A stretch of 64,000 bases of DNA from IMG/VR virus record IMGVR_UViG_3300032287_003113, positions 1-64,000 of that record; one strand, 5' to 3'. Under the pieces are notes generated by a model. It saw only the letters and a list, made by a program, of their open reading frames with translations. It did not search any database and was not told the DNA's origin. Both the position numbers and the translations under genes were made by a program. This document shows, one piece after another, positions 1 through 64,000 of this stretch. The first letter of the stretch is position 1. Each line of letters starts with the position of its first letter.

Positions 1-1612
1 CATTTGATAATCTAACTCCTGTTGGGAATGTTGTGGTACCAGTGTTGCTAAATGTCCAGGTGTATCCATTCTTGACAATGTTGGCAGCAATGTTGCCTGA
101 GTATGTGGGCAAGTATTCAGCCACATTGGCGTTGGCATAGGTGCCAGCCACTGTGCTCAAGATGTTCACCCCATTGGCAAAGTTGTATTGATTGGCATTG
201 ATGTTGCCTGCTGTGACATTACCTGTTATATAGGCGCCACGGTTGGCAACTAAATTGCCAGATGCACTGATGTTGCCTTCGTTGACCGCATTTCCAGCTG
301 TGGAAATTGAGCTAAATCCAGATATACTTGGTGCCGGACTAGCACCGGTTGTGATGAGTCCAAAAGATAGTTGCACATATTCGGCTCGTACATTACCTGA
401 GTATGTGGGCAGGTATTCAGCCACGTTGGCATTGGCATACACTTGTGTTTGTAATGTGGCAATACTTGTGGCTTGTGTGGCCGCATTGGAGAACAATGTG
501 GCAATGTTGGCTGACTGTACAGCGGCATTGGCATATAGATCTGTAACAGTAGGACTAGAGATAGCACCAACCTGTATATCATCATATACGGCATTGGTAA
601 AGTCGATAGTGGCGCCAGGCTGTGCTGTTACATTGCTAAACAGTCGCCAGTTGCCGGCACTGGCGTCACGTACCAAGCCGGTATGTTGTAATACAGCACC
701 CGCTGTGCGATGACCAACAAAACCTAGATCCAACGAGTCAGCTGGATTGCCATCTGCTATCTGTAGGATATTGTCATCAATGGTGTAAGTGGTTGTATTG
801 ATAATGGTGCTATTTCCGTTAACAATTAGATTGCCACCCACTGTCAAGTTACCGCTGGTTGACAATGATCCAATCACGCTGGATGACAGATATGTGTCGA
901 CATTGGCATTGGCATACACTTGTGTTTGTAATGTGGCAATACTTGTTGCCTGTGTGGCCGCATTGGCCACAGTACTGAAGGTTAGGTTACCATAAGTTTG
1001 ATATGCACCCAGGTTGGCATTGACGGTGTTGATACCGGTTGCTTGTGTTGCGGCGTTGGCATTGGCAAAAGTTTGATATGCACCCAAGTTGGCTGAGACA
1101 GTATTAACTTGTGTGTTTGCGTAGGTTTGACTGCCACCAATGTTGGCATTAACTGCATTGATGCTGGTGGCTTGTGTGGCCGCATTGGTATGCAATGTGC
1201 CAATATTGGCACCAATGTAAGATTCAACGTTGGCGTTGCCATAAGTTCCGGCGGCATTGGCAATGGCCTGAGCCTGTATGGCCGCATTTGATGTCAGACT
1301 GGTTATGGCCGCATTGGCCGCTGTGATGTTTGCGTTGATGTTGCCAATAATGCTGGATGTCAACAAGTGCAAGGCCACGTTGGCATTGCCGTAACTGCTG
1401 GTACCAAATGTGGCATTAGCATAGGTTCCTAGTGCTTGTAATTGTACATTGGTGGCCAGGGTGCTCATGCCACCCGGAGTTACGCCATCCTGTACACGTA
1501 CAGTACGCAATCCAGTGTCCACAACCAATTCACCCAATGGACCCACGTAGGTATTTGCCGCGGTGGTATTACCACGCTTCATTAAAATCTGTGATATATT
1601 GATACGTGCCAT
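1..1612 (-). CDS. Tail fibre/receptor-binding protein with Mtd-type N-terminal domain (partial, runs off window start)
   Basis: ATG at 1610-1612 translates MARINISQILMKRGNTTAANTYVGPLGELVVDTGLRTVRVQDGVTPGG (RG...GEL..DT....+.DG.T.GG pattern of Mtd_N/hyaluronidase N-termini), then NAATQATSI/YxNANV repeats. Absent from the ORF track, consistent with the stop lying outside the window. Confidence 0.8.
   Translation of the reverse strand, partial: MARINISQILMKRGNTTAANTYVGPLGELVVDTGLRTVRVQDGVTPGGMSTLATNVQLQALGTYANATFGTSSYGNANVALHLLTSSIIGNINANITAANAAITSLTSNAAIQAQAIANAAGTYGNANVESYIGANIGTLHTNAATQATSINAVNANIGGSQTYANTQVNTVSANLGAYQTFANANAATQATGINTVNANLGAYQTYGNLTFSTVANAATQATSIATLQTQVYANANVDTYLSSSVIGSLSTSGNLTVGGNLIVNGNSTIINTTTYTIDDNILQIADGNPADSLDLGFVGHRTAGAVLQHTGLVRDASAGNWRLFSNVTAQPGATIDFTNAVYDDIQVGAISSPTVTDLYANAAVQSANIATLFSNAATQATSIATLQTQVYANANVAEYLPTYSGNVRAEYVQLSFGLITTGASPAPSISGFSSISTAGNAVNEGNISASGNLVANRGAYITGNVTAGNINANQYNFANGVNILSTVAGTYANANVAEYLPTYSGNIAANIVKNGYTWTFSNTGTTTFPTGVRLSN
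94..966. repeat. Internal direct repeats in the tail-fibre gene
   Basis: ~65-bp near-identical copies at ~425-489 and ~903-966; ~45-bp copies at ~94-139 and ~394-438. Confidence 0.85.
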
Positions 1613-1613
1613 C

Positions 1614-2123
1614 TTAGATTGAACCGCCGTCTAGGGTGTAAGTGTCTGATTGTGCAGGTGGTGTTGAGTTGGCATAGTAAGCTGGTAACACTTCTAAATC
1701 CAACGGAACTCCATAATTGTCATCAATGTATACTGGACGTGTCACGTCTGTACTGGTAACTGTGGTACTGAATGCCAACTTGTAAAAACGCTGTTCTAGG
1801 CCGTTGATGGTGTTGGCATCAAAGGTAAATGTGCCACGTCCCAACTGGATATTTCCGCCCACATTGGCGCCAAACAACACAGGATAGCTTTTGACAGTCA
1901 ACTGATTGGTTGGATCTTGTATACTGGCAGTAACACTACTACCAGACAAATCAACTTTTTTCTGGTCTTGATTTCGTATGATAACTTGGATAGGATTGTC
2001 TACACCTTGGTAGACTTTGATTGGGCGGCTGTACACTTGGCGGTTCCTTGTTGTAAATATTGCGGGGTCAAAAACCTGCACCTCGGCAAGATTTGGATAT
2101 AAATATGCTTTGACAGTAATCAT
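1614..2123 (-). CDS. Hypothetical protein, probably virion/baseplate-associated
   Basis: 169 aa, beta-rich, directly upstream of the fibre gene; ATAAATA late-type motif upstream (~2144-2150). Confidence 0.5.
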   Translation of the reverse strand: MITVKAYLYPNLAEVQVFDPAIFTTRNRQVYSRPIKVYQGVDNPIQVIIRNQDQKKVDLSGSSVTASIQDPTNQLTVKSYPVLFGANVGGNIQLGRGTFTFDANTINGLEQRFYKLAFSTTVTSTDVTRPVYIDDNYGVPLDLEVLPAYYANSTPPAQSDTYTLDGGSI

Positions 2124-2158
2124 TTATTTGCTCGTCTTTAACATATTTATCGGACAAC

Positions 2159-2533
2159 GTGGAAGAACACTACAAGCAACTGCTCGCACAATACCCATAC
2201 CTAAGCCATATCACCTATGGCGGTAATGACTACATTGGCATCATACAAAATTCAGACGAAGTTATAACTACACTTTATGATTTTGGTCTACTCAAGGACA
2301 CTGAAGTCAAGAAGACCTTCTTGAGCCTGGGCGAAACATGGTGGTGGGAAAGCAACAGGCTCATGCCCATCAATGTGTTTTTAAAGCAAGATTGGAGTAT
2401 ATTCCGAGTGTGTCTACGTACCATGAACAGCAAGGACGTAGAAATCAAAATGGGCCCTTATGTGAGCCTGAAAGAAATGGCTACCAAACGTAGCAAACGC
2501 AAATCAATAACCCTAGTTCGTAAAGTTAGTTAA
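2159..2533 (+). CDS. Hypothetical phage protein
   Basis: 124-aa ORF with WWWESNR motif; fills the gap between neighbouring genes. Confidence 0.6.
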   Translation: MEEHYKQLLAQYPYLSHITYGGNDYIGIIQNSDEVITTLYDFGLLKDTEVKKTFLSLGETWWWESNRLMPINVFLKQDWSIFRVCLRTMNSKDVEIKMGPYVSLKEMATKRSKRKSITLVRKVS

Positions 2534-3094
2534 CAAATTCATATTGACCACAACTAAATGGCTGTACGCACAACTGTGGCTCTTCTTGAACGCATATTGC
2601 CCATCATCTGTTTGATCCCAAATTGTTCGAGCAACTTCTGCCCAGGGCCGGCCTATCAAGTGACGCTTGGCCGGACGGATTATGGCCATAAACATCATTA
2701 GTCTGGGTATTGAGTTTACTGCTTCGGGCATTTGAATCAGAGTCTTATAGTGATTGCCAATGTGTATTAATCGTCCACAGAACTCAGGATCATACAATCT
2801 ATCCCACTCGGGTTCTTGAGTCATCAATTGCTGTAAATGTTCTTCATTCTTTATCTGCGTATATAATGATACGTTTAGGAAATCCAACTTTGTATAACCA
2901 CGTGCCTCTGCTGACTCATAATCAATGCTGGCACGCCCTGTAAAAGGATCCATGGGAATGTCTGTGACATAAACACCTGTGTTGTGTGCTACCCAGACGC
3001 CATCCCGGTTGATACTGGCAGGGGTATGTTTGAGCAATCGTAATGCTTGAGTACGATCCGCAAAGTCAATGTCAATGTCTGACTGAAACTTCAT
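2513..3094 (-). CDS. DNA polymerase III alpha (DnaE)-like stand-alone fragment
   Basis: DIDIDFADR, HNTGVYV, KLDFLN, IIRPA and YAFKKSHSCAY match C-family polymerase motifs; likely start ATG 3094 (193 aa). Confidence 0.75.
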   Translation of the reverse strand: MKFQSDIDIDFADRTQALRLLKHTPASINRDGVWVAHNTGVYVTDIPMDPFTGRASIDYESAEARGYTKLDFLNVSLYTQIKNEEHLQQLMTQEPEWDRLYDPEFCGRLIHIGNHYKTLIQMPEAVNSIPRLMMFMAIIRPAKRHLIGRPWAEVARTIWDQTDDGQYAFKKSHSCAYSHLVVVNMNLLTNFTN

Positions 3095-3210
3095 AGTCCT
3101 GAGCCCGGTAATGCATTCAGCATGGATATTGGCATGTTTGTCACTGCAAAATAAAATGCTATGATTGCCAGTATACATAATGTCCAAAAGTAAATTTCGT
3201 CCCACTTCAT
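3091..3210 (-). CDS. Small membrane protein
   Basis: MKWDEIYFWTLCILAIIAFYFAV has one hydrophobic helix; ATGA overlaps with both neighbours. Confidence 0.5.
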   Translation of the reverse strand: MKWDEIYFWTLCILAIIAFYFAVTNMPISMLNALPGSGL

Positions 3211-3887
3211 AAGCCAGCCTTTGCTAATATATCTTTGACCCATTCGGTATCCGCCAGATAGTCTTTGAATTTGCGTTGCCAATGATCAGGATCAATCCAA
3301 GGTAGAATCATTCCTACTTGCTCCTCGGTAAGATTTTCCAAGCATTCCACCCCTGACTGGGCATTAAACACAATCCAAGGACTAATGCGGCCAGTAGCAA
3401 TATGATGACAGATACGATTGCTATTGCCATAGCGAAAATAATCACTAAAACCGTTTTTGAGTTCCGGATGGTCGTCTGCATAATCTTGCATTTCCTTTAG
3501 GGCACGTTCAAGTGCATCTTGTGTGGCTTCTCTGCGTAGGTACTCGTGCAAGTACTCAACATAAAAATCGTCTTTGAGCCATTGATCTATTTTCTTGTTG
3601 TTCTTCAACAGCCACTCCAAGAACGCCGGCGGATTAATGCCACGAATACCCACCATGTGCCTGCCCCATTTGACAAAAGCATTATAGTAAGGGCTCTTAA
3701 CAAAATCATCATAGCTCTTTAGCTTGGCACTACCTTGCGTTATTTCATAAAAACGCAAGTAAGCCCTGAGTCCCAGTTGCACACCAGTTTCCTTTTCTTG
3801 TTGCCAACGTCGCTTGGGTTCACACAGATGCACAGCCAAGGTACTTTCTTTGCTGAAATCTTTTTCGCAATAACGACACTTATACAT
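3207..3887 (-). CDS. Hypothetical protein with N-terminal zinc finger
   Basis: YKCRYCEKDF...LAVHLC is C2H2/C2HC-like. Confidence 0.6.
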   Translation of the reverse strand: MYKCRYCEKDFSKESTLAVHLCEPKRRWQQEKETGVQLGLRAYLRFYEITQGSAKLKSYDDFVKSPYYNAFVKWGRHMVGIRGINPPAFLEWLLKNNKKIDQWLKDDFYVEYLHEYLRREATQDALERALKEMQDYADDHPELKNGFSDYFRYGNSNRICHHIATGRISPWIVFNAQSGVECLENLTEEQVGMILPWIDPDHWQRKFKDYLADTEWVKDILAKAGL

Positions 3888-4533
3888 TCTTTACGTAATC
3901 CACCAAATACCGAACTAGTATTATAACATCTTCGCTGTAGTGATGTCTAGCGTTGGCGGGTAAATCTAGATCTTTTTCAAAAGGTTTGCAACCATTTTGT
4001 TCTAGATATTCATTGCCAATAAACGAAAATGGAACAAATCCTGTTCCCAGATCTATGTTTTGATGGTGGCGCTCGCAAGTGTTAAAAATACAAAAGCCTA
4101 TACCTTTGTTTTTTAAGTAACCCGAAAACATACGCAGATCCAAATACAATTGATTTAAATACTGCATGCCAATGTCGTAACGATAACGATCCAGTATGTA
4201 ATCACCAATCATTTTGTGTTCCACTGTGCTGTCAAAGTCATTGACATCGCAAAAAGTGGCCTGCATGCCCTGGCGATTATAACTGACCCAATGTCCTTCT
4301 CTGGGTTTAGGTATGGTCAGAAACGGACTTTCTTGACGATCATAAAAGGTCAGGCCCAAGACAACAAAATCCACTGGATTTGTTTCTATGTAGTCCACAG
4401 TGGTGCGTATGATACGTCTATTACTGCTACCAGCTTTGGCTATGTTTACAGCTGAGCCGCCAAGCAGTTGACCAAACTGATTTTGATAGTGATAGCTGTC
4501 CATAAAACTACAGCCATTGATCAAAATGTTCAT
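3880..4533 (-). CDS. SGNH-like hypothetical protein
   Basis: NGCSF, N.AKAGSSN and C-terminal RHH motifs. Confidence 0.5.
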   Translation of the reverse strand: MNILINGCSFMDSYHYQNQFGQLLGGSAVNIAKAGSSNRRIIRTTVDYIETNPVDFVVLGLTFYDRQESPFLTIPKPREGHWVSYNRQGMQATFCDVNDFDSTVEHKMIGDYILDRYRYDIGMQYLNQLYLDLRMFSGYLKNKGIGFCIFNTCERHHQNIDLGTGFVPFSFIGNEYLEQNGCKPFEKDLDLPANARHHYSEDVIILVRYLVDYVKNV

Positions 4534-5000
4534 AGCTCTTTCTTGATATCTTTGTCTGCCCAGCCCATGCCTTTGGCGTAGGCTTTAAGATCATCTTTGT
4601 CGTTGAGTTCACTCATCAGCTTGAGATCATCTTCTTTCAAATGCGGATACAGTTCACGCAAAAACTTGATTGACTTGTTGTCGTTGGTTTTCTTTTTTGG
4701 GGCAATCCATTGATGATACTGATTGCCCATGCCTGGACTTACAGTTGTGGCCAGCAACCATTGTAGTTTTTTGTGTTGTGCGGTGTTTACATCAAAGAAA
4801 TGTTTGTTAAGACGCTCGTTACAACTCATCAAGTAGTAGGCCTGCAAGTCTGGGTTACCTGTCACAGTTGCGCCATAACGAATCATCAAGAACGGGCTAA
4901 ACTTTTTCTTTTCTTCGTCAGTTAAACTGTCGTAAAAGTTCCTGTCTTTGCGATCAAATGCAGACATTTCACTCTTGATGCTTAACTTATCTTCACTCAT
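4530..5000 (-). CDS. Clamp loader small subunit (T4 gp62-like)
   Basis: KKFSPFLMIRY...N....H.KLQW...YHQWI pattern and size. Confidence 0.6.
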   Translation of the reverse strand: MSEDKLSIKSEMSAFDRKDRNFYDSLTDEEKKKFSPFLMIRYGATVTGNPDLQAYYLMSCNERLNKHFFDVNTAQHKKLQWLLATTVSPGMGNQYHQWIAPKKKTNDNKSIKFLRELYPHLKEDDLKLMSELNDKDDLKAYAKGMGWADKDIKKEL

Positions 5001-5277
5001 CTTGGGCTTTTTGATTGTTGCGACGTTCTTGGATGGTTAACTTTTCTTCGCCTTTGGTACGTTTGTTGTGTCTTGGATTACCGCATAGGGTACAATGTGC
5101 TTGTCCGCAATCCATTGCATGATGTTTGGCTAACCTATGCGGTTGTGCTTCGTCAATACGTTTTGAAGCTTCGCCAAAATTCTTGTGTGCTTTGATAATG
5201 TTAAGTTGCTTTTTAATTGCAGTCCACGCACGATGCATACGATCGCCGTGTTTGATTTTATCTTCTTCTTTGCTCAT
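4993..5277 (-). CDS. Hypothetical protein with Cys/His motif
   Basis: CGQAHCTLCGNPR. Confidence 0.55.
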   Translation of the reverse strand: MSKEEDKIKHGDRMHRAWTAIKKQLNIIKAHKNFGEASKRIDEAQPHRLAKHHAMDCGQAHCTLCGNPRHNKRTKGEEKLTIQERRNNQKAQDE

Positions 5278-5286
5278 ACTGTCTCC

Positions 5287-5562
5287 TTAAACTGGATGCC
5301 ACCCAGGCGGATCTTCGCCTCTTTGTAATTCATATATAACTATAACACGTTCTATAGCTTCTTGTAAAGCAGGATTTGTTTTGGCCGCATGATGTATCTG
5401 ATCCCATAAAGCAACACGCTGGGCTCTTGCATCTTTCTCTAACCTATCATAAGTCCAACCAATGGCTATTCTATCACCAGGATGGGCACCCGATTCTCTA
5501 GCGTAAGTTACACCATCTGCATGTTCGTAAATGTATGTGGCACCTGGTTTGAGTCTGCCCAT
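5287..5562 (-). CDS. Hypothetical protein
   Basis: 91-aa ORF packed within the operon. Confidence 0.55.
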   Translation of the reverse strand: MGRLKPGATYIYEHADGVTYARESGAHPGDRIAIGWTYDRLEKDARAQRVALWDQIHHAAKTNPALQEAIERVIVIYELQRGEDPPGWHPV

Positions 5563-5563
5563 G

Positions 5564-6064
5564 TTACCATACTTTTCCGTAATCGACTACTTCACTTTGG
5601 CGGCTGATATCTTTGATAAAGAAAGCACACATGGGCTTTGGGCCTTCAGTCAAGGGAATAGCCAATAGTTGTCCAGGTTTGAGTTTGGGAAAATACCATT
5701 TGACGTCTTGATAAATGTCCACGATCTCTACAGGATGGAACTCGGGCATGTAACTGGTCAGGGGATTGAATGTAAACACGTTGAATCCGCGATCATTGAT
5801 GCTGGTCAATGGTACAACTTCCAGGTCGCCAAAGTCGGGTTCGCCTATTAGGATTTGCCAATCCACCGGCATGCGAATAGTGTTGTTGCCGATGCGTAGT
5901 ACTAGTGCAGGACTGTTAAACGATTCCAAAAAAATCAAAGGTATATAAAAGTAATCGGGATCTTTGGGATCACTGTTGTCCAGTACACAAAATCGTACTT
6001 CGTCTATCTCGTCTGGAATTGAATCCATTGAGTAACTGGTGTTGTCTAGGGTTAGTATTCTCAT
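5564..6064 (-). CDS. Hypothetical protein (possible degenerate Hint-like fold)
   Basis: Start MRILTLDN overlaps the uvsW stop (ATGA); beta-strand pattern. Confidence 0.55.
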   Translation of the reverse strand: MRILTLDNTSYSMDSIPDEIDEVRFCVLDNSDPKDPDYFYIPLIFLESFNSPALVLRIGNNTIRMPVDWQILIGEPDFGDLEVVPLTSINDRGFNVFTFNPLTSYMPEFHPVEIVDIYQDVKWYFPKLKPGQLLAIPLTEGPKPMCAFFIKDISRQSEVVDYGKVW

Positions 6065-7518
6065 TGCCAATCGGCCTTCTCTAATGTAAATGGGTAGTTG
6101 GCTTCCTTGTAAAAAGCCTTGCGTCGTGTCAGGTGTCGCTTGGCAAATTTGCAAGTGCTGGTTATGTCCCAGATTTGGACGTGATCTTTGTCTTCCGCCT
6201 TGCGGATGCCACGACCGATCGACTGGATGACGCGAACAAAAGACTTACCGGGCTCAATAAGCACAAGATTAAATATCCTAGGGATATTAATGCCCACAGC
6301 AGCAACACCATAGGTAGCCACAATAATCTTATCACTGCTAATCGCAACTTCATCATATTCATCTTTCCTGTCTTTGGCTTTGGTGGCCCCCGACACAAAT
6401 ACTGCACGATCGCCTAGTCGTTCCACCAGTAATTTACCAGTGGCAATGCGATCTACTAGAACTAGCGTATTGCCGGTGCCGTTTACCCGAGCGACCAAAT
6501 CGGATATGTAATCCAATCTCTCGGATGTTTCTACTAGATATTTTAATTCTGTTTGATAATTTGTATACTCCACATGATCAACCAACTGTACTATATTTAC
6601 ATGACAGTTTGCAAGATGACCAGCTTCTTGAAGTTCACTTGCACTGAGCTTGCCCACCACATTACCTAGGCTACAGAAAATACTGACCGCGGCATAGTCT
6701 TCCTTGGGTATAGTGCCGGTCAGTCCCCAGCGGATGGGCACATGACTGAACACACCGGTCAGCAAGGTCTTCAATGCATCGGCCTTGGCCATGTGTACTT
6801 CGTCAACCATGATACATACCACATCTTCAATGAAGTCGCCGATGGTACATTCGGCTTCGTGATTCCGTGTGTTCTTTAATAAGATATTTAGACTTTGCCA
6901 AGTGCAAATGGTATGTGTCCGGCCAAATTCTTTACGGTCGCCAAAATACACACCCACATCTAGTCCTAGATTCCGATAATCATCTTCGGTCTGTGTGACC
7001 AAGCTCTTGTTAGGAACAATAATGATGCTACGTCCATAGGGCTCTATGCTCTTACTTAGGGCCGCAGTCATGATAGTTTTACCTGCTCCGGTGGCAATTT
7101 CTTGTATGCTTTGTGGATTGGTTAAAAAGTTATTCAAGATTTCTACTTGATAGTCACGCAACATAATGGGTTCACCGGCTCTAGGGTGTCCCGCAGGCCA
7201 TGCTGTGCCGGCAAAGGTATCTTCTGCAATTTGATCAAATGCAAATGAAGTTGAATATTCTCTAGTGTCTTCTACTTCAATATCGTAGCCTTGCTCTTCC
7301 AAGTAAGGCAAAATTTCTGGCAATAGATTAATATAAGTGCTACCGCCCAGCTGAAAAAACGCAACCTTGCCATCCCAGCGGCCAAGACGAACACTGGGTT
7401 GATACCTTGCCCCGGGAATTTCATATTTGAATTTATTAACGAGATTTTTACGTGTGGTCAAATCCAGTCCTTCTATTTTGACATTGACTTCATCACGTAT
7501 AATTAGTTTAGCTTGCAA
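6061..7518 (-). CDS. uvsW: UvsW-like SF2 DNA helicase
   Basis: RWDGK, LRDYQ, ATGAGKT, DEVH, GLTGT, QSIGRGIR. Confidence 0.9.
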   Translation of the reverse strand: MQAKLIIRDEVNVKIEGLDLTTRKNLVNKFKYEIPGARYQPSVRLGRWDGKVAFFQLGGSTYINLLPEILPYLEEQGYDIEVEDTREYSTSFAFDQIAEDTFAGTAWPAGHPRAGEPIMLRDYQVEILNNFLTNPQSIQEIATGAGKTIMTAALSKSIEPYGRSIIIVPNKSLVTQTEDDYRNLGLDVGVYFGDRKEFGRTHTICTWQSLNILLKNTRNHEAECTIGDFIEDVVCIMVDEVHMAKADALKTLLTGVFSHVPIRWGLTGTIPKEDYAAVSIFCSLGNVVGKLSASELQEAGHLANCHVNIVQLVDHVEYTNYQTELKYLVETSERLDYISDLVARVNGTGNTLVLVDRIATGKLLVERLGDRAVFVSGATKAKDRKDEYDEVAISSDKIIVATYGVAAVGINIPRIFNLVLIEPGKSFVRVIQSIGRGIRKAEDKDHVQIWDITSTCKFAKRHLTRRKAFYKEANYPFTLEKADWQ

Positions 7519-8693
7519 ACTTCTGGCCCTTTAGTGTTTTTATTATACACATCTTTAGTGAAGTACACAACCTTTTCGGCGGCCTGTATCCACATCTGTC
7601 TGTCGCCACCATACAGCATACCAGCACCGCTGACCATGAGTGGAATACGTTCAACTGGTTGTTTGGGTATTTTACTGGTATAGACGATTTTGGTATTGCT
7701 GTCAATGATATTGTTCGCACTCTTGTTGGTAAAATTAACTATTTGGTCAGGAAAGAACTTTGTGAATTCCGCTAACAGTCTACCACTCAGGTCAGGTTCA
7801 TACACAAATATAGGAAATCTACAGGTAAGTTCTGCATAATCAATCAAGTCTTTGATCAAGTTACCAGAAGTACCGGTATCCACTTTGAGCTGACGGTTAG
7901 CACACAGACTCCAAAATCTGGTATTAAAGTTTCTAATTACATCTGTTTCTATGTCTTTGTGTACCGAATATCCCAGCACAGGAGCATGGTCGCACAAGGT
8001 AAGAATGTTGCTTAACGCAAATCCACCCAAAGAATCGGTCACATAATCTATCAAACTTGCTTCGGCATTGGCCACAGTTAGTCCTTGATTGGCATACTGC
8101 AATTCAATCTTGAAGTCTGTTTGTTCTGTTGCCAATACCAATTTCATCAGATCTTTGACGCTGACGTCAATGTTAAAATTGTGTTGTTGGGCAAATGCAT
8201 GAATCCAGTTCAAATTCCATTCAGTCAGTGCGGCTTCGTGTATTCTAGTGTCTCGATTGTATTTAAATTGCCCTTTGCTTTCTTTGGTGGCTGTTCTTAC
8301 TGTGTCTATCAATTCTGGATCGTAAGGAAATTTAAGTTTGATTGTGTCGGTTTCAACCCAGACTCGAGTACTGCGGTCAATTTCTCTGATGGGCAATCGG
8401 TATTGAGGTGTGCGGACCGGCTCTACATCAATGCCAAGTTTAAATAATTGTCGTTCGTATTTTAGCACCAAATCCGCGGCCAACCGGGCCTGCTTGTCAG
8501 TGTAGCCCTTTTTTTGTCCCAGTGTCTGTTCAGCCAAGCTGGGTACAATTTTCATATCGTATCTGGCCAGGCTAATCGGACTTTCGCTCACTGCGAAAAT
8601 ACTGTAGTTGCTTTTACCGTCGGGCTTGCGATAACCGGCAATGATTTCAATGTAGTCTTCCACGTGAGGATGTTTAAATAATGTCAGTGCCAT
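7503..8693 (-). CDS. Hypothetical protein
   Basis: ~396-aa ORF; likely start MALTLF. Confidence 0.6.
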   Translation of the reverse strand: MALTLFKHPHVEDYIEIIAGYRKPDGKSNYSIFAVSESPISLARYDMKIVPSLAEQTLGQKKGYTDKQARLAADLVLKYERQLFKLGIDVEPVRTPQYRLPIREIDRSTRVWVETDTIKLKFPYDPELIDTVRTATKESKGQFKYNRDTRIHEAALTEWNLNWIHAFAQQHNFNIDVSVKDLMKLVLATEQTDFKIELQYANQGLTVANAEASLIDYVTDSLGGFALSNILTLCDHAPVLGYSVHKDIETDVIRNFNTRFWSLCANRQLKVDTGTSGNLIKDLIDYAELTCRFPIFVYEPDLSGRLLAEFTKFFPDQIVNFTNKSANNIIDSNTKIVYTSKIPKQPVERIPLMVSGAGMLYGGDRQMWIQAAEKVVYFTKDVYNKNTKGPEVCKLN

Positions 8694-8729
8694 GTTGCTA
8701 TTGTAACATATATTTACAGCAAAATCAAA

Positions 8730-8763
8730 TAAAAAAATCCCCGAGCGATTAAACCCGGGGATT
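8730..8763 (-). terminator. Intrinsic terminator after the AAA ATPase gene
   Basis: ATCCCCG...CGGGGAT stem followed by a T-run on the minus strand. Confidence 0.7.
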
Positions 8764-8828
8764 GTCAAACCATAACTCAGGAGCTAAAAAGAGTCATGGG
8801 CCACAGTCTAGGTGACTGTGGAAACCGT

Positions 8829-9875
8829 TTATGCTGCGGCCTTCATACAAGTTACTTCGGCCATGGCCTTCCATTTGAGTGGGAAACTCTTACGCAAGTC
8901 TGCAATCTTGATAGCCATACGCAGGCTCATTTCGCGGAACTTGTTCTTGTTGGACTCAAGGAACTCAATGATTTCATCTTGTTCACATTGAGCAAAATCG
9001 TACTCTGCAAACAACTCACCATCTTTGGCAATCTGCTTGATACGGAGTACCTTGTCACGCATGGTGTCAAGAGTCAAGTCAAGATAGTGACAACGACTTT
9101 GTAATGCATCCAAGTGATCACGCAACTTCTGGCTTTTCATTTGATCAAACTTAAGGTTGGTGATAAACACCACAGAGCCATTGAAGTTGAAGCTGTCTGG
9201 AATGCCTTCGCGACGCAACAAACTGCTATCACTCAACCACGAAATCTTACGCTTCTTACCCGAGTCCAAGGCGCCTTTGAGCAGGTTCAAGGCCACGTCA
9301 TCCAGCAAGATACTGTCACAGTCATCAAACACCAACATACAGTTGGCATCTGAATACTTGTAGAGTGTACTGTACAAACCTAGGGCAGTGGCTGAACCTT
9401 TGACAACTTCGGCACGGAGACGCTTGCCTGAGATCTGATCAAACAAACAGGCCTTTTCAACGATGCGTTCTACACCAAACGATTTACCAACGCCCGGAGG
9501 ACCTGATACGATCATGGCACGGATCTCGCCATTGGTGGCGGCCGTGGTCATTTCATCCAATATTTCAAAACGCTGACGGATACGCTCAATCACTTGTTCG
9601 TCACTTTCGGCTGCTGTTTCAAGTGCAACGGCTTCAGCCACAGGAGTGTTACCAGCTTCAACAAAATCTGCTTCTGTTACAAAATCGTAGTCACTCATGC
9701 CATCAACCTTGACACGGATTTCTTCTGGAAAGCCAGGAAACCGGCCACCATTTTTGACAGTGACATAGCCACCTTTGGCTGTGAATTTATATTGTTCTAC
9801 CAATTGGAATACCTGACCGCTCACATCTGTTGTGCGATATGCGCCAGATTTAATGCGAATAAATGATACTGACAT
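8829..9875 (-). CDS. AAA+/P-loop ATPase
   Basis: GPPGVGKS Walker A, LVFDDCD Walker B, FITN, ALQSR. Confidence 0.8.
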   Translation of the reverse strand: MSVSFIRIKSGAYRTTDVSGQVFQLVEQYKFTAKGGYVTVKNGGRFPGFPEEIRVKVDGMSDYDFVTEADFVEAGNTPVAEAVALETAAESDEQVIERIRQRFEILDEMTTAATNGEIRAMIVSGPPGVGKSFGVERIVEKACLFDQISGKRLRAEVVKGSATALGLYSTLYKYSDANCMLVFDDCDSILLDDVALNLLKGALDSGKKRKISWLSDSSLLRREGIPDSFNFNGSVVFITNLKFDQMKSQKLRDHLDALQSRCHYLDLTLDTMRDKVLRIKQIAKDGELFAEYDFAQCEQDEIIEFLESNKNKFREMSLRMAIKIADLRKSFPLKWKAMAEVTCMKAAA

Positions 9876-9907
9876 ACTTAGCTCCTTCTTATTAACTTAA
9901 TACAACT

Positions 9908-9936
9908 ATTATACATTAATGGGAATTATTGGTCAA
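9908..9936 (-). promoter_or_regulatory. sigma70-type promoter
   Basis: TTGACC-N17-TATAAT. Confidence 0.8.
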
Positions 9937-10124
9937 CTGTTTACAGTAGCGTAAGGGCTGTATTGTTCCGTGTTGTCTTTATGCAACACTATATTTGTAC
10001 GGTCAGTGACCACTAACTTAGGGGCAGAATATTCCGTTTCCATACAGTTGATCCAATCAATGTATTCTGATTCAAAAGGAAATGCCTGTTCGTATTCGTT
10101 GATAATCATGTCTTTGAGTTTCAT
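9933..10124 (-). CDS. Hypothetical protein
   Basis: 63-aa ORF with ATGA overlap. Confidence 0.5.
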   Translation of the reverse strand: MKLKDMIINEYEQAFPFESEYIDWINCMETEYSAPKLVVTDRTNIVLHKDNTEQYSPYATVNS

Positions 10125-10342
10125 AATAGTTTTATTGTTAATCCAATTGAGTAAATCATTAATAATCCAAGATTGACTGTGATCATTGCACGGTCACGAA
10201 TCAATATGGCCCATATTAAAAATATGAAACTGCCTGCATTTAATACAATAGCCGAATATGGATATATTCCCAAACTGGCCAATACTGCACCCGATAATGT
10301 CACTGCGGTGGCAGTCCATTTTATTATATTAACGGTGTTCAT
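10121..10342 (-). CDS. Small membrane protein
   Basis: About three hydrophobic segments. Confidence 0.65.
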   Translation of the reverse strand: MNTVNIIKWTATAVTLSGAVLASLGIYPYSAIVLNAGSFIFLIWAILIRDRAMITVNLGLLMIYSIGLTIKLL

Positions 10343-10806
10343 TAATTAAAATATTGAAAGTACGTTTTTTCTGCTTCGATACGTCTTTTTTCAATTTGTT
10401 GAATTAATAATAGACTTGAATACAACTGAGTATTATCCACTCCATGCTCTTTGTATCCTTCCATTAACATTTCTAAATATCCATCGCTGGGATATTCGTC
10501 GGGTAAATCTCCGGTCATATAATATGTCATACATTCCACTGATTTACCATTATGTAATACACGAACCGTCTTCTTTAGATAATATGCAGGATAACCCTCT
10601 AGGGCATCTAATGCCAGTTCGCAATCAGGAGTAATTTCCCATAATACTCCCTGAGTAACAAACTCAGGATCAGTAATTATGTCCGCATGACGTGCAAAAC
10701 GGAATTCATGTCCCATTAATGTGGCTCGGCCCAAACTCTGAGCTTTGGGGCAACGACTAGCCATTTGGGAGGTGTTGGTATTCATACCATATGCGAAATA
10801 TTTCAT
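10342..10806 (-). CDS. Gamma-glutamylcyclotransferase family protein
   Basis: YFAYGMN, GVLWEI, LDALEGYP. Confidence 0.85.
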   Translation of the reverse strand: MKYFAYGMNTNTSQMASRCPKAQSLGRATLMGHEFRFARHADIITDPEFVTQGVLWEITPDCELALDALEGYPAYYLKKTVRVLHNGKSVECMTYYMTGDLPDEYPSDGYLEMLMEGYKEHGVDNTQLYSSLLLIQQIEKRRIEAEKTYFQYFN

Positions 10807-10812
10807 AATACA

Positions 10813-10841
10813 ATTATATATTAAAAGGATTTATTGGTCAA
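10813..10841 (-). promoter_or_regulatory. sigma70-type promoter, probably giving a leaderless mRNA
   Basis: TTGACC-N17-TATAAT with the ATG only 6 nt after the -10 box. Confidence 0.75.
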
Positions 10842-10842
10842 C

Positions 10843-10866
10843 AAAAAACCCGCTGTAGCGGGTTTG
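10843..10866 (-). terminator. Intrinsic terminator after groEL
   Basis: AAACCCGC-TACA-GCGGGTTTTTT. Confidence 0.85.
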
Positions 10867-10884
10867 ATGTTAGTACACACTAAC

Positions 10885-12507
<1,623 letters not shown>

Positions 12508-12807
12508 TTATTCTCCTTGAATAACAGCGAGGATATCTTCCTCTTTTAAAATTAATAGTTCTTCTCCGTCGACTTTGACAGTCTGTCCAGAAAATTTACC
12601 AAATAAGACTCGATCTTCGACAGCGACACCAAGTGCAGAAATCTCACCTGTGGTTGCATTGCGTTTACCTGGTCCAACAGCAAGTACTCGTCCTTGATCG
12701 GCTTTCTCTGTGGCTGCATCAGGAATAAAGATGCCGCCCTTGGTTACAGTTTCACTGTCAACACGGCGAACTACGACCCTATCAGATAGCGGTTTTAGAT
12801 TCATCAT
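12508..12807 (-). CDS. groES: Co-chaperonin GroES
   Basis: [31 protein letters not shown]. Confidence 0.97.
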
Positions 12808-12844
12808 AATCTCCTTTAAATGAAATGATATAAAATAGTTTTTT

Positions 12845-12873
12845 ATTGTACTACAAGATTGTGGCATTGTCAA
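12845..12873 (-). promoter_or_regulatory. sigma70-type promoter for groES-groEL
   Basis: TTGACA-N17-TACAAT. Confidence 0.7.
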
Positions 12874-12898
12874 CAACTACCACAAATTTATTTATACT

Positions 12899-13660
12899 TC
12901 AAAAATACTGGGCATTGGCTCTTGGGAAGAAACATTCGTTATTTTGTAGTGGTTTAATTTTGATAGTTTCTAGTACAGTTTGCTTGCCCAGGCCCATGGC
13001 CAGGCTGTAAACAAAGTTTTGGTTGGCCATAATTAGGTTAGCACCAGCCACAATGTTGGCCAGTTCTAAAAAGTTATTGACTGGATGATATGGGATGGCA
13101 ACTCCGGTTACCTGTACAAAATCCGCATGCTCTTCTTTGGTTCCTACAAAAATACCCAGCCGATCTAACACACCATCTTCGGCCATTTTTTTCCATGTAG
13201 CATCAGCGGCAGGGTCACGATAACGGAATGTACGGCTTACTACCATAGGTTTGGTTGTGACTGGATCTGCTTCTAGCCAAGGAGTATCATAATCTGCCAA
13301 GGTAAATGGCAAACCAAATGCTATGTGATATGCTTGTACATAGTTACCTTCAAACCCACGGAACAAGGTACCACGGAACCGATCTAGGTCCACCGCAGGT
13401 TCAGCATCGCCTTGGCGCCAGGTACCCACTGATTCGATATAACTCTGACGCTTGAGCAGGGGCTTTAACCATTCAAAGTCTTGTTCGGTAAAGCGACCCT
13501 TGTGTGCAGGATCTACTTCGTCGGGTCTATATCCATATTGGCTTACGCAATTTTCAATGTTGTTTAAGGCAACTAAAAATTGCCCCGATTCCATTTTTTT
13601 TACCACGCTTAGGCTGTAGATAAGGTCGCCTAGTGTACCTGAATGTCTGTATGTTTTCAT
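12899..13660 (-). CDS. GT-B (GT9-like) glycosyltransferase-related protein
   Basis: HSGTLGDLIY and ELANIVAGA...NQ..YSLA motifs; glycan-cluster context. Confidence 0.55.
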   Translation of the reverse strand: MKTYRHSGTLGDLIYSLSVVKKMESGQFLVALNNIENCVSQYGYRPDEVDPAHKGRFTEQDFEWLKPLLKRQSYIESVGTWRQGDAEPAVDLDRFRGTLFRGFEGNYVQAYHIAFGLPFTLADYDTPWLEADPVTTKPMVVSRTFRYRDPAADATWKKMAEDGVLDRLGIFVGTKEEHADFVQVTGVAIPYHPVNNFLELANIVAGANLIMANQNFVYSLAMGLGKQTVLETIKIKPLQNNECFFPRANAQYF

Positions 13661-14547
13661 AATTGTCCTAAAATAGCTGTAGCAATTTTTTCTGTGTCAA
13701 AGTTGTTGTTACAAGGTGTCTCACCTTTTTTACATACTAATTGGCGTACAGGACGGGCCTGGTCCCGATTACACCCGCGACAATCTTCCATGGTTGTAAT
13801 GGCTGTAGAATTATAGGCAGGTTCAAAACGTCGATATGGCATAATACATTCAGGATCCAAGTGTGTCAGCAAAGCGACAATATGAGTGCTACTTGCGGCA
13901 GCACATTGAAATGGCCCTGAATCTATGCCAACAAAACATTGTGCATGATCGCACAGATATTTCATTTGTTGACTATTGTATTTTGCACGGAGATCAACAA
14001 ACAGCGGATGATCAATGTAGTGATCTGTCGCCCCACCTACGCATACCACTTTGAAATCTGTGCGGGATTCAAACAATTGAGCATATACATCAAGCCATAT
14101 ATCCAAGGTAATGTTTTTGGCAGTCCAATGCCAGTTACGCATGTGAACCACAATGAACCGGTCTCCTATGTCTGTCAAGTCTGCGTCTACCGCTTGTTTA
14201 TCTTCATCAGTGGGAAATAACTCTACCGCCATGTTTTTATTTGTGTCCGCAAACACACGATAAAAGTAATTTTTTACATAGTGTTCTGTGGGATTGAGCT
14301 CGTAGGCATCATCAAGGTTGTAGTACAAGTCCCATCGACCTTTGACATCAGGAACTTGATCAACTGGGAACACATTGCGAACGTGCGGATTGTTGCGGTA
14401 AGGTTCTGCAAAGTCTGTGGCTATGTCAATGTTGGCATCGGCGCCATATCGACGTTTGAGTTCACGTACAACGCCTGTGGTCATGATGACATCGCCAATG
14501 GCGGCACGTCTCTGTACTAGGATGTTTATTGGTTTTTCAATCTTCAC
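13657..14547 (-). CDS. Glycosyltransferase family 9 (heptosyltransferase-like)
   Basis: AIGDVIMT, FVGIDSGP. Confidence 0.85.
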   Translation of the reverse strand: MKIEKPINILVQRRAAIGDVIMTTGVVRELKRRYGADANIDIATDFAEPYRNNPHVRNVFPVDQVPDVKGRWDLYYNLDDAYELNPTEHYVKNYFYRVFADTNKNMAVELFPTDEDKQAVDADLTDIGDRFIVVHMRNWHWTAKNITLDIWLDVYAQLFESRTDFKVVCVGGATDHYIDHPLFVDLRAKYNSQQMKYLCDHAQCFVGIDSGPFQCAAASSTHIVALLTHLDPECIMPYRRFEPAYNSTAITTMEDCRGCNRDQARPVRQLVCKKGETPCNNNFDTEKIATAILGQL

Positions 14548-14908
14548 TGGTATGGTCTTGTTTGATTTCTCGAACAGGGTCGTTGAGCTTGTCTGCTATT
14601 GAATTTTTGTATTGCACTCTATAATTGTTTAGGTCTCTTATGTCTAATGCACGTTTCCCAATTTCTGCTAGATCAGCACCGTCAATACGACATTTTTTAA
14701 AATCATCTTCCATGGCCCAAATACGTCGATGTATATCTTCTAATGCCGATAGCTCTGCTTGTATCAACTGTACATCCAATTTGGCTATTTGTGCAGAGTA
14801 GAAATCCAATTCAGCTGTGTTGGAGCCACGGGTTTTGTCGTATTTTACACGAGCTATGGTATATCTGTCAACCAGCTCAATCACAGGAAAACTAAACTCA
14901 GTCGTCAT
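14537..14908 (-). CDS. Hypothetical helical protein
   Basis: ELVDRYTI...IWAMED...N.YR...K..I motif; glycan-cluster context. Confidence 0.55.
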   Translation of the reverse strand: MTTEFSFPVIELVDRYTIARVKYDKTRGSNTAELDFYSAQIAKLDVQLIQAELSALEDIHRRIWAMEDDFKKCRIDGADLAEIGKRALDIRDLNNYRVQYKNSIADKLNDPVREIKQDHTSED

Positions 14909-16121
14909 TGAAATCGGTTTTTAATTTGGGAAAGTAACGCATAAATCCGTCGCCGGGCTGATTTCGTATTGCCTTGATCTTGTTTGTAATCTCTGTGTAA
15001 AAATTCCAGGCCAACGGAACAAATATGACTTTTTTATCTGCAGGCATCTGTTGAATGTAGTCACTGCTGACCACAGGTATTTCTGTGCCCGGGCAGTACA
15101 ATCCTTGTTTGAGAGGATTATCATCTATCACAACATCAAGATCAATGCCCGACGCATTGATCAAAGTCATGCCCTTGGCCGCAGCCCCATAGCCTATTAC
15201 TGTATAACCAAATCCGCGATACTCATCAATTTGATCTTTTAATCGTGTTAATAAATCTTTTACATTGGTAGACCAGGTGTGATATGTGTCTGGTTGATGT
15301 AGTCGTGTTTCTGTAGCCAATATGTTTTTTACTCTGTGCTCGTTGCGTGGTTGCTTGGCCAGCACAAAAATATAACTTGTACCGTGTATAGGAGTCTTGA
15401 CCACATCTATTAGATACATGCCGGCACGTTCAGCCAACTGCTTCATTGATTCAGCATTGTAATAACTGATATGTTCGTGATAGATTGTGTCAAATTCTCC
15501 GTTTACAACCATGTCGGCTTGACTTGTACTGATAAAAAGTCTGCCATCGGGTCGCAAATATTCTGCAGCCAACTTTAAATAACTCAAGGGATCAGGAATA
15601 TGACTAAAAGCATTTTGACTGGTAATTGCATCAAAACTGTCCTGACCCAACTGTTTAGCTGTTTCTGCGTTCCAGAATCCACACACCACTGAGTGGTTGG
15701 CACTGGATATAGGATACAAGTTTTCTGCAGGATCTATGCCCCAGGTTTGAAACTGTGCTTGACGGAATGCGTCAAGTTGACTGCCATCGTTACAGCCAAT
15801 GTCTAATACTGTGGTGGGCCAATAGCTAAATTGCTCACGCACAAACCAAGCATACCAAGCACTATACTCTCTCAGTGTGGCACTAGTACCTGATACGTAC
15901 AGATAGTGTTTGTAGATCAACTCAGGGTTTACTGCATGAGTCAATTGTAGGTGATCGCAAGACTCACAGCGATTGATACTTAATGGATAGCGTGATTCAT
16001 GTATGGTGGTACGGATTTCTCTAAAAGCGTTGGCTAGAGGTTGCGGCTCAAAATTCAAAGTGGGTGTCAGCACATGGTGACCACATGCTAGACATTCTGT
16101 TATAGGCTTAAATTTTTCCAT
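14898..16121 (-). CDS. NDP-sugar C-methyltransferase (class I SAM)
   Basis: Zn-finger CxxC, YLYVSG, DIGCNDG, FDTIYHEH, GYGAAAKG, LAWNF. Confidence 0.85.
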   Translation of the reverse strand: MEKFKPITECLACGHHVLTPTLNFEPQPLANAFREIRTTIHESRYPLSINRCESCDHLQLTHAVNPELIYKHYLYVSGTSATLREYSAWYAWFVREQFSYWPTTVLDIGCNDGSQLDAFRQAQFQTWGIDPAENLYPISSANHSVVCGFWNAETAKQLGQDSFDAITSQNAFSHIPDPLSYLKLAAEYLRPDGRLFISTSQADMVVNGEFDTIYHEHISYYNAESMKQLAERAGMYLIDVVKTPIHGTSYIFVLAKQPRNEHRVKNILATETRLHQPDTYHTWSTNVKDLLTRLKDQIDEYRGFGYTVIGYGAAAKGMTLINASGIDLDVVIDDNPLKQGLYCPGTEIPVVSSDYIQQMPADKKVIFVPLAWNFYTEITNKIKAIRNQPGDGFMRYFPKLKTDFNDD

Positions 16122-16846
16122 TAGTTTTTAATTGCTGTACCGTTGGGTGCAATACAACCTTCTACGCCCAGGTTTTGTATTTCGTGTACATGCGGTTGTG
16201 GCAAAAATTTATACAACACATGCTCAATATCTACATATCCGCCTGCGGCTACACGTTGAGCAAAGAACACAAAACTGTCTTGATAAATCTGTATAGTTTC
16301 ATCAAGCCTGGCAACGGGCCACGACCATAAACGTGCCATGTACTGTAGCGGAACTGTGGTTACTTCTATGGGAAATTGACTTTTATACTTAGGACCAATG
16401 ATAAACTTGTCTGCTATGTCAGTTTGCTCATAGGTCTCTGGATCAAACATGTCATTCAATACGTAACGTCCAGACATTTTGTGTATACGATCAACACCTG
16501 CAAATTGACCAGAATCTTTTAGCATGGTCAATGCACGACTAAAACACATGATTTCTGTGCCATTTTTGACCACGTCCCAGTTGTCGCTGTCGTACATGTC
16601 TTGTACGTCTGGGTCTGTACTAAAATTAATCACTGTGTCACAGGATTTTGCCAACGCTATTAGTTGTTCTTCGGTTACCGGAGTACCACAACATTCCATG
16701 ATAAAGATCTTGGCTGTGGGTATTTTACTCTTAATACTCTTAACAGTATCTAGTGTCTGTTGCAATCGTTCTGCAGGAGTAAACACACCAAACTTACTAT
16801 TAACAGCACTTGTTACCACAAATGCATGTTTTATTTGCTGAGCCAT
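16121..16846 (-). CDS. Hypothetical protein, possible glycosyltransferase
   Basis: ERLQQTLDTV, KNGTE, KMSGRY, DIEH. Confidence 0.5.
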   Translation of the reverse strand: MAQQIKHAFVVTSAVNSKFGVFTPAERLQQTLDTVKSIKSKIPTAKIFIMECCGTPVTEEQLIALAKSCDTVINFSTDPDVQDMYDSDNWDVVKNGTEIMCFSRALTMLKDSGQFAGVDRIHKMSGRYVLNDMFDPETYEQTDIADKFIIGPKYKSQFPIEVTTVPLQYMARLWSWPVARLDETIQIYQDSFVFFAQRVAAGGYVDIEHVLYKFLPQPHVHEIQNLGVEGCIAPNGTAIKN

Positions 16847-17871
16847 CTGTGATTCTCCAAAGTCCATTTAGTCATTTCTGCGATGCGTTCGCTTAGTTTA
16901 ATCTTTGGCTCCCATCCCAGTTGTTTTAACAGGCCGCCATCTAGGGCGTAACGTAGATCATGTCCAGGTCTGCTTCCGTGGAAGTCGACCATTTCATAGT
17001 TTAATTCTCGGCCTTGTGCAGCCGCAACCATTTTAGCCAAGGTCAAGTTATCAATTTCTTCTGTGCCTACCAGGTTAAACTTGGGGCAATGAGCCCAACC
17101 ATAGTCTCCGGTGTGTTTGTAATTGTGTGGCAAGGTTTCAAGAATAAACATCAGGCCTTCGGCCACATCCTTGGCATGGATATACATGCGTGTGCCAGCT
17201 TCTGTACAATCTTCGTTGGCATGGATATACACTTTTTCGCCATCCCTGGCACGTTGGATGCACATGGGAATGAACTTCTCTGGATGTTGGCGTTCACCAA
17301 ACACGTTCATGGTGTGGGTTACCACGATAGGCATCTTGTAGGTGTTTTCATAAGCCACACAAAACTCTTCCGCGGCTGCTTTACTGGCTGAATACGGATT
17401 TGTTGAGTTATAACGATCATATTCTCGATAGCTGACTCCCGGAGGAGCAACACCAAAGATTTCGTCTGTGGAGAAATAAACAAAACGTTCCAGGTTGGGC
17501 AAGTGTTTACGAGTATAGTCTAACAGGTGTACTGTGCCAACCACGTTGTCTTGCACAAACTCCATGGGATATTGGATACTGCGATCCACGTGCGATCCTG
17601 CAGCCAAGTGTAACACAATGTCCACAGGACCAATGTCCTTGACAATCATTTCGTTGAGTTCGGCTTTGAGGTCGTGGAATACAATGCGTAGTCGCTGGCT
17701 TACTTTGACCGGATCATGGTCTTGTAGCATGTCGTGTAAACGATTTAGGTTACCTGAAATATCCAGGCGATCCAGACATACGATCCGCCAGTCGGTGTCG
17801 TTTAAAATTTTATCAATTACATGATGTGCGATGAATCCGGCACCGCCGGTGATTAATACTGTCTTTGACAT
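16831..17871 (-). CDS. rmlB: NDP-glucose 4,6-dehydratase (RmlB-like)
   Basis: TGGAGFI, HLAAGSHVDRS, STDE, PYSASK, RPGHDLRY. Confidence 0.9.
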   Translation of the reverse strand: MSKTVLITGGAGFIAHHVIDKILNDTDWRIVCLDRLDISGNLNRLHDMLQDHDPVKVSQRLRIVFHDLKAELNEMIVKDIGPVDIVLHLAAGSHVDRSIQYPMEFVQDNVVGTVHLLDYTRKHLPNLERFVYFSTDEIFGVAPPGVSYREYDRYNSTNPYSASKAAAEEFCVAYENTYKMPIVVTHTMNVFGERQHPEKFIPMCIQRARDGEKVYIHANEDCTEAGTRMYIHAKDVAEGLMFILETLPHNYKHTGDYGWAHCPKFNLVGTEEIDNLTLAKMVAAAQGRELNYEMVDFHGSRPGHDLRYALDGGLLKQLGWEPKIKLSERIAEMTKWTLENHRWLSK

Positions 17872-17918
17872 GTTGTTCCTAATTGAATTTTATATTATAT
17901 ACTAGTTGAAATGCAATG

Positions 17919-18776
17919 TCAAGCACGACAAGCATCTGTACAGCTCTTACACAGGCTTTCATCTGTGTAATGTGGTAAAGCATTTAATTCTAACAAGCGT
18001 TGCATGGCCGGATTGGTCGGTAGATCCGCATAGTCTTGTTCGAGCAAATTGCCCATAACATGTTTTTTATCATAGTCCATACAGCACAGCAGTACTTCGC
18101 CGTTTGGTAACAGTACTCCCTGATTGTACAGATCGGTTTTGCTACATTTGACGGGATAGTTGTGTTTGGGACTGAACGCAATTGGTTGCTCTTTGACCGA
18201 CTCTGTATCCAAGGTACCAGCACGATCATGTGCAGCAATTGACCATGAGTGACTGACACCGACCCCGGGAAGATTTTGGATTGCAGGATGAACTCCGTGA
18301 TCGCTCATGGTCATGGCTTCGTAGTGTATGCCAGCGGCTTGTACCACAGCAGTTACACCAGCAAATGCATAGTTCCATTCTTCACTGGGTTTCCAACCTT
18401 TCATGTTGCCTTGGTCGTCGGGGAAGTGTATTTTGACAATATCCACCTGACTGGCATAGTTGATCAACAACTCGCCCATGCGGTGCACAGTTGCTTCGTC
18501 CCAGTTGTACAATGTGGTAAAAATTGCTGCTCTAAATCCCTGTTGCATGGCATATTCAAACATGTCGGTGCAGTTGGGATTTACCCAGGGTTCTGCTTGT
18601 CCCGAAAAGTCCAGTCGCACATGAGTGGGTATTTTGTCTACTATGGTTTTAAAGTCTGCCAGCGTCATGTATTTTACATCATCGCCGTAGGCATCTCGTA
18701 AACTGTCCTGCGGACAGTAGTTGCACATCAATGGGCAACCAATCATTGTGGTAATTTCTAAGGTGTATGCGTTCAT
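17919..18776 (-). CDS. Radical SAM protein with C-terminal SPASM/twitch domain
   Basis: CPLMCNYC; C...CC.D...GNL...CKSC. Confidence 0.85.
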   Translation of the reverse strand: MNAYTLEITTMIGCPLMCNYCPQDSLRDAYGDDVKYMTLADFKTIVDKIPTHVRLDFSGQAEPWVNPNCTDMFEYAMQQGFRAAIFTTLYNWDEATVHRMGELLINYASQVDIVKIHFPDDQGNMKGWKPSEEWNYAFAGVTAVVQAAGIHYEAMTMSDHGVHPAIQNLPGVGVSHSWSIAAHDRAGTLDTESVKEQPIAFSPKHNYPVKCSKTDLYNQGVLLPNGEVLLCCMDYDKKHVMGNLLEQDYADLPTNPAMQRLLELNALPHYTDESLCKSCTDACRA

Positions 18777-19642
18777 CTGATTGTGTATGGAAACTCTGGT
18801 AATAGGGCTCTGGCCTGTGTGACTGGATTATTTAAAATGTACTGTTGATATTTATTCTGATTGTCGCACAGGTATTTTGGAAAGTAGTTGTCCAACTCTA
18901 CAATTTCATAACTGTCGTCGCTGTCTTGTTTCCAACTGGTGCGTTTGGCGATGCTGGCTTCGGGGTCTATTTGTGCCAAAAATTCTGGTGTGTTTACTTC
19001 CTGATGGCTAAAACTCTGGGCTTTGTCTATCAAATAGTCTCTATCACCCATGTAACCAAAATGCCACCCGGCATGTTCTACCACTTCACATCCATTGTTA
19101 CTAAACTGATATTCACTGCCAAAAAAACTAAAACGCATGTCTCTTAGGCTGTTGGCTGTGATATCTTTGAGCACACGGCATCTAGCAGCCATGCCCCAAA
19201 TGTTATATCTATCGGGACTGAGCTTCATATAATTAAATTTAAAATTAAATATGGGCATACGCATAGCAAACAGAGTCTGATCACTACGACGCATATAATC
19301 AACAGCCTGTGTTCGCGGTATTTCATCAACATCCGAAATGATAATGATATCGTTGTCATCGGCCTTGGTTAACCCGCGAACAATGGCATTTCGTTGAAAG
19401 TGTTCGTTGTCCCAGGGATTGGCACTGGCCGGCATATCGGTCACTTGTACATAGATCACTTTGTCCAAATAGGGCTTAAAGCGGTCTGTATGATCGTACA
19501 AGTTGAATGGTTTGGCTCGATTTGTAAAGGTTTGGTTAGATTCAACAATGACAAAGTGGTCTACTTTGTCGTATAATTCACTTAAACGCAGTTCCAGTAG
19601 GTCAAGCTCATTGTAAAATGTAAAGCAATCATATATTTTCAT
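18773..19642 (-). CDS. Glycosyltransferase family 17 (GnT-III-like)
   Basis: IYDCFTFYNELDLLELRL, SDVDEIP, AGWHF. Confidence 0.85.
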   Translation of the reverse strand: MKIYDCFTFYNELDLLELRLSELYDKVDHFVIVESNQTFTNRAKPFNLYDHTDRFKPYLDKVIYVQVTDMPASANPWDNEHFQRNAIVRGLTKADDNDIIIISDVDEIPRTQAVDYMRRSDQTLFAMRMPIFNFKFNYMKLSPDRYNIWGMAARCRVLKDITANSLRDMRFSFFGSEYQFSNNGCEVVEHAGWHFGYMGDRDYLIDKAQSFSHQEVNTPEFLAQIDPEASIAKRTSWKQDSDDSYEIVELDNYFPKYLCDNQNKYQQYILNNPVTQARALLPEFPYTIR

Positions 19643-19645
19643 AGC

Positions 19646-19668
19646 TGTATTTAAGCATAATAAATACC
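19646..19668. promoter_or_regulatory. Back-to-back TAAATAC late-type promoter motifs between divergent glycan operons
   Basis: GTATTTA (minus-strand TAAATAC) and TAAATAC on the plus strand within 52 bp. Confidence 0.5.
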
Positions 19669-19693
19669 TTACTGTCAAATTTTCAAGGATCAT

Positions 19694-20335
19694 ATGTACG
19701 CTGTCGCAAGTATCAACACACTAGACTATCAAGATTTAGCCGATTTAACTGATGCACCCAAACAGGAATACTGTGATCTACACGGATACGAATTCCATGT
19801 ACTCAAGGAAACACGGTACAGTCCTATTATGGGCTTTAACAAAATCCACTATGTATTAGACATTTTTAAACAACGCCCTGATATCGAGTGGTTGTTGTTT
19901 AGTGAATGCGATGCCATGATTACCAACATGACTATCCGAATGGAAGATCGGATTGATAACGATTATCATTTTATTGTACCCGTAGATAGATTAAACATCA
20001 ACTCAGGCAACTTCTTGGCTCGTAACAGTGAAGAAGGTCGTGCTTACTTACAAATGATTGTGGACTTGGAAGAAAGCTATAAAGACGTTGAGTGGGCCGA
20101 ACAACAGGTTATCATTGACACAGTATCAGACCTGTCTGCTATTGTTAAAATTGTTCCACAGCGTTACATGAACAGCTATGAACCGCAGATTTATGATTAC
20201 TGCGATGCACGTTTTGATATCATGGGTAACTCAGGCGCTTGGGAACCCGGAGATTGGATTGTACACTGGCCCGGCACATATAAACCGGCTCGTATTGAAC
20301 GAGCAACTGAATTAAGCAAACAAATTGTTAGATGA
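19694..20335 (+). CDS. Glycosyltransferase family 34-like
   Basis: K.EYC..HGY, ECDA, INSGNFL, WAEQ, WEPGDWIVHWPG. Confidence 0.8.
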   Translation: MYAVASINTLDYQDLADLTDAPKQEYCDLHGYEFHVLKETRYSPIMGFNKIHYVLDIFKQRPDIEWLLFSECDAMITNMTIRMEDRIDNDYHFIVPVDRLNINSGNFLARNSEEGRAYLQMIVDLEESYKDVEWAEQQVIIDTVSDLSAIVKIVPQRYMNSYEPQIYDYCDARFDIMGNSGAWEPGDWIVHWPGTYKPARIERATELSKQIVR

Positions 20336-21147
20336 TGGAACACATTTTTAAACTGCCGCCTATCAGGCAAGCCTACAGCAACGATTATACACAGTATGGT
20401 CGTCCGGGTGTGATTGGTTATTGGTTTGAAATGGATCATCCCTATGAAGGGCATAGAGATTTTAGTCAAACCCTAGATATCTATCTCAATGACTACAACT
20501 GGAGTAAAATATTAAAACCCGGTACTACTATTGTAGACATTGGTGCACACAGTGGAGATACTGCTGTACCCATGATGGCCATGAGTGGCTATTGTGTACT
20601 GACTGTAGAATGTAATCCTACCATATATCCTTGGTTGGAGTTTGCCTGCAACATGAATCGCCATCTGGGCAAGTTTGTGGTTGCCAGTGAAGCTGTGACC
20701 ACAGAAGATAACGTCACAGTAACATTCAGTGATCACAACAACGGTATGTGTAACGGAGGCCTAGTAAATCATAACTGGGGCATCGGCGCTGGATCAGGTT
20801 CTATTGATGTGCCGGGTATCCGGTTAGAAACCCTGTGTCGTAGATATTTAAATGCGGAAGAAATTGCCCGCATTGATCTTATCAAGGTTGACACCGAGGG
20901 TCATGATTTTGTAATATTAGACAGTAGCCGTGAGTTTATTGACAGCTTACGTCCAAAGTTGTTTGTAGAGTGGTTTAGTGGCTTTGGTGCAGATGAAGTC
21001 CGGCGTATGTTTGATATTGTTGCCAGCATGGACTATGTTCCGTTATATCCAAAAACATTCGAGACAGCTGATCCAGCTCGACCCAGCGAAGATTTGTTGT
21101 TGATACACAGTACAAAATTACAAGAGTTTTTACAAGAAGTACGATAA
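20332..21147 (+). CDS. FkbM family methyltransferase
   Basis: VDIGAHSG, IKVDTEGHD. Confidence 0.85.
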   Translation: MMEHIFKLPPIRQAYSNDYTQYGRPGVIGYWFEMDHPYEGHRDFSQTLDIYLNDYNWSKILKPGTTIVDIGAHSGDTAVPMMAMSGYCVLTVECNPTIYPWLEFACNMNRHLGKFVVASEAVTTEDNVTVTFSDHNNGMCNGGLVNHNWGIGAGSGSIDVPGIRLETLCRRYLNAEEIARIDLIKVDTEGHDFVILDSSREFIDSLRPKLFVEWFSGFGADEVRRMFDIVASMDYVPLYPKTFETADPARPSEDLLLIHSTKLQEFLQEVR

Positions 21148-21983
21148 TGAAAATTTTAATCACCGGCACCACAGGATTTTTAGGACGCAGCCTGGCCGAC
21201 TATTTTGGTACCACTCACGAGGTCATTGAACACACCAGAACCAGTGTTAGACTCAGTGGAGCCATTTACATACACAAGCCCGATCTAATTATTCATTGTG
21301 CTGGCGAAATATACAAAACTGACGTTATGTATGATACCAATGTTGGCATGGTCAACGAAATACTGGAAAGTGTGCGTGAATACTGTCCTGGTTGCCGAGT
21401 TATACAGATAGGCAGTAGTGCCGAATATGGCCCAATGAATCGTGCTACATCAGAAACAGATCCAATCAATCCAGTGGACGTGTATCAAGCCACCAAGGGT
21501 GCTGCTACACTATTATGTCAAGCCTATGCCCGACAGTACGGGCTTAAAACCATGGTAGCAAGAATATACTCAGGTTATGGCATACACGAAAGACCACACA
21601 GGTTATTTCCCACACTATATCGTGCGTTTTTCAATGATGAGCCAATGACCTTGTATCAAGGCTATCACGACTTTATCTACATTGAAGACTTTGTACGTGC
21701 CATAGATCAAGTCAAAGATTTTGTTTGGGAACCAGGTGAAATCATAAACTTTGGCTCCGGTCGACAGCACAGCAATTTTGAAGTACTAGAAGCCTGGGAA
21801 CGAATTACTGGTCGTACAGCACCAGTAGAAAAACGTGATCAACTCAGCAAAGCCTACGAAAGCACAGTATGGGTGTGTGACAACACCAAGCTACGCATCA
21901 GGTGCGGATTTCAATTGCAATATGACCTAGAAGCAGGCATACAAGATTTTATAAAGAAAATGCAAAATGTTAAAACAAATTAA
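21147..21983 (+). CDS. NAD-dependent epimerase/dehydratase
   Basis: TGTTGFLG, GSSAEYG, YQATK. Confidence 0.85.
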   Translation: MKILITGTTGFLGRSLADYFGTTHEVIEHTRTSVRLSGAIYIHKPDLIIHCAGEIYKTDVMYDTNVGMVNEILESVREYCPGCRVIQIGSSAEYGPMNRATSETDPINPVDVYQATKGAATLLCQAYARQYGLKTMVARIYSGYGIHERPHRLFPTLYRAFFNDEPMTLYQGYHDFIYIEDFVRAIDQVKDFVWEPGEIINFGSGRQHSNFEVLEAWERITGRTAPVEKRDQLSKAYESTVWVCDNTKLRIRCGFQLQYDLEAGIQDFIKKMQNVKTN

Positions 21984-22677
21984 AACAACAAAAGATAGAA
22001 TTCACAATATTGAAACCGACGATGCAGAAATTGTTGATTGGTTTGATCGTCCAGACGTGACCATGACTGACTGCATTCTAGATCAGCTCAACAATGAACG
22101 TCTATACGATCCGGTACTGGCCAACAAAGAAAATTTAATCATGCTCGATGTTGGGGCAAACATAGGACTGTTTAGTTTGTATGCTCAGGACAGCGCCAAA
22201 CAGATCATTTGCCTAGAGCCAACTCCTAACACACTTGGCATTTTAGAAAAACTCACAGCCGGCATTGACTGTATTAAAATAGCACCTGTTGCTCTCAGCG
22301 ACAGTGATGGAGAAATTATATTTTACATCAATGAAAACCCCACAATCAATTCCGTGGTAAATCAAGTTGGTACAGAAGTTCGAGTACAAGCTCGCACCAT
22401 TGAAACTGTGCTACGAGAGCAGGCTCTTGACTGGGTGGACTTTGTCAAATGCGATATTGAAGGCTCAGAAATGTTGGCCATTACTGAAGCCACAATTGAT
22501 CCAGTCAAGGACAAGATTGGTAGTTGGTTCATTGAAGTGCATCAAACCAATGGCAACACTGGTGCACCATGGCCTGGAAACTTGGAAGATAACAGACAGC
22601 AACTACTTGCTGTTTTACGCAATGCTGGATACTCAGCAGAACCAATTATTCACGATCAAATATTTGCATGGAAATGA
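21967..22677 (+). CDS. FkbM family methyltransferase
   Basis: DVGANIG, VKCDIEGSE. Confidence 0.85.
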   Translation: MLKQIKTTKDRIHNIETDDAEIVDWFDRPDVTMTDCILDQLNNERLYDPVLANKENLIMLDVGANIGLFSLYAQDSAKQIICLEPTPNTLGILEKLTAGIDCIKIAPVALSDSDGEIIFYINENPTINSVVNQVGTEVRVQARTIETVLREQALDWVDFVKCDIEGSEMLAITEATIDPVKDKIGSWFIEVHQTNGNTGAPWPGNLEDNRQQLLAVLRNAGYSAEPIIHDQIFAWK

Positions 22678-23288
22678 CACCTTTACAACGCAGAGTAGTT
22701 GACATTACATATCAGGAAAGACTGAGTCATCTCAGTTCAACCTTGAGTGCTTTGCCTATCATTGAAGAAATTTATGCTGAACGCCAAGCGGATGAAGTAT
22801 TCATCCTGAGCAACGGTCATGCTGGATTGGCCCTGTATGTTGTGTTAGAAAAATATTACGGAGTAGATCCTGTTGCCTTGTTACATAAACACGGTATACA
22901 CCCAGGTAAAGATTTAGAAAATCATTTGTACTGTAGTACAGGCAGTTTGGGGTCAGGATTACCTATTGCTGTAGGACACGCACTGGCTACTCCACACAAG
23001 AAGGTCTACTGTATGATTTCAGACGGCGAGTGTGCCGAAGGTAGTATTTGGGAAAGTTTACGTTTTATTAACGAGCATCCGGTTGATAATTTAGAAGTGT
23101 ATGTGAATGTCAACGGACTGGGTGCATACGATAGCATTGACTCTGCGTACCTAATTCAACGCTTACAATGTTTTTTACCACGCATCCGCATCAAACAAAG
23201 TGATCCACTGAGATGGTCATTTGCCCAAGATTTGCTGACACACTACTATGTATTAAATGAAGAAAATTATCAGGAGATCGTCAGATGA
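22668..23288 (+). CDS. Transketolase-like, ThDP-binding N-terminal subunit
   Basis: LSNGHA, STGSLGSGL, SDGECAEGSIWE. Confidence 0.85.
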   Translation: MEMTPLQRRVVDITYQERLSHLSSTLSALPIIEEIYAERQADEVFILSNGHAGLALYVVLEKYYGVDPVALLHKHGIHPGKDLENHLYCSTGSLGSGLPIAVGHALATPHKKVYCMISDGECAEGSIWESLRFINEHPVDNLEVYVNVNGLGAYDSIDSAYLIQRLQCFLPRIRIKQSDPLRWSFAQDLLTHYYVLNEENYQEIVR

Positions 23289-23767
23289 GAAAAGAATGTG
23301 CTCAGTTACTCCTGGAAGAAATGAGTGTGAACGATCGCATACGTGTGGTCACTGCCGACTTGGGTTTTGGTATCTTAGATCATATCCGTAATGCATACCC
23401 GGATCGTTTTTATAACGTGGGTGCTGCAGAACAACTGATGATTGGTGTGGCTGTGGGCATGGCCGAGAATGGATTGATTCCTGTGTGTTATTCAATGAGT
23501 AGTTTCTTGTTGTATCGTCCATTTGAATTCTTACGTAATTATGTTGACTACGAAGGCATCAATGTCAAACTGTTAGGATCAGGTCGCAACAAAGATTATA
23601 GTCATGATGGAATTAGCCATTGGGCACACGATGATGAAAAAGTATTACAGGCATTGCCAAACATTGAAATGTACAAGCCAGGTAGTTTAGAAGAACTTGA
23701 TATGAATTTTGATCAATGGATCAACAGCACCAAACCTGGCTACTTAAACTTAACGAGAAAAATATGA
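23285..23767 (+). CDS. Transketolase-like, pyrimidine-binding subunit
   Basis: TADLG, NVGAAEQ, DGISH. Confidence 0.85.
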   Translation: MRKECAQLLLEEMSVNDRIRVVTADLGFGILDHIRNAYPDRFYNVGAAEQLMIGVAVGMAENGLIPVCYSMSSFLLYRPFEFLRNYVDYEGINVKLLGSGRNKDYSHDGISHWAHDDEKVLQALPNIEMYKPGSLEELDMNFDQWINSTKPGYLNLTRKI

Positions 23768-24708
23768 AACGTGTAGTATATGTAACCGGATGTTTGGGAT
23801 TGATAGGCAGTCACGTGACTCGTGCTTGTTTAAATAAAGGATGGTATGTTCGCGGAGTAGACAGCGTGACCTATGCGGCCACTGCCAACATAGATGAATT
23901 TTTTGATTATGAAAATTTTACGTTTGAAGAGTCGGATATCAACGATATTGAACGCCTATACAACTGTGATTACATTATTAATACAGCCGCAGAAACACAC
24001 GTGGACAACTCAATACTTTCCAGTGATGTGTTCCTAAAGAGCAACATCAATGGTGTACACCATTTGCTAGAACTCATCAAAGAGGCCAAACACAAGCCAA
24101 CTCTGCTACACTTTAGCACAGACGAAGTTTACGGCGATCTAGTTGACGGTTTTCACCAAGAAACTGACCTGCTCAAGCCAAGTAATCCTTATAGTGCTAC
24201 CAAGGCAGCCGCAGATCAATTGATACTGGCTTGGGCTCGTACATTCAATGTGCCTTATGTGATTGTGCGTCCAACCAACAACTATGGTATTGGACAATAC
24301 ATTGAAAAATTTATTCCTACCAGCATCAAGGCACTGAGCTTGGGTCGTCCTATTCCCTTACACGATGCTGGTTTACCCAAGCGTACCTGGCTACACGCAA
24401 GTGACACAGCCGAAGCCATTATTACTTTAATCGAAGCCGGTGTGCAAAACGATATCTTTAACATTTCAGGCAACTACGAAGAACAAAACATTGTGGTTGC
24501 TAAAAAGATTATCGACATGTACTACTTGGGTGGATGTAAAGGATTGTATGATGAGCATCTCGATACAGGTATCAAGCGTCAAGGACAGGATGTGCGTTAT
24601 GCAATTGATGACGCCAAAATAAAAGCCCTGGGTTGGATGCCCCGGGCCAATTTTGATACAGAACTACGAGCAATAGTGGATCACTACGCTAAAAACTTCG
24701 TCTGGTAA
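23764..24708 (+). CDS. NDP-sugar 4,6-dehydratase (second RmlB-like gene)
   Basis: AAETHVDNS, STDEVYG, PYSATK, RQGQDVRY. Confidence 0.85.
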   Translation: MKRVVYVTGCLGLIGSHVTRACLNKGWYVRGVDSVTYAATANIDEFFDYENFTFEESDINDIERLYNCDYIINTAAETHVDNSILSSDVFLKSNINGVHHLLELIKEAKHKPTLLHFSTDEVYGDLVDGFHQETDLLKPSNPYSATKAAADQLILAWARTFNVPYVIVRPTNNYGIGQYIEKFIPTSIKALSLGRPIPLHDAGLPKRTWLHASDTAEAIITLIEAGVQNDIFNISGNYEEQNIVVAKKIIDMYYLGGCKGLYDEHLDTGIKRQGQDVRYAIDDAKIKALGWMPRANFDTELRAIVDHYAKNFVW

Positions 24709-24870
24709 TTACTCTGCTTCATTGGAACTAACACGTTCACCAAGATACTGTTTGACAACACGAACCAATTTGCGTTCAGTATCATAAACAAACTCTTTGG
24801 CTTCTTCTTCGGTATTGACTACCAAAATAAAACCATTTGCCGCACGGCGAATTTCAAGTGATTCAAACAT
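24709..24870 (-). CDS. Small hypothetical protein (53 aa)
   Basis: MFESLEIRRAANGFILVV... with GGAG RBS and a promoter upstream; below the ORF-track cutoff. Confidence 0.6.
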   Translation of the reverse strand: MFESLEIRRAANGFILVVNTEEEAKEFVYDTERKLVRVVKQYLGERVSSNEAE

Positions 24871-24901
24871 ATACTACTCCAATAAGGGTTGACTAGTAGC
24901 T

Positions 24902-24930
24902 AGTATAGCACGGTTGCCATTAAAGGTCAA
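24902..24930 (-). promoter_or_regulatory. sigma70-type promoter
   Basis: TTGACC-N17-TATACT. Confidence 0.7.
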
Positions 24931-24939
24931 TGCCTTTGG

Positions 24940-25116
24940 TTATCTGCCGCGACCGGCGGATTTTTTGGCTGGTTTGTTTGTGCTGACTTGACCGCCGTGT
25001 TTGGCGGCTTGTACATGTGCTGTTTTGGTTCCGGGCACTCGTGGATTGGCTGCTACAGCCTTGGCGGCGTTGGCCATGTTGATAAAAGGATTTTTGGATT
25101 TTTTAGTGTCTGTCAT
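24940..25116 (-). CDS. Small basic Lys/Ala-rich protein (58 aa)
   Basis: MTDTKKSKNPFINMANAAKAV...SAGRGR. Confidence 0.55.
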   Translation of the reverse strand: MTDTKKSKNPFINMANAAKAVAANPRVPGTKTAHVQAAKHGGQVSTNKPAKKSAGRGR

Positions 25117-25118
25117 AA

Positions 25119-25607
25119 TTAGAAAGTGTATTTAAAATTCATTCCGGTATAAGTTGCTTTGTCGTAAGTTCCTTGTTGCCATAAAAATGTGCTTATACAA
25201 GCACTAAATTTGGTTTCATCAAATCTTCTGCATACTTGTCCGAATACCATTGCTTTGGTTTCGTGGTTCCATCTAGATGTTTGATACCCGGTTGAAATCT
25301 GTGGTGTCAAGTGTATACTCCAGTTGTTTTTTGACCATACATCAAATGTGGACACAAGACTTTTAGCAGTTCTTCCCATACTGTTATTGTTTACTTTGAC
25401 TCCGATGGCAATGCCATCTGTAAAATAATATCCAACACCAACACCAAAATTCATGTTGTCTCCACCAAAGGAAGCACGAGTGGTCTCTTTTTCCCAGTGG
25501 TACCCAGGACCAATTGCTTGAATATACATATCGCCCTTGTTGCCGGCTGATGCCAAATTGGAAATTGTTAGAGCACTCAAAAACAGCAAAAAATAAATTT
25601 TTTTCAT
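25119..25607 (-). CDS. Small outer-membrane beta-barrel protein (PagP-like layout)
   Basis: Signal peptide, alternating aromatic strands, YH..N.N.G.G.GY..NS pattern, C-terminal Phe. Confidence 0.55.
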   Translation of the reverse strand: MKKIYFLLFLSALTISNLASAGNKGDMYIQAIGPGYHWEKETTRASFGGDNMNFGVGVGYYFTDGIAIGVKVNNNSMGRTAKSLVSTFDVWSKNNWSIHLTPQISTGYQTSRWNHETKAMVFGQVCRRFDETKFSACISTFLWQQGTYDKATYTGMNFKYTF

Positions 25608-25637
25608 TTTATATCTCAATTAGTTTATCGAGTTTAA

Positions 25638-25666
25638 ATTATACATTAAAATTTATTATAGGTCAA
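25638..25666 (-). promoter_or_regulatory. sigma70-type promoter
   Basis: TTGACC-N17-TATAAT. Confidence 0.75.
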
Positions 25667-25670
25667 CCTA

Positions 25671-25744
25671 TGGTGCCCCTTGACAGAATCGAACTGCCAA
25701 TTGATGATTACAAATCAACTGTTATACCATTTAACTAAAGGGGC
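25671..25744 (-). tRNA. tRNA-Thr(UGU)
   Basis: Cloverleaf, loop TT-TGT-AA, GTTCGA, encoded CCA. Confidence 0.92.
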
Positions 25745-25769
25745 CGTATAAAACTGTATTTTACTTGTT

Positions 25770-26297
25770 TTAGTTGGCTTTGTCAATGAGATCGGTTAAA
25801 ACAGCGTTACCCGATACTTTTCTGTATCTGTGCGATTGACTTTTAAGTATCTCCAATGGAGCACTTTCTTTAAAAGGGTTGTGCCAAATACGTTCTGGTT
25901 CGCCGTTGTTAATAATAATCACATATTGCCAGTATCTGGCCAAATCAAATGTTTCTTTTTTGTACTTATAATGTTCTGCCAATGCTTGTACAAATGCCAT
26001 GTCTCTGTCAGGTAGCCCTATTAAGGTTGGTGCTCTCTTTTCAATGTGCGGCCCTATTAACCAATCCGTTGAGTCAACTACATAAATTTTGTCAATGCCT
26101 AATTCTTTAAACTGAGCGTAGTTACTTGTAAAACTGTCTAGTTGTAACCCTGAACACATTGTACGAAAATTTGTTAAAGAAAAAACAATCACACGGAGAT
26201 TGGCAAACAGATCATCATAATCAAATGTTGCTATCTGATTATGATGAAATGTTTTAAATGTTAGTTGTTTAAGTGTTTGTTGAAACAGTGAGTTCAC
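25770..26297 (-). CDS. Redoxin/Prx5-like protein (divergent)
   Basis: VIVFSL..FRTMCS (cf. FTPTCS), ELGIDKIYVV, LPD. Confidence 0.55.
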   Translation of the reverse strand: MNSLFQQTLKQLTFKTFHHNQIATFDYDDLFANLRVIVFSLTNFRTMCSGLQLDSFTSNYAQFKELGIDKIYVVDSTDWLIGPHIEKRAPTLIGLPDRDMAFVQALAEHYKYKKETFDLARYWQYVIIINNGEPERIWHNPFKESAPLEILKSQSHRYRKVSGNAVLTDLIDKAN

Positions 26298-26300
26298 AAA

Positions 26301-27287
26301 TTATGCTTTGATAATTCCGTCGATTAGGCCTGGATAGAAGAAGTCGCGATACTTGTCGTATAGCGGAGCAACAGCTTGTTTGAATTTATCTGTATCTTCT
26401 TTGTTTAGTTCTGTGTAAGTTACGCCAATGTCGCTGTGATCTTTTTTAGCAGCAAACGCTTCAGCTTCCTCAACTGACCACTTGCGTTCTAGGCGACTAG
26501 CGTATTTGCATGCTTCGCTAAACTTGGCTTGTTCATCTTCGCTTAATGTAGCTAAGAATTTGTTGCCAATAATAATACTAGTCAAGAACAAATTGTGTTT
26601 GGTGTTGACCATGTACCTCTTGCTTGTATTCTTGAACTGTGCTAGGTAACGTGGAATAGTTGTTTCGAGAGCATCGGCACCAATGCCTTCTTGTTTGAAA
26701 AAGTCTGGGTCAAGATATAGATCTCGCATTGAAAAAACTTGCGGAATAGCACCAATGGCTTCGCAAGTGTCAACAGTTACAGGATTATTTGTTGTGGCGA
26801 ACCCAATACCGCTTAGACTATCTAAATCGCTGATTGGTTTTTCGCTAACGATACAGCGGAATCCACCTGAATATGTAAACTCCATACCTATAGCTGGACT
26901 TTTGTCTTTTAGGCCGTCTAACATCTTACGACCAATTGGGCCTTCTAGTACACGTTTTGCATGATCGTGATCTTGGAAAATAAACGGCATTTCCAATGCC
27001 AAAAACTCCGGGCTATGCCAACGAGCTAAATCAACAACATGCATTTGACTCATTTGAATATCGCCGGAGTCAATTAACATCATTGGGTCAGCTTTAAAAT
27101 ATAATGATGAATCTCTCATTTTTTTGTCAGGATATTTGTTGCTGTATTCTTTTAAAGTAAAAATTTCTACTTCAAATTTGCCGTCGGTTAATTCGGCAAT
27201 TTTTTCTTTAAATGCTTCGGCTGTGCGTAGGAACAAATTTATAGGTTCGTGTGCGATTAACCAGGTGATTTTTTTCTTTTGATTCAT
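26301..27287 (-). CDS. TRAP DctP-family solute-binding protein without signal peptide
   Basis: F.E.I.ELTDGKFEVEIF, GDIQM, LEMPFIFQD.DHA, GGFR. Confidence 0.8.
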   Translation of the reverse strand: MNQKKKITWLIAHEPINLFLRTAEAFKEKIAELTDGKFEVEIFTLKEYSNKYPDKKMRDSSLYFKADPMMLIDSGDIQMSQMHVVDLARWHSPEFLALEMPFIFQDHDHAKRVLEGPIGRKMLDGLKDKSPAIGMEFTYSGGFRCIVSEKPISDLDSLSGIGFATTNNPVTVDTCEAIGAIPQVFSMRDLYLDPDFFKQEGIGADALETTIPRYLAQFKNTSKRYMVNTKHNLFLTSIIIGNKFLATLSEDEQAKFSEACKYASRLERKWSVEEAEAFAAKKDHSDIGVTYTELNKEDTDKFKQAVAPLYDKYRDFFYPGLIDGIIKA

Positions 27288-27340
27288 GGGATTCTCCAAT
27301 AGGATTTTGTATTATATATTTATACTTGCGCCTAGGATTC

Positions 27341-27591
27341 AATAAGTTTGGGCACATTAAAATCTGCTTTTCGACTGTGGACCACAATGCCAACGGGTCG
27401 CTATCCCGCATTAAATGGCTTGCTCTCCCGAGCATTTTTCATGGAATCTCGATCGCTGTTGCTGTTTTAAAATTGCTTGTACCCTCGGGAGTACCCGATT
27501 TAACATGCCATGCCACGGGGCCAATACTACCTACTGCAACAGGACTACCACAAGTATCAGATGGTCGCCACACCATGTGCCCAAACTTATT
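27341..27591 (-). ncRNA. Candidate ~250-nt structured ncRNA
   Basis: Perfect 17-bp terminal inverted repeat, several internal helices, own promoter. Confidence 0.65.
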
Positions 27592-27603
27592 AACTCGTAT
27601 ACT

Positions 27604-27632
27604 AGTATACACTATATGTCTATGTTATGCAA
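27604..27632 (-). promoter_or_regulatory. sigma70-type promoter for the ncRNA candidate
   Basis: TTGCAT-N17-TATACT. Confidence 0.6.
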
Positions 27633-28008
27633 CCCAGCCCTGTCCGGAAATTGCATGGAACCAGGGATAAAATGAGCTGGGGATATCAAACTGCCATGTA
27701 CCTTCCTGATCAATCCATGCTGTTGGTGGCTGTGCCAAATGTTGATATCGTGGTAATACTTCTGTGCCGTTTACCGTTAATAGTTTGATCTCCACTGCAC
27801 CGCCGTTTGCGTCTACCACTGTACATTTTAAGTTTATAGGGCTAAACAAATCTATACTATAGTTAGTGTCTAGGTCCGTTATCAAATGTCCATTGAGACG
27901 CATACGATAATGTATGTTGCCGTGGGCAACTATGACCAATCGTACTTGCAATTGATCCGAGGTTTTAATATCCAATACGTCGGAGAAAGTGTTTATATCT
28001 TGGTGCAT
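27625..28008 (-). CDS. Hypothetical protein
   Basis: 127 aa; ends FYPWFHAISGQGW; overlaps the radical SAM gene. Confidence 0.55.
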   Translation of the reverse strand: MHQDINTFSDVLDIKTSDQLQVRLVIVAHGNIHYRMRLNGHLITDLDTNYSIDLFSPINLKCTVVDANGGAVEIKLLTVNGTEVLPRYQHLAQPPTAWIDQEGTWQFDIPSSFYPWFHAISGQGWVA

Positions 28009-29260
28009 AATCTAGTATCGTGTTGTTCCTGATTGTTTCAAAACTTTTTAAGAAACTGACTAATTCTTTCAGTGATTCCTCTGCATCTGCAGGCGGGGTG
28101 TATGTTTTAACAAACTCCAGGTACTCAGTGGCCAACTGTGCAATAATCTCGTGACTTAAATCACTTCTGCGAGTATTCACTTGCGGAGTATACGATCCTA
28201 ATCGATCAACCACAGCCTGTAACTTTGCAACGGTTTCTTGTCTGATATCGTCTGGCATCAGTTCCATACGCAAACAACGTGGTTGGTGCAATATGTTACA
28301 GCTCTCGGCGATAATGTTGTGTTCGATCATGAACTCAAAAACTTGGTCCAGTTCGCTGATAGTAAACAAGTTAGGAGTGATACGTAGTTCTAGTTTTAAT
28401 CCGGGATTACGATCACGCAAGGCCACAAACTTGAGAATGTTTGCCAAGATCTGATCAGTAGGTCCTGGATAACGCACATAATCGTTTAATGACGTAACTG
28501 ACTCTATACTGATACCTAGATGAAACTCTTGGAATCTAGGTATCAATTGTTCTATACGTTCATCGTATATTGTGCCGTTGGTAGTTGTGCCAACTATTAG
28601 ATCTTGTCCATCCAAGTGCTCGCAAATGTCGTAGAAGGCTTGATTATATAATGTTTCTCCACCCAGGAAGTGTATGTAACGTATGTATGGAAACGATTTT
28701 AACTCTGCAACAAAGCGATTGACTGTTGCTGAATCTTCAGTCCAAGACTGATACGGCTTGGGTTCAGCAAATAATCGACTATCCAGCTTGTTTAATTTTT
28801 TATAGTCTGCAACAAGACGTGAGCTTGCTGTGGGGTCGCACATGATACAGGCACTATTACAAGTATTACCTAGGTCTATTTGTAAATCTGTTGGAAAATG
28901 TGGGCTGGCACCCGCATGACTGTTGCTGTATTCAAATACAGGCAAGTGTGGGCTAGAACGAAAGGTTAATGGAAACTCTGCAAGACCAATAGCACTTTTG
29001 TTTAGTTGTCTAACACGACCCGAAAGTTTTCCAAACTGATCTTGGTAGTAACAAGGCTCACACTCTTTGGGTTTGTTGCCGGCTAATAGTTGTTGACGCA
29101 GGTCTCTCATGGGCCCACTGTTGTAAAAATCCATCAGCGAAGTTGTGCGTATGTTGAAGTCGGTAGCACCGTTTTTGCTCCAGCGACACACATCATAACT
29201 ACCATCGTAAGTTAATCTAATGTGGAACCAGGGACTTGAACAGAATGTGTTTTTTAACAT
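27965..29260 (-). CDS. Radical SAM protein with N-terminal twitch-like domain
   Basis: FCSSPW...C...CEPC; CNSACIMC; LGGETL. Confidence 0.88.
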   Translation of the reverse strand: MLKNTFCSSPWFHIRLTYDGSYDVCRWSKNGATDFNIRTTSLMDFYNSGPMRDLRQQLLAGNKPKECEPCYYQDQFGKLSGRVRQLNKSAIGLAEFPLTFRSSPHLPVFEYSNSHAGASPHFPTDLQIDLGNTCNSACIMCDPTASSRLVADYKKLNKLDSRLFAEPKPYQSWTEDSATVNRFVAELKSFPYIRYIHFLGGETLYNQAFYDICEHLDGQDLIVGTTTNGTIYDERIEQLIPRFQEFHLGISIESVTSLNDYVRYPGPTDQILANILKFVALRDRNPGLKLELRITPNLFTISELDQVFEFMIEHNIIAESCNILHQPRCLRMELMPDDIRQETVAKLQAVVDRLGSYTPQVNTRRSDLSHEIIAQLATEYLEFVKTYTPPADAEESLKELVSFLKSFETIRNNTILDYAPRYKHFLRRIGY

Positions 29261-29265
29261 ATATT

Positions 29266-29355
29266 TGGCGGAGAGTCAGGGATTCGAACCCTGGATAATA
29301 TTGCTACTATGCCGGTTTAGTAGACCGGTGCCTTCAGCCGCTCGGCCAACTCTCC
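29266..29355 (-). tRNA. tRNA-Ser(ACU), unusual A34 anticodon
   Basis: Long variable arm, G73, CCGGT-CTACTAA-ACCGG, CCA end. Confidence 0.9.
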
Positions 29356-29382
29356 ATAAATACTTTTTTATAAAGGCAAAAC

Positions 29383-29658
29383 ATGAAAAAATTAATATTT
29401 CTATTGGCAACATTCTTTTATGTTTCTGCCATGGCTTTTACTACTCAAAAACCTGTTGACTGTTTTGGAACACCTGAAGTTACCAAAATGCTACGAGAAG
29501 AATTCAACGAAGTCATCATATTTGACAGTATCAACAACCTGACCGGCAAAAGCAGAATTTCTTTGTTTGTAAATTCTAAAACTGGAACATGGACCTTGGT
29601 TGAATACGACAACGACAATGCCTGCATTTTAGGTGCTGGTCAAAGTCGTTCCACCTGA
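29383..29658 (+). CDS. Small secreted protein
   Basis: Signal peptide, two Cys, TGTWTLVE...ACIL. Confidence 0.65.
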   Translation: MKKLIFLLATFFYVSAMAFTTQKPVDCFGTPEVTKMLREEFNEVIIFDSINNLTGKSRISLFVNSKTGTWTLVEYDNDNACILGAGQSRST

Positions 29659-30080
29659 CTGACTTCCACGCCCGACTTAGTTAAAAAATCAACGCCGGTG
29701 GTATCTCTGTAGGCTGTGCCAAACCACACCCGAGCTATACCACTTTGATATATCAGTTTGGCACAGTCTAAGCAAGGGCTGTGAGTAACAAATAGATCAG
29801 CACCATGCCCAGACTCATTGCTACGTGCCAGTTTTGCGATAGCATTTGTTTCAGCATGGAGAACTTCTGGTTTGGTTTTAAGTTCATGATGTCCATCCTC
29901 TCTAAGTTCTATTATTTCTTCGCAGTCATTGTCCCAACCGGCGGGCATGCCATTATAACCAATACTGATGATCCTATCATCCTTGACCACAATAGCACCC
30001 ACATGCAATCTACGAGCGTGACTGAGTTCAGCAAATGTTCTTGCTGTTTGCATGTAGGCTTGTACTAACTTGTCTTTCAT
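29640..30080 (-). CDS. dCMP deaminase (ComEB-like)
   Basis: VGAIVV, SIGYNG, HAETNAI, SPCLDC. Confidence 0.88.
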   Translation of the reverse strand: MKDKLVQAYMQTARTFAELSHARRLHVGAIVVKDDRIISIGYNGMPAGWDNDCEEIIELREDGHHELKTKPEVLHAETNAIAKLARSNESGHGADLFVTHSPCLDCAKLIYQSGIARVWFGTAYRDTTGVDFLTKSGVEVSQVERL

Positions 30081-30295
30081 TTTACCTTGGCCAGATAATC
30101 GACTACATTTAAGTGGCCTTTTTGTGCTTCCAACAATGCGTCCACTGCTGTGACATGAGCTCCGGATTCTCTAGCACGGATTTTAAGTTCACGCACCCGC
30201 TGGGCGGCTGCAACAACTAGGTCAAACCGGCCAACACCTGTTTTGTCAATACATTTTTCAACATCTACTTCTGATGCACGAGTTTCTTTTCTCAT
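30077..30295 (-). CDS. rpoZ: RNA polymerase omega subunit-like protein
   Basis: VEKC...GRFDLVVAAAQRVREL...VDALLE. Confidence 0.7.
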   Translation of the reverse strand: MRKETRASEVDVEKCIDKTGVGRFDLVVAAAQRVRELKIRARESGAHVTAVDALLEAQKGHLNVVDYLAKVK

Positions 30296-30303
30296 TTTTT
30301 GCC

Positions 30304-31383
30304 TTAGTTTAAAAAATAATCATTTAGAATGGTTGTGTCTACTTTAAAGTTCTCTTTTATTATAACACGTTTATCTATATCTTGCAAGATCTTTATCAGA
30401 TTACCGTAAGCTGAGTTAGCCACTTTTTGGAAGTGTAGTCTATTATGGTAGCTTGGTGCAGGATTGCCTGCTGTGAGCAAACTCTTAACTAGATGGTCTG
30501 CACGTTCTTGTGGATATGGTACACTATCGTAGGTTTCATCTATAGTATCGCCGAAGGTTTCAAATCCTAACTCTCGGATCTTGGCCAGGCTATGTTGTCC
30601 ACCGTAGACCACAAACGGGTGACCTAGCATTAGACTCTTGTAGGTCTTTTCGGTTGGGAACCATTCGTTCTGTGTGGTTTCACTGGCTATGCTTATCGTG
30701 GTATTGTAGTAGTGACTAGGATAGTAGGCATAGAAACGAAAGTCCGGATGTACAAATGGATCAGGCCAATCTTGATCTGGTCCAAAGCCGTCTGCACTTT
30801 TACCTGACCTATGACTCCATATACTGGCATCAAGTAGCCCGGCTGTTTTAAATAATTCAAAGAATCGTTCTCTATTGGTGCGCCATTCTCCATTTAAGAA
30901 CAGGAACCGGTGCGTCTTTACTGCTGTGTCAATTTGATTGCATGTGTACTCTAATCTGGCACGATTAAACTCATTGTTGATAATCCACGCAAAGAACTCG
31001 GGCATGTTATAGTTCTTTGCATAACCGTCAATATCCCAATCGCCACACTTGATTAAGTATCCATCAATATTTTTTGCTTGCAGTTGCTCTGCGGTTGGGC
31101 AAAAACTTGCCGATAAGGTTGCATAGCTTTCACTTGGATAATAAAATACAATCTTGTTGTTGTGTCCTGCGGCACGATCAATTATGGCTTGAGCAATATC
31201 GTGTCCGGGATCACCACAGGCTGTCTCCATAACAAAGCAGTCTGTGACAATGGTAGCACCGTCAGGTATTGCACTCACATCAGACTCCACGTAATCCACA
31301 CCGTGCAGAGACAGAGTAGCACGTAATAAATCCGCTTGTTTTTCGGCTGGACGTTTGAGTGGATGTAATATTAGATATAACAT
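30304..31383 (-). CDS. Hypothetical protein, TEKT-motif family (GT10-like)
   Basis: FLFLNG..R, ISIASET, FPTEKTYKSL..GHPF, LGFETF...IDETYD. Confidence 0.6.
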   Translation of the reverse strand: MLYLILHPLKRPAEKQADLLRATLSLHGVDYVESDVSAIPDGATIVTDCFVMETACGDPGHDIAQAIIDRAAGHNNKIVFYYPSESYATLSASFCPTAEQLQAKNIDGYLIKCGDWDIDGYAKNYNMPEFFAWIINNEFNRARLEYTCNQIDTAVKTHRFLFLNGEWRTNRERFFELFKTAGLLDASIWSHRSGKSADGFGPDQDWPDPFVHPDFRFYAYYPSHYYNTTISIASETTQNEWFPTEKTYKSLMLGHPFVVYGGQHSLAKIRELGFETFGDTIDETYDSVPYPQERADHLVKSLLTAGNPAPSYHNRLHFQKVANSAYGNLIKILQDIDKRVIIKENFKVDTTILNDYFLN

Positions 31384-31432
31384 GGATTTTTCATAAATAT
31401 TTAATCAAACATTCCCCGTTGGAAAATATTAT

Positions 31433-32062
31433 ATGAAAAATCTTGTCTACTATCCAGATTTGCCCTCAATTCCTGAACACCTGTTGGTTGATGTTGAAAA
31501 AATAGTGTTAGAACGTATTGCCAATGATCCGCCACATCCAAATCCGTTGTGTCAAAGAGAAATGGCTGTTTCTCGCGGTGAAGAAAAAATTGTAGGTGGG
31601 CGATATCGCGGAGACGAAGCAGATGAACCACTACAATCTTGGGTTAGAGAAAATATTGGTGATGATCTAGCACCAAAAGCACGAGTACGGATTGCCAGCC
31701 ACGGGGAACAAGGAAATTTAAGTGTTCCACACAGTGATGCTTCTAGAGATTGGAGTCTGTTATATCTTGTCAATTTAGGTGGTGACAACGTGGAAACAAT
31801 TTTTTGGCAAGAAAAAAATCAACCAGTGAGACGACCAAATGCAACTTTTCCTCCTAGCTATGATGATTTGATTGAACTAGAACGTGTGACATTCCCTAGT
31901 CATACTTGGGTCATGCTTGACTCATTGGTTTTACACAGCATAGAAAACATGGAAAGTTTGCGTATAGCAGTACAGGTAGGATTCAAAGACGGTAGCACAA
32001 CTCTACAAAAAATTTGGCCTGAAAGAGATTGGTCTGAACTACAAGTGCCATATTCTAATTAA
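31433..32062 (+). CDS. 2OG-Fe(II)/cupin-like oxygenase
   Basis: PHSD...LHSIEN..R facial-triad pattern. Confidence 0.55.
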   Translation: MKNLVYYPDLPSIPEHLLVDVEKIVLERIANDPPHPNPLCQREMAVSRGEEKIVGGRYRGDEADEPLQSWVRENIGDDLAPKARVRIASHGEQGNLSVPHSDASRDWSLLYLVNLGGDNVETIFWQEKNQPVRRPNATFPPSYDDLIELERVTFPSHTWVMLDSLVLHSIENMESLRIAVQVGFKDGSTTLQKIWPERDWSELQVPYSN

Positions 32063-32064
32063 TT

Positions 32065-32295
32065 TTAAACAGCACCATTCTTTATTGTCAATAACATAGT
32101 TTCGTAGCTGGCATTAAATGCATGAATTGTTGTTGAGCAACAGGCCAAATAAGTTTGATTTTTTATTTCTTGACTGTTGCTAGCCACAAAACAATGTTGT
32201 CCAAACGCCGCAGGATAAAATTGCACAGTTGAATTTGTTTCAATATCAAATTTAATTGTTTGTCCAGGTTCCAGTATCAACTCCATATTTTGCAC
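32065..32295 (-). CDS. Hypothetical protein
   Basis: 76 aa, overlaps the upstream gene. Confidence 0.45.
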   Translation of the reverse strand: MQNMELILEPGQTIKFDIETNSTVQFYPAAFGQHCFVASNSQEIKNQTYLACCSTTIHAFNASYETMLLTIKNGAV

Positions 32296-33008
32296 CCTAG
32301 ATGTTGATTTTTTTGTGCATCAAAATTCATAATAAGAGTGTATCGTGGAAGATTGCTAAGATTGGCAGTATGATGCGGAATCCCCCAATCCCAGGTAAAC
32401 GCTTGCCCTTGTTTCCAAAAGCCAAAATTATGATTTCCAATGATAAAATATTGTCCGGGAACATGGTCTTCTAAAAATACTACCAACCTACGTTCTCCAG
32501 GATCTCGATAAGGATCTGTTTGATCTGTTGTGTTATTGTAAACATGATCTATGTGGTCCATGGTAACATCGCCTGGACGTTGGATAGCTACACGTAACAT
32601 AACATTGAGCATGTGATTACCGTGACTTTTTATAATCTTGACTCCCAATTGCTGTTCAACTGTGGCAACAATGTCAGGGCACTGGTCTGTGTCAATATAA
32701 TGACTGGTAAACCAAGGACGGCTTTTATCAAATATTTTACCTGTCAAATCCGGCAATGCTTTATCAAAGTCTGCTTGTAAAATTGGATTGTTAAATTTTT
32801 TAGAAGAGTCTGAATAAAAATTTCCATCAAATGTCTTTGATCTTGTTGATTTCGTTTTTAACTCCAACAGAGCCTGACAAACATCTGCTGACAAAGTACG
32901 ATCAATGTGTATATAGTCTGATCCATGTTGCGATGGCTTATTGATATCGAAATGCCAATGTCCTTTGTTAAAATGCACAATTGATCTTGGTGTAAGTTTA
33001 ACGGTCAT
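32277..33008 (-). CDS. 2OG-Fe(II)/Asp-beta-hydroxylase-like oxygenase
   Basis: QRPG...HID, VFLED..PGQ, W..G, PHHTAN....RYTL. Confidence 0.65.
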   Translation of the reverse strand: MTVKLTPRSIVHFNKGHWHFDINKPSQHGSDYIHIDRTLSADVCQALLELKTKSTRSKTFDGNFYSDSSKKFNNPILQADFDKALPDLTGKIFDKSRPWFTSHYIDTDQCPDIVATVEQQLGVKIIKSHGNHMLNVMLRVAIQRPGDVTMDHIDHVYNNTTDQTDPYRDPGERRLVVFLEDHVPGQYFIIGNHNFGFWKQGQAFTWDWGIPHHTANLSNLPRYTLIMNFDAQKNQHLGCKIWS

Positions 33009-33011
33009 GAT

Positions 33012-33959
33012 TTATTTTTGACCCAATGGTAGCCAAATTTTTCTTAGACGTTCTATGTGTCGATTAAATCCTGCAGTGGTTGTTTCGTCTGGATTTGAAA
33101 AAATAAAATTTTCATTATGATAGAGTTTTACTTCATCAGTTTCTAATGCCCGGCTAAACGTTGTTTGATACCAAGACACAATTTCAGGCGGTGTACCAGG
33201 AGGCAACATCAGTGCCCATGCTGCAAAAATATCAATGCCTTTTCCTTTGATCCTCAATGGTTCTACCATTGGTAGTTTGGCCAGTTTTTTATCTCCAGTA
33301 ATAGCAATAATTTTTACTTTACCAGCTTCTATCAACGGACGGGCAACACTAATTGGCATGATGCCAAATTCAATATTAGATTCCGATGCTACACCGGTCA
33401 CAGCTTGCAACGGACCTTGAAAGTTTACATGGCCGACTAAATTTTTATTTGCTTCTCCGTTGAGTATAATATATTCAAGCGCCAAGCGATGTACTGGACT
33501 ACCTACTGCAACATTAACTGGTTTTCCAGGACTTTTTATATATGATAAAAATTCAACAGGTGTATTTACACGACTACCGGGGTGTGCCACTATCGCTAAT
33601 GGACTTTTTGCCATGCCCATCACATTGGTAAAACTGTTGTATTCCCAACGCTTCAGATCTTTTTGCCAGATATCATTGCCTATGTAGGTTGCAAAATAAC
33701 TGGGAACACTGATGGTGTATCCATCAGGTGCAGCTTCATACAATGCATTACTGGCCAACACAGTATCTGCACCAGGTTTGTGTTCTATTATATATTGAAA
33801 GGTTGGATGACTTTTCTGTACTTGCGTGGCCAGCAATCGAAACTGAATTTCGTTGCCGCTGCCGGGAGCGAATCCAATTATTACTCTCACGGGTTTGGTG
33901 GGTTCCCATGCCCAGGCCATGATAGGAACCATAAGAAAAACAAACAATAATTTTTTCAT
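33012..33959 (-). CDS. Bug/TctC tripartite tricarboxylate transporter substrate-binding protein
   Basis: Signal peptide, PTKPVRVIIGFAPG, EHKPGA, APDGYT, PPGTP. Confidence 0.88.
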   Translation of the reverse strand: MKKLLFVFLMVPIMAWAWEPTKPVRVIIGFAPGSGNEIQFRLLATQVQKSHPTFQYIIEHKPGADTVLASNALYEAAPDGYTISVPSYFATYIGNDIWQKDLKRWEYNSFTNVMGMAKSPLAIVAHPGSRVNTPVEFLSYIKSPGKPVNVAVGSPVHRLALEYIILNGEANKNLVGHVNFQGPLQAVTGVASESNIEFGIMPISVARPLIEAGKVKIIAITGDKKLAKLPMVEPLRIKGKGIDIFAAWALMLPPGTPPEIVSWYQTTFSRALETDEVKLYHNENFIFSNPDETTTAGFNRHIERLRKIWLPLGQK

Positions 33960-33981
33960 TTTTTCTCCGATTAATTGATTT

Positions 33982-34530
33982 TTACAACAAAAACAAATTT
34001 GATATTTCAGTCGGTAACCAAGGTGTGTTCATACGTTCTGGATGCCAAACTACACCTGCAATACGTTGATCGATCCAAGCTTCGCAGTGACCACTGCTGT
34101 CATACACTAGTCCAGTTGCAGTTGAATGTAGTTGTGCAATAGCCTGGGTGTGATACGAATTTACTGTGTGTTCTTGTCCAAAATATTCAACGGCGTGTTC
34201 TGTGTCCATGTGACCTTCACATGCATTAACCTGTCCGCCCAGTGCATCTGTAAGTAAAAATGCGCCATGACAAACTCCCAAAATTGGTTTCTGTTGTTTC
34301 ATCACAGCAGTGGCCAATTTAAATTCAACAGTTCGTCTGATTGCACTATCGTCACCGCCGGTGATAATCAAACAGTCGTGACCGTCGGCTAATTGTTCAA
34401 AATCTTGATCGAGTCTATTGGGAATAAAAGAAAGCGTGTGATTTTTTAAATAACGATACCAACCGTGTTCTATGCTATCGTATGCCCTACCTTTGTGATA
34501 CAGAACTCTTTGTGTAAGAGCTATCTTCAA
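33982..34530 (-). CDS. Class I glutamine amidotransferase (peptidase C26/PuuD-like)
   Basis: ITGGD, ILGVCHG, VNSYH, WHPE. Confidence 0.88.
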   Translation of the reverse strand: MKIALTQRVLYHKGRAYDSIEHGWYRYLKNHTLSFIPNRLDQDFEQLADGHDCLIITGGDDSAIRRTVEFKLATAVMKQQKPILGVCHGAFLLTDALGGQVNACEGHMDTEHAVEYFGQEHTVNSYHTQAIAQLHSTATGLVYDSSGHCEAWIDQRIAGVVWHPERMNTPWLPTEISNLFLL

Positions 34531-34531
34531 A

Positions 34532-35242
34532 TTACCAACCGTAGGCTTCTGCTGCTAATTCACGAGCGCCAGGACTATCGCAAGTATTGCCAACAATAAT
34601 GTCGTATAACTCTTTACGCATTTTAGCAGCCATGGCCAAAGCACGTTCAGCAACTTCTGGGTTTTCGTCTTGCAACCGTTCTAAACGAAGTGCACCAATG
34701 TTGGCATGGAATGCTTCATCTTTGCCAATGCGATTGTATTTTTCAGCAACAAAAGAATCATAGGCACCAATTTCACTCATTGTTAACCAGCTGGTACTGG
34801 CACGACCTTCGGCAATTATTTGATAAACAGCCAAGGCCACTTCGTCTTGGGCAGTTTCGTACGATTTCATTGTGGCAGCACCTTTGTCGTTGGCTTTGCG
34901 ACTAAATTCACGATCTAAATATTCTTGAGTGTTGACTTCTGCACCGGTAATGTGCTCTAACACTTCCTTGACCAAACGGAAGTGTGTCGCTTCATCTTGA
35001 GCTTGTTTGGCCAACAGCAACATTTCTTCAGCAGGAGCTGAAGTTGGAAGATTGGCAATTGCTTCAGCGACACCGACCATGTTCATGTATTCATTGGCTA
35101 AACGACCTTGGAAATGCAACAGGTATTCTTCTTTTGTGCGTGCCGGATCGTTGAACCAATGGCGAATGTTCATTTTGCTTGCTTCAAATAATGGCTTGTT
35201 TTCTTCTTGTATTTTTAGTACTAGTTCTTTGCCGGTCAGCAT
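34532..35242 (-). CDS. Ferritin-like diiron protein
   Basis: NE...DEATH...AE...DEAFH paired ExxH motifs. Confidence 0.8.
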   Translation of the reverse strand: MLTGKELVLKIQEENKPLFEASKMNIRHWFNDPARTKEEYLLHFQGRLANEYMNMVGVAEAIANLPTSAPAEEMLLLAKQAQDEATHFRLVKEVLEHITGAEVNTQEYLDREFSRKANDKGAATMKSYETAQDEVALAVYQIIAEGRASTSWLTMSEIGAYDSFVAEKYNRIGKDEAFHANIGALRLERLQDENPEVAERALAMAAKMRKELYDIIVGNTCDSPGARELAAEAYGW

Positions 35243-35317
35243 AGGAATCTCTCCAAATTAATTCAGTATATGTATTTATGTTTATTTGCAATTTATAAAA
35301 CATAAATAGTTTACTCA

Positions 35318-35911
35318 ATGGATAAAAAATGGTTTTTTTACGGCTGTGCTGACAATGAGTTTACTGTTACGTATGCTCTGTATGAGCACACTTCTGACTG
35401 TTTTTTTCTAGTAGATACAGACGAAAAATCCATGAAAGATTTGGCTTTTTTGTTTTCCAGTAGATATCAACTAACAATTTGCCAGCTTAACACCGCACAC
35501 AATTATTTACCTGAGCTAATAGACAATACAGTATGTGTAAATTGGACTTTGACCAACAAACAAGACATTCCTATCGCTAGATTTCCACGTCCACATATGA
35601 TTGTTTCCGCAGAAGGCCTGGTTGAAAAATCGAATAACAATTTGCCATGGAATTACAACAACGAACAAAATTACTTGATGGCTGCAAAACATTGGTTGTC
35701 CCACCCTGCACTCAAAGGATATCCTACTGCTCTTGCTCACTGGGGTGATTTTTACCACACTTCTTCAATGGTGCCAGGAGCACCATTTGAAAATCGATTT
35801 GTATATACATTGTCCCAAATTAAAAAAATAATTTATCAAGAATTCGATCTACCAACTGCTCACCAAAAAATTAATCAACTGTTGACGACATATGAATTTG
35901 ATATACATTAA
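35318..35911 (+). CDS. Hypothetical protein
   Basis: 197 aa; CATAAATA late-type motif upstream. Confidence 0.55.
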   Translation: MDKKWFFYGCADNEFTVTYALYEHTSDCFFLVDTDEKSMKDLAFLFSSRYQLTICQLNTAHNYLPELIDNTVCVNWTLTNKQDIPIARFPRPHMIVSAEGLVEKSNNNLPWNYNNEQNYLMAAKHWLSHPALKGYPTALAHWGDFYHTSSMVPGAPFENRFVYTLSQIKKIIYQEFDLPTAHQKINQLLTTYEFDIH

Positions 35912-37043
35912 TAGCAGAGTCGATTTGACTGCATACGAAAAACAGCTAGGCATTCAGTTCTGTCAAGAGTTTACAAACTATCAAACTATTTCTCAACAGC
36001 TATGGTATGAACAACATTTCCCACACAATCGTTCTGGAGTTGATCCAATTTGGAGTCTTCAAACCCCCAAAAAATACCAACTGTGTTTGCCCTCCTTTTG
36101 TCATAACAAAACATTTGAGGATATCACAGATCAACGTGCAATCGAATTAATCAATCGTTGCCAACAAAAAAATCAACCCATGTTTATTACGTGGTCGGGC
36201 GGGATTGACAGTACTTTGATAGTTGCTGCATTATTTAAACATGCCGATCGAGAATATCTAAAACAGATAACTGTGCTAATGAACAATTCCAGTTATTATG
36301 AGAATCCTGTATTTTTTGATCGTATAATTTCTCCTTATTTTTCCTACAACAATATTGATCATGCAATTTGTCATTGGAAAGATTCTGTTGTTGTTAGCGG
36401 ACAACCGGCAGATCAAATGTGGATTCACGCAGATATTGTCAAACTTGAAAATCGCTTTCCAGGGGCCGGAGATATTGACCCACACACTGATCCGGATTTG
36501 CTATTGGATTTTCTTTCAAAAAAAAGCAATAAGAATCATGCTGAATGGTTTTATTGGCTAGTTTTAAATACTGCTGCCGAAGCAAAAATTTCAATTGTTA
36601 GCTATAGAGATTTTTTCTGGTGGGCAAATTTTAATTTTTACACCGTGGGAAACTGTTTAAAATCATACCTGGCTGAAGCTGAATGTTTCAACAACGAACA
36701 GTTTTTATTGTATCAGCAAAATTACATACCCTGGTTCTTGACAGACGACTACCAATTTTGGAGCATACACAATAACAATACTGGAGTTAAAATGTTGCAG
36801 GGCCTAGGAAGCTACAAATTGGTTGCAAAAAAATATATACTGGAAGTAGATAATAATCAATACTACTATCATTACAAATACAAAACAGGCAGTCCCAACC
36901 AGCATTTGTTTGCACAGAAAAAAACTACCGAAGATAAAATTAAAAAAGTTTTTGCGTTATATGATGATGGATCTGCTGTTATGTCAGATGATTCCAAGTC
37001 AATTGGTCAATTAATTTTGAACAATATCAATCTTTATCATTGA
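35892..37043 (+). CDS. Adenine-nucleotide alpha-hydrolase (PP-loop) protein
   Basis: WSGGIDST, VVSGQPADQ, K..AKKYI; resembles asparagine synthetase C-domain. Confidence 0.7.
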   Translation: MNLIYINSRVDLTAYEKQLGIQFCQEFTNYQTISQQLWYEQHFPHNRSGVDPIWSLQTPKKYQLCLPSFCHNKTFEDITDQRAIELINRCQQKNQPMFITWSGGIDSTLIVAALFKHADREYLKQITVLMNNSSYYENPVFFDRIISPYFSYNNIDHAICHWKDSVVVSGQPADQMWIHADIVKLENRFPGAGDIDPHTDPDLLLDFLSKKSNKNHAEWFYWLVLNTAAEAKISIVSYRDFFWWANFNFYTVGNCLKSYLAEAECFNNEQFLLYQQNYIPWFLTDDYQFWSIHNNNTGVKMLQGLGSYKLVAKKYILEVDNNQYYYHYKYKTGSPNQHLFAQKKTTEDKIKKVFALYDDGSAVMSDDSKSIGQLILNNINLYH

Positions 37044-37066
37044 TCAAATAATAAATACCTATTCCC

Positions 37067-38362
37067 ATGCAAAACAAAATAGAACATACCTCCGTTGCCG
37101 GTGTTAACTTTGAACCTAATAAAAAACTGGGCTACTATTTGGTCGACAACCAAATCTATTACAACAAATATCATGCGTTATTAAACGCATCTAAACAGAA
37201 ACAATCTATAAAATGGTTCTTTAACGAAGATGTGTTTGTACGTTACCCGTGGCACATTGAACCAGAAGAATCTTTAGATGAGTTGTATCGTCAAAGAGCA
37301 CAACAACTTAGAGATGAATATGATTATATTCGAGTGGAGTCCTCGGGTGGGTCTGATAGCACTACAGTTATTTTTAGTTTTCTACTTAATAACATACCAC
37401 TAGACGAAGTGGTATTTCGATATCCCAAAGGTGGAGACAAGGATGTAGTAGGAAATGCTCGAGACCTACGCAGTGAAAATACTCTAAGCGAATGGGAGTT
37501 TGCAGCAAAACCGTTGCTAGATTGGATTGCTACAAACTATCCTGGTGTTAAAATTACTGTGTATGATTACGCAGGAACTTTAGTGCGTGAAGCCGAAGAG
37601 AAGGATGAAAGTTGGGTGTTCCGTACTAGACACTATTTACAACCCGGTCACATAAACAAATACCAAGCCATAGCCATAGACGACCATAAACGGTTAGTTG
37701 AAAAGAACCTGCGGATTTGTGTGTTATGGGGTGTTGATAAACCTAAAATTACTGTCAAAGACGGAAAGTTTTTTTTATATTTTCATGACGGGCAAGCCAG
37801 TCATAGCGATCAAGCGATAGGCGAATACACCAACATAACCAATGAATTTTTTTATTGGAGCCCTGACGCCTGCAAATTATTGGCCAAACAAGCACATTCA
37901 ATAAAAAACTGGTTTGAAATGCCCGCCCACTATAATATGCAAAACGTATTACATTGGCCCAATTCAAACTTTAGTGGTAGAACTATCTACGAACAAATTG
38001 TTAAAAGTGTAATTTATTCTAAATACGATTTGCAAACATTTCAAACCAATAAGCCAACTAACAATATTTGGAACGAAATGGATTATTGGTTCCATCACAA
38101 TTTTAAAGATACTCAAGCATATCGTGTATGGGAATCTGGTATTGACTATTTGATCTCTACCTTGGATCCTGCATTTGTTGAAAACCTACACGGTCGACCG
38201 ACCAATATCATGATGTTTGAAACCCCAATGTATTATTTTGGAGATAGCAATATACCTAATTTGGCCTTGCCGTTCACTCCCGGGGCAGATCTTAAAGAGA
38301 AAAGAGTCGATTCTTCTAAGCAACATAGACACGTGATCAACGGACGCCTGGTAATTTATTAA
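37067..38362 (+). CDS. PP-loop (ANH) protein, paralog A
   Basis: LYRQRAQQLRDEYDYI..SGGSDS, GVDKP, EFFYW. Confidence 0.7.
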   Translation: MQNKIEHTSVAGVNFEPNKKLGYYLVDNQIYYNKYHALLNASKQKQSIKWFFNEDVFVRYPWHIEPEESLDELYRQRAQQLRDEYDYIRVESSGGSDSTTVIFSFLLNNIPLDEVVFRYPKGGDKDVVGNARDLRSENTLSEWEFAAKPLLDWIATNYPGVKITVYDYAGTLVREAEEKDESWVFRTRHYLQPGHINKYQAIAIDDHKRLVEKNLRICVLWGVDKPKITVKDGKFFLYFHDGQASHSDQAIGEYTNITNEFFYWSPDACKLLAKQAHSIKNWFEMPAHYNMQNVLHWPNSNFSGRTIYEQIVKSVIYSKYDLQTFQTNKPTNNIWNEMDYWFHHNFKDTQAYRVWESGIDYLISTLDPAFVENLHGRPTNIMMFETPMYYFGDSNIPNLALPFTPGADLKEKRVDSSKQHRHVINGRLVIY

Positions 38363-38363
38363 T

Positions 38364-38439
38364 TGGTGCCCTGGGTAGGATTCGAACCCACAATGTCCGC
38401 TCGGTAAAGCGGTGACTATACCATTTTGTCTACCAGGGT
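38364..38439 (-). tRNA. Non-canonical tRNA (6-nt anticodon loop, identity uncertain)
   Basis: T-arm GTGGGTTCGAATCCTAC, CCA end, anticodon arm CCGCT-TTACCG-AGCGG, A1:C72 mismatch. Confidence 0.7.
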
Positions 38440-38441
38440 GT

Positions 38442-38516
38442 TGGTTGCGGGGGACAGATTCGAACTGTCGATCTCCAGGTTATGAGCCTGACGGGTTGCC
38501 TCTTCCCTACCCCGCG
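38442..38516 (-). tRNA. tRNA-Met(CAU), initiator-like
   Basis: CGCGGGG 5' end, C1:A72 mismatch, CT-CAT-AA loop. Confidence 0.88.
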
Positions 38517-38521
38517 ATAAA

Positions 38522-39124
38522 CTACATTGCAGGACCGTTGCCGTTCCTAAATCCTATTTCACCGCCTTCAGCTTCGATACGCTTGACGACATCTTCGAAC
38601 AAGATAGGTGCAAAATCAGTTTGTTCCACACACACGCAATGATAACGGACATCAATCCATTGCCTTACTCCGCGGGTCATAAACTCGTGTGTGGTTTGTG
38701 CTGTTTTCATCACACGATTGGCGTGAGTGTGTCCGTGGATGTTGACACCAAAACGACCCAGGCTTTCCTCATGGATAGGGATATGACTGAGTATCATTCC
38801 GTTCATCACATGGTAAGCACGAAGCTCACGGAAGTGTTCACGATAGTCGGTGTCCTTGAAGATATCGTGGTTACCGCGGATAAGAACCTTGTCTCCGTTG
38901 AGCCTACGCATGATAGCAAGACTCTTGCGGCTCATAACAACATCGCCCAAGTGATACACTTTGTCGTTGGGCCTTACACGCTCGTTCCAGGCTGCGACCA
39001 TGAACTCGTCCATTTCCGCTGGATCGGTCCAAGGACGTAGTTTGGTCACACCATCGTTGCGTGTGAAGCGACATACACCTGCGTGTCCAAAATGCGTGTC
39101 GCTGACTAAAAATACTGCTGGCAT
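38522..39124 (-). CDS. Calcineurin-like metallophosphoesterase
   Basis: SDTHFGH, HLGD, GNHD, HGHTH. Confidence 0.9.
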   Translation of the reverse strand: MPAVFLVSDTHFGHAGVCRFTRNDGVTKLRPWTDPAEMDEFMVAAWNERVRPNDKVYHLGDVVMSRKSLAIMRRLNGDKVLIRGNHDIFKDTDYREHFRELRAYHVMNGMILSHIPIHEESLGRFGVNIHGHTHANRVMKTAQTTHEFMTRGVRQWIDVRYHCVCVEQTDFAPILFEDVVKRIEAEGGEIGFRNGNGPAM

Positions 39125-39147
39125 ACGTGCTTCCTTTCTTTAAAATT

Positions 39148-39225
39148 TGGAAGTGAGGGTCGGATTTGAACCGACGGTTTTAGGGATTTGCAGTCCCTTG
39201 CATTGGGCCACTCTGCCACCTCACT
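39148..39225 (-). tRNA. tRNA-Cys(GCA)
   Basis: AGGGA-CTGCAAA-TCCCT, U73, CCA. Confidence 0.92.
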
Positions 39226-39233
39226 ACTGTTAC

Positions 39234-39307
39234 TGGAGCGGGATATCGGAATCGAACCGATGACGAAAGATTGGAAATCTTTAGTTTTGCCCCTAAACTA
39301 ATCCCGC
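39234..39307 (-). tRNA. tRNA-Gly(UCC)
   Basis: AAAGA-TTTCCAA-TCTTT, U73, CCA. Confidence 0.92.
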
Positions 39308-39322
39308 TTAGGATTTACCACT

Positions 39323-39396
39323 TGGCGGGTCGCAAAGGAATCGAACCTCTACCCGCGGTTTTGGAGACCGCTGTTCTGCCACTAAACTAGCAACCC
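39323..39396 (-). tRNA. tRNA-Trp(CCA)
   Basis: GCGGT-CTCCAAA-ACCGC, G73, CCA. Confidence 0.92.
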
Positions 39397-39403
39397 ATAA
39401 TAC

Positions 39404-39479
39404 TGGCGCTCCCGACCGGATTCGAACCGGTGTACTCGCCGTGAAAGGGCGATGTCCTAGGCCTCTAGACGACGGGAGC
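39404..39479 (-). tRNA. tRNA-Glu(UUC)
   Basis: TCGCC-CTTTCAC-GGCGA, CCA. Confidence 0.92.
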
Positions 39480-39485
39480 CTAACT

Positions 39486-39569
39486 TGGTGGAGAATACTG
39501 GGATCGAACCAGTCGTGCCATAGGCGCCGGATTTACAGTCCAGTGCATCACCATTGATGCTTCTTCTCC
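39486..39569 (-). tRNA. tRNA-Tyr(GUA)
   Basis: CTGGA-CTGTAAA-TCCGG, long variable arm, CCA. Confidence 0.92.
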
Positions 39570-39575
39570 AAAACT

Positions 39576-39652
39576 TGGCGGAGTAGACGGGACTCGAACC
39601 CGCGACCCTCGGCGTGACAGGCCGATATTCTAACCAACTGAACTACCACTCC
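39576..39652 (-). tRNA. tRNA-Asp(GUC)
   Basis: TCGGC-CTGTCAC-GCCGA, CCA. Confidence 0.93.
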
Positions 39653-39661
39653 AATACTACT

Positions 39662-39690
39662 ATTATACATTAAACGGATTTAATGGTCGG
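39662..39690 (-). promoter_or_regulatory. Promoter for the tRNA array
   Basis: TATAAT ~9 nt before tRNA-Asp; degenerate -35 CCGACC at 17-bp spacing. Confidence 0.6.
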
Positions 39691-39760
39691 TACTCACTGC
39701 TTATCGTAGATTGTTTGCCCAAAAAACGTACCGGTCATTTTCATAACCTCAATCCACTTA

Positions 39761-39928
39761 TCAGCGTGGGGGGTATTTCGACCCCCTTGCAGAATTCTTT
39801 ACTGTTGCAAGTTCTGCCAACGCTTTTATTTGTGCTTCTACTCTTGCTAACTTTGCTTCTAGTAACGCCGCTTTATCTTCCGGTGAGAGGACAAAATGCG
39901 AAAACTCTTTTTTAATTTTGCGTTCCAT
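39761..39928 (-). CDS. Small coiled-coil protein
   Basis: MERKIKK... with AGGAG RBS. Confidence 0.55.
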   Translation of the reverse strand: MERKIKKEFSHFVLSPEDKAALLEAKLARVEAQIKALAELATVKNSARGSKYPPR

Positions 39929-39946
39929 TTGCTTCTCCTTTATAAA

Positions 39947-39980
39947 CAAAAAACCCCGGAGTGTTTAATTCCAGGGTTTT
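39947..39980 (-). terminator. Intrinsic terminator/attenuator hairpin
   Basis: AAAACCCTGGA...TCCGGGGTTTTTTG. Confidence 0.75.
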
Positions 39981-40005
39981 GGTTAAAATACGGTAATATG
40001 TATGT

Positions 40006-40104
40006 CTATCCAACACCCTTCAAGTGCTCTAAATTGCGATCAAGCCAACGGCCTAGCACACACAGCACTACGGTCGCATAAATTTCATGAAGGTAATTTT
40101 TCAT
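40006..40104 (-). CDS. Putative leader peptide (32 aa)
   Basis: MKNYLHEIYATVVLCVLGRWLDRNLEHLKGVG between a consensus promoter and a terminator. Confidence 0.45.
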   Translation of the reverse strand: MKNYLHEIYATVVLCVLGRWLDRNLEHLKGVG

Positions 40105-40113
40105 TGTTTTCAT

Positions 40114-40142
40114 ATTATACAATTATTTATCTTTATTGTCAA
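40114..40142 (-). promoter_or_regulatory. Consensus sigma70 promoter
   Basis: TTGACA-N17-TATAAT. Confidence 0.85.
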
Positions 40143-40145
40143 CCT

Positions 40146-40442
40146 CTAGGCTGACATAATAGCGATAGTGCTTTTAACAAACCTATATTTGGCAACAAAG
40201 GCATTGATAAAACTGATCCATTCTTCGGCGGCAGATTGATCAGTGAACAGCCTAGTCGATATCAATGATGAACCTTTGCTCTCAACCATCGTATCTGCGG
40301 ACATTTTGCCAACAGCAATCATTTCCGCAGTCTTTGCATCTAATTCGGCTAACGCTACAGAATCATTTTCATTTCTATCGTTTGGATTCGAGTTAATATA
40401 ATTATCTCTTTGCCAGGTAATTTTAACTTTTTTTGTGTACAT
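40146..40442 (-). CDS. Hypothetical protein
   Basis: 98 aa; R.FTDQSAAEEW motif; follows the split dctP. Confidence 0.55.
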   Translation of the reverse strand: MYTKKVKITWQRDNYINSNPNDRNENDSVALAELDAKTAEMIAVGKMSADTMVESKGSSLISTRLFTDQSAAEEWISFINAFVAKYRFVKSTIAIMSA

Positions 40443-40445
40443 ATT

Positions 40446-41401
40446 TTAAGCCTTTTTAATCTTGTCAATCAAACCAGGTGAAAATGTTGGTTCAAACTTT
40501 TCATAAACTGCTTGAGCTTTATGTTTCCACTCAGCTGTTTCTTCTTTGGAAAGTTCAATAACATCAATACCATCAGCAACCAATTGCTGTTTGGCATCTT
40601 CACCATCCTGGATCGTGACTTCACGTTCTCTACGTCCTGCTTTGATAGCAGCATCCTTGATCACGGCTTGAACCTCGGGACTCAATGTCTTCCAGAAGTC
40701 GTCACGCATGATCATGGTTGTCAAAAACAAACTGTGCTTTGAGTCAATCACGCTTTTGGTAACGTCATTCTGCTTCAAGGGATAGATACGACTGTAAACA
40801 GTTTCTCCACCTTCGCAATCACCTTCGATAATGTGGGCACGAGTGTCTTCGGTTTCACAAACAAACACGTCAACACCGCCCAAGACCTTGAATGTCTCTT
40901 GTGCTACTGGATTACGATTGGTTCTTAGCTTCATTTCTTGCCTAGATCATCTAGACCAGAGACTGGTTTGTCAACAATAATGTTACGGAAACCGCCTGAG
41001 TAAGTGAATGCCATACCGCGAACATTGGACTTTTCAGTGATCTTTTCTAATAGACCTTCGCCAACTTCACCCTCTAGCACACGAGTTGCATGATCGTGAT
41101 CTTCAAAAATAAATGGCATTTCTAAGGCCAACATATCGTGCTCAATATCTTCAGCCAACCATGTGGTGTACATTTGGCTCATTTCAATCTTGCCCTGTTC
41201 CATTAGGTCCAGTAGATCGTGTTTGGTAACCAACACACCGTCGTTGTACTTCATGCTGTACTCGCTTAGTGTCATAACTTCAACTTCGATCTTTTCTGCA
41301 CTTTGAGCTTCGTTTACAAAACGCTGAAAGTCTTCTGCTGCACGTACAAATAGGCTTAGTGGCTCGTGAGCAATTACCCAACGAATTTTAGTAGTTTTCA
41401 T
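40446..41401 (-). pseudogene. DctP-family solute-binding gene split by a 1-nt frameshift (40931-41401 plus 40446-40934)
   Basis: The halves are colinear with the intact paralog at 26301; the junction AAG AAA TGA AGC would read KKMKLR with one extra A. Confidence 0.7.
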
Positions 41402-41526
41402 GTGTATTTCCTTTATATATAAATTAAGGCGGCGTTCCGGTGTAACACACCAGTAAAAGGGTAGTTACCCTAGGCGTCTGACGTCAACTGAATGTCGGCG
41501 TTGCTACAATTATTTAGCTTTTCTTG

Positions 41527-42438
41527 TTATTTGTCCAGTTTAACTGTAGCACTCAAACGGCGCCATAGTACCAGCTGACTGTTGTACCAGTTGTCTAGCT
41601 CAGAATCTGGAATTTGATTGTTAGGAATACAAGTATCTGCGGCATTGGCATCACGTACACTTTTGCTACGTGCAGCTTCTACAAAAATCTTGCGAATTTC
41701 ACGAAACTTTTCTTCAGGAAATTTGCGTGGAATAAAGATCTGTTGCGAGCTACTCATGTCTGCAATTGCCGGTGCAAATCCTTGATTTTTCAACAAGGGA
41801 ATACCTTTAATACTTTCTTTGCCGGTCATGCCCAACCAATAAACCCGTTTGGTAGCGTCTGGCTTTGTGTACTGCTCGCTATCGCCAATGAATCCCACAG
41901 CAAAATCAGTTTGCCCACCCAAGACATTTAACAATGCTTCGTTGGTGCTTTTAAACGGAACAATCTGCATGTTTGGATATTGTGCAGCCACTTGCAAGGC
42001 TACCAGGTGCGTGGTTGCCCCAAGTCCACTGATACCAATGTTTAACTTGGCGTTTCGAGGAACATCCTTCCATGTTTTATACTTTGTGCTTGTGATAACA
42101 AACGGTGCAATACACATGGGCATTAGGCTTCTAAAGTCGGCCATGTTATGACTTTCCGTTGGAAACAGGTTGGGACGGATAAATCCTGCCGAACTGTTGA
42201 TCCAGATTGAGTTGGGAGTGTTTAACACATGGTTGGCTGCAACTGTGCCGCCTGCGCCAGGTTTAGCTTCAAAGATGAATGTGTATTTGTTTTGTAACTT
42301 GTTACTTTCGTCGGCTAGTGTGCGATAGAAGTTTGCTGCAATGTCAGCTGGAGACCAAGAATAATACATAACAATGTTTTCTTTGGCTGTTGCTGTTAAT
42401 GTAAATGTGGCTAGTAGTGCAACCAATAGTTTTTTCAT
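41527..42438 (-). CDS. Bug/TctC-family substrate-binding protein
   Basis: Signal peptide MKKLLVALL..., EAKPGAGG, G.G...HL, VPFK, VLGGQTD. Confidence 0.82.
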   Translation of the reverse strand: MKKLLVALLATFTLTATAKENIVMYYSWSPADIAANFYRTLADESNKLQNKYTFIFEAKPGAGGTVAANHVLNTPNSIWINSSAGFIRPNLFPTESHNMADFRSLMPMCIAPFVITSTKYKTWKDVPRNAKLNIGISGLGATTHLVALQVAAQYPNMQIVPFKSTNEALLNVLGGQTDFAVGFIGDSEQYTKPDATKRVYWLGMTGKESIKGIPLLKNQGFAPAIADMSSSQQIFIPRKFPEEKFREIRKIFVEAARSKSVRDANAADTCIPNNQIPDSELDNWYNSQLVLWRRLSATVKLDK

Positions 42439-42448
42439 TTGATTTTCC

Positions 42449-43639
42449 TTAAAATTTATAGTGTACGTTACGACCAGAGTCTTGATATACTGCATCGCCC
42501 AAGTAATAAAATGGACTGATAAATCCCACAAAGCCCACTGCTCGACCCATTTCGTAATTGAAATACTTGGCGTCAATCGAATCGGTTAATAATTTATGCC
42601 CAGCTTGCCATGCTCGGTAAGCATGAGTATCCTGAAAGTTTGTGTAAAACCAATAGTCCATTTCGTTATAAAAACTGTTGGTGGGCTTGCTGGTTTGGAA
42701 CGTTGTAGGATCGTAGTCGGGATAAATCAGGGGTTTAACAATGTGTTCGAATGTGGTACGTTGTGCAAAACTGTAGTTGGGCCAACGTACCAAGTGCTGT
42801 AGATATTTATTTGATTCTTGGTTGAACCAGTTTTTTATTGTGTGTGCTTGTTTGTTGACCAGGTCTGGCAAGTCTGGCGCCCAAAAGAAATACACATTGG
42901 CAATGTTGGTGTAGTGTTTGATGTCAGGGTTGGCAGCATTGGCCTGTATGTCCATGAAGTACAGATACCACTTTGAATCTCGGATACAGACCTTGGGCTT
43001 GTCAACACCCCATAACATACATATTCGCTTACCAGAGTCTAGCAATAGTTTATGTTCGTGTACTGCATCAACTGTGTGTTTGAACGGATGCCCGGGTTGG
43101 AAATAGTCTCTAGTTTTAAACACCCATGACTCATCATGTTCACTGGCCAGCATGTCCTCACTGTAGTCGTGTACTGTAATTTTGACTTGAGGATAGTTGG
43201 TAGCAATCCATTCTAGTGTAGGTCTGGCAGCATACTCCCATTCACTCAGTGTGTTCTCCGGTTTGGTGTTGAATGGATCTGCTGATACATTCTTTTCACC
43301 TGTTTTGGGATAACGAAATACCACTTCGTCTAACGGAATGTTATTGAGTAAAAACGAATACAATACTGTGTTGCCATCAGCACCGCCACTTAGTTCTAAA
43401 CGAATGTAATCGTATTCATCTCTAATTTGCTGTGCCCGTTGCCGATACAACTGTTGTAGATCAGTTTCAGGTTCTGTTAGCCAATCATGTGCGTCAAATA
43501 CTGTGCGGTTAAAATGCCACTCAGGAAAGACGTTGGTTTTTGTACCCGCAATTAGGGCTTCTACCTTGCTGTAGTATCGGGTATCTCCAACTTGGTAAAA
43601 GCCTAATTTAGGATTTTGTTCAATGGTGTACTGCATCAA
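42449..43639 (-). CDS. PP-loop (ANH) protein, paralog B
   Basis: SGGADG; shares LYRQRAQQ.RDEYDYIR, ENTLSEWE, WGVDKP and FQT.KPTN with 37067-38362. Confidence 0.7.
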   Translation of the reverse strand: MMQYTIEQNPKLGFYQVGDTRYYSKVEALIAGTKTNVFPEWHFNRTVFDAHDWLTEPETDLQQLYRQRAQQIRDEYDYIRLELSGGADGNTVLYSFLLNNIPLDEVVFRYPKTGEKNVSADPFNTKPENTLSEWEYAARPTLEWIATNYPQVKITVHDYSEDMLASEHDESWVFKTRDYFQPGHPFKHTVDAVHEHKLLLDSGKRICMLWGVDKPKVCIRDSKWYLYFMDIQANAANPDIKHYTNIANVYFFWAPDLPDLVNKQAHTIKNWFNQESNKYLQHLVRWPNYSFAQRTTFEHIVKPLIYPDYDPTTFQTSKPTNSFYNEMDYWFYTNFQDTHAYRAWQAGHKLLTDSIDAKYFNYEMGRAVGFVGFISPFYYLGDAVYQDSGRNVHYKF

Positions 43640-43647
43640 TTGTAGAA

Positions 43648-44154
43648 TTAACTGTTCAAAACTTTGGCAACACTATTCATAACACTAGCAATACGTCCGA
43701 TGTCACGTAGGTTTTCTACTGTGTATCCTTCTTGCTTGAGTGTTTCATAGTGTGCTTTCACACAGAAGTGGCACTTGCCAACAATACTAGCTGCCAGGCT
43801 AAATGCTTCAAAGTTTGACTTGGTAGTTCCGCCATGACTAGCAATAGCGTTCATGCGTAACTGTGCTGGCAGGCCTTTAAGAGCAGGATCGTCAGCCATT
43901 TCAACATATGGATACCACACATTGTTTTGTGCCATAATACTTGCGGCAGTCATTGCTGACTCTGCATGCACCGGTGCGTCTGCTAAAATCAAACTGACTA
44001 GTTTGCCGTTGCCTGTTGCGGCCAATGCGGCTACAGCACAACCCATAGCCACATCCGCATCCAATGTGCTACGCACTAGAACAGCATCAAGATTTAACTT
44101 GGTGTCCTTTGCGTAGTCTGGCAACGCTTCTTTGACGGCGTCGTTGAAAGCCAT
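43648..44154 (-). CDS. ahpD: Alkyl hydroperoxide reductase AhpD
   Basis: LPDYAKD.KLNL, NNVWY, LRMN, CHFCV.AH. Confidence 0.92.
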   Translation of the reverse strand: MAFNDAVKEALPDYAKDTKLNLDAVLVRSTLDADVAMGCAVAALAATGNGKLVSLILADAPVHAESAMTAASIMAQNNVWYPYVEMADDPALKGLPAQLRMNAIASHGGTTKSNFEAFSLAASIVGKCHFCVKAHYETLKQEGYTVENLRDIGRIASVMNSVAKVLNS

Positions 44155-44693
44155 TATAGTGTTTCTCCGCCCACTGTACGATTACATGCACACAGTTCGC
44201 CAGTTTGTAACGCATCTAATACACGCAATGTTTCTTCTGGTGAGCGACCAACATTCAAGTTGTTGACAGTAACGTGTTGGATAACGTTGTCTGGATCAAC
44301 AATGAATGTGGCGCGAAGTGCGGCACCTGCTGGCGCATAGAAGCAACCTAATTGTTCGATCAAGCTCAACTCACCACGCTGTGTGTCAGCAAACTGGGTG
44401 TGAGTAATTTTCTTCAAATCCGCATGTGCGTTTTGCCATGCTACCTTGCAGAACTCATTGTCTGTGCTACCTGTTAGCAGGACTGCATCACGATCTGCAA
44501 AGTCACCTGCTAGTTTATCGTATGCAACAATTTCTGTTGGGCATACGAATGTGAAGTCTTTTGGATAGTAAACAATTACTTTCCACTTGCCTTCAAATGA
44601 TTTTTCTGTAATATCAAAGAAAGCGTCTTCTGGTTGTCCTGGCTTAACGCCTGTGACTGTAAATGCTTCTAATTTATGTCCTACTGTTTTCAT
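44154..44693 (-). CDS. ahpC: Peroxiredoxin AhpC
   Basis: YPKDFTFVCPTE, RATFIVDP, VGRS, LCAC. Confidence 0.95.
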   Translation of the reverse strand: MKTVGHKLEAFTVTGVKPGQPEDAFFDITEKSFEGKWKVIVYYPKDFTFVCPTEIVAYDKLAGDFADRDAVLLTGSTDNEFCKVAWQNAHADLKKITHTQFADTQRGELSLIEQLGCFYAPAGAALRATFIVDPDNVIQHVTVNNLNVGRSPEETLRVLDALQTGELCACNRTVGGETL

Positions 44694-44727
44694 ACTATTC
44701 TCCTTAATTTAATTTTTGAATTTGTGT

Positions 44728-44812
44728 TGGTGCCCCAAGCGAGACTTGAACTCGCACACCTTGCGGTACCGGCTTCTAAGACCGGCGTGTCTGCCAATTC
44801 CACCATCGGGGC
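44728..44812 (-). tRNA. tRNA-Leu(UAG)
   Basis: CCGGT-CTTAGAA-GCCGG, long variable arm, CCA. Confidence 0.92.
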
Positions 44813-44817
44813 ATGTT

Positions 44818-44895
<78 letters not shown>

Positions 44896-44903
44896 ATGCT
44901 TGT

Positions 44904-44932
44904 ATTATATACTAATTGTGATTAAAGGTCAA
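44904..44932 (-). promoter_or_regulatory. sigma70-type promoter for tRNA-Ile2/Leu and ahpCD
   Basis: TTGACC-N17-TATAAT. Confidence 0.75.
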
Positions 44933-44937
44933 ACGAT

Positions 44938-46668
44938 TTAACGGCGCAGTCTGACCGGTTCTGCAGCAGTTCTGCGTTGTCTTGGCGCAGGTGTTGTTGA
45001 ATCAATTTCTGGTTCTTCTACGTCTGGCTCAATATCGGAACCAGCTGGTGTTGGCATTGCTGGTGCAACCGGTTCTGGTATTGCCTTAGCGGGTATTTTT
45101 GTTGGAGCAACTTTTTGTTGCGGTGCTGGTGTTGCTTGAACTTGTGGCGTTTCTAATTTTTGAACATCAGCAAGATCTTTTAAAAGACCACCGATTTCAA
45201 CTACGTTTCTAGCTGCACCATCTTGCAAATAAGAACGCATTTGTACAAACATACTTTTATCATTGTTGACTCGTTTGGCTTTTTGATCTTTTGGATAGCC
45301 ATAAACTAATAATTTATAATTGGTTTTTTCTACATCGAGCACAGGAACTAGATCATAGGACTCTAATGCTTTGTACAACTCTGTACCAAATTGTAATTCT
45401 GTATAGGCTTTTTTTGCACTGGGACTAATAACTACAACTCTAATATCCTCACCCAAGGTAGCATGGTGTACAACTCCTTTGGTGACTTCTGTTACAAAGT
45501 CGTACTCGCTCTTGGTATTATCGCCTTTGAGACGACGATTAATTTCCTTATACACCCAAGTATAAACAGCTTTAAGTGCTGTATAGTTATAATTCATTGC
45601 TGTTTGAATTGCTGCCGAGCGTTCGGCTTGAGACATCTTAACATATTCTGGGTTTGGCTGAGTCTTGTCTGCTTTGCCATCTGGGCCGGGTAGGTATTGT
45701 GTTGGGGGAGCTTTTTTAAATTTTTTACGGAACTCGTCCGGCAAATCAAAATTAACTACACTTCTAAAGAATTTATCAACGTGATCAAATTCGTATCCAC
45801 TTACTGCACCAATATGTTTTACTGTTGCGGTTTTAATACTTAACAGTCGTTCTTTCTTTCCACCAAGAGCGATCCATAAATCTGCCTTGGTACTGTGTTG
45901 AGCTTCAGCCGTAGCGCCATCGGCAGTGACTTCAATGACATCGTTTGCATTTGCCTGTCGTATTTTTTCTATAGCGGTAAAAACATTCGACGAATCGTTT
46001 ACATAAGTTGCACAATCTTCGTACAACCTGTATATTTCAGTTGAGTTTTCAAATTTAATAAACTCTTGAGGTTGTTTAGCCGACATCTCTAATGCACGAT
46101 AATCATTGCGACTTAAAACAATACGTAATTGTAATTTTTTACCAAATGATTTTGTAAGATAGTTACCTTCTGTTATTTTTTGCACAGTTTTAAATACATC
46201 CTGGCCTTGCAACTGTTTAGTGGGATTTTCAAATTTGGTAATGACCGCACAACTCATAATACCTTCTGCAACGTTACCTTTGTTCCACCATTTACTATTT
46301 GATTCTTCGCCTTCAGCACCAATTTTTTGTTTTATATCTTTGGTTTTTTCAATTTGATTTAATTTATATGCGTCACCAGCGGAATCTATCATGCGGAATG
46401 CTTGCATTTGAGATATTTGGTTTGGCGTTGCTGTTTCTTTTGGATCTGTGCCGGTTGGGTTCCAAATATTTTCTAGTTGTTTGGCAACAGGGGCAGGAAA
46501 TGTTACATCAATAATCTCATCGGGGATACCTTTACCTTTTTTAATTCTCAAGGTAACTGGCTGTTTATTTTTAATAAGATTGATTAGGTTCCGCCAATAA
46601 TTAGGATTTCGTGATTCAAAATTTTCTAAATTTATTGCGGCTTCGGGTAAAATTTGTTTGTATCTCAT
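44938..46668 (-). CDS. Large hypothetical protein, possibly a packaged internal protein
   Basis: MRYKQILPEA start just after an ATAAATA late-type motif; NKGNVAEG and KADL...SIK motifs; Pro/Ala-rich tail. Confidence 0.6.
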   Translation of the reverse strand: MRYKQILPEAAINLENFESRNPNYWRNLINLIKNKQPVTLRIKKGKGIPDEIIDVTFPAPVAKQLENIWNPTGTDPKETATPNQISQMQAFRMIDSAGDAYKLNQIEKTKDIKQKIGAEGEESNSKWWNKGNVAEGIMSCAVITKFENPTKQLQGQDVFKTVQKITEGNYLTKSFGKKLQLRIVLSRNDYRALEMSAKQPQEFIKFENSTEIYRLYEDCATYVNDSSNVFTAIEKIRQANANDVIEVTADGATAEAQHSTKADLWIALGGKKERLLSIKTATVKHIGAVSGYEFDHVDKFFRSVVNFDLPDEFRKKFKKAPPTQYLPGPDGKADKTQPNPEYVKMSQAERSAAIQTAMNYNYTALKAVYTWVYKEINRRLKGDNTKSEYDFVTEVTKGVVHHATLGEDIRVVVISPSAKKAYTELQFGTELYKALESYDLVPVLDVEKTNYKLLVYGYPKDQKAKRVNNDKSMFVQMRSYLQDGAARNVVEIGGLLKDLADVQKLETPQVQATPAPQQKVAPTKIPAKAIPEPVAPAMPTPAGSDIEPDVEEPEIDSTTPAPRQRRTAAEPVRLRR

Positions 46669-46678
46669 AGTGTAGTAT

Positions 46679-47437
46679 TTATCTACGCTCGATATCTTGT
46701 TCCACACAGGCTGTGCCGTACTGTATTTCCACCAGTTTGCAAGGCTCTTTAAATGGATTTGTTAGCTGGTGCCATTCGCCGACTCCCACCCTATAGGTAT
46801 CGTGTGTATGTAGATGTTTAGGTGGTAATGAATATCCATTTTCCATAGCAGAATTTACTACAGCTTGTCCACTGGTAACTAACCAATATTCTGCACGTAG
46901 CTGATGGCGTTGCATACTTAGGCTTTGCCCCGGCTCTACTGTGAGTTCCTTGACTTTGGTGCCTGCAACTTCGTGTAGCACACGATAATATCCCCAAGGA
47001 CGCTGGGTTTTAGGTGCTTTCCACTCCTCAAGGATCCAACTACTGCTGTTGGCTTTGTTTTCGCCACCAACACCAAATGCAAATTCAATGTTGGTATCTT
47101 GCACATCCATCTCAGGGATATTATCTTTTGTTCTATCGCCACCATTGGCAAAAATCAAGGTTGCTGCAGGATAGTGTGCTCTGACCTGTTGGATAAAATG
47201 TCGAGCTGATCCATCTTCATCATCAAAGGTGTAAACTTCATCTATCATGGCAAGATTGTTGACAACGCACAAGCGTTCGTTCCAAGGCATGAATGCACGA
47301 CCTTTCTTGCGTTCCAACCATTCGTCGCTGTTTAGGCCAACAATAAGCATATCGCCTAGAGATCGGGCTGCTTTGAAATAAGCGATATGTCCAGAGTGTA
47401 CAGGATCAAACCCGCCGGTTGCCATTACTATTTTCAT
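46679..47437 (-). CDS. Cytidylyltransferase-like domain fused to a mannose-6-phosphate isomerase-type cupin
   Basis: TGGFDPVHSGH, GLNSD, ANGGDR; RPWG.Y, SLSMQRH..RAEYW, EIQYG...EQDIER. Confidence 0.88.
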   Translation of the reverse strand: MKIVMATGGFDPVHSGHIAYFKAARSLGDMLIVGLNSDEWLERKKGRAFMPWNERLCVVNNLAMIDEVYTFDDEDGSARHFIQQVRAHYPAATLIFANGGDRTKDNIPEMDVQDTNIEFAFGVGGENKANSSSWILEEWKAPKTQRPWGYYRVLHEVAGTKVKELTVEPGQSLSMQRHQLRAEYWLVTSGQAVVNSAMENGYSLPPKHLHTHDTYRVGVGEWHQLTNPFKEPCKLVEIQYGTACVEQDIERR

Positions 47438-48192
47438 CAGTCTGTGATCTTGTAGTAGTCTTTGTCTAGCCAGGTCACAACTAAATCTTCCAGTCTAGCA
47501 TAGCCGTGCTGGCTTACGCTGTTGATTAAGCTGTCGTTGATGAGATTGCGTTCAGCCAAATCGTACCAGGTGGCCTGTTGTGTCAAGGGCTCGTGGCCGC
47601 TGGCATATACTGCTGCATACAACCAAGGCGTGCCACGTTTACGATAAAAATATGCATCTCTGCAATCAAATCCCGAGATGGCCAACATGTAAATTAGATT
47701 TAAAATATTGTAATTGTAATATTGGTGACTATGTTGTTCAACCACTAAACTGCTGTTTTTCACATAGGTGCCCTGAGGTACTGTCAAGATCAGCATGCCA
47801 TTTTCTTGCAAGGTTTCTTTCCATATCCGCAAACACTTGAATGGATCTAGAGCATATTGAAAACTATCGTGTGCCCAGATTAGATCCACTTGTCTGGGTA
47901 CTACCCGTTCTTCGAAATTTCGCTCAATCGGTATCAAGTTTGGGTTACGGGCTAATATGTCAGGATCAATCTTGTTCAAATCTTGGTCTATGGCATATAC
48001 TGTGTAATTTCTAGGCTCGGCCGGTTCATCTCTGGTCATAAGGCTGGCCCACCATTCGGCATCAAGGCCGGCTCCACAACCCATGTCTGCTACACTGGTC
48101 AAACTATCAAGAAAACTGTCGTAGCCGTACAACAAGTTTAATACTTCTAAACTGTGTTCGTGACTTAGGTAGGGATTTTTAAATAGACCCAT
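47437..48192 (-). CDS. Class I SAM-dependent methyltransferase
   Basis: ADMGCGAG, DLIWAHD, L.ENGML. Confidence 0.8.
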   Translation of the reverse strand: MGLFKNPYLSHEHSLEVLNLLYGYDSFLDSLTSVADMGCGAGLDAEWWASLMTRDEPAEPRNYTVYAIDQDLNKIDPDILARNPNLIPIERNFEERVVPRQVDLIWAHDSFQYALDPFKCLRIWKETLQENGMLILTVPQGTYVKNSSLVVEQHSHQYYNYNILNLIYMLAISGFDCRDAYFYRKRGTPWLYAAVYASGHEPLTQQATWYDLAERNLINDSLINSVSQHGYARLEDLVVTWLDKDYYKITD

Positions 48193-48433
48193 GTTGTAGA
48201 ATTTCCATCACCAATTTTTCTTTTAATTGCGTGAGTCTAAATTCCAATTGATGGCATGCTTCGGCTACTTCGGCATCTGTGCCCCAACCACGCTGTGTAT
48301 TTAGATGGTATGCAAATTTTGCTACTGTGTCTTTTTCTAACTGTATATTTACAGCATCGTGCTTAGGTTTGGCTTGACAACAAAGTTCAAACTCTCGCAA
48401 CAACTCATCGGCACGTTGACGCCAATCCGTCAT
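48179..48433 (-). CDS. Hypothetical protein
   Basis: 84-aa overlapping ORF. Confidence 0.5.
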   Translation of the reverse strand: MTDWRQRADELLREFELCCQAKPKHDAVNIQLEKDTVAKFAYHLNTQRGWGTDAEVAEACHQLEFRLTQLKEKLVMEILQHGSI

Positions 48434-48885
48434 ACCACAATGTCTTCCATTCCGGCTGTGCGTAGTCTGACCACATGTCCCAACATGAAGTTCTTTGACT
48501 CAATGCCTTTCATGACGCCCAGCCAGCGATTGCGTAACAAGGCTACTTCATTGATAATAGTTTCCATGTCGACCACTTCATCCTCGGCTTCGGCATACTT
48601 TTCGGCATCTCTTGATGTTAATGCTCTAGCATAGGCTTCTAAATACTTTTTATAATGACGTTGGCGGATTTTACGTAATTGTATGTTAAGAAATTCTAGC
48701 ACAGCTTCAATCTCTTGCAGTTGATTAAATCTGTGTTCAGTCATGCCTGGCAAGTCGGACAACTCTTTTTCTACGCGACCACGTATTTTAATTTCTGTTT
48801 TGGCTGACGTCATCTCGCCTTCGTAGTAGTCGATGAATTCAGGAATAACGCTTAGGTCAGCTACAATTCGATTATAAAACATCAA
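48430..48885 (-). CDS. uvsY: UvsY-like recombination mediator
   Basis: Helical ~150 aa, YLE.Y...LT..D..KY, LGHVVRLRTAG; near uvsX and gp32. Confidence 0.7.
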   Translation of the reverse strand: MMFYNRIVADLSVIPEFIDYYEGEMTSAKTEIKIRGRVEKELSDLPGMTEHRFNQLQEIEAVLEFLNIQLRKIRQRHYKKYLEAYARALTSRDAEKYAEAEDEVVDMETIINEVALLRNRWLGVMKGIESKNFMLGHVVRLRTAGMEDIVV

Positions 48886-50119
48886 GGACTCCGGTTAGCC
48901 AAGGAAAAGTTTCACGCCAGTTGGTGTTGCGTCTACGATCAAGTTCGTCAAGATAAGTACGCAACTTGTTGATTTCGGTGGGATTTTTTTTGGTACTAGC
49001 AATTTGTTGTCTAACACCTTGCATATACTTACGTGCTTCCTGTTGTTGCCAAGTGTCTGCAGGCATAACTTCTAGCACCTGTGCAAAGTACGGATCTAGC
49101 AGTTCGGAATCAAAGATGTCTGGGTTCATGTAAGTGGGTGTGTTTGCGGTTATCAAATGATGCCCTATTTCTCTATGTGGTCTAAATGTGTTTATGTAAT
49201 TGATCAATGCTGGCATGGTAGGCACAGCCAATGCAGTGACCACTTGGTTTATGTTCAAAGTTATCCAACGTTGATTGACCAAATATTCAAAATTCTTTTT
49301 CCATTTTTCTAAATCCAAGCCCGATCTAATATACTCTTGTTCTGGACCCCAACAATCTATACTGGCAGTCACTTCAAAACGTTTGATCTTGCGTTCAGCA
49401 ACCAAATGTTTGATACGTTCTACATGCTCTTGCAATCGTTTATTATCGATCATCAAGTTACTTACTACATTAAATTCCAAATCTTTGTTACTATGATTAT
49501 ACAGGAAATCCAAACAAGTGTCAAATTGTGCTTGATAAAATGGTTCTCCGCCCAACACATGAAATCTGCGTACAGTCAAATAATTATCGTCTAGCCAGGC
49601 CCATAACTGTTCAGTCAGCAGGGCCTTGTCTGGATGCGGCCGATATTGGTTGTCAATTACAACACCGCCCAATTCAAATCTGCCGTGTTGATCATTTTCG
49701 TGTTTGATGCGACTGCTAAACCCATCGTGGCAATATATACATCGTAGATTACAGGTATTGTCAAAATATACTTCTACAATTCTAGGGGTGACCATGATGG
49801 CCTCAGGATCTGTGTCTAGTTCTGGCGGTGTTAGGTCTGGTATTGCCAGGTGTAGCATACGATCACTACTACCACCCGCACGTTCTATTTTTTCACAGTA
49901 ATCGCAACCACCTGAGGGCCATGCACCCAACAACATGGTTTGCCGATCTTGTAATTTTTTAGCAGTATTATGAAACTGATCAAACGATTCAGTTGATAGC
50001 GAACTTTTTTCTACTCTATGACAACTGTTGGTAGTTCCTTCGTACAAATAGATACTGCTCCAGGTCCATTTGAGCTGGCATGCAGTCGCTGTCTGTATTG
50101 GAAAATACTTGTGTTGCAT
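48872..50119 (-). CDS. Radical SAM protein (N-terminal twitch-like domain)
   Basis: CQLKW, SCH, CDYC; CNLRCIYC; LGGEPF. Confidence 0.88.
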   Translation of the reverse strand: MQHKYFPIQTATACQLKWTWSSIYLYEGTTNSCHRVEKSSLSTESFDQFHNTAKKLQDRQTMLLGAWPSGGCDYCEKIERAGGSSDRMLHLAIPDLTPPELDTDPEAIMVTPRIVEVYFDNTCNLRCIYCHDGFSSRIKHENDQHGRFELGGVVIDNQYRPHPDKALLTEQLWAWLDDNYLTVRRFHVLGGEPFYQAQFDTCLDFLYNHSNKDLEFNVVSNLMIDNKRLQEHVERIKHLVAERKIKRFEVTASIDCWGPEQEYIRSGLDLEKWKKNFEYLVNQRWITLNINQVVTALAVPTMPALINYINTFRPHREIGHHLITANTPTYMNPDIFDSELLDPYFAQVLEVMPADTWQQQEARKYMQGVRQQIASTKKNPTEINKLRTYLDELDRRRNTNWRETFPWLTGVLDVL

Positions 50120-50352
50120 TACCAGTTGGAATCTTCGCCTTCGTCATCATCTTGTTCGTCATCGGCGGTGTATTCTTTGAGAGCTTTTTTCAAGGTGCTG
50201 TCTGTTGTACCAAACTCCTTGAGTTCTTGATCTCCTAGCATATCTACCATGACACTCATTAGGTTATCGGCACACTCTTGACGGTCCTTTGCAGGAACAT
50301 ACTGTTTCATAATGGTATATAGTTCGCTTAAAACTTCTGTATCGATGGTCAT
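50119..50352 (-). CDS. Hypothetical acidic protein
   Basis: 77 aa with acidic tail. Confidence 0.55.
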   Translation of the reverse strand: MTIDTEVLSELYTIMKQYVPAKDRQECADNLMSVMVDMLGDQELKEFGTTDSTLKKALKEYTADDEQDDDEGEDSNW

Positions 50353-51485
50353 ACTTTTTCCTCTTTGTTAATCCACGTTGTAAAATTTTCTGGAAATACG
50401 TCTAACAAAAGTGATCTGCGATGAGCAAATTCTGTTAGATAATGCTTTAACTTGGTTTTTTGTTCCATTGTTGATTCTACTGCTAAAGTTTCTTTGATTT
50501 CTTGGTCATGATATTTATATTCAATTTGACATAACTGTGTCTTGGACTCAGGATCTAACACACTGGCACTTAGATATGCAGGATCGTTGCAGGGATTTAA
50601 CAAATCTTTGTCAGTTGAATATTCCCGTTGAAAATCATCGAATCCATGCACAGTTAAATTACTCAACACACTACAAAATCTATAGTCAAACTGTGCGGCT
50701 ATCAAATCCAAGTTACGTCTAAACTGATCCCAGGTATTACCATGCCTGTTAAATTCGTATAATGCACCTGTGTTTTCTGCACTGACAGTAAATGTAGTGC
50801 TTTTAGGTAACTGTGACAATATCTGTGTTAATCGCTTGGTATTAACTCCTAGGCCTGTAAAAATATCAACGGATCCTGTTAGTCCTGTTACCAACTCTGT
50901 TAGTCCATTGTATAAAAATGGCTCGCCACCGGTAATTTCTATTTGCTTGACTGTTTTAAATCTTTTTATTTCTGACAAAATAGTTTGGTAACTATCGCTG
51001 GCTTTTATAGCAGGTTGTCCTAGTTGTAACACAATTCTATCGTTGGCTGTGATTTGATATCTTGGCTCATCAAAATATGCACCGTGATCTTTAACATCAC
51101 GTAACCAAGCAGTACTGTACTGTTTACAGCAATAACTACAGGTTAGATTGCAATCGCTACCAACATTGATGTGTAACACTTGAGGACCAGCATAGATATC
51201 TGTGTGTGTTCTTTCTCCAGAATTCATCAGAGTACGTCGGCTGGGCAATCCACGACGTTCAGCTGACCAACAAGTATCTTCGCAACTTGCCACAGGCTCG
51301 TTGTTTAACATTGCTTGTCGTTCTTGTATTAGTACGGGCGTGTTAAACAACTGTCCTGGGTTATTTCTAAGCCAGGACAAGTCAATCTTGGTAGCTGTAG
51401 CAGCACAGCACGAATTCATAGTTCTTCGTTCAGGCTCTACAGTTAACCACCAAAATTTTTGCGAGCAATAATTACTCTGCGACAT
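50349..51485 (-). CDS. Radical SAM protein (N-terminal twitch-like domain)
   Basis: YCSQKF, SCC, CEDTC; CNLTCSYC; TGGEPF. Confidence 0.88.
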   Translation of the reverse strand: MSQSNYCSQKFWWLTVEPERRTMNSCCAATATKIDLSWLRNNPGQLFNTPVLIQERQAMLNNEPVASCEDTCWSAERRGLPSRRTLMNSGERTHTDIYAGPQVLHINVGSDCNLTCSYCCKQYSTAWLRDVKDHGAYFDEPRYQITANDRIVLQLGQPAIKASDSYQTILSEIKRFKTVKQIEITGGEPFLYNGLTELVTGLTGSVDIFTGLGVNTKRLTQILSQLPKSTTFTVSAENTGALYEFNRHGNTWDQFRRNLDLIAAQFDYRFCSVLSNLTVHGFDDFQREYSTDKDLLNPCNDPAYLSASVLDPESKTQLCQIEYKYHDQEIKETLAVESTMEQKTKLKHYLTEFAHRRSLLLDVFPENFTTWINKEEKV

Positions 51486-52593
51486 CAACCTCTTTTTTAG
51501 ACTTCTTTGGCTTGTCTTCAACCACTGCGTCTAATTCAGCTTCTAGTTCTTCAATGTCCACTGACTTCTGATGTGGATTGGCAACAAAATCTACCATGGC
51601 CTTGTCCAAGCATGAATCTTCGTTGCGTTCCCATGCCTTGCGAAACTTCTTGATAATTTCACCTGTAGCCAGTGTATACACCAGGCTGTTGCCTTCTTTC
51701 TTCAGCAAGTCTTTGCCTTCAAATAGGTCAACCAAACCCGAGTAAGGATTCATACCTTCTTCGTACGGAATCTTGACCTGAACAGATTCAAATGGTTTGG
51801 CATAGCGTGTTTTCATGATCTTGCAAGCGGCACGGATGCCTTTTACTTCTGAAATCTTGTTGCCATCCTCATCTTCTTTGAGTTTTAACTTACGCATAGC
51901 TACAACAATAGAGCTTGCATAGATAAAACCTTGTCCTCCTGATATTTTGTCGTCCGGATCAAACATGTCCTGTGACGCATAAGTGTGTGCTGTTGTTACT
52001 AGGCCAATATTCAAGCTACCAAACATGTTTACGCAATTACGTACCAGGGCGGCCAGTGCCTTGGGCTTACGACCCATGTCACCTTTCATGTCCCCTGCTT
52101 CGAATTGATTTACATCCGTGGGGGTAAGTAGCATACCCAACGAATCTACTACAAATAGTACTTTGGGACGTTGATCTTCTGGTAGTGTTTTGTATTCTTT
52201 GACAAACTCCGAGATCATCTTGCCCACATCATCGATCATGGCCATGTTTAGTTTGAGTAACTTGTCCTCACTGGTATCTACATTTAATGCATGTAGCCAT
52301 TTCTCGTCGAGTGCGTTTTCGCTATCAACCAGGATCACATAAATGCCTTGCTTTTGTGCATTGGCTACCAAGTTGCCCGAACAAATAAAACTTTTACCTG
52401 CGCCAGACTCGCCAGCAAACACAGTAACTTTACCTAGTGGAACACCTTTGTTAAAGTCTCCTGAAATTAGATAGTTGAGAGCATAGTTATTTGTACTGAT
52501 CCAATCTGTGGGATCGGTAAAGCCAACGCTGATACCGTCAATACTTTTGGTAATGCTCTTGCGAAATTTTGATACGTCAAATGGTTTAGCCAT
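51472..52593 (-). CDS. uvsX: UvsX/RecA-like recombinase
   Basis: GESGAGKS, DSENA, VVDSLG, ISGGQG, KTRYAKPF. Confidence 0.92.
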   Translation of the reverse strand: MAKPFDVSKFRKSITKSIDGISVGFTDPTDWISTNNYALNYLISGDFNKGVPLGKVTVFAGESGAGKSFICSGNLVANAQKQGIYVILVDSENALDEKWLHALNVDTSEDKLLKLNMAMIDDVGKMISEFVKEYKTLPEDQRPKVLFVVDSLGMLLTPTDVNQFEAGDMKGDMGRKPKALAALVRNCVNMFGSLNIGLVTTAHTYASQDMFDPDDKISGGQGFIYASSIVVAMRKLKLKEDEDGNKISEVKGIRAACKIMKTRYAKPFESVQVKIPYEEGMNPYSGLVDLFEGKDLLKKEGNSLVYTLATGEIIKKFRKAWERNEDSCLDKAMVDFVANPHQKSVDIEELEAELDAVVEDKPKKSKKEVDVAE

Positions 52594-53740
52594 GATAGTT
52601 TTCCTTGATGTTATATAAATCTTTAAATATTTTACTGCTGTCTACTTTACGTCTTTGATCCAATGTATATAGCTCTGCCATTGAACCTAAGAAATCTTTT
52701 TCGAATGGTTGCTCAATGTAATGTAGCATGTTACGGTAACTATCTTCTAATAGATAGCCCGGGCTTTCATTGATCCTAGCTTCCAAAGTGCTCTTAACTG
52801 ATTGTAACACAGAGTCTGGCAAATGTCTAATGTTTAGGTATTCTGGCTCTAATAGTGCACCAATCACAAATGCATTATTATGGAATCCCTGTGCTTTTAG
52901 GAGATCCACACAACCAAATATGCTTTGGTAGTTTAATAGGAAGTGTAGCATATTAAACGTAATTTTATGATCAAGTGAGTTTATGTGTTTTAAATTGTCT
53001 TGGAAATCTTGCCAACGACCACCGTGTCTAACGTACTCAAACTCATCTTCCGTAGTTTCTACACTCACTGTCCAGTGTACATTACGAAACTCACATATAC
53101 GCTCAAATACTCGGGTATCTACTTTACTTAGATTTGTGTTGATACGTAAGTTTACATCAGGATCTAACAGGTCTAGCAACTCTAAGTTTTCCCGCATCAG
53201 CAGAGGCTCGCCGCCAGCTAGATAAACATGCTCAAGTTGATCGGCACGGTCAAATATATACTGTTTAAAATTGGCACGTTGTTCTTGTGTCGGTGTTTGT
53301 TGTTTGATATCCAATTCATCTGCCCAACGGCTGCTAAACTCTGGATTACAATATACACAAGCAAAGTTACACAAGTTGGTCCAACGTACATCAATGGTTT
53401 TTAAATCAAAGTTTCCAGCACGATATGTATCCAAGCTGACATTTTTTAATTCTCGTATGTAAAACTTACGATCGCTGATAATATCAAATCCTTTTTTACC
53501 ATGCTCTAAATCATAGCATGTGCGGCACGAAGGTACCGCAACATCTGATACAATTTTATTTTGTATCAGTACATTGGTGTTGCCATGTACTACTTGTTCT
53601 ATTGGAGTGTCTTTGATATTGCCAATAGTACCAGCACTACGAATACAATTTTTGACTGTACCATCAAATCCGTTGTACATGAGGCCAGTCCAAGGTATAG
53701 GACAAAAATATGGATTAGTTAATACGTCCTTGGGTGTCAT
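52586..53740 (-). CDS. Radical SAM protein (N-terminal twitch-like domain)
   Basis: FCPIPW, CRTC; CNFACVYC; AGGEPL. Confidence 0.88.
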   Translation of the reverse strand: MTPKDVLTNPYFCPIPWTGLMYNGFDGTVKNCIRSAGTIGNIKDTPIEQVVHGNTNVLIQNKIVSDVAVPSCRTCYDLEHGKKGFDIISDRKFYIRELKNVSLDTYRAGNFDLKTIDVRWTNLCNFACVYCNPEFSSRWADELDIKQQTPTQEQRANFKQYIFDRADQLEHVYLAGGEPLLMRENLELLDLLDPDVNLRINTNLSKVDTRVFERICEFRNVHWTVSVETTEDEFEYVRHGGRWQDFQDNLKHINSLDHKITFNMLHFLLNYQSIFGCVDLLKAQGFHNNAFVIGALLEPEYLNIRHLPDSVLQSVKSTLEARINESPGYLLEDSYRNMLHYIEQPFEKDFLGSMAELYTLDQRRKVDSSKIFKDLYNIKENYHG

Positions 53741-54228
53741 GTCAATGAGATGTCCGGTATAATAAATCCGTTAGCTTCTGCTGTAGAAAAAAGTTTAACT
53801 AGTGTACGTGCCCATTCTGCTGGATTGATTACTTTACCTGGACGCACCAAAGTTATATTTGGACCGGCGGCATTCATATAACGCAATTGATGTACTGCTT
53901 GTTCTAGTGCAACCTTTTGCAATCGATATTGATCCATGCCTTCTATAACACTAACTGGTTGCTGTGCCATCATTGTGCTAATAACAATAATATGCTTTTG
54001 CGTATTATTCCAGCGACGATACACTTCAAACAACAATTCAGTTTGTGCAAAACCTGCTTGTGCATTGTTAATAAACACATCGCACGGCTCAATCAAGCTG
54101 GCAATCTTGGGAGTGTTGCGTATGTTGTTACCTTCGCGAGTGCTCAAACCAACAATCTCGTTGCCATAGTATGCTTCGGCCAGAGCTTGACCAATGCCTG
54201 CTGTGTGTCCTGTGATTGCTATTTTCAT
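53737..54228 (-). CDS. Minimal short-chain dehydrogenase/reductase
   Basis: TGHTAGIG, FINNA, YRLQK. Confidence 0.75.
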   Translation of the reverse strand: MKIAITGHTAGIGQALAEAYYGNEIVGLSTREGNNIRNTPKIASLIEPCDVFINNAQAGFAQTELLFEVYRRWNNTQKHIIVISTMMAQQPVSVIEGMDQYRLQKVALEQAVHQLRYMNAAGPNITLVRPGKVINPAEWARTLVKLFSTAEANGFIIPDISLT

Positions 54229-55109
54229 TCGATACCCCGTAATTGTTTTTGTTGTTGTATATATGCTTGTACTTGTTCTTGATTCTTATTATTGACATCT
54301 AATTCTTTGGGCTCTTTTAAATAAGCATAGCCATGATCGATTCCGTGTTCCTCGGCAAACTTTTTTATATTGGGCAAATCGTGCAAGTTCAACACACTAA
54401 CTGTGGTCCACAAGTTTAGTTTCACAGGCATGGTTTTATATCGCATTAAGTTTTGATAAAATGTCGCCCACTTGATAGGCCAACGCACATATTCAAACAC
54501 TGAACCGATACCATCACAACTCGCTGTGACCGTGACTTCTATGCCACGGCCGGCAATCTCTGTTAGCTCTTCTAACACCACGTTACAATTGGTATTAAGT
54601 CTCAGTGTACGCAAGTTCGAAGGCAAGTTGGCCAATAGTCTTCGATAGTTTTTGCTATAACTGGGTTCGCCGCCGTTGATATCCAAATGCACAATACGAT
54701 CTTGTGGCAAATCCCAAAAACGATTACTGTTATCTATTATAGTAAAAGTGCCACTGGTCAACGCACCTATCCTGGTGCTACATTCAGGACTGCAAGTCAG
54801 ACAAGCGGCATTGCATACATTGTCTAATACTCCGCCTACTTGTAAATAATCCCTCTGCGTTTCTAGGGCATCCACAGCAATGGCGTGTATTCTTATACTG
54901 CTAGGCGACTCTTGCTCGACTTCTTGACAACGTCGACATTCTACCGGCCACTCACCTTGTTCAAACTGTTCACGTATTTTACGCAACCAGCGACTGTTAT
55001 TCATTTCTTCAAGGCTATCAAACTGTGCAGGATTGACCATGTGACCACAGCGGCTTACTGTGCCATTGGGGTTAAAGCGAACAAAGTGATCTAGTCTAGG
55101 ACATTGCAT
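54225..55109 (-). CDS. Radical SAM protein (N-terminal twitch-like domain)
   Basis: CPRL, RCGH, CRRC; CNAACLTC; NGGEPS. Confidence 0.85.
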   Translation of the reverse strand: MQCPRLDHFVRFNPNGTVSRCGHMVNPAQFDSLEEMNNSRWLRKIREQFEQGEWPVECRRCQEVEQESPSSIRIHAIAVDALETQRDYLQVGGVLDNVCNAACLTCSPECSTRIGALTSGTFTIIDNSNRFWDLPQDRIVHLDINGGEPSYSKNYRRLLANLPSNLRTLRLNTNCNVVLEELTEIAGRGIEVTVTASCDGIGSVFEYVRWPIKWATFYQNLMRYKTMPVKLNLWTTVSVLNLHDLPNIKKFAEEHGIDHGYAYLKEPKELDVNNKNQEQVQAYIQQQKQLRGIE

Positions 55110-55702
55110 ATTTGAATGCTCCGATCAATAACTTCATCGTACAAAGCATGATGATTGTCTTGAACGAATCTAACGATTTGTTTGAGTGGAACTGTTTGTC
55201 CCATAAAATCTTCGTAAAGTATTTTATCTAATTGTAGATAATATTTTAATTTTTGATTGGTGCCGAAATAGTCTATCAGCGTTCGATCTCGTGCCAGCAC
55301 ATTCCATGTGTGTTCTGTGGCCGTGTGTAATTCTTCTATGGGTCTAAAGTACATCCAAGCATCGGTAAACTTTTGCAGATTGACGATCCAATGGAACTGC
55401 AAACTAAAATGACTGTTTAAAAACAAATACTGGTCGATCATGGTCAGTGCAGTTGCACGATCAAGGTGTGGATTTTGTCTTAGGTATGTTTGCACTCCGC
55501 TGACATAGCGTTCAAAAGGTTCACGTAAAAATATTTCAACTGTACGCAACTCCCGCATTTCAAAGTAATTGAGTTTTCTAGGGTTGGCAGCAAGTAAACT
55601 ACTGCTACCATTTTTAAAAATAGGATAGACATAGCGATCGGTCCCTACTTCAAGGATCTCGCATTGGTCTGGAAAGAGTATGGGGTCTAGATAAGACAGC
55701 AT
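55091..55702 (-). CDS. Sulfotransferase-family-like protein
   Basis: IFKNGSSS (5'-PSB-like), REPFERYVS (3'-PB-like), HFSLQ. Confidence 0.55.
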   Translation of the reverse strand: MLSYLDPILFPDQCEILEVGTDRYVYPIFKNGSSSLLAANPRKLNYFEMRELRTVEIFLREPFERYVSGVQTYLRQNPHLDRATALTMIDQYLFLNSHFSLQFHWIVNLQKFTDAWMYFRPIEELHTATEHTWNVLARDRTLIDYFGTNQKLKYYLQLDKILYEDFMGQTVPLKQIVRFVQDNHHALYDEVIDRSIQICNVLD

Positions 55703-55708
55703 AGGAAA

Positions 55709-55731
55709 TGTGGGGGACCGTCTCCCCCACT
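55709..55731 (-). terminator. GC-rich hairpin after gp32
   Basis: GTGGGGGA-GACGG-TCCCCCAC followed by ATTT. Confidence 0.6.
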
Positions 55732-55744
55732 GACACAAGCAATA

Positions 55745-56719
55745 TTACTGTTTCTGACGGTTACGAATCATTGCCAAAATGTCTTCAGCACGTTGGCTGG
55801 ATGGTTTGGCTTCTGCAGCCGGAGTTGCTATCGGTGCAGTTGGAGCAGGTACATCATCTTCTTCCGCTGGTTCTGCCGCCACAGCTGGTGCTGGTGCACT
55901 TTCTGCGGCTGGTGCAACGTTAGGAACATCCAAGCCATATGGCTTGTAGTAAGCACCCCAACGATCTGGATCGTATGGTTGGCCATCTACTGATGCTTCA
56001 AACATTTCTTTGAGAACCTTGAGCTCTACTTCGCTGGGTTTCTTAGGCAAGAAGTCTGACAAGTTGAACAGGCCATGCTCATCAATTGCGGCTTGTTCTT
56101 CTGCTGTCAATGCTGACTCTTTGCGGCTCCACTTAGAAGTTGAGTAGTCTGCGTAGCCACCTTTGCTTGTTTTAACGATTTGGAAATCCAAACCACGTTG
56201 CAAGTCTGTTGGCAATTCTTCCATTTCTGGATCCATCAATGCAGCCTTGATGATGTTAAAAATCTGTGGGCTGATTGTAAAGCGACGGATTGGGTTGGCT
56301 GGAACCTTGTCGTCACTCAGTGCGTTTTCACGTACAAAGCCTTGGAACACATAAGATTTTTTCTTCCAGTACTTGCGACCCATTTCCTCTAGGCTAGGAT
56401 CTTTGAACCACGGACGAACTTCTGCCAAGATTGGGCAAGCTTCGCCGTACATTTCCATACATGGAACTTGTACAACCACAGGCTTACTATCTGCTTGACC
56501 TTTGACACCAGCAAATGGTAGTCGGATCATTGCACGTTCAGCCCAAAAGAAGCTGTTCTTGGTGTTGCCGTCTGGGAGGAATCTAATGCGTGTTGTGGAA
56601 CCTTCTGCGATGTTCCAGTGTGGATAGATAGCGTTGTCGCCACCTGATTGTCTGTTACCGCCTTTGTTGCCTTCTGATGCTTGGAGCTTTGCTCTGATTT
56701 CTGCTAATGTTGTAGCCAT
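55745..56719 (-). CDS. Single-stranded DNA-binding protein (T4 gp32-like)
   Basis: IRFLPDG, C...G.ACP, YWKK, G.DF.I.K...GY.DY..S.W. Confidence 0.88.
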   Translation of the reverse strand: MATTLAEIRAKLQASEGNKGGNRQSGGDNAIYPHWNIAEGSTTRIRFLPDGNTKNSFFWAERAMIRLPFAGVKGQADSKPVVVQVPCMEMYGEACPILAEVRPWFKDPSLEEMGRKYWKKKSYVFQGFVRENALSDDKVPANPIRRFTISPQIFNIIKAALMDPEMEELPTDLQRGLDFQIVKTSKGGYADYSTSKWSRKESALTAEEQAAIDEHGLFNLSDFLPKKPSEVELKVLKEMFEASVDGQPYDPDRWGAYYKPYGLDVPNVAPAAESAPAPAVAAEPAEEDDVPAPTAPIATPAAEAKPSSQRAEDILAMIRNRQKQ

Positions 56720-56820
56720 GATAATTTCCTTTTATAAAATGTGCCATAATATTTTTACTGCTTTGCCATGTTGCACATACCGTAGTATATGCTAATATAT
56801 TTAGTCCTGTCAAATGTTTT

Positions 56821-57795
56821 TTAAGACTTTTTTACAGTTTGGATATATTTGTTGTAGAGCTCGCAATTTTTGGATGCCAATTGATACAATGCGTCCATAT
56901 GTTGTTGCCTACTAGGACTAGTATACAACACTTGTAGGCTATGCGTCAACCTTTTTATTCGATCATATGGATGTTGGGCTTGATCATATGATTCATCGAT
57001 AATGCTATCAAATGTTTGGAATCCCATGTTGCGTAATCTAGCCAAACTGCCTTCGCCGCTGACCAATACAAATGGTTTTCCGGTTGCCAAACAGTTGGCA
57101 GTCTTTTCAGTAAACCAAAAATCACTGATGCTGTCTGTTTCGCTTATGATTTCGATTTGGTATCGATTCCATACGTTGTTGTAGTTGCGACAAGCATCAT
57201 ACCAATCAATCATGCCCATGAAATGGGTACTGTTTAAATCTCGATCAAAAGTTTTTTGTTCGAGCCAGGCCAATTCTTTGGTGTACTGATTGTTAAAGTG
57301 TTTTAATGAGTCTTGTATAAAAGAAACTTTGGGTTGAAATGTTATGTAAGTATCATCGGGAAATGCTTGATCTAATTCATATGCCAAGCGAAATCTATTT
57401 AAATTGTATCGGCCAAGCAAACTGCCCACAAACTTTGCGTTGCTAATATTGCGGTCAAATTCCTTAGGCAAGTATTGATTGACACTGACAAAGATGCCCA
57501 AAGACAAACAATCAATTTTAAAATTGCTATCAGGATCAGGATCGTGTGTTTCTATTGTTATTTTATTGTGTGGTATACCAACCTTGTTGCAGAGAAATTC
57601 AATAAACTGACCAAATCCGCTAAAATCAAAATTTTCCCCATCCCATAATCTAATTAATACTTGTTGTCCAGTATACTGTTGCCCAAGTATGTCTAATAGT
57701 ATGTCTTTTCTGGTGATAGAATAATCTTTATGTACAAAAAATTGTCCAAGTATTAAAATGTCTGTATCGGTTACGGTAACTGCTTGTTCTATCAT
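56821..57795 (-). CDS. Hypothetical protein, TEKT-motif family
   Basis: IEIISET, FTEKTANCL..GKPF, GFQTF..IIDESYD. Confidence 0.6.
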   Translation of the reverse strand: MIEQAVTVTDTDILILGQFFVHKDYSITRKDILLDILGQQYTGQQVLIRLWDGENFDFSGFGQFIEFLCNKVGIPHNKITIETHDPDPDSNFKIDCLSLGIFVSVNQYLPKEFDRNISNAKFVGSLLGRYNLNRFRLAYELDQAFPDDTYITFQPKVSFIQDSLKHFNNQYTKELAWLEQKTFDRDLNSTHFMGMIDWYDACRNYNNVWNRYQIEIISETDSISDFWFTEKTANCLATGKPFVLVSGEGSLARLRNMGFQTFDSIIDESYDQAQHPYDRIKRLTHSLQVLYTSPSRQQHMDALYQLASKNCELYNKYIQTVKKS

Positions 57796-58556
57796 ATTTG
57801 TTTTAGCAAGTAGTTGGCCCAAAGTTCATGACCATACTCTGTGGGATGACGGCTATCTTCTTTGTAAGTGTATTTGCAGGCGTCTAAAATATCAACTCTA
57901 GCCAATGCTTGATCAATCACAGCTGGAGTATCCGGATAGGTGTAATTGTAGTTTAGTTGTTTGATGTGCTCGCTGACCACTATGTGTGTGTCGTTTTGTA
58001 TGCGATTGTTGGTTATAACTTCTAGCCAATTGCGATCACACACGTTTAATTTTGTTGGGCGACTATCAGTAAAGTTGTGTGCTACAACAAATTTTATACT
58101 GGGATATTTTTTTTCCAGTTGCTCAATGTCACTGTAAGTACGATCTAACATTGCAATCAGATTGTTGTGTAATGTATCTAGTTCAGGTTTTAGCCAATTT
58201 ATTTCTTCGTGGCGTCCCGATTCTGTTAGAGTGATAATGCACACGGTATTTTTGCCATGCACATGTCTTGACAACAGTTGTGCCAACCAGGCGCACATCA
58301 TATGGTTACTAATGCCTGGCAAGGCCAAATTGATCCAATCTGCTCCAATTTCTTCTGCTATTAACCCGCCATACACATGGCATAATCTATGTTCTGGGTC
58401 ATCGCGGCCATCACGTACTCGTGTTTGGCCTAGGCTATCTCCGTATGTCCAACTATCGCCTACAGTTATAAGTAGTTGTTCGCTGTCAACACAACGATAA
58501 TGATACGGATTATTGACCTGGGACCATTTGGGAATATCAACTATAGTATTAAACAT
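57792..58556 (-). CDS. SGNH/GDSL hydrolase-like protein
   Basis: GDSWTYG, NLALPG.SN, DSRHP..YGH. Confidence 0.7.
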   Translation of the reverse strand: MFNTIVDIPKWSQVNNPYHYRCVDSEQLLITVGDSWTYGDSLGQTRVRDGRDDPEHRLCHVYGGLIAEEIGADWINLALPGISNHMMCAWLAQLLSRHVHGKNTVCIITLTESGRHEEINWLKPELDTLHNNLIAMLDRTYSDIEQLEKKYPSIKFVVAHNFTDSRPTKLNVCDRNWLEVITNNRIQNDTHIVVSEHIKQLNYNYTYPDTPAVIDQALARVDILDACKYTYKEDSRHPTEYGHELWANYLLKQI

Positions 58557-59577
58557 AGCTGGTTAAATCTAATTCATACAATCTTTTCCACTGATCGTAT
58601 GCATACTTCCTAAAATGATTTTTGTTGTATTGACAACGACCAAAATATTTTTGTTGATATTCTTGTGCAGGATTACCAACAGCATTTATAGCGGCAATAG
58701 CCACTTGAGCATATTGATACTGTCTACGTGGGTCGCCGGTGTTTTCATCAATAGTGGTATAGTTAAATACATCATCAAACACATCAAATCCCTGTTGCTT
58801 AAGGTGTTTACGTAAAGGTGCTTGTCCGTAGACAAAAAATGGTCGCATGCCAAGTATGGGCTTGAATGTTTTTTCACTGGCAAAAAAATTCTTGGGATAA
58901 TAGTTGTTGAATTCTGTTTCAGTAACCAAACATAACAAACTATTTTGCCAAATATTCATATCGCCTAGGCTAAAAATATCGTTGCGTATTTTATGACTGA
59001 CCCAAGTTTCGTCAGCGCCAAGTTGGCCGTATTCATCGTGTATGCCCTGTACATCGTCAAATGTTTCGTTTAATGTTATGGCACGATCACCCGGCAAGCC
59101 AAGACTTACAAATCCTTGTTGTTGTAGGCCAGCGGCCAACAATTCATTTACCAACGACACTCTGTGCGGATGTGGTTTGCGATTCAAGCATATAAACTTA
59201 CGAGCTGTGTCCATAACAGGAACATGATATTCTTCGTAGTTTTGAAAATACAAATCACACACCATGGCCCAGAAGTCCAAACGATATTGGTCAGCATTGC
59301 CCAATATAAGATACGGGCGACCCGATTGTTCAATGGTTCTAAATATTCTAGGCACAGCAGGATCTACAAAATTATGACAGATAATAAAATCAGGGTCAGC
59401 GGCTTCAATTTTTTTGGCTATGTCATTTTCGTGTAGCCAGGTAGGATTGATAAACATCACACGTTCGCAACCAAGCTGTTGTTGTGCTTTGTTTTCTAGT
59501 ATGTTACGTATTAGTTGTTCAACTCGGCCGGCTTTCCATGCATAGGGAAACCCGTTGGTATCTTTGATAATTTGCAT
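58549..59577 (-). CDS. Hypothetical protein, TEKT-motif family
   Basis: FICLNRKPHPHR, LVTET, FASEKTFKPI...RPF. Confidence 0.6.
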   Translation of the reverse strand: MQIIKDTNGFPYAWKAGRVEQLIRNILENKAQQQLGCERVMFINPTWLHENDIAKKIEAADPDFIICHNFVDPAVPRIFRTIEQSGRPYLILGNADQYRLDFWAMVCDLYFQNYEEYHVPVMDTARKFICLNRKPHPHRVSLVNELLAAGLQQQGFVSLGLPGDRAITLNETFDDVQGIHDEYGQLGADETWVSHKIRNDIFSLGDMNIWQNSLLCLVTETEFNNYYPKNFFASEKTFKPILGMRPFFVYGQAPLRKHLKQQGFDVFDDVFNYTTIDENTGDPRRQYQYAQVAIAAINAVGNPAQEYQQKYFGRCQYNKNHFRKYAYDQWKRLYELDLTSYV

Positions 59578-59599
59578 TTTGGATAACTTGTTTAATAAG

Positions 59600-61069
59600 T
59601 TATTTACGAATTCCTGCTAGACTACGAATAAAATCTAGGTCGGTGTTTTCCATGGTCATGTTGCTGACGTTTGGATGATCGGGTTGTGATCCGTATTGAT
59701 CTTGAGGATCGGCTTGTCTTGGACTCACTGGCAATGCCTGAGCTGTTTGTGCCGCATCTGCGTTGTTACGACCAAACTCAATTTGATTCAACAATGCGGG
59801 CATGTTGTCATTGATCCAGGTTTTGATCAAGGGTCTTGCATCAGCATCGGGCCCTTGACTGTCTGCCAAGTGATACACAGCATCATACAAGTCATCATCA
59901 CCAATGAGCGGTTGCAATGCAGATACTGCATCAACTCCGTCTATGCCAACAGGCACACTGGATTGCAACAATGCTTTTAATGCCAAAACTTTGTCTTTGT
60001 TGTCAGGGGTAGCCCAAGTGCCTTCTGTGACTGTGTCGGCCCATTCTTCCAGTTCTGCACCCAACTGCTCGGCCGATTCTGACTTGTATTTTTTGTAGGC
60101 TTTGAACACGATAGGAAGTGCTTCTGTAAAACGATCATCATAGATTTTTTTAACAAAACGTTCACGCAAGGCATCCACATCTACTTCGTCTTCGATAATG
60201 GTGTTTTCTGCTTGCCAATTTTCAAAGTAGCTACGATAGCCGCGTGCTCCACGCATTTGACGTAGTGTACGTTTTAATTCATCGTAATGATGAACAGCAG
60301 ATTTAGTCATGTCCATTGTTTCTTTATCTTCAAATTGACGATGTTTAGTGCTGCGAACAAAATGTCGCATGTCGGCCATTTCTTTTACAATACCGTTGAT
60401 GTGTTCAGCTATTTGATCATACATGGTGCCGCCGGCATTTAAATGTTCTGCCAAGGCATAGGCACCATGTAGGTTTGTATGGTCCAGTAAGAAGCGTTCG
60501 CCGCGGTCAGTTTCTAAGAAGATTTCTTGTATGCGTCGTGCCCGAGCACCATGTATATCGTCGTTTACTTTGTCTTTGTGACGGATTAAAATTTTGGTTG
60601 CGCCTTTGTCAGCAAAGCTGTTGTAAGGACGTCCCGGAGTTCCGTATAATCTGCTTTCGGTTACAGCAACATCTTTGCTCGAGAATGTGTCATCTGCTTT
60701 GCTTTGTTGTTTAACGTCTTTGAGATCTAGGTTAGATTTGTTAATATCACGTGTGTCAAATGTCAGCAAGTTACGCTTGGCAAACTTGCGTAGGCCGCGT
60801 AAAAATCCATACCATTCTTTGCGTTGTTCTCTATCCATCTCGCCTGAGATGTTCTGTCCAAAATATACTTTCAATGTGGTTTCATCAATAAGACTGATTG
60901 TCACTGTGCCAAATTCTGCACCATCTTCGCCGGTATAGGTAAAGTTAAAAAAACGAGCCTTAGAAGGGTCTGAGCTAGCCTTGGCTTTTTCGTCGCCCAG
61001 CGTTACGTTGCTGAAGCGTGAGCGAATTTTGTCAAATAGTGCAGAGGAGATTGATTCAATTTCTTTCAT
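59600..61069 (-). CDS. Conserved-looking phage hypothetical protein (likely late/virion)
   Basis: 489 aa downstream of terminase; TAAATA motif just upstream. Confidence 0.55.
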   Translation of the reverse strand: MKEIESISSALFDKIRSRFSNVTLGDEKAKASSDPSKARFFNFTYTGEDGAEFGTVTISLIDETTLKVYFGQNISGEMDREQRKEWYGFLRGLRKFAKRNLLTFDTRDINKSNLDLKDVKQQSKADDTFSSKDVAVTESRLYGTPGRPYNSFADKGATKILIRHKDKVNDDIHGARARRIQEIFLETDRGERFLLDHTNLHGAYALAEHLNAGGTMYDQIAEHINGIVKEMADMRHFVRSTKHRQFEDKETMDMTKSAVHHYDELKRTLRQMRGARGYRSYFENWQAENTIIEDEVDVDALRERFVKKIYDDRFTEALPIVFKAYKKYKSESAEQLGAELEEWADTVTEGTWATPDNKDKVLALKALLQSSVPVGIDGVDAVSALQPLIGDDDLYDAVYHLADSQGPDADARPLIKTWINDNMPALLNQIEFGRNNADAAQTAQALPVSPRQADPQDQYGSQPDHPNVSNMTMENTDLDFIRSLAGIRK

Positions 61070-61080
61070 AGTTATATTTA

Positions 61081-62643
61081 TCAGATCATGATAAAGGGCA
61101 TGGGCACTATAAACTCGTTGCTGTCTTTGATTTCAGCATCCAGATTTGCATCATAGTTTTGTAGGGTTTGCATCATGCGTAGGGCTAGTAAAGTTGACAT
61201 AACTAGGTCGTCGGTTTCACCTATTTTGGCTGCAAAACTATTGCCATGAGCAACAAAGGTTTTTAACTCTGATATCAGAGCTTTACTAGCAATAATCATA
61301 CGGCGGGTTTCTACTAGACTCTTGAGCTTGGAACAAGCAGTTAATTTTGATTTGTTGGTAGTGTTAAATCCTTTGCGGAATCTGCGTACATTGCCGGCTC
61401 GGGCAGTTTCACTTAGGAATACCCCACGTATGTTTTCTTCGCCAATTTCTTCGATCACGACCAATGCGGCTTCGCCTAAGGTGTTGTTCTCTACGCTGTA
61501 GTAAACATTGTTTGGTGATCCGCTGGCATCAGATATATACTGACAAATTTCTTGCAAGATACGTACCTGACGCTGTATAGGAGTTTTGTTATCACGCCAC
61601 TCGGCCACTTGTTTAAGTCCAGGCATTTCAAATACTTGTAAGGCCGCAGGATCTCCACCGGTACCTAAACTGGGATCAAGTGCTACAAAGTAAGTGTGAT
61701 CTCGTTCAGGACGTTTGTACCAACGCACTTGGCCCTGTCGTTCAAACGGATCGATGCCCGACATCTCAGCCAGGTGCAAGGGATTGATTAAGGTCTCATC
61801 AAAGATAATAAATTCACATTCCATCTCACGACGGAAACGTTCTTCACCCAGTTGTGCTCGCATGTTTGCAGCCCAGGCTTCATCTCGTTCAGGATGTTCT
61901 TCCCATTTGCTACGGAATGCTTTGAATCCGTTGACACCCACTTCTGTTTCATTGCCGTTGATGTCAATGCACTTGTTGGCGCCACGCCAGATCTGTGCAA
62001 ATTGATCTTCGTCACTGTTTGGTGTGCTTGTGATAATACATTTACCACCAGTGGCCAAGGTAGGAGTAATGGAAGTCCAAAAGTCTGCGGCAATGGTGGG
62101 GCGAACAAACGCAAACTCGTCGCAGTATAGGAGTGATATACTCATGCCTCGTCCGGTGTTTTCTGTTGTGGTTTGACTTACTATGCGGCTACCATTTTCA
62201 AAGTCTAAGCTACCTTTGTTGTAACTGGTTACACCGGCTCGGATATAATCCGGACAGTTTTCATAAGCATAACGGACACGTTGCATGATCTCTTGAGCAC
62301 CTAGGTACTTGTGAGCAGCTACCAAGATGGTTGTATCTGGCACAAACATGGCATACCATAGCAAGTAGCCAGCGGCCGTGGTCGATTTGCCCGTTTGTCT
62401 TGGCATTAGGCTTATACTGAATCTATAATGATGATAAGACTCAATCAATCGTTCTTGGTATTCAAAAGGATGATATTGTATGGCACCGCGGGTAGGGTGT
62501 TGTATAAAGAAATAGTTCTTCATAAAGTAATCTGGGCCTGTTACAGGATCAGCACAGCGGGCTAACTCTAAGATCTGTTGCTCAGTGTAAGACATCCGTT
62601 TGTACGGTGCCTTGATAATTGCAGTCTCTAACTCTTTACTCAT
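61081..62643 (-). CDS. terL: Terminase large subunit (T4 gp17-like)
   Basis: YQ, PRQTGKS, GRG.S, YCDEFAF, ITSTPN, ALDPSLG, VENN, DDLVM. Confidence 0.95.
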   Translation of the reverse strand: MSKELETAIIKAPYKRMSYTEQQILELARCADPVTGPDYFMKNYFFIQHPTRGAIQYHPFEYQERLIESYHHYRFSISLMPRQTGKSTTAAGYLLWYAMFVPDTTILVAAHKYLGAQEIMQRVRYAYENCPDYIRAGVTSYNKGSLDFENGSRIVSQTTTENTGRGMSISLLYCDEFAFVRPTIAADFWTSITPTLATGGKCIITSTPNSDEDQFAQIWRGANKCIDINGNETEVGVNGFKAFRSKWEEHPERDEAWAANMRAQLGEERFRREMECEFIIFDETLINPLHLAEMSGIDPFERQGQVRWYKRPERDHTYFVALDPSLGTGGDPAALQVFEMPGLKQVAEWRDNKTPIQRQVRILQEICQYISDASGSPNNVYYSVENNTLGEAALVVIEEIGEENIRGVFLSETARAGNVRRFRKGFNTTNKSKLTACSKLKSLVETRRMIIASKALISELKTFVAHGNSFAAKIGETDDLVMSTLLALRMMQTLQNYDANLDAEIKDSNEFIVPMPFIMI

Positions 62644-62656
62644 ATAAGTATATTTA

Positions 62657-63184
62657 ATGTCAGATACATTGTTACTCAATCAAAATTACCAACCAATTAG
62701 TGTGCTACCCCTTAGTGTTATCAATTGGCAACACGCAATCAAACTCATGTACCTGGGTCGTGTTCATGTGTTGGAAACCTATCCCAATTGGATAGTACAC
62801 TCAGAACGCCTGGCTCTAAATGTGCCCAGTGTTTGTGTGACCCGAGACTACTTTCACTACAAACAGGCTGTTAAATTCAGCAGATATAATCTTTACATGC
62901 GAGACTTATTCAAGTGTCAATATTGTGATGATGTGTTTGACTACGAAGATCTGACCATTGATCATGTGAAACCTCGTAGCCTGGGTGGCAAAACAGTCTG
63001 GGAAAATTGTGTTACCAGTTGTAAAACTTGTAATCATGCCAAAGGCAGTCATTTGCTATTGCCCAAGGTAAAACCGTACAAACCAGATTATTATAGTCTA
63101 GTTGGACAATGGAAGAAAATGCCGTTTACAGTTAAACAAGATTCGTGGAATCAATACTTGGGGTTAGATAAGCGAGTAGCTTAA
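62657..63184 (+). CDS. HNH endonuclease
   Basis: LLLN..Y.P, RD..CQYC, TIDHV.P.S.GG, W.N.V..C..CN..K. Confidence 0.9.
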   Translation: MSDTLLLNQNYQPISVLPLSVINWQHAIKLMYLGRVHVLETYPNWIVHSERLALNVPSVCVTRDYFHYKQAVKFSRYNLYMRDLFKCQYCDDVFDYEDLTIDHVKPRSLGGKTVWENCVTSCKTCNHAKGSHLLLPKVKPYKPDYYSLVGQWKKMPFTVKQDSWNQYLGLDKRVA

Positions 63185-63196
63185 AGGAAAATAAAA

Positions 63197-63754
63197 ATGA
63201 AAATAGCCATTACCGGACATACCCTGGGAATTGGAAAAGCCTTGGCAGAAGTATATCAACAACACGGACATGCTGTAGTTGGGTTTAGTCGATCCACAGG
63301 TCACGACATTTCGACTATTGATGGTCGCACACGTATTATTACAGAATCAGCCGATTGTGATTTATTTTTCAACAATGCTCATGCCGACTTTTCACAATGT
63401 GATTTATTATTTGAGTTATGGATGTCTTGGAAAAATCAAAAAAAATATATTGTAAACATTTCATCTGCTCACAGCGTAAAATGGGTATATTTTTTAAAAG
63501 ATCAGGTCAGTGATATCAAGTATTGTAGCGTTAAAAAAGCACTAGAGGAATCTGCAGAATTTTTGTGGAACCAATTGGATTGGCCCGCAGTATCAATCGT
63601 TTCTCCGTGTCGTACAGATACTCCCAGAGTAGCACATAGAGATTGGAGTAACAAAGTTGATCCGACGGAATTTGCTAACCTGGTATATACCACGTTGATT
63701 CAGAATAATTTTAGAGTGCAGAGATTAAGCCTGGCCAACAGACCCATCGATTAG
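63197..63754 (+). CDS. Minimal short-chain dehydrogenase/reductase
   Basis: TGHTLGIG, FFNNA, NISS, YCSVK; paralog of 53737-54228. Confidence 0.78.
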   Translation: MKIAITGHTLGIGKALAEVYQQHGHAVVGFSRSTGHDISTIDGRTRIITESADCDLFFNNAHADFSQCDLLFELWMSWKNQKKYIVNISSAHSVKWVYFLKDQVSDIKYCSVKKALEESAEFLWNQLDWPAVSIVSPCRTDTPRVAHRDWSNKVDPTEFANLVYTTLIQNNFRVQRLSLANRPID

Positions 63755-64000
63755 TTGTTGTTAGGGAAACTTCTGGGACGATACTCAGGATGTTTGGTTA
63801 GATATTCTTCTACCTTGTCACGCAGGCTACCTGTCATATAAGGCAAACTAAAATTAATCAAGAACCATAGATCAGTTCCAGGCATGACATGATATTCTTT
63901 TAATAGGTCATTGCGTTCTTTGGCGGTATAACTGATGTTACTGCCCACAGGACTCTGTATGCCTGCTTCGGCAGCTTGTGGTACTGTGTTATGACCGGTG
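63751..64000 (-). CDS. Hypothetical protein (C-terminal part; runs off window end)
   Basis: The frame stays open from 63948 to the window end. Confidence 0.5.
   Translation of the reverse strand, partial: TGHNTVPQAAEAGIQSPVGSNISYTAKERNDLLKEYHVMPGTDLWFLINFSLPYMTGSLRDKVEEYLTKHPEYRPRSFPNNN

What the first reader, a model, noticed from the sequence alone, without database searches (positions are those of the whole stretch)
12899..24708. 12-kb glycan island that may build methylated, branched-chain deoxysugars
Seen: two RmlB-like dehydratases, an epimerase/reductase, an NDP-sugar C-methyltransferase, a split minimal transketolase pair, two FkbM methyltransferases, GT9/GT17/GT34-like transferases and a radical SAM gene, in divergent operons sharing TAAATAC motifs. 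Known: ThDP enzymes add two-carbon branches to 4-keto NDP-sugars (YerE-type chemistry). Inference: late-expressed glycosylation of the virion (the Asn/Thr-rich fibre is a candidate) or host LPS remodelling.
Basis: partly seen in the sequence, partly recalled or inferred. Interest (0 to 1): 0.6.

Follow-up and report, generated by a model that had tools for sequence, protein, structure and literature searches.

The report
Jumbo-phage sugar island with mini-transketolase
A large freshwater phage carries a conserved 12-kb block of 15 genes for making and attaching unusual methylated deoxysugars, including a stripped-down two-piece transketolase. The same enzyme also sits in sugar-modifying gene clusters of many uncultured bacteria and probably adds a two-carbon unit to an activated sugar.

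Summary
Window 12899-24708 is 15 back-to-back genes in two divergent operons. They encode two RmlB-type 4,6-dehydratases, one reductase/epimerase-type SDR, a TylC3-type sugar 3-C-methyltransferase, two FkbM methyltransferases and a radical SAM/SPASM enzyme. They also encode GT9, GT17 and GT34 transferases and a two-gene transketolase of 206 + 160 aa. Two unannotated genes fold as further glycosyltransferases, giving five in all, and every product is predicted soluble.

The host record is a 220-kb fragment of a T4-core jumbo myophage of about 360 kb, found in freshwater. The island is syntenic in relatives.

The mini-transketolase is the new part:
- It lacks the transketolase C-terminal domain.
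- Two of the four substrate-phosphate-binding positions are Gly.
- In 11 bacterial loci from different lineages it sits in a conserved cassette: SDR, methyltransferase, TK-N, TK-C, then a PgfS/ArnC-like polyprenyl-phosphate glycosyltransferase.

This places it in nucleotide-sugar tailoring, not the pentose-phosphate pathway. The closest precedent is the split-gene transketolases proposed, but not yet proven, for miharamycin and amipurimycin. YerE belongs to a different family.

Timing is mixed. One operon has a conserved late-type ATAAATA motif, and part of the other has a perfect sigma-70 promoter. Whether the glycan goes onto the virion or the host envelope is unresolved.

The parts
12899..13660 (-). 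Compact GT9-like (GT-B fold) glycosyltransferase, 253 aa, with no Pfam match
   Evidence: The AlphaFold model has pLDDT 89.3. Foldseek best hits are the GT9 protein 3tov, WaaC 2h1h, WaaF 1psw and TibC 4rb4, with E 1.6e-6 to 1e-4. The protein atlas lead was also GT9, score 0.95. The gene is conserved in L002-L007 at 62-82% identity.
13657..14547 (-). GT9 (heptosyltransferase family) glycosyltransferase, 296 aa
   Evidence: PF01075 scores 28.6 bits against a cut-off of 22. Heptosyltransferase III and RfaQ models match weakly.
14537..14908 (-). Small 123-aa ORF, a lineage-specific insert of unknown role
   Evidence: The DUF6165 match is weak, 20.5 bits against a cut-off of 27. The ORF is absent at this position in L002 and L004.
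14898..16121 (-). NDP-4-keto-hexose 3-C-methyltransferase of the TylC3/TcaB9 type, 407 aa
   Evidence: It has PF08421 (zinc domain), PF13489 and PF08484. PDB matches are TylC3 4rv9 at E 2e-60, and TcaB9 and KijD1 at about 1e-45.
16121..16867 (-). GT-A-fold glycosyltransferase-like protein. The likely true start is 16846, giving 241 aa.
   Evidence: There is no Pfam match. The model has pLDDT 84.5. Foldseek hits are alpha-1,3-galactosyltransferase, glycogenin and ABO transferases, E about 1e-6, TM about 0.5. Homologues are 241 aa.
16831..17871 (-). RmlB-type NDP-hexose 4,6-dehydratase, 346 aa
   Evidence: TIGR01181 scores 232 bits, below its equivalog cut-off of 365. It has the STDEIFG and YSASK motifs. 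It is 83-87% identical in relatives.
17894..17922 (-). Perfect sigma-70-type promoter (TTGACA-17-TATAAT) in front of the dehydratase gene
   Evidence: It matches 12 of 12 positions. It is one of four perfect sites in 220 kb, and one of 27 sites with at most one mismatch against about 3 expected. It is kept in L002 and replaced by an AATAAATA element in L004.
17919..18776 (-). Radical SAM enzyme with a SPASM/twitch-type C-terminal cluster, 285 aa, substrate unknown
   Evidence: PF13186 scores 36.7 bits and PF04055 scores 21.8 bits, below cut-off. The CPLMCNYC motif is at residues 14-21. The gene is in the same place in L002 and moved about 2 kb away in L004.
18773..19642 (-). GT17-family glycosyltransferase, 289 aa from the ATG at 19642
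   Evidence: PF04724 scores 103.7 bits. The start was chosen from L002/L004 gene lengths and the aligned intergenic region.
19643..19693 (.). Divergent 51-bp control region with an inverted GTATTTA...TAAATAC pair. The plus-strand CATAATAAATACC lies 27 nt before the GT34 start, followed by an AAGGA ribosome-binding site.
   Evidence: The plus-strand element is invariant in G000, L002 and L004, and the minus-strand copy is lost in L004. ATAAATA precedes tail sheath, tube, portal, baseplate and fibre genes.
19694..20335 (+). GT34-family (GT-A) glycosyltransferase, 213 aa
   Evidence: PF05637 scores 67.2 bits. It is 73-80% identical in relatives.
20332..21147 (+). FkbM-family methyltransferase 1, a lineage-specific accessory gene
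   Evidence: PF05050 scores 46.4 bits. It is absent in L002 and L004, and L004 has a Methyltransf_24 gene elsewhere in the operon instead.
21147..21983 (+). Short extended SDR of the reductase/epimerase type, 278 aa. It is the conserved partner of the transketolase pair.
   Evidence: PF01370 scores 109 bits. It has SSAEYG and YQATK and lacks the dehydratase Asp-Glu pair. A homologue lies next to TK-N/TK-C in most cellular loci.
21967..22677 (+). FkbM-family methyltransferase 2, a core gene of the island
   Evidence: PF05050 scores 51.2 bits and TIGR01444 scores 78.6 bits. It is present in L002-L007 at 46-47% identity.
22668..23288 (+). Mini-transketolase subunit N (ThDP diphosphate-binding PP domain), 206 aa
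   Evidence: It matches PF02775 and PF00456. The human transketolase alignment gives E 8e-13 and shows the GH, GSLG and DGE...EG...N motifs. About 5000 near-identical homologues of 204-206 aa exist, and 107 clusters at 50% identity score E<1e-30. H21, H51, D119, G120 and N149 are invariant.
23285..23767 (+). Mini-transketolase subunit C (pyrimidine-binding Pyr domain only), 160 aa, with no transketolase C-terminal domain
   Evidence: PF02779 gives E 6e-19. It aligns to residues 41-172 of the 341-aa Carboxydothermus split-transketolase C chain. The family is 155-187 aa long. Gly occupies the positions of human Ser345 and His416. The predicted complex with subunit N scores ipSAE 0.85 against a best control of 0.00.
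23764..24708 (+). RmlB-type NDP-hexose 4,6-dehydratase. The ORF opens at 23716, and the likely start is 23764, overlapping the TK-C stop codon.
   Evidence: TIGR01181 scores 277 bits against a cut-off of 365. It has the STDEVYG and YSATK motifs. It is 92% identical in L002, and 52-55% homologues lie near TK pairs in L019, L020 and L022.
24942..24961 (+). Terminator-like GC hairpin plus T-run, closing the plus operon
   Evidence: It is the best terminator-like site in the region, with 8 pairs of which 5 are GC.
46679..47437 (-). Probable accessory gene outside the island: an RfaE-domain-II-like sugar-1-phosphate adenylyltransferase fused to a mannose-6-phosphate-isomerase-type cupin
   Evidence: It matches PF01467 and PF01050. 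TIGR02199 gives E 8e-21, below cut-off. Its homologue lies about 5 kb from the island in L004-L007, where RfaE-domain-I kinase and domain-II genes flank the island.

Best explanation
The island is a self-contained, cytoplasmic factory for making and attaching unusual sugars. It is a conserved part of the genome of an abundant freshwater jumbo myophage.

Proposed pathway (inferred):
- The two RmlB-type dehydratases turn NDP-hexoses into NDP-4-keto-6-deoxyhexoses.
- In one line, the TylC3-type enzyme adds a C-methyl group at C3.
- In the other line, the mini-transketolase (an alpha/beta ThDP enzyme made of only a PP and a Pyr domain) transfers a two-carbon ketol or acyl unit onto the keto-sugar.
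- The partner 278-aa SDR then reduces a carbonyl, and FkbM enzymes O-methylate the product.
- Five soluble glycosyltransferases (two GT9-like, one GT17, one GT34 and one GT6/GT8-like GT-A) then assemble these sugars, probably with a heptose, on an acceptor at the cytoplasmic side. The most likely acceptor is virion proteins. The host LPS core is the alternative.

Shown: the gene identities, motifs, synteny, the family-wide gene neighbourhood and the promoter motifs.
Inferred: the order of steps, the transketolase acceptor and donor, the nucleotide carrier and the glycan's target.
For: - Gene content and catalytic motifs.
- The two unknown ORFs fold as GT9-like and GT-A glycosyltransferases.
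- The whole island is syntenic, next to GroES/GroEL, in other large phage contigs. Sugar-making enzymes are the most conserved (TK-N 78-80%, dehydratases 83-92%). Transferases and methyltransferases are less so (44-51%).
- The mini-TK pair keeps the transketolase cofactor site (GDG-type Mg site, Asn, the AEQ Glu, invariant His residues).
- The two subunits are predicted to bind through that site. The ipSAE is 0.85 against a best control of 0.00. That mark was reached by 51 of 78 solved complexes and 2 of 108 mismatched pairs. Contact agreement between runs was 100% and the partner's pLDDT was at least 93.
- The pair lacks the C-terminal domain, and has Gly at the positions of the phosphate-binding Ser345 and His416 of human transketolase.
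- In every context examined the pair is flanked by an SDR of the G[ST]S[SA]EYG type, methyltransferases and glycosyltransferases. These contexts were divergent metagenome copies and MAGs labelled Patescibacteria/CPR, Omnitrophota, Gammaproteobacteria, Bacteroidales, Planctomycetales, Actinomycetota and Acidobacteriota.
- The Pfam tally over 11 cellular loci was GT2 20, methyltransferases 16, Epimerase 14, FkbM 7 and PMT_2 3.
- The gene after TK-C in those loci is a PgfS/ArnC-like polyprenyl-phosphate glycosyltransferase.
- An RmlB-type dehydratase is translationally coupled to TK-C in the phage, and a homologue is linked to the pair in L019, L020 and L022.
- No island protein has a predicted membrane segment. 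The only two polytopic membrane ORFs in the 220 kb are TauE-like and Bax1-I-like, so no flippase, polymerase, ligase or initiating phosphoglycosyltransferase was found.
- Precedent: split-gene transketolases are proposed to add a hydroxyacetyl branch to a keto sugar next to an oxidoreductase (PMC12247030). DesAB, a split transketolase, is proposed to cleave the ketol side chain from a tertiary carbinol of cortisol (PMC3735941).
- The late-type ATAAATA element before the plus operon is invariant in relatives, and the same motif precedes tail and portal genes.
Against: - No enzymology or glycan analysis exists for any member.
- Transketolases normally use aldehyde acceptors. The ketone-acceptor role is unproven even for the Streptomyces enzymes (PMC12247030).
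- The pair keeps the Arg aligned with human Arg318, and a C-terminal Arg that may correspond to Arg474. A phosphorylated substrate therefore remains possible.
- Both dehydratases score below the dTDP-glucose dehydratase equivalog cut-off, so the nucleotide and the hexose are unknown.
- No RmlA-type nucleotidyltransferase (PF00483) is present in the 220 kb.
- There is only one reductase-type SDR for two deoxysugar lines.
- GT9 and WavE-like enzymes are typical of LPS core assembly, which also uses soluble or peripheral transferases.
- A perfect sigma-70 promoter before the minus-strand dehydratase argues for early as well as late expression.
- The record is only about 51-60% of the genome, so statements about absent genes are weak.
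Confidence: 0.62

Rival explanations
1. The chemistry is the same, but the target is the host envelope. The soluble GT9-like and GT-A transferases decorate the lipid A-core, or another inner-leaflet acceptor, of the infected cell. This changes the cell surface to block superinfection or to stop progeny sticking to debris.
For: - GT9 is the LPS-core heptosyltransferase family, and the fold hits are WaaC and WaaF.
- The atlas lead for the 248-aa protein was WavE, a Vibrio core-LPS family.
- Core transferases need no membrane segments.
- A perfect sigma-70 promoter before the dehydratase/C-methyltransferase/GT9 genes suggests early expression by host polymerase.
- In cellular genomes the same transketolase cassette feeds a lipid-linked surface pathway, with a PgfS/ArnC-like GT2 and PMT_2.
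Against: - The plus operon carries a conserved late-type motif shared with virion genes. In L004 the dehydratase too is preceded by AATAAATA.
- The phage has T4-like core genes and no integrase was looked for or seen, so classical seroconversion is not indicated.
- TibC-type GT9 enzymes, which glycosylate proteins, are also among the fold hits.
- The phage lacks the polyprenyl-phosphate GT2 that the cellular cassettes have.
Confidence: 0.3
2. The transketolase pair is an ordinary, if shortened, pentose-phosphate enzyme. It boosts sedoheptulose-7-phosphate for a phage-encoded ADP-heptose route that feeds the two GT9-like heptosyltransferases. It does not act on nucleotide sugars.
For: - The window encodes an RfaE-domain-II-like adenylyltransferase fused to a PMI-type cupin, which could isomerise sedoheptulose-7-P.
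- Relatives L004-L007 have an RfaE-domain-I-like kinase, a domain-II adenylyltransferase and a cupin beside the island.
- Two GT9-like genes are present.
- The pair keeps the cofactor site, the catalytic His residues and the Arg aligned with Arg318.
Against: - In 11 cellular loci the pair sits with an SDR, a methyltransferase and a polyprenyl-phosphate GT2. No heptose kinase, adenylyltransferase or other PfkB/CTP_transf_like family appears among the 25 most frequent families.
- Gly replaces the positions of the phosphate-binding Ser and His. Canonical split transketolases found in the same scan keep S/T and H there.
- The host already makes sedoheptulose-7-P.
- The pair is translationally coupled to a 4,6-dehydratase.
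Confidence: 0.12
3. The glycosyltransferases hypermodify the phage DNA with sugars, as T-even and other phages do, to escape restriction.
For: - Phage glycosyltransferases that decorate DNA with diverse glycans are known (Pyle et al. 2024, cited in PMC12619734).
- The transferases are soluble.
- A dCMP deaminase lies 5 kb away.
Against: - The one thymidylate-synthase-family gene is a full-length, very strong ThyA match at 344 bits. No ThyX or second family member that could be a hydroxymethylase was found.
- GT9, GT17 and GT34 families are not the known DNA glucosyltransferase families (from general knowledge).
- The record is incomplete, so this is not excluded.
Confidence: 0.05

Closest known systems
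Split-gene transketolases proposed for the hydroxyacetyl branch of miharamycin/amipurimycin, plus 13 Streptomyces BGC sequences (review PMC12247030)
   Same: Both are two-gene transketolase-type ThDP enzymes encoded beside an oxidoreductase in a sugar-tailoring cluster. Both are proposed to add a two-carbon unit to a keto sugar, and both remain biochemically unproven.
   Different: - The phage/CPR type is much smaller (about 205 + 160 aa) and lacks the transketolase C-terminal domain.
- It occurs in phages and in many non-actinobacterial lineages.
- It is linked to glycoconjugate rather than antibiotic pathways.
- Direct sequence comparison with the Streptomyces proteins was not done, because no sequences were in hand.
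YerE (Yersinia yersiniose A) and YerE-like lyases ErwE, MMAR_2332
   Same: Both are ThDP-dependent, act on an NDP-4-keto-deoxysugar to build a C-branch, and are followed by a reductase (YerF).
   Different: YerE is a single-chain decarboxylase/AHAS-superfamily enzyme that uses pyruvate or longer 2-keto acids (PMC12247030). The phage enzyme is transketolase-type, with PF00456/PF02779 domains in PP-then-Pyr order on two chains.
Alpha-keto acid dehydrogenase E1-type pairs (aldgamycin, kibdelomycin KbDH-alpha/beta, avilamycin)
   Same: Both are heteromeric alpha/beta ThDP enzymes that install C2 branches on deoxy-keto sugars (PMC12247030).
   Different: They belong to a different ThDP superfamily. 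The PDH E1-alpha model matched the phage PP subunit only at E 3e-4, and those enzymes use pyruvate as donor.
Canonical and split transketolase (human TKT 3mos/4kxu; Carboxydothermus split TK 6yaj/6yak)
   Same: The cofactor-binding motifs, the catalytic His/Glu residues and the PP:Pyr interface are shared.
   Different: - There is no C-terminal domain.
- Both ends of the N subunit are trimmed.
- Gly replaces the positions of Ser345 and His416.
- The gene context is nucleotide-sugar tailoring rather than central metabolism.
DesAB steroid-17,20-desmolase of Clostridium scindens (PMC3735941)
   Same: It is a split transketolase proposed to act on a non-phosphorylated substrate at a ketol attached to a tertiary carbinol. 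It is encoded beside an oxidoreductase (DesC).
   Different: It cleaves a steroid side chain rather than building a sugar, and its subunits are described as ordinary N- and C-terminal transketolase subunits.
TylC3 / TcaB9 / KijD1 NDP-hexose 3-C-methyltransferases
   Same: All three domains match over the full length, E 2e-60 to 1e-44.
   Different: It is phage-encoded. There is no 2,3-dehydratase or aminotransferase nearby, so the substrate is probably a 2-hydroxy 4-keto-6-deoxyhexose.
Virus-encoded glycosylation systems (mycobacteriophage virion glycosylation; chlorovirus and mimivirus glycan machinery)
   Same: In both, a virus carries its own sugar-nucleotide tailoring enzymes and soluble transferases.
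   Different: None of those systems is reported to include a transketolase-type enzyme or a sugar C-methyltransferase (my knowledge, plus the paper searches). The target here is unknown.

Membership tests
Transketolase (TK/DXS-type ThDP enzymes) | PP domain with a GDG-X(25-30)-N metal/diphosphate motif and a conserved His that binds the diphosphate | tested here: met
   The SDGECAEGS...VNVNG motif aligns to GDGELSEGS...LDINR of human TK, and LSNGHA aligns to LSKGHA. D119, G120, N149 and H51 are invariant in 30 family members.
Transketolase (TK/DXS-type ThDP enzymes) | Pyr domain with the cofactor-activating Glu (AEQ motif) | tested here: met
   PF02779 gives E 6e-19. The A/S-E-Q motif is conserved in all mini and long family members.
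Transketolase (TK/DXS-type ThDP enzymes) | Third, C-terminal domain (Transketolase_C) | tested here: not met
   Subunit C ends after the Pyr domain at 160 aa. It aligns to residues 41-172 of a 341-aa split-TK C chain. All 33 mini members are 155-187 aa, against 287-357 aa for long forms.
Transketolase (TK/DXS-type ThDP enzymes) | Substrate-phosphate binding set (human Arg318, Ser345, His416, Arg474) | tested here: inconclusive
   The Arg318 position is kept (R2). The Ser345 and His416 positions are Gly in every mini member and in a roughly 300-aa 'GDLGY' clade, whereas canonical split TKs keep S/T and H. A C-terminal Arg may correspond to Arg474, but this was not aligned directly.
YerE-like ThDP lyases (decarboxylase/AHAS superfamily) | A single chain of about 560 aa with TPP_enzyme_N (Pyr), middle and TPP_enzyme_C (PP) domains in that order | tested here: not met
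   There are two chains, with PP first and a transketolase-type Pyr (PF02779) second. AHAS and benzoylformate decarboxylase models match only about 40 residues around the GDG motif.
NDP-hexose 3-C-methyltransferase (TylC3/TcaB9) | N-terminal zinc-binding domain, class I SAM domain and C-terminal PF08484 domain | tested here: met
   PF08421 scores 51 bits, PF13489 87 bits and PF08484 105 bits. The match to 4rv9 covers residues 5-381 at E 2e-60.
dTDP-glucose 4,6-dehydratase (RmlB) | Extended SDR with a Thr-Asp-Glu catalytic triad motif and YxxxK | tested here: met
   The motifs are STDEVYG/YSATK and STDEIFG/YSASK.
dTDP-glucose 4,6-dehydratase (RmlB) | Score above the curated equivalog cut-off, which would imply dTDP-glucose specificity | tested here: not met
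   The scores are 277 and 232 bits against a cut-off of 365.1. The nucleotide and hexose are therefore open.
GT9 heptosyltransferases | GT-B fold with a PF01075 match. Use of ADP-heptose is the family norm. | tested here: inconclusive
   The 296-aa protein passes Pfam (28.6 against 22) but is far below every heptosyltransferase equivalog cut-off. The 253-aa protein matches by fold only. The donor sugar is not testable here. An RfaE-like activation gene is present in the window and in relatives.
T4-type late promoter | A TATAAATA-like -10 element upstream of late (virion) genes, read by a gp55-type sigma | tested here: inconclusive
   ATAAATA is about 20-fold enriched upstream of genes, including sheath, tube, portal, baseplate and fibre genes. 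It is conserved before the GT34 operon. No gp55/gp33 homologue was searched for, and transcript 5' ends are not available (one search returned contigs only).

The most novel reading that the evidence does not exclude
The roughly 205 + 160-aa transketolase pair and its dedicated SDR define a new, widespread two-domain ThDP enzyme family. The family forms a C-C bond on nucleotide-activated keto-sugars, a transketolase-type route to C2-branched or chain-extended sugars. It is used by CPR bacteria, Omnitrophota, Proteobacteria and others for lipid-linked surface glycans. A very abundant freshwater jumbo-phage clade has captured it to coat its virions with a doubly modified (C-methyl and C2-unit), O-methylated deoxysugar glycan.
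Probability: 0.35. Interest if true: 0.78.

Novelty: new variant of a known kind. Interest (0 to 1): 0.62.

Why it matters
A recent review states that a role for transketolases in building branched sugars is still pending, and that it is known only from 13 Streptomyces sequences (PMC12247030).

This finding supplies a compact version of about 365 residues in two chains. That version should be easy to express. It has about 5000 natural variants at 90% clustering and more than 100 clusters at 50% identity. It also has a fixed partner SDR and defined neighbours, so the question becomes directly testable.

If the chemistry holds, three things follow:
- It adds a new carboligase scaffold that forms tertiary alcohols.
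- It explains 'transketolase' genes in CPR and other reduced genomes that may be wrongly counted as pentose-phosphate enzymes.
- It shows that an abundant group of lake phages makes its own exotic glycans, which bears on host recognition, defence evasion and particle stability.

Tried and rejected
- A megablast of the island against 50,697 GenBank phage records found nothing.
- A tblastn of TK-N against the same set found only matches at or below 35% identity to ordinary transketolases, mostly in contaminated or bacterial records. No isolated phage in that set carries this pair.
- A profile scan of genomes with the 30-sequence alignment A1 failed for lack of a conserved stretch. The 9-sequence alignment A2 worked.
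- The 'moraphage' lineage paper (PMC12619734) describes genomes of 200-307 kb with four glycosyltransferase groups, but it mentions neither transketolase nor GroEL. I could not equate it with this clade.
- The split-transketolase biocatalysis paper (PMC13663882) has nothing on truncated forms or nucleotide sugars.
- For RNA evidence, two freshwater metatranscriptomes hold short, near-identical contigs over the GT17, GT34 and FkbM genes, and more divergent ones over the SDR, TK-N, TK-C and radical SAM genes. These are contigs from RNA libraries that may contain DNA. They give no 5' ends, strand or timing, so I count them only as weak support for expression.
- I considered that the pair might be a sulfopyruvate/phosphonopyruvate decarboxylase-type split enzyme. 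I rejected this because the domain order is PP then Pyr, the Pyr domain is transketolase-type, and those models match only at E 2e-3 to 8e-3.
- I considered a lipid-carrier (Wzx/Wzy) pathway. No such membrane proteins occur in the 220 kb, but the record is incomplete.
- TAAATAC as a stand-alone heptamer is not enriched in the window. Only its position, and the longer ATAAATA core, are meaningful.

Full report
**What the window is**

The window is the first 64 kb of a 219,879-bp linear IMG/VR virus record that CheckV rates 51% complete. Its portal protein is about 50% identical to those of the jumbo myophages Atu_ph07, Phosso and PA5oct. PHROG scans find a T4-like tail sheath, tube, baseplate wedge, portal and fibres. 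The window also holds a T4-type large terminase, a RecA/UvsX-like gene and a weak UvsY match. Relatives that carry the same island lie on contigs of 355-370 kb. One relative is filed at NCBI as an 'uncultured Caudovirales phage' protein. Near-identical island DNA occurs in freshwater metagenomes from at least seven studies other than the probable source. The genome is therefore a fragment of an abundant, uncultured freshwater jumbo phage.

**Checking the observation**

- There are fifteen tightly packed or overlapping genes in two divergent operons. They meet at a 51-bp spacer at 19643-19693, once the GT17 start is moved to the ATG at 19642, as in relatives.
- Both large SDRs keep the RmlB catalytic STDE(V/I)(Y/F)G and YxxxK motifs. 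The 278-aa SDR has SSAEYG, so it lacks the Asp-Glu pair and is a reductase/epimerase type.
- The C-methyltransferase has all three domains of the TylC3/TcaB9 family and matches TylC3 at E 2e-60.
- The radical SAM gene has a CPLMCNYC cluster motif and a Cys-rich SPASM-type tail.
- The two genes without Pfam hits were modelled at pLDDT 89 and 84.5. One folds as a compact GT9-like GT-B protein and the other as a GT-A protein resembling GT6/GT8 retaining transferases.
- The island therefore encodes five transferase-like proteins.
- None of the 15 products has a predicted membrane segment.

**The motif**

TAAATAC alone is not enriched in the window: 16 copies against 12.7 expected. However, 29 of the 45 ATAAATA copies in the record lie in sense orientation within 60 nt upstream of a gene start, about 20 times the expected number. 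The genes they precede include the sheath, tube, portal, baseplate wedge and fibre genes. This is the signature of a T4-type late promoter, an identification that rests on established knowledge of T4 late promoters.

The plus-strand copy, CATAATAAATACC, lies 27 nt before the GT34 start and is followed by AAGGA. It is invariant in G000, L002 and the more distant L004. The minus-strand copy is lost in L004.

Against a purely late programme, a perfect TTGACA-17-TATAAT promoter sits in the 47-bp gap before the minus-strand dehydratase. It is one of four perfect sites in the record. It is also one of 27 sites with at most one mismatch, where about three are expected. The promoter is kept in L002, but in L004 it is replaced by an AATAAATA element. 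Timing is therefore probably mixed and varies between lineages.

**Conservation in phages**

The whole island, in the same order and next to GroES/GroEL, is present on other large contigs: L002 from a 240-kb contig, and L004-L007 from freshwater samples.
- Sugar-making enzymes are the most conserved between lineages: TK-N 78-80%, TK-C 74-84%, and the dehydratases 83-92%.
- Transferases and methyltransferases diverge more: GT17 44%, GT9 51%, FkbM 46%.
- Accessory genes differ. FkbM-1 and the 123-aa ORF are specific to this lineage. L004 has an extra Methyltransf_24 gene, and its radical SAM gene sits about 2 kb away.
- This pattern suggests a fixed set of unusual sugars with variable linkage and methylation.

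**The mini-transketolase**

The 206-aa subunit aligns to the PP domain of human transketolase, with the GH, GSLG and DGE..EG..N motifs. The 160-aa subunit aligns to the Pyr domain, best to residues 41-172 of the 341-aa Carboxydothermus split-TK C chain.

The family is large.
- There are about 5000 clusters at 90% identity, all 204-206 aa, at 76-95% identity to the query.
- There are 107 clusters at 50% identity with E<1e-30.
- In a 30-member alignment H21, H51, D119, G120 and N149 are invariant, and H78, H192 and Y193 are nearly so.

A genome scan found full-length homologues at 40-51% identity in MAGs labelled Levyibacteriota, Roizmanbacteria, Microgenomates, other Patescibacteria, Omnitrophota, Gammaproteobacteria, Bacteroidales, Cloacimonas, Planctomycetales, Actinomycetota and Acidobacteriota, and in an Actinomarina single-cell genome. 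Several of these lie on contigs of 200-490 kb.

ORF extraction shows a clean split. Mini TK-C proteins are 155-187 aa and conventional split C subunits are 287-357 aa.

In the family alignment the positions of human Ser345 and His416 are Gly in all mini members. The mapping comes, using the 4kxu numbering, under which query R2 aligns to Arg318. The same positions are Gly in a roughly 300-aa 'GDLGY' clade. Canonical split transketolases found in the same scan keep S/T and H there. The Arg318 position and a C-terminal Arg are retained, so a phosphate or diphosphate contact is still possible.

The two subunits are predicted to bind through the cofactor-site elements. The ipSAE is 0.85 against a best control of 0.00. 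That mark was reached by 51 of 78 solved complexes and 2 of 108 mismatched pairs. Contact agreement between runs was 100% and the partner's pLDDT was at least 93. Because solved transketolases resemble this pair, the pass shows likeness rather than proof.

**Context in cells**

A tblastn of the island proteins against all fetched loci shows a homologue of the 278-aa SDR next to TK-N/TK-C in most cellular loci, often with a class I methyltransferase between them. The SDRs share a G[ST]S[SA]EYG...YxxTK signature.

A Pfam tally covered 134 ORFs within about 5-6 kb of the pair in 11 loci from different lineages. The counts were GT2 20, methyltransferases 16, Epimerase 14, the TK pair 11, FkbM 7, GT1 5 and PMT_2 3.

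The gene directly after TK-C is a 309-326-aa GT2. It is 66-84% identical across these lineages. It matches PgfS and ArnC, which are polyprenyl-phosphate glycosyltransferases, over its full length.

Divergent metagenome copies at 34-37% identity have the same neighbours.

In cells the cassette therefore modifies a nucleotide sugar that is then loaded onto a lipid carrier for surface glycosylation. The phage kept the tailoring part and replaced the lipid step with soluble transferases.

**Mechanism**

The following points are shown:
- a ThDP site of transketolase type;
- an obligate SDR partner;
- translational coupling to a 4,6-dehydratase in the phage;
- a nucleotide-sugar context throughout the family.

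The following steps are inferred:
- The dehydratase makes an NDP-4-keto-6-deoxyhexose.
- The mini-transketolase adds a two-carbon unit to it.
- The SDR reduces a carbonyl.
- FkbM enzymes O-methylate the product.

The nearest published parallel is the split-gene transketolase plus oxidoreductase proposed for the hydroxyacetyl branch of miharamycin/amipurimycin. A 2025 review calls that role still pending, and knows it only from 13 Streptomyces sequences (PMC12247030). DesAB, a split transketolase proposed to cut the ketol side chain from C17 of cortisol, shows the same bond type handled in reverse on a non-phosphorylated substrate (PMC3735941).

The second line of the island, a dehydratase plus a TylC3-type enzyme, should give a 3-C-methyl-6-deoxyhexose. 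Whether the two modifications end up on one sugar or on two cannot be told.

**Heptose and the main rival for the transketolase**

The window holds an RfaE-domain-II-like adenylyltransferase fused to a PMI-type cupin at 46679-47437. Relatives have an RfaE-domain-I-like kinase, a domain-II enzyme and a cupin beside the island. Together with the two GT9-like genes, this suggests that an ADP-heptose-type sugar is part of the glycan.

It also allows the rival reading that the transketolase merely supplies sedoheptulose-7-phosphate. I rate that reading at about 0.12. The cellular cassettes show no heptose-activation families among their frequent neighbours. The phosphate-binding Ser and His positions are lost.

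**Target**

No flippase, polymerase, ligase or initiating phosphoglycosyltransferase was found. The only two polytopic membrane ORFs in the 220 kb are TauE-like and Bax1-I-like. That finding, the late-type motif and the TibC-like fold hits all favour cytoplasmic glycosylation of proteins, most plausibly virion proteins.

The Asn/Thr-rich repeat protein at 2-1612 is 25.5% Asn plus Thr, against a median of 12%, and has many N-x-S/T triplets. It is one candidate. Several tail and fibre proteins at 88-151 kb of the record are equally Asn/Thr-rich.

LPS-core remodelling remains a serious rival at about 0.3. GT9 and WavE-like enzymes are core-type transferases that need no membrane segments, and part of the island has an early-type promoter.

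DNA glycosylation is unlikely. The only thymidylate-synthase-family gene is a strong ThyA, and no second member was found.

**Novelty and limits**

Virus-encoded glycan machinery is known, and so are ThDP-built branched sugars. Three things are new:
- a minimal, two-domain transketolase family tied to an SDR in nucleotide-sugar tailoring;
- its breadth across uncultured bacterial lineages;
- its capture by an abundant phage clade.

No curated family covers it. The best NCBIfam hit scores 78.6 bits against a cut-off of 488. The paper searches found no description of it.

All functional statements rest on sequence, predicted structure and gene context. No chemistry, glycan or transcript ends were observed. 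The record is incomplete, so absences are weak. RNA-library contigs over the island are only weak support for expression.

Noticed in passing
whole record G000; e.g. window 12889-12896(-), 27317-27324(-), 59600-61069 upstream; G000 67-150 kb: ATAAATA is a genome-wide, T4-late-like upstream motif. A subclass has ATAAATA-N5-ATG (for example before 59600-61069, 67815-68297, 69117-70595, 126140-126514). That spacing would give leaderless or nearly leaderless late mRNAs.
   Followed up: partly
G000: 27 sites, e.g. window 40142-40114(-), 49524-49496(-), 17922-17894(-); G000 188453-188425(-): Near-consensus sigma-70 promoters (at most one mismatch in 12) are about 9-fold over chance. Four are perfect. 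They probably form the early, host-polymerase promoter class of this phage.
   Followed up: partly
window 27965-29260(-), 48872-50119(-), 50349-51521(-), 52586-53740(-): There are four further radical SAM genes of 384-431 aa. Two have a SPASM domain at the N-terminus, ahead of the radical SAM core, which is an unusual order. They are interleaved with the UvsX/RecA-like (51472-52593) and UvsY-like genes. Their function is unknown.
   Followed up: no
window 10885-12504(-) and 12508-12876(-): The phage encodes a GroEL (about 70% identical to proteobacterial GroEL) and a GroES immediately downstream of the island. GroES is preceded by TATAAATA. This adjacency is conserved in relatives.
   Followed up: partly
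window 26301-27299(-), 41527-42576(-), 43648-44693(-), 25770-26297(-), 25119-25619(-), 10342-10806(-): Host-like auxiliary genes are present: a TRAP-type DctP solute-binding protein, a TctC/Bug-type receptor, an AhpC peroxiredoxin with a CMD-family protein, a redoxin, a small OMP beta-barrel-like protein and a gamma-glutamyl cyclotransferase-like protein. The TctC/DctP pair may hint at a proteobacterial (possibly Burkholderiales) host. This was not tested.
   Followed up: no
window 46679-48192(-): An RfaE-domain-II-like adenylyltransferase is fused to a mannose-6-phosphate-isomerase-type cupin and followed by a class I methyltransferase. The cupin could act as a sedoheptulose-7-P/heptose-7-P isomerase in place of GmhA, which is an untested idea. 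Relatives carry a split HldE (kinase plus adenylyltransferase) beside the island.
   Followed up: partly
window 2-1612(-) (open at the window edge): This is a fibre-like protein with 25.5% Asn plus Thr and repeated ANANV..YL and NAATQATSI motifs. It has many N-x-S/T triplets and no Pfam or PHROG match.
   Followed up: partly
L021, L028, L031, L036, L038, L042, L044, L046 (about 11.1-12.1 kb in each locus): The PgfS/ArnC-like GT2 that follows TK-C is 66-84% identical between MAGs labelled as different phyla. That is far more than expected for vertical descent, and it suggests the cassette spreads horizontally.
   Followed up: no
L019 (Thaumarchaeota MAG), L020 and L022 (Maricaulis MAG): These are short contigs of 9-14 kb carrying TK-N, TK-C, an SDR and a dehydratase at 50-55% identity to the phage proteins. 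They may be phage contigs binned into cellular MAGs.
   Followed up: no
L048, L054, L058, L059 (Sphingomonadales MAGs); L067, L074 (Gammaproteobacteria MAGs): Split TK-like pairs of conventional length share the Gly substitutions of the mini family. They sit beside homologues of both the dehydratase-type and the reductase-type SDR. They look like a full-length sister group with the same likely role.
   Followed up: partly
G000 129739-142311(+); G000 192489-193451(-), 202860-203537(-): There is a 4190-aa giant ORF after the baseplate wedge gene. The record's only two polytopic membrane proteins are TauE/SafE-like and Bax1-I/YccA-like.
   Followed up: partly

Follow-up and report, generated by a model that had tools for sequence, protein, structure and literature searches.

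In this study, we analysed a window of 64,000 nucleotides (positions 1 to 64,000 of the IMG/VR record IMGVR_UViG_3300032287_003113), which belongs to a tailed jumbo phage of roughly 357 kb. The window encodes two copies of a DctP-like (TRAP substrate-binding) protein, an intact copy A and a copy B made up of two ORFs, as well as two Bug/TctC-like proteins, a peroxiredoxin-fold protein ('Rdx'), PP-loop proteins ('PPl' with a paralogue, and 'P383') and a protein of unknown family ('P209'). The respective positions are listed in the table. In copy B, the order of genes is PPl, Bug2 and split DctP, and the PPl-TctC-DctP order recurs in viral loci.

Features of the window related to the DctP-like genes
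Feature	Position	Strand	Length	Remarks
DctP-like copy A	26301..27287	-	328 aa	ATG at 27287; GGAG at 27297-27294; in-frame TAA at 27314-27312
TATAAATA box (T4-type late-promoter consensus)	27317..27324	-		30 nt upstream of the copy A ATG
Rdx, peroxiredoxin-fold partner gene	25770..26297	-	175 aa	GTG start 3 nt after the copy A stop
DctP-like copy B, N-half	40931..41401	-	156 aa	ATG at 41401
DctP-like copy B, C-half	40446..40934	-	162 aa	starts MKLRT; ATG overlaps the N-half stop (ATGA)
Bug/TctC-like protein 2 (Bug2)	41527..42438	-		leader MKKLL...ATA; directly upstream of copy B; TTG-extended ORF reaches 42576
PPl, PP-loop-motif protein	42449..43639	-	396 aa	upstream of Bug2
PPl paralogue	37067..38362	+		
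P383, PP-loop protein	35892..37043	+		
Bug/TctC-like protein 1 (Bug1)	33012..33959	-		leader MKKLLFVFLMVPIMAWA
P209, unknown family	31433..32062	+		

Assignment of the proteins was based on profile searches and structure models. Copy A scored 128.6 bits on Pfam PF03480 (cut-off 23.4), while the two ORFs of copy B matched positions 11-134 and 138-284 of the same profile. The AF2 model of copy A (pLDDT 87) matched TRAP binding proteins including SiaP, DctPAm and IseP at a TM of about 0.8. Bug1 and Bug2 scored 94.1 and 29.5 bits on PF03401 (cut-off 27). The TTG-extended ORF of Bug2 overlaps the upstream gene, and its real start is the one given in the table. Rdx matched PHROG 2281 and scored 24.5 bits on Pfam Redoxin, which is below the cut-off. 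Its Cys is not conserved among 29 homologues, and the family is very divergent with only two invariant residues. The SGGxDG/S motif is visible in the translation of PPl, whose family is virus-only with a weak QueC-like link. In P383, WSGGIDST is invariant. Its AF2 model (pLDDT 89.7) gave asparagine synthetase, beta-lactam synthetase, LarE and NAD synthetase as best fold matches, all of them weak (TM 0.3, E 6.5e-4). P383 is a recurrent neighbour of leaderless DctP genes in phages and bacteria. P209 had no Pfam or PHROG match; in Bdellovibrionota MAGs it lies in an MFS-P209-leaderless DctP arrangement.

The original prediction stated that both DctP-like proteins lack signal peptides whereas both Bug proteins have them, and this observation was confirmed. 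Both DctP-like genes start within a few residues of the first strand of the binding fold. An upstream start supplying a signal peptide, named beforehand as a refuting condition, was not found: in-frame TAA stop codons 8 and 22 codons upstream of copy A and of the N-half of copy B, respectively, leave no room for a leader. For copy A, the longest possible ORF starts from a TTG and adds only four residues (MENP), and for the N-half the ATG is the first ATG/GTG/TTG after the stop. The highest 9-residue Kyte-Doolittle value within the first 35-40 residues was 0.90 for copy A and 1.26 for the N-half, compared to 2.93 and 2.79 for Bug1 and Bug2 and 2.53 for an OMP-like ORF of the same phage, all three of which carry classic Sec-type leaders. 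The leader of Bug1 consists of MKKLL, a hydrophobic core and AWA. Neither DctP copy nor Rdx has a 19-residue window above 1.1.

The missing leader is a family trait and not an annotation slip or chance. Of the 120 closest database proteins, 116 start with MxQxxKI(R/T)WLIAHEP and thus show the same leaderless start, as do all 80 viral loci fetched out of 405 found. The nearest ESM Atlas clusters are 100% viral. In contrast, relatives at 35% identity or less carry hydrophobic leaders of 20-47 residues. In the tree, all viral copies and the leaderless bacterial copies lie on one side of a branch (93 rows, SH-aLRT 85), apart from the signal-bearing copies of Bdellovibrionota and Elusimicrobia, and the leader state needs only 3 changes over 136 rows.

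The two copies belong to different classes. It had been noted that LRT in the split copy appears as FAT in the intact one, and this is correct: the PDB alignment places the KIRT strand of 4p47 on GFAT of copy A, so that Ala164 is found where SiaP has Arg-147, while the split copy has KLRT at that place and keeps the carboxylate-binding Arg. This position holds Arg in 96.8% of the family (PMC4646407). The second Arg of the pocket (R144, equivalent to SiaP Arg-127) is conserved. The association with the partner gene is perfect. Non-Arg viral copies have Rdx adjacent in 26 of 26 loci, and Arg copies have no Rdx in 33 of 33. Of these 33 Arg-type viral copies, 22 have a PPl or P383 gene within 1.6 kb and 9 have a TctC gene; 11 lack the PP-loop link, which rests on gene order only.

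Modelling of the complex of copy A and Rdx supported binding, with a median score of 0.67 compared to 0.00 for the best control. This mark was reached by 58 of 80 solved complexes and by 2 of 110 mismatched pairs. The pLDDT of the partner was at least 82 and the agreement between runs at least 19%. However, this is a prediction made with our own alignments, one of three runs scored only 0.28, and the interface residues are no better conserved than the rest of the protein. The predicted interface covers residues 67-96, 128-173 and 312-317 and spans both lobes.

Copy B is a genuinely split gene and not a broken one, which the original prediction had missed together with the different classes and partners of the two copies. 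The same split is conserved in at least four phage genomes (handles G006, G007, L100 and L105). It is kept, with different junction frames, in relatives whose copy A proteins are 54-78% identical, and one relative has a duplicated C-half. The dN/dS was 0.15 for the N-half (against G007) and 0.08 for the C-half, compared to 0.075 for copy A, indicating purifying selection on both halves.

No TRAP or TTT membrane subunit, neither DctM, DctQ nor TctA, was found in the record of the window or in two CheckV-complete relatives, one of which encodes an identical copy A protein. The claim that both copies follow TAAATA late-type motifs is only half true. Copy A has the perfect box, whereas copy B has only TATATATA with one mismatch. 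The box looks like a real promoter element, since eight of its 9 copies in the 220-kb record lie on the coding strand within 80 nt upstream of gene starts, the portal gene among them.

Several known systems can be compared. DctP/SiaP-type TRAP binding proteins (PF03480) share the sequence family and the two-lobe fold, but the phage proteins have no export signal, the phage encodes no DctQ/DctM, copy A has Ala at the Arg-147 position, copy B is encoded as two polypeptides, and a subfamily-specific invariant set (HEP, DHxH and others) is present. In Tp0957 (TatP) of Treponema pallidum, the Arg-147 equivalent is also Ala (PMC4646407). In these 'TPAT' systems the binding protein works together with an extra soluble partner, TatT; however, Tp0957 is an exported lipoprotein still belonging to a membrane transporter, its partner is a TPR protein and not a thioredoxin-fold protein, and kinship was seen at the family level only. 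The three TctC-like genes of the phage have leaders and no TctA/TctB nearby or anywhere in the complete genome, like the orphan Bug receptors of Bordetella and other Betaproteobacteria (PMC5812351), but they are phage-encoded and repeatedly linked to a PP-loop gene and a leaderless DctP-like gene. Phage-encoded binding proteins used as auxiliary metabolic genes, such as cyanophage PstS, are likewise carried without the membrane parts. They keep their export signal and plug into the host transporter, a pattern which fits the Bug genes, while the DctP-like proteins, judged from sequence, cannot reach the periplasm by the Sec or Tat route. Periplasmic-binding-protein-type folds with cytoplasmic roles exist in LysR effector domains, HisG, THI5 and MqnA/MqnD, which belong to other fold classes or families. 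No cytoplasmic member of the DctP family, and nothing on the arrangement described here, turned up in the literature searched.

Other explanations were considered. A cytoplasmic sponge for a host metabolite or an immune signalling molecule, with incidental partner genes, is unlikely but possible: the proteins are leaderless, presumably high-affinity binding folds made by a phage, the late-type box of copy A would allow high expression, and phage sponges of other folds are known. However, the neighbours are metabolic enzymes (PP-loop, GATase, BKACE, SDR and AMP-binding) and not defence-related genes, leaderless relatives also sit in metabolic clusters of bacterial MAGs, and neither the obligate pairing with Rdx nor the predicted complex is needed for a sponge. 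Conversion of the fold into an enzyme, as has happened for other periplasmic-binding-protein folds, is considered equally unlikely. In favour of it, the family is highly conserved overall, and H13, E14, Q81, D106, H107, H109, R144, R213, H231 and R268 are invariant across the whole WxxAHEP subfamily but not conserved in the two closest solved DctP structures; His, Glu and Arg residues among them would be catalytic. The same residues are, however, invariant in the signal-bearing periplasmic members and therefore do not mark a cytoplasm-specific chemistry, no cofactor-binding or catalytic motif was recognised, and the fold matches are all to plain binding proteins.

It is even less likely that the proteins work outside the cytoplasm with a host TRAP membrane unit after reaching it by a non-classical route, for example release at lysis, piggy-back export or packaging into the virion. 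The late-type box and the location of the gene among structural genes in some marine relatives could point to this, and use of a host membrane partner cannot be excluded as the host genome is not known. Against it, neither the proteins nor Rdx have a leader or a hydrophobic segment, the phage uses ordinary leaders for the proteins it does export, the clade has been leaderless for a long time and includes bacterial chromosomal copies, and copy A lacks the Arg on which high-affinity TRAP transport depends (PMC4646407). Decaying remnants of captured host transporter genes without a function might be assumed from the interrupted copy, the missing leader and the absence of membrane subunits, but this is very unlikely and contradicted by the dN/dS values, the conserved split and the hundreds of viral contigs keeping full-length leaderless genes.

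The interpretation given with the original prediction, cytoplasmic or virion-packaged ligand sensors or sponges, was thus partly supported. A cytoplasmic location is supported by the upstream stops, the conserved leaderless state in a large clade under purifying selection, the proper leaders of the Bug and OMP-like proteins of the same phage and the lack of DctQ/DctM in the complete genomes; it is strongly inferred, but from hydropathy, upstream stops and homology alone. A sensor-like, ligand-dependent partner switch fits the predicted two-lobe docking of Rdx, whereas nothing found here points to sequestration of a signalling molecule. For packaging into the virion there is no evidence, the only pointer being the late-type box of copy A. 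While the fold, the missing leader, its family-wide conservation, the gene linkages, the purifying selection and the absence of membrane subunits can be read from the sequences, the heterdimer of copy A and Rdx rests on a model only, a hand-over to PP-loop enzymes on gene order only, and ligand binding is likewise inferred.

The most likely explanation, to which we assign a probability of about 0.55, is that both genes belong to a large signal-less branch of the DctP family that has been taken out of the periplasm and uncoupled from any membrane transporter. In this view, the proteins are made in the cytoplasm of the infected cell, where they would still close around a small ligand but dock on soluble partners instead of DctQM. 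Copy A would belong to a virus-only sub-branch that replaced the carboxylate-clamping Arg with Ala, Tyr, Thr, Val or Ile and is always co-encoded with a peroxiredoxin-fold protein that has lost its catalytic Cys. The two most likely form a heterodimer in which the partner contacts both lobes, so that complex formation can report or exploit the ligand-bound state. Copy B would be made as two polypeptides, with the second reading frame restarting at the junction, and the two chains must reassemble into one fold. Its position beside a periplasmic Bug receptor and PP-loop enzymes, a fold class whose known members adenylate carboxylates, suggests that it holds or hands over a carboxylic-acid substrate for that pathway. 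Thereby, a nutrient-capture protein that normally works outside the cell membrane would most likely serve this phage and hundreds of related uncultured phages inside the infected cell as a cytoplasmic ligand-binding module, a role for which no description was found in the literature searched.

The window covers the first 64 kb of an IMG/VR virus record of 219,879 bp (G000). PHROG matches to a terminase, a portal, a tail sheath, a tail tube, a baseplate hub and a family-B DNA polymerase show a tailed myovirus, and since a 356,865-bp record rated complete by CheckV encodes an identical copy A protein, this is a jumbo phage. A metabolic island in the window includes 11 tRNA genes found with ARAGORN, one being a tRNA-Ser with anticodon ACT and another having an undetermined anticodon with a two-base call. 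Besides the two DctP-like copies and the two TctC/Bug genes, the island encodes a radical-SAM/SPASM enzyme, a dCMP deaminase, a class-I glutamine amidotransferase, an Asp/Asn-hydroxylase-like (cupin-type) ORF, a metallophosphoesterase, an adjacent AhpD-like (CMD family) and AhpC/TSA peroxiredoxin pair, and three ORFs with a PP-loop motif that match no Pfam or PHROG family. Many ORFs of about 400–460 aa in the record start with Cys-rich N-termini like that of the radical-SAM/SPASM gene, which was the only one of them checked against Pfam. Outside the island, a transketolase-like enzyme is encoded as two overlapping ORFs (TPP-binding part and pyrimidine-binding part) inside a sugar-nucleotide epimerase and glycosyltransferase cluster, an arrangement conserved in relatives, and a GroEL-like ORF of 539 aa was also found. 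A related 355-kb contig (L006) carries a gene with a precomputed Pfam RuBisCO_large hit next to glycosyltransferase and nucleotidyltransferase genes.

Coordinates of the features discussed (positions in the window unless another record is named)
Feature	Record	Position	Strand
Metabolic island	window	24–44 kb	
DctP-like copy A	window	26301-27287	-
DctP-like copy B, N-half	window	40931-41401	-
DctP-like copy B, C-half	window	40446-40934	-
TctC/Bug protein 1 (Bug1)	window	33012-33959	-
TctC/Bug protein 2 (Bug2)	window	41527-42438	-
PPl-TctC-DctP arrangement	window	40.4-43.6 kb	
Redoxin-like partner gene of copy A (Rdx)	window	25770-26297	
Exact TATAAATA box of copy A	window	27317-27324	
OMP beta-barrel-like ORF	window	25119-25619	
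Radical-SAM/SPASM gene	window	27965-29260	
tRNA-Ser (ACT) and tRNA gene with undetermined anticodon	window	29266-29355 and 38364-38439	
AhpD-like and AhpC/TSA genes	window	43648-44693	
GroEL-like ORF and small ORF just upstream of it	window	10885-12504 and 12508-12876	
Two-ORF transketolase-like enzyme	window	22668-23767	
ORFs with Cys-rich N-termini	G000	48872-50119, 116822-118111, 158667-165217	
Split DctP with two C-halves	L185 (G007); also L100 and L105	987-2479	
Gene with RuBisCO_large hit	L006	18539-19732	

The original prediction that both DctP-like proteins lack a signal peptide while both Bug proteins have one was confirmed. Copy A starts at an ATG preceded by GGAG, with an in-frame TAA only eight codons upstream, and the N-half of copy B starts at the first possible start codon after an in-frame TAA 22 codons upstream. 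An upstream start supplying a leader could therefore be rejected, because no start codon lies between these stops and the ATG. Both proteins run within a few residues into the conserved first strand, W-x-x-A-H-E-P. Their N-termini have no hydrophobic core (9-residue hydropathy maxima of 0.90 and 1.26), and no membrane-like segment was found anywhere in them. In contrast, both Bug proteins and the OMP-like ORF, which has a Sec-type leader and lies just downstream of the copy A/Rdx pair, start with MKK followed by a hydrophobic core (2.5–2.9; 2.8–2.9 for the Bug proteins) and AxA, so the phage does supply ordinary leaders where it wants export. The same leader was present in all 12 distinct TctC-like ORFs of the fetched loci, 11 from related viral loci plus Bug2. 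The absence of a leader in the DctP-like proteins is inferred from these simple measures, the stop codons and homology.

By sequence, both copies belong to the TRAP substrate-binding protein family. Against Pfam PF03480 (cut-off 23.4), copy A scored 128.6 bits and the two halves of copy B 56.8 and 81.8 bits. NCBIfam NF037995 scored 90.3, above its cut-off of 50, whereas TIGR00787 scored 101.5, below its cut-off of 175. The AF2 model of copy A had a pLDDT of 87.4 and showed the two-lobe TRAP-type fold, with Foldseek TM values of 0.72–0.82 to SiaP, DctPAm, IseP and many EFI structures. The two Bug proteins scored 94.1 and 29.5 bits on PF03401 (cut-off 27).

To see whether the leaderless state is a family trait, several searches were performed. 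A word-indexed search found 369 relatives, and of the 120 best (54–94% identical, mostly 315–335 aa) 116 begin M-x-Q-x-x-K-I-(R/T)-W-L-I-A-H-E-P. An exhaustive HMMER search of 1.84 billion cluster representatives gave 3,582 hits, of which the nearest clusters align from their own residues 1–5, while more distant ones, at 35% identity or less, carry 20–47 extra N-terminal residues with a hydrophobic core. IMG/VR holds 405 stretches encoding a relative, and all 80 that were fetched are leaderless, often with stops 6–25 codons upstream of the motif. The nearest ESM Atlas clusters are 100% viral. No cultured phage in INPHARED has a close relative; the only hits were at 25% identity or less, in unannotated fragments and in one Salmonella enterica contig where the match is an annotated DctP-family TRAP solute receptor. 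In GTDB genomes, relatives sit in MAGs of Bdellovibrionota, Elusimicrobia, Polyangia and others, in both signal-bearing and leaderless forms, although MAG binning may misplace some viral contigs. A maximum-likelihood tree of 136 proteins with leaders trimmed off, obtained with a quick search, puts all viral copies and most leaderless bacterial copies on one side of a branch (93 rows, SH-aLRT 85), and the leader state needs three changes. This tree is not rooted, but because the wider family is exported, loss of the leader is the parsimonious reading.

The whole W-x-x-A-H-E-P subfamily, including exported members, shares invariant H13, E14, P15, Q81, H107, H109, R144, R213, H231 and R268, but falls into two classes. 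At the position of SiaP Arg-147 most members have Arg together with Tyr83, the carboxylate clamp that is present in 96.8% of DctP proteins (PMC4646407). Copy B belongs to this Arg-type class, since its C-half begins MKLRT and the Arg falls in the aligned column. Copy A has Ala164 where 4p47 has the Arg of KIRT, and belongs to a well-supported (99) non-Arg sub-branch that is virus-only apart from one short MAG contig and has Ala, Tyr, Thr, Val or Ile (rarely Gly or Ser) at this position, mostly His or Gln at 83, and Trp at 270. These classes match the gene neighborhoods perfectly: every non-Arg viral copy (26 of 26) is adjacent to a redoxin-like gene of 150–245 aa, and no Arg-type viral copy (0 of 33) is. 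Instead, 22 of 33 Arg-type copies have a PP-loop-motif gene (PPl or P383) within 1.6 kb and 9 have a leader-bearing TctC gene, often in the order PPl-TctC-DctP exactly as in the window. In bacterial MAGs, leaderless copies lie in MFS-P209-DctP or BKACE-c79-P383-DctP-AMP-binding-SDR arrangements. Signal-bearing copies, among them those of the Bdellovibrionota MAG loci L029-L044, L052, L061 and L062, lie beside AMP-binding, MBOAT and NitT/TauT-type ABC transporter genes. None of these copies is next to DctQM, and the exported branch may also not be a classic TRAP receptor.

The gene downstream of copy A starts 3 nt after the copy A stop. It matches PHROG 2281 ('peroxyredoxin') but scores 24.5 bits on Pfam Redoxin, just below the cut-off of 26.6. 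The Cys at the peroxidatic position is present in only a few of 29 homologues, namely in this phage and a close relative (L095), and across 27–29 homologues only one Leu and one Trp (L119 and W123) are invariant. It is therefore a thioredoxin-fold protein that is probably not a peroxidase, and it is separate from the AhpC/TSA gene of the island. A complex prediction with controls supports binding, with a median score of 0.67 (runs 0.74, 0.67 and 0.28) against 0.00 for the best of three controls. That mark was reached by 58 of 80 solved complexes and by 2 of 110 mismatched pairs, counts which hold only roughly because we used our own alignments. Partner pLDDT is at least 82 and the runs agree in at least 19% of contacts. 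The predicted footprint on copy A covers residues 67–96, 128–173 and 312–317 and thus spans both lobes, as a transporter would contact a closed binding protein. Interface residues are not better conserved than average (0.59 against 0.61), which is neutral as support for the complex, so this remains a model.

Copy B is a real two-gene arrangement. The N-half stop and the C-half start overlap (ATGA), and the junction falls in the loop just before the strand carrying the Arg. A sequencing error or recent break could be rejected, because the same split is found in the complete record G006, whose copy A protein is identical, in the relative G007, whose copy A is 78% identical and where the junction is in a different frame with a 17-nt overlap, and in the viral loci L100 and L105, whose copy A proteins are 59% and 54% identical. 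A programmed frameshift is unlikely, since the frame offset differs between relatives while the ATG of the C-half is kept. dN/dS against G007 is 0.15 for the N-half and 0.08 for the C-half, compared with 0.075 for copy A. On the tree, the concatenated halves nest (99) among intact viral PPl-TctC-DctP copies. The halves do not correspond to whole lobes, so it is inferred that they must assemble into one fold. In G007, one N-half is followed by two different C-halves that are 70% identical to each other and each start MKIRTNRNP, which hints at exchangeable C-halves for one N-half.

No membrane subunits were detected: profile searches for DctM and DctQ (PF06808, PF04290) and for TctA (PF01970) gave no match in G000 or in the two complete related genomes G006 and G009, which each carry three TctC-like genes. 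The Bug genes are thus 'orphans', as most Bug genes are, of the kind known from Bordetella (PMC5812351), and could plug into a host TctAB, whereas the DctP-like proteins, as judged from sequence, cannot reach a host DctQM.

The original prediction had also placed both DctP-like genes behind TAAATA late-type motifs, which holds in full for copy A only. TATAAATA is not enriched in the window (4 found against 3.6 expected from shuffles). Only the position of the boxes genome-wide is informative: in the whole record, 8 of its 9 copies lie on the coding strand within 80 nt upstream of gene starts, although only 4% of the genome is intergenic. The portal gene and copy A are among them, and an exact box also precedes the small ORF just upstream of the GroEL-like ORF. 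This fits a T4-type late promoter for copy A, while copy B has only the one-mismatch variant TATATATA.

Taken together, the proteins are most likely cytoplasmic ligand binders of the TRAP fold whose docking partner has changed from a membrane unit to soluble proteins. The interpretation that they are cytoplasmic or virion-packaged ligand sensors or sponges was only partly supported. Copy A most likely forms a heterodimer with the Cys-less redoxin-fold protein and binds something other than a simple carboxylate, while copy B is most likely a two-chain, Arg-bearing and therefore probably acid-binding protein functionally tied to putative PP-loop enzymes. The SGGxDS(T) motif of PP-loop ATP pyrophosphatases is invariant in P383 (WSGGIDST) and present in PPl, but as to the adenine-nucleotide alpha-hydrolase fold of that family, the nearest fold matches of P383, to asparagine synthetase, beta-lactam and carbapenam synthetases, LarE and NAD synthetase, are weak (E 6.5e-4, TM 0.3), and PPl, P383, P209 and c41 gave no Pfam or PHROG match. 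The enzymes matched adenylate carboxyl groups. Together with the adjacent, presumably periplasmic Bug receptor and a glutamine amidotransferase, this suggests an import-capture-convert chain, which rests on gene order only. While family membership, the missing leaders, the gene linkages, the selection on both copies and the lack of membrane subunits in the genomes searched come directly from the sequences, the cytoplasmic location, ligand binding, expression, the heterodimer, the assembly of the halves and any enzymatic activity are inferred.

Alternatively, the proteins could act as a sponge, could have become enzymes, or could leave the cytoplasm by non-classical export or packaging, but each of these appears less likely. 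The fold is a DctP fold, unrelated to the families of phage small-molecule sponges (Tad1, Tad2 and Acb2 type), which sequester immune signalling nucleotides. Decay is contradicted by the selection data. A more far-reaching possibility, rather doubtful on present evidence but not excluded, is that leaderless DctP-fold proteins are a new kind of binding-protein-dependent system working inside the cell, in which the ligand-closed protein would dock on a soluble effector instead of a membrane transporter. The effector would be a Cys-less peroxiredoxin-fold protein for one class and a carboxylate-adenylating PP-loop enzyme for the other. Phages would use this to sense or channel a metabolite that their own periplasmic Bug receptors bring in through a host transporter, and the split copy, with exchangeable C-halves, would be a natural two-chain binding protein.

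By sequence and fold these are DctP-family proteins, but they lack three features that define a working TRAP receptor, namely export, a membrane partner and, for copy A, the Arg. The closest precedent for an Ala-type DctP protein with an extra soluble partner is the T. pallidum Tp0957 system, which is still exported. In the literature searched we found no description of phage-borne or cytoplasmic DctP proteins, which is not proof that none exists. The branch covers at least 405 IMG/VR contigs and dozens of clusters at 50% identity, and it offers a predicted heterodimer with a degenerate peroxiredoxin, a naturally split binding protein, and a recurring PP-loop–Bug–DctP gene trio of unknown pathway in uncultured jumbo and T4-like aquatic phages as concrete objects for study. 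It also warns against scoring such genes as 'transport' auxiliary metabolic genes in viromes. Since substrate-binding proteins of TRAP transporters are extracytoplasmic by definition, a large, conserved, mostly viral branch without export signals and without membrane partners would extend what this fold is used for.

What the first reader, a model, noticed from the sequence alone, without database searches (positions are those of the whole stretch)
27341..27632. ~250-nt structured ncRNA candidate with its own promoter and a 17-bp closing helix
Seen: AATAAGTTTGGGCACAT (27341-27357) is the exact reverse complement of 27575-27591. A TTGCAT-N17-TATACT promoter (27604-27632, minus) would start transcription just before this helix. 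Inside are CTCCCGAG/CTCGGGAG (27425-32 with 27484-91), CTGTTGC/GCAACAG (27456-62 with 27536-42, crossing the first pair as a pseudoknot), hairpins at 27394-27408 and 27561-27576, and an alternative TGCTC-GGGA-GAGCA GNRA hairpin. No credible ORF covers it. I cannot assign a family. Inference: a stand-alone phage RNA (6S-like, divergent RNase P-like, retron-like or new) or a cis-regulator of the downstream dctP gene.
Basis: partly seen in the sequence, partly recalled or inferred. Interest (0 to 1): 0.82.

Follow-up and report, generated by a model that had tools for sequence, protein, structure and literature searches.

The report
New structured RNA in phage tRNA array
The flagged stretch is a real gene for a roughly 251-nucleotide, intricately folded non-coding RNA of a family not in Rfam, which sits inside the tRNA gene cluster of a group of uncultured freshwater jumbo phages and is detected in lake metatranscriptomes; its function is still unknown.

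Summary
The 17-nt inverted repeat is exact, and it closes a 251-nt element (27341-27591, minus strand).

I found 38 distinct homologues (61-100% identical) in freshwater viral and metagenome contigs. Homology starts and stops exactly at the closing helix. 97.9% of structure cells form standard pairs, against 35-41% when partners are slid, and 37 of 60 pairs show compensatory changes. G·U outnumbers A·C 245:10, which fixes the RNA strand. No reading frame is conserved.

The element always lies between tRNA-Ser (once Val) and tRNA-Thr on their strand. It sits either 4-6 nt behind the tRNA or behind its own promoter. The dctP gene is an optional cassette, so the element is not a dctP leader.

In three of four lake metatranscriptomes, contigs lie only on the element; the 1.6 kb upstream is silent.

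Rfam gives no family. A model of this RNA does not match T4 RNA C/D, E. coli 6S or PA5oct ncRNAs.

Verdict: a new family of stand-alone phage RNA in a tRNA island. The nearest in kind are T4 RNA C/D, ROOL and GOLLD. Maturation by tRNA-processing enzymes and action in trans are inferred; the function is unknown.

The parts
27341..27591 (-). The complete RNA gene, 251 nt. RNA position n corresponds to window coordinate 27592-n. Homology with all relatives begins and ends exactly here.
   Evidence: The covariance model R1 scores 267 bits here, with only one copy in the window.
27604..27632 (-). Sigma-70-type promoter, TTGCAT (27632-27627) - 17 nt - TATACT (27609-27604). The predicted start is about 5-7 nt before helix P1.
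   Evidence: Read from the sequence. Equivalent or better promoters stand at the same place in L007, L008, L017, L037, L039, L048 and L052. The start site is inferred, not mapped.
27575..27591 (-). P1 5' arm (RNA nt 1-17), the closing helix.
   Evidence: All 17 pairs are kept and 12-16 of them show compensatory changes. The basal 10 bp are nearly invariant in sequence.
27341..27357 (-). P1 3' arm (RNA nt 235-251).
27563..27574 (-). P1.1 hairpin, GGU[GUGGCG]ACC (nt 18-29). The stem is 3 bp and covaries. The hexaloop is invariant.
   Evidence: helix 3: 3 of 3 pairs with double changes. The loop is invariant also in the contigs found with patterns that did not contain it.
27548..27562 (-). 5' strands of P2 (AUCUG, nt 30-34) and P3 (ACUUGUGG, nt 37-44).
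   Evidence: P3 pair 39/216 has 17 double changes. P2 is almost invariant, so it is supported by pairing only.
27362..27380 (-). 3' strands of P3 (CCACAGU, nt 212-218) and P2 (CAGAU, nt 226-230), with the invariant junction CGAAAAG between them.
27456..27542 (-). Domain A (nt 50-136). It comprises P6 (27536-42 with 27456-62), P8 (GCCC/GGGU: 27518-21 with 27481-84), hairpin P9 (27503-13; GNRA-capped in most relatives) and hairpin P10 (UCGGG-UACU-CCCGA, 27485-98).
   Evidence: P6 has 5 of 5 pairs with double changes, P9 has 3 of 4, and P10's closing pair switches G-C/A-U 18:21. The P8-P10 module is the only part shared with the divergent RNA in L089.
27382..27444 (-). Domain B (nt 148-210). It comprises P11 (CCAUGA/UUGUGG), GNRA hairpin P12 (27421-34), P13 (GCCA/UGGC) and hairpin P14 (27394-27410).
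   Evidence: helices 11-13 with double changes. P12 on the + strand is what the terminator scan listed at 27421-27434; I take that to be a by-product of the hairpin.
29266..29355 (-). tRNA-Ser(ACT), the upstream neighbour in the array. Here it is separated from the RNA by a 1.67-kb cassette; in other genomes it lies 4-6 nt upstream.
25671..25744 (-). tRNA-Thr(TGT), the downstream neighbour in the array. Here it is separated by the DctP-like and redoxin-like cassette; in other genomes it lies 17-24 nt downstream.

Best explanation
**What it is.** This is the gene of a stable, independently folding, trans-acting non-coding RNA of about 251 nt. It belongs to an undescribed family that is a fixed member of the tRNA gene array (tRNA-Ser - RNA - tRNA-Thr) in a clade of uncultured freshwater jumbo phages. 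These phages are distantly related to Pseudomonas phage PA5oct.

**Shown.**
- The RNA strand is the window's minus strand.
- The fold is a 17-bp closing helix, then P1.1, P2 and P3, leading into two multi-helix domains. It has two GNRA-capped hairpins, an invariant UACU tetraloop and an invariant GUGGCG hexaloop. The fold is maintained by compensatory changes.
- No reading frame is conserved.
- There is one copy per locus, always in the same array position.
- Metatranscriptome contigs are confined to the element.

**Inferred.**
- Where the element directly follows tRNA-Ser-CCA it is made as part of the tRNA precursor. It would be released by the host's tRNA-processing nucleases: RNase P at the 5' end of tRNA-Thr, and endo/exonucleases behind tRNA-Ser.
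- Where a gene cassette separates it from the tRNA, as in this window, it uses its own sigma-70 promoter.
- Helix P1 holds both ends together and would stop exonucleolytic trimming, so a compact particle accumulates.
- Its many invariant junction and loop nucleotides point to a defined tertiary fold that binds a partner (protein, tRNA or itself), rather than to antisense regulation.

**My working guess for the partner** (low confidence) is the translation/tRNA system. The invariant loop UGGCG is complementary to the CGCCA-3' end carried by the phage's own tRNA-Ser, Trp, Glu and Asp.
For: **Homologues and fold.**
- 38 distinct homologues, with homology bounded by P1.
- 97.9% of cells paired, against 35-41% for slid controls.
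- 37 of 60 pairs have double changes; 0 of 500 shuffles reach the observed values.
- 245 G·U cells against 10 A·C cells, and the RNA strand folds better in 37 of 37 sequences.

**Not coding.** No frame is conserved, and variable columns fall 55/56/57 across codon positions.

**Position.** Always between tRNA-Ser (or Val) and tRNA-Thr on the same strand, in four cassette arrangements. One copy per locus.

**Promoters.** Present upstream whenever the element is not tRNA-adjacent.

**Expression.**
- Metatranscriptome contigs of 119-213 nt lie wholly within 27349-27574 in X2, X3 and X4.
- Depth in X3 is 27.9, against 4.6 on dctP.
- Depth is zero over 27644-29251 in all four runs.

**Composition.** GC is 47-49%, against 31-43% in the flanks.

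**tRNA ends.** All phage tRNAs encode CCA. Ser, Trp, Glu and Asp end in CGCCA.
Against: - No function, partner or exact RNA ends were measured.
- Contigs carry no strand and no true ends. Their shared limits (27362 and 27574) may be assembly branch points.
- Run X1 shows dctP but not the RNA.
- The loop/CGCCA complementarity is 5 nt, is invariant (so it cannot be tested by covariation), and C72 is normally paired in the acceptor stem.
- The model R1 was built from fairly close relatives (effective sequence number 1.4), so distant membership in a known family cannot be fully excluded.
- The sequences share ancestry, which inflates shuffle-based significance.
Confidence: 0.85

Rival explanations
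1. It is a cis-acting leader or riboswitch that controls the downstream DctP-like gene.
For: The DctP-like gene starts about 55 nt after P1 here and in 21 related loci. No terminator lies between them, so read-through from the RNA's promoter into dctP is likely.
Against: In at least 12 loci tRNA-Thr follows within 17-54 nt and there is no dctP, yet the RNA is equally conserved. RNA-library contigs stop inside the element and do not run into dctP. There is no alternative terminator/antiterminator or RBS-sequestering pairing.
Confidence: 0.03
2. It is a DNA-level element: a small mobile element with terminal inverted repeats, a recombination or cassette-insertion site, or an origin.
For: The basal 10 bp of both arms are almost invariant in sequence. 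Optional gene cassettes sit immediately on either side of it.
Against: There is a single copy per locus, always at the same array position. The G·U to A·C asymmetry of 245:10 is expected for RNA from one strand, not for DNA hairpins. Compensatory changes occur throughout the internal helices. Expression is confined to the element.
Confidence: 0.03
3. It is a very divergent member of a known RNA family (6S, RNase P, SRP, tmRNA, Y RNA, T-box, group I/II intron fragment, ROOL/GOLLD).
For: - It has a long end-to-end closing helix, as in 6S, Y and RNase P RNAs.
- Short strings resemble E. coli 6S RNA: GUGGCG, and a UCGG...CCGA hairpin followed by UUAAAACUGCGA.
- Its location beside tRNAs is like that of ROOL and GOLLD.
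Against: - Rfam 15 gives nothing above chance, even at E up to 10 on the element, and nothing at gathering score in the window or in 8 homologous loci.
- ARAGORN finds no tmRNA.
- R1 with filters off does not match E. coli ssrS.
- The architecture is multi-branched, not one irregular hairpin.
- No covariation-supported long-range pseudoknot was found.
Confidence: 0.05
4. It is only a processing or insulating module of the tRNA transcript (for example an RNase III stem). It would have no function of its own after cleavage.
For: It has a 17-bp perfect helix flanked by tRNAs, and a conserved A/U-rich spacer before tRNA-Thr.
Against: About 200 nt of interior carry many invariant loop and junction nucleotides and covarying helices, far more than a cleavage site needs. 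The interior accumulates in RNA libraries.
Confidence: 0.04

Closest known systems
Phage T4 RNA C and RNA D (species 1 and 2 RNAs; rnaC, rnaD)
   Same: They are stable small RNAs encoded on the tRNA strand inside a phage tRNA cluster, directly abutting a tRNA. They are transcribed from the tRNA region and their biological role is still unknown (PMC3014915).
   Different: They are 139 and 119 nt, against 251 nt here. R1 finds no similarity in the T4 region with filters off. They sit at the end of the array after tRNA-Arg, not between tRNA-Ser and tRNA-Thr.
ROOL and GOLLD RNAs
   Same: They are ornate, covariation-supported phage or prophage RNAs of unknown function, often near tRNA islands. GOLLD was first seen in lake metagenomes (10.1101/2024.12.08.627333 = PMC12286853).
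   Different: They are much larger; many GOLLD RNAs exceed 800 nt in that paper. There is no Rfam match here. They form RNA-only cages; nothing is known here about oligomers.
6S RNA
   Same: It has an end-to-end closing helix and acts in trans as a structured decoy. A few short strings are alike.
   Different: There is no covariance-model match in either direction. This RNA has a branched two-domain fold rather than a single hairpin with a central bubble.
T-box leaders and RNase P RNA (RNAs that grip tRNA)
   Same: This is a lead only. The invariant loop UGGC(G) could pair with GCCA-3'. In T-box leaders, a UGGN bulge pairs with NCCA; in RNase P RNA, the L15 GGU pairs with ACC (my knowledge; review PMC4919913).
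   Different: There is no Rfam match and no terminator/antiterminator. No P4 core was recognised by eye. It is not upstream of an aminoacyl-tRNA synthetase gene. tRNA binding is untested.
ncRNA001-004 of Pseudomonas jumbo phage PA5oct
   Same: PA5oct has the nearest large terminase subunit among cultured phages (53% identity). Its ncRNA001 is 236 nt and makes up 2.4-5% of phage reads (PMC7318152).
   Different: ncRNA001 and ncRNA002 are not in a tRNA array, and R1 matches only trivial hairpins there.

Membership tests
6S RNA | Match to the Rfam 6S covariance models | tested here: not met
   cmscan of 27200-27750 at E up to 10 lists only one chance hit, to an unrelated lncRNA. Gathering-score scans of the window and of 8 loci list only tRNAs.
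6S RNA | A single long irregular hairpin with a large central bubble | tested here: not met
   The consensus fold has 13 helices in two branched domains.
6S RNA | Binds sigma-70 RNA polymerase and templates pRNA | not testable with these tools
   Needs biochemistry.
RNase P RNA | Match to the Rfam RNase P models | tested here: not met
RNase P RNA | Long-range P4 pseudoknot with conserved CR-I/CR-V sequences | tested here: not met
   A scan of all column pairs found no covarying helix beyond the nested ones. The CR-I/CR-V consensus, recalled from memory, was not seen in the consensus sequence.
Retron msr-msd RNA | Adjacent reverse transcriptase gene | tested here: not met
   The neighbours are tRNAs, radical-SAM, DctP-like, redoxin-like and dCMP-deaminase genes, plus small ORFs. 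None that was annotated is a reverse transcriptase; most neighbour clusters were left unannotated. In 7 loci both direct neighbours are tRNAs.
Retron msr-msd RNA | Flanking inverted repeats (a1/a2) | tested here: met
   P1 is such a repeat, but this feature is not specific to retrons.
cis-regulatory leader / riboswitch | Constant position upstream of the same gene family, with an expression platform | tested here: not met
   The downstream neighbour is tRNA-Thr in at least 12 loci and dctP in 21. No terminator or RBS-sequestering alternative was found.
T4 RNA C / RNA D | Encoded within a phage tRNA cluster on the tRNA strand | tested here: met
T4 RNA C / RNA D | Sequence/structure homology | tested here: not met
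   R1 with filters off on T4 66-76 kb: the best hits are at most 9 bits, and are short hairpins outside or unrelated to rnaC/rnaD.
ROOL / GOLLD | Match to the Rfam models | tested here: not met
ROOL / GOLLD | Phage-borne, near tRNA islands | tested here: met
   The context of ROOL and GOLLD is taken from 10.1101/2024.12.08.627333.
ROOL / GOLLD | Homo-oligomeric RNA-only cage | not testable with these tools
   Needs native gels or cryo-EM.
tmRNA | tRNA-like ends plus a tag reading frame | tested here: not met
   ARAGORN reports no tmRNA. Rfam gives none.
Y RNA (Ro60-associated) | Rfam match, and a neighbouring Ro60/Rsr gene | tested here: inconclusive
   There is no Rfam match. No TROVE domain was seen among the 28 window proteins scanned, but not all ORFs of the phage were examined.
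Protein-coding gene | Conserved open frame with codon-position bias | tested here: not met

The most novel reading that the evidence does not exclude
The RNA is a new kind of tRNA-handling RNA made by jumbo phages: a compact ribonucleoprotein-free particle, or a ribozyme. It would grip the acceptor end of G73-CCA tRNAs through the invariant UGGCG loop, with the conserved UGAAA/CGAAA junctions forming the rest of the docking surface. In this way it could shield, sort or sense phage tRNAs during infection, for example against host nucleases that attack tRNA. The divergent RNA in L089, which keeps only the P8-P10 module, would then mark a wider superfamily of RNAs resident in tRNA arrays.
Probability: 0.12. 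Interest if true: 0.88.

Novelty: new variant of a known kind. Interest (0 to 1): 0.62.

Why it matters
Structured RNAs that live in phage tRNA islands (T4 RNA C/D, ROOL, GOLLD) are a long-standing puzzle: they are conserved and abundant, and none has a known function. This element adds a third, unrelated and much smaller family to that group.

Several things make it tractable:
- It has an unusually clean comparative signal and is detected in natural lake samples.
- It has a fixed array position, between tRNA-Ser and tRNA-Thr.
- It has a short list of invariant loops that can be mutated.
- At 251 nt it is suited to chemical probing, pull-downs and structure determination.
- The cassette tRNA-Ser - RNA - tRNA-Thr can be expressed in a laboratory bacterium to test processing.

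If it proves to act on tRNAs or on the translation apparatus, it would show a new RNA-based layer of host take-over by jumbo phages. If not, it is still a well-defined new RNA family for Rfam.

Tried and rejected
1. **Rfam.** The gathering-score scan of the window, the E ≤ 10 scan of the element, and the gathering-score scan of 8 homologous loci gave only tRNAs and one chance hit.
2. **Deposited phage genomes.**
   - blastn of the locus and of the RNA alone against 50,697 genomes gave nothing real.
3. **Cellular genomes.**
   - A pattern scan of 185,579 species' genomes gave 25 hits, all chance matches. They lie inside GC-rich stretches with no other resemblance to the RNA, mostly one locus shared by Rhizobium species.
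   - None has the 5' motif. R1 did not match the three that were tested.
   - Not conserved.
5. **Extra helices or pseudoknots.**
   - A search over all column pairs returned only the known helices.
6. **Homology to T4 rnaC/rnaD, E. coli 6S and PA5oct ncRNA001/002 by covariance model.**
   - None found.
7. **Coding potential.**
   - The + strand 114-aa and 86-aa ORFs and the minus-strand 57-aa ORF have no Pfam or PHROG match and are not conserved.
8. **A conserved protein partner next to the RNA.**
   - Clustering of all neighbouring ORFs gave no RNA-related gene that always accompanies it.
9. **L090 and the scan hits L026 and L050.**
   - Chance matches.
10. **A published catalogue.**
    - Candidate structured RNAs from IMG/VR (PMC10690425) lists structures of 29-151 nt only.
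    - Its supplementary files are not held, so I could not check whether a fragment of this RNA is listed there.

Full report
**1. The observation**

- The 17-nt repeat AATAAGTTTGGGCACAT (27341-27357) and its exact reverse complement (27575-27591) are there. The 17-mer has no other copy in the window, even with three mismatches.
- The region is a 325-nt gap on the minus strand. It lies between a 127-aa ORF (27625-28008) and a DctP-family gene (26301-27287/27299). Its GC is 47-49%, against 31-43% beside it.
Its -35 is weak, so the consensus scan did not list it.
- The minus strand folds to -95.3 kcal/mol (z = -2.7); the plus strand folds less well.

**2. Relatives**

- No deposited phage genome matches.
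- Exact-pattern scans of IMG/VR and of JGI metagenomes found the element in many other contigs. After removing duplicates there are 38 distinct sequences of 251-266 nt, 61-100% identical to each other.
- Two IMG/VR contigs of 219,879 and 356,865 bp carry the window's own locus or a 99% identical one. The large terminase subunit in the window is 53% identical to that of Pseudomonas jumbo phage PA5oct. These are therefore jumbo phages. The RNA libraries that hold the sequence are labelled freshwater.
- In every alignment, similarity begins at the first base of the closing helix and ends at its last base. The flanks are unrelated unless the same neighbouring gene is present.
- A scan of one genome for each of 185,579 bacterial and archaeal species gave only chance matches.

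**3. It is an RNA, and the fold is selected**

- RNAalifold on 12 and then 37 sequences gives a nested fold. A covariance model (R1) re-finds every homologue at 200-299 bits. The next best hit is 14.5 bits, and there is one copy per locus.
- On the model alignment, 97.9% of cells form standard pairs, against 35-41% when partners are slid by 1-3 columns. 37 of 60 pairs show changes on both sides. No shuffle out of 500 reaches the observed values.
- G·U cells outnumber A·C cells 245 to 10, and the minus-strand RNA folds better than its complement in 37 of 37 sequences. The structure therefore belongs to the transcript of the window's minus strand, not to DNA.
- No reading frame is open in all sequences. 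Lengths differ by 1, 2, 8, 9, 10, 11 and 15 nt. Variable columns are spread 55/56/57 over the three codon positions. The ORFs across it have no family match.

**4. Anatomy**

RNA position n corresponds to window coordinate 27592-n.

| Element | RNA positions | Notes |
|---|---|---|
| P1 | 1-17 / 235-251 | Basal 10 bp almost invariant in sequence; distal 7 bp covary freely |
| P1.1 | 18-29 | GGU[GUGGCG]ACC; loop invariant |
| P2 | 30-34 / 226-230 | AUCUG/CAGAU |
| P3 | 37-44 / 212-218 | Invariant CGAAAAG on the 3' side between P3 and P2 |
| Domain A: P8 | 71-74 / 108-111 | GCCC/GGGU |
| Domain A: P9 | 79-89 | Hairpin, GNRA-capped in most members |
| Domain A: P10 | 94-107 | UCGGR-UACU-YCCGA |
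| Domain B: P11 | 148-153 / 205-210 | CCAUGA/UUGUGG |
| Domain B: P12 | 158-171 | GNRA hairpin |
| Domain B: P13 | 172-175 / 200-203 | GCCA/UGGC |
| Domain B: P14 | 182-198 | Hairpin |

- Long stretches of the junctions are invariant or nearly so.
No pseudoknot has comparative support.

**5. Context**

- In all 37 loci examined the RNA lies on the tRNA strand. A tRNA-Ser lies upstream (tRNA-Val, Met or Phe in three loci) wherever the contig reaches that far, and tRNA-Thr(TGT) lies downstream wherever the contig reaches that far.
- Four arrangements occur:
  - The RNA is 4-6 nt (sometimes 44-57 nt) behind the tRNA and 17-24 nt (54 nt in one locus) ahead of tRNA-Thr.
  - The same, with a cassette of about 1.6 kb (DctP-like plus redoxin-like genes) between the RNA and tRNA-Thr.
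  - The same, with a cassette of about 1.67 kb (radical-SAM/SPASM gene plus the 127-aa ORF) between tRNA-Ser and the RNA.
  - Both cassettes, as in this window.
- The ancestral unit is thus tRNA-Ser - RNA - tRNA-Thr. The protein genes are optional insertions, and the RNA cannot be a dedicated dctP leader.
- Where a cassette or a spacer separates it from the tRNA, a sigma-70-type promoter stands 5-12 nt before P1:
  - L008: TTGACA-17-TATACT
  - L017: TTGACT-17-TATAAT
  - L037, L039, L048, L052: TTGCAT-17-TATAAT
  - the window: TTGCAT-17-TATACT
- No RNA-related protein gene consistently accompanies it.

**6. Expression**

- Four freshwater metatranscriptomes hold parts of the stretch.
- Laid on 25500-29500, runs X2, X3 and X4 give contigs of 119-213 nt that lie entirely inside the element (27349-27574).
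  - In X3 the depth is 27.9, against 4.6 on dctP and 5.4 on tRNA-Thr.
- No run has anything on 27644-29251. The two tRNAs are covered.
- The variant letters are those of the 356-kb contig's strain.
- Run X1 shows dctP but not the RNA.
- Contigs have no strand and no true ends, and RNA libraries can carry DNA. The silent 1.6 kb beside the element argues against DNA carry-over. This is support for a discrete accumulating RNA, not proof of its ends.

**7. Comparison with known RNAs**

- Rfam 15 gives no family at any threshold used, and ARAGORN finds no tmRNA.
- R1 with filters off finds nothing in the T4 tRNA region that holds rnaC and rnaD, in E. coli ssrS, or at PA5oct ncRNA001/002.
- Short strings recall E. 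coli 6S RNA, but the architecture differs and neither model matches.
- By kind, the nearest are:
  - T4 RNA C/D, which are transcribed from the tRNA region and have unknown roles (PMC3014915).
  - ROOL and GOLLD, which are phage RNAs often near tRNA islands and form RNA-only cages (10.1101/2024.12.08.627333).
- By sequence and structure it is a family of its own.
- One further contig (L089) has a 311-nt, strongly structured gap (z = -4.9) between tRNA-Tyr and tRNA-Ala. It shares only the P8-P10 module with this family. A wider superfamily is possible.

**8. How it probably works**

- Shown: a conserved, strand-specific, compact fold; a fixed place in the tRNA array; its own promoter where needed; and presence in RNA libraries.
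- Inferred:
  - Release from the tRNA precursor by RNase P, at the 5' end of tRNA-Thr.
  - Release behind tRNA-Ser-CCA by the nucleases that finish that tRNA.
  - Protection of both ends by P1.
  - Action in trans through a defined tertiary structure.
- The partner is unknown.
- One lead: the invariant loop UGGCG is the complement of CGCCA-3', which is the encoded end of the phage's tRNA-Ser, Trp, Glu and Asp. This recalls how T-box leaders and RNase P RNA hold the acceptor end. It rests on five invariant bases and on my memory of those systems, so I give it about 0.1.

**9. Verdict**

It is a new, well-supported family of phage non-coding RNA that resides in a tRNA array.
- The cis-regulator, pseudoknot and named-family readings are rejected.
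- The function remains open.

Noticed in passing
window 29266-29355 (-); related loci: The tRNA-Ser upstream of the RNA has the anticodon ACT (A34), which is unusual for bacteria-type tRNAs. In related phages the tRNA-Ser at the same place has GCT (12-13 loci) or ACT (16 loci). Position 34 is therefore polymorphic between G and A.
   Followed up: partly
window 38364-38439 (-): ARAGORN calls a tRNA with an undetermined identity and a two-base 'anticodon (ac)'. Rfam scores it as tRNA at only 41 bits. It is possibly a tRNA with an odd anticodon loop.
   Followed up: no
window 27625-29260 and 25770-27299; Two gene cassettes are present or absent independently among related phages, exactly on either side of the RNA. 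One holds the radical-SAM/SPASM gene and the 127-aa ORF; the other holds the DctP-like and redoxin-like genes. The spacers of the tRNA array seem to be insertion hot spots.
   Followed up: partly
window 26301-27299 (-) and 41527-42576 (-): The phage encodes two proteins of the solute-binding families of tripartite transporters (DctP, E = 4e-37; TctC, E = 7e-7). The DctP-like one starts MNQKKKITWLIAHEP, with no obvious signal peptide by eye.
   Followed up: no
window 27965-29260, 48872-50119, 50349-51521 (-): There are several radical-SAM genes in one 64-kb stretch. The one at 27965-29260 has an N-terminal SPASM-like domain and overlaps the start of a small ORF. This could be a peptide-modification cassette.
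   Followed up: no
window 10885-12504 (-); 61081-62679 (-): The window holds a phage-encoded GroEL-type chaperonin (PHROG E = 3e-182) and the large terminase subunit. The terminase is closest (53% identity) to Pseudomonas jumbo phage PA5oct and its relatives.
   Followed up: partly
L089 2037-2347 (-) (IMGVR_UViG_3300021952_000020): Another phage tRNA array (15 tRNAs in 4 kb) has a 311-nt, strongly structured gap (z = -4.9) between tRNA-Tyr and tRNA-Ala. It shares only the P8-P10 module (CCCCGUG ... AAUAUCGGAUACUUCCGAGGGUA) with the family described here.
   Followed up: partly
window 24940-25116 (-); L004 829-1005: A very basic protein of about 58 aa, ending KKSAGRGR, is conserved just downstream of tRNA-Thr in at least L004. 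Its function is unknown.
   Followed up: no
window 27362 and 27574: Contigs of two independent metatranscriptomes (X3, X4) begin and end at the same two positions: the last base of P2's 3' strand and the first base after P1's 5' arm. This could reflect assembly branch points between strains, or real RNA ends after removal of P1. Contigs cannot tell which.
   Followed up: no
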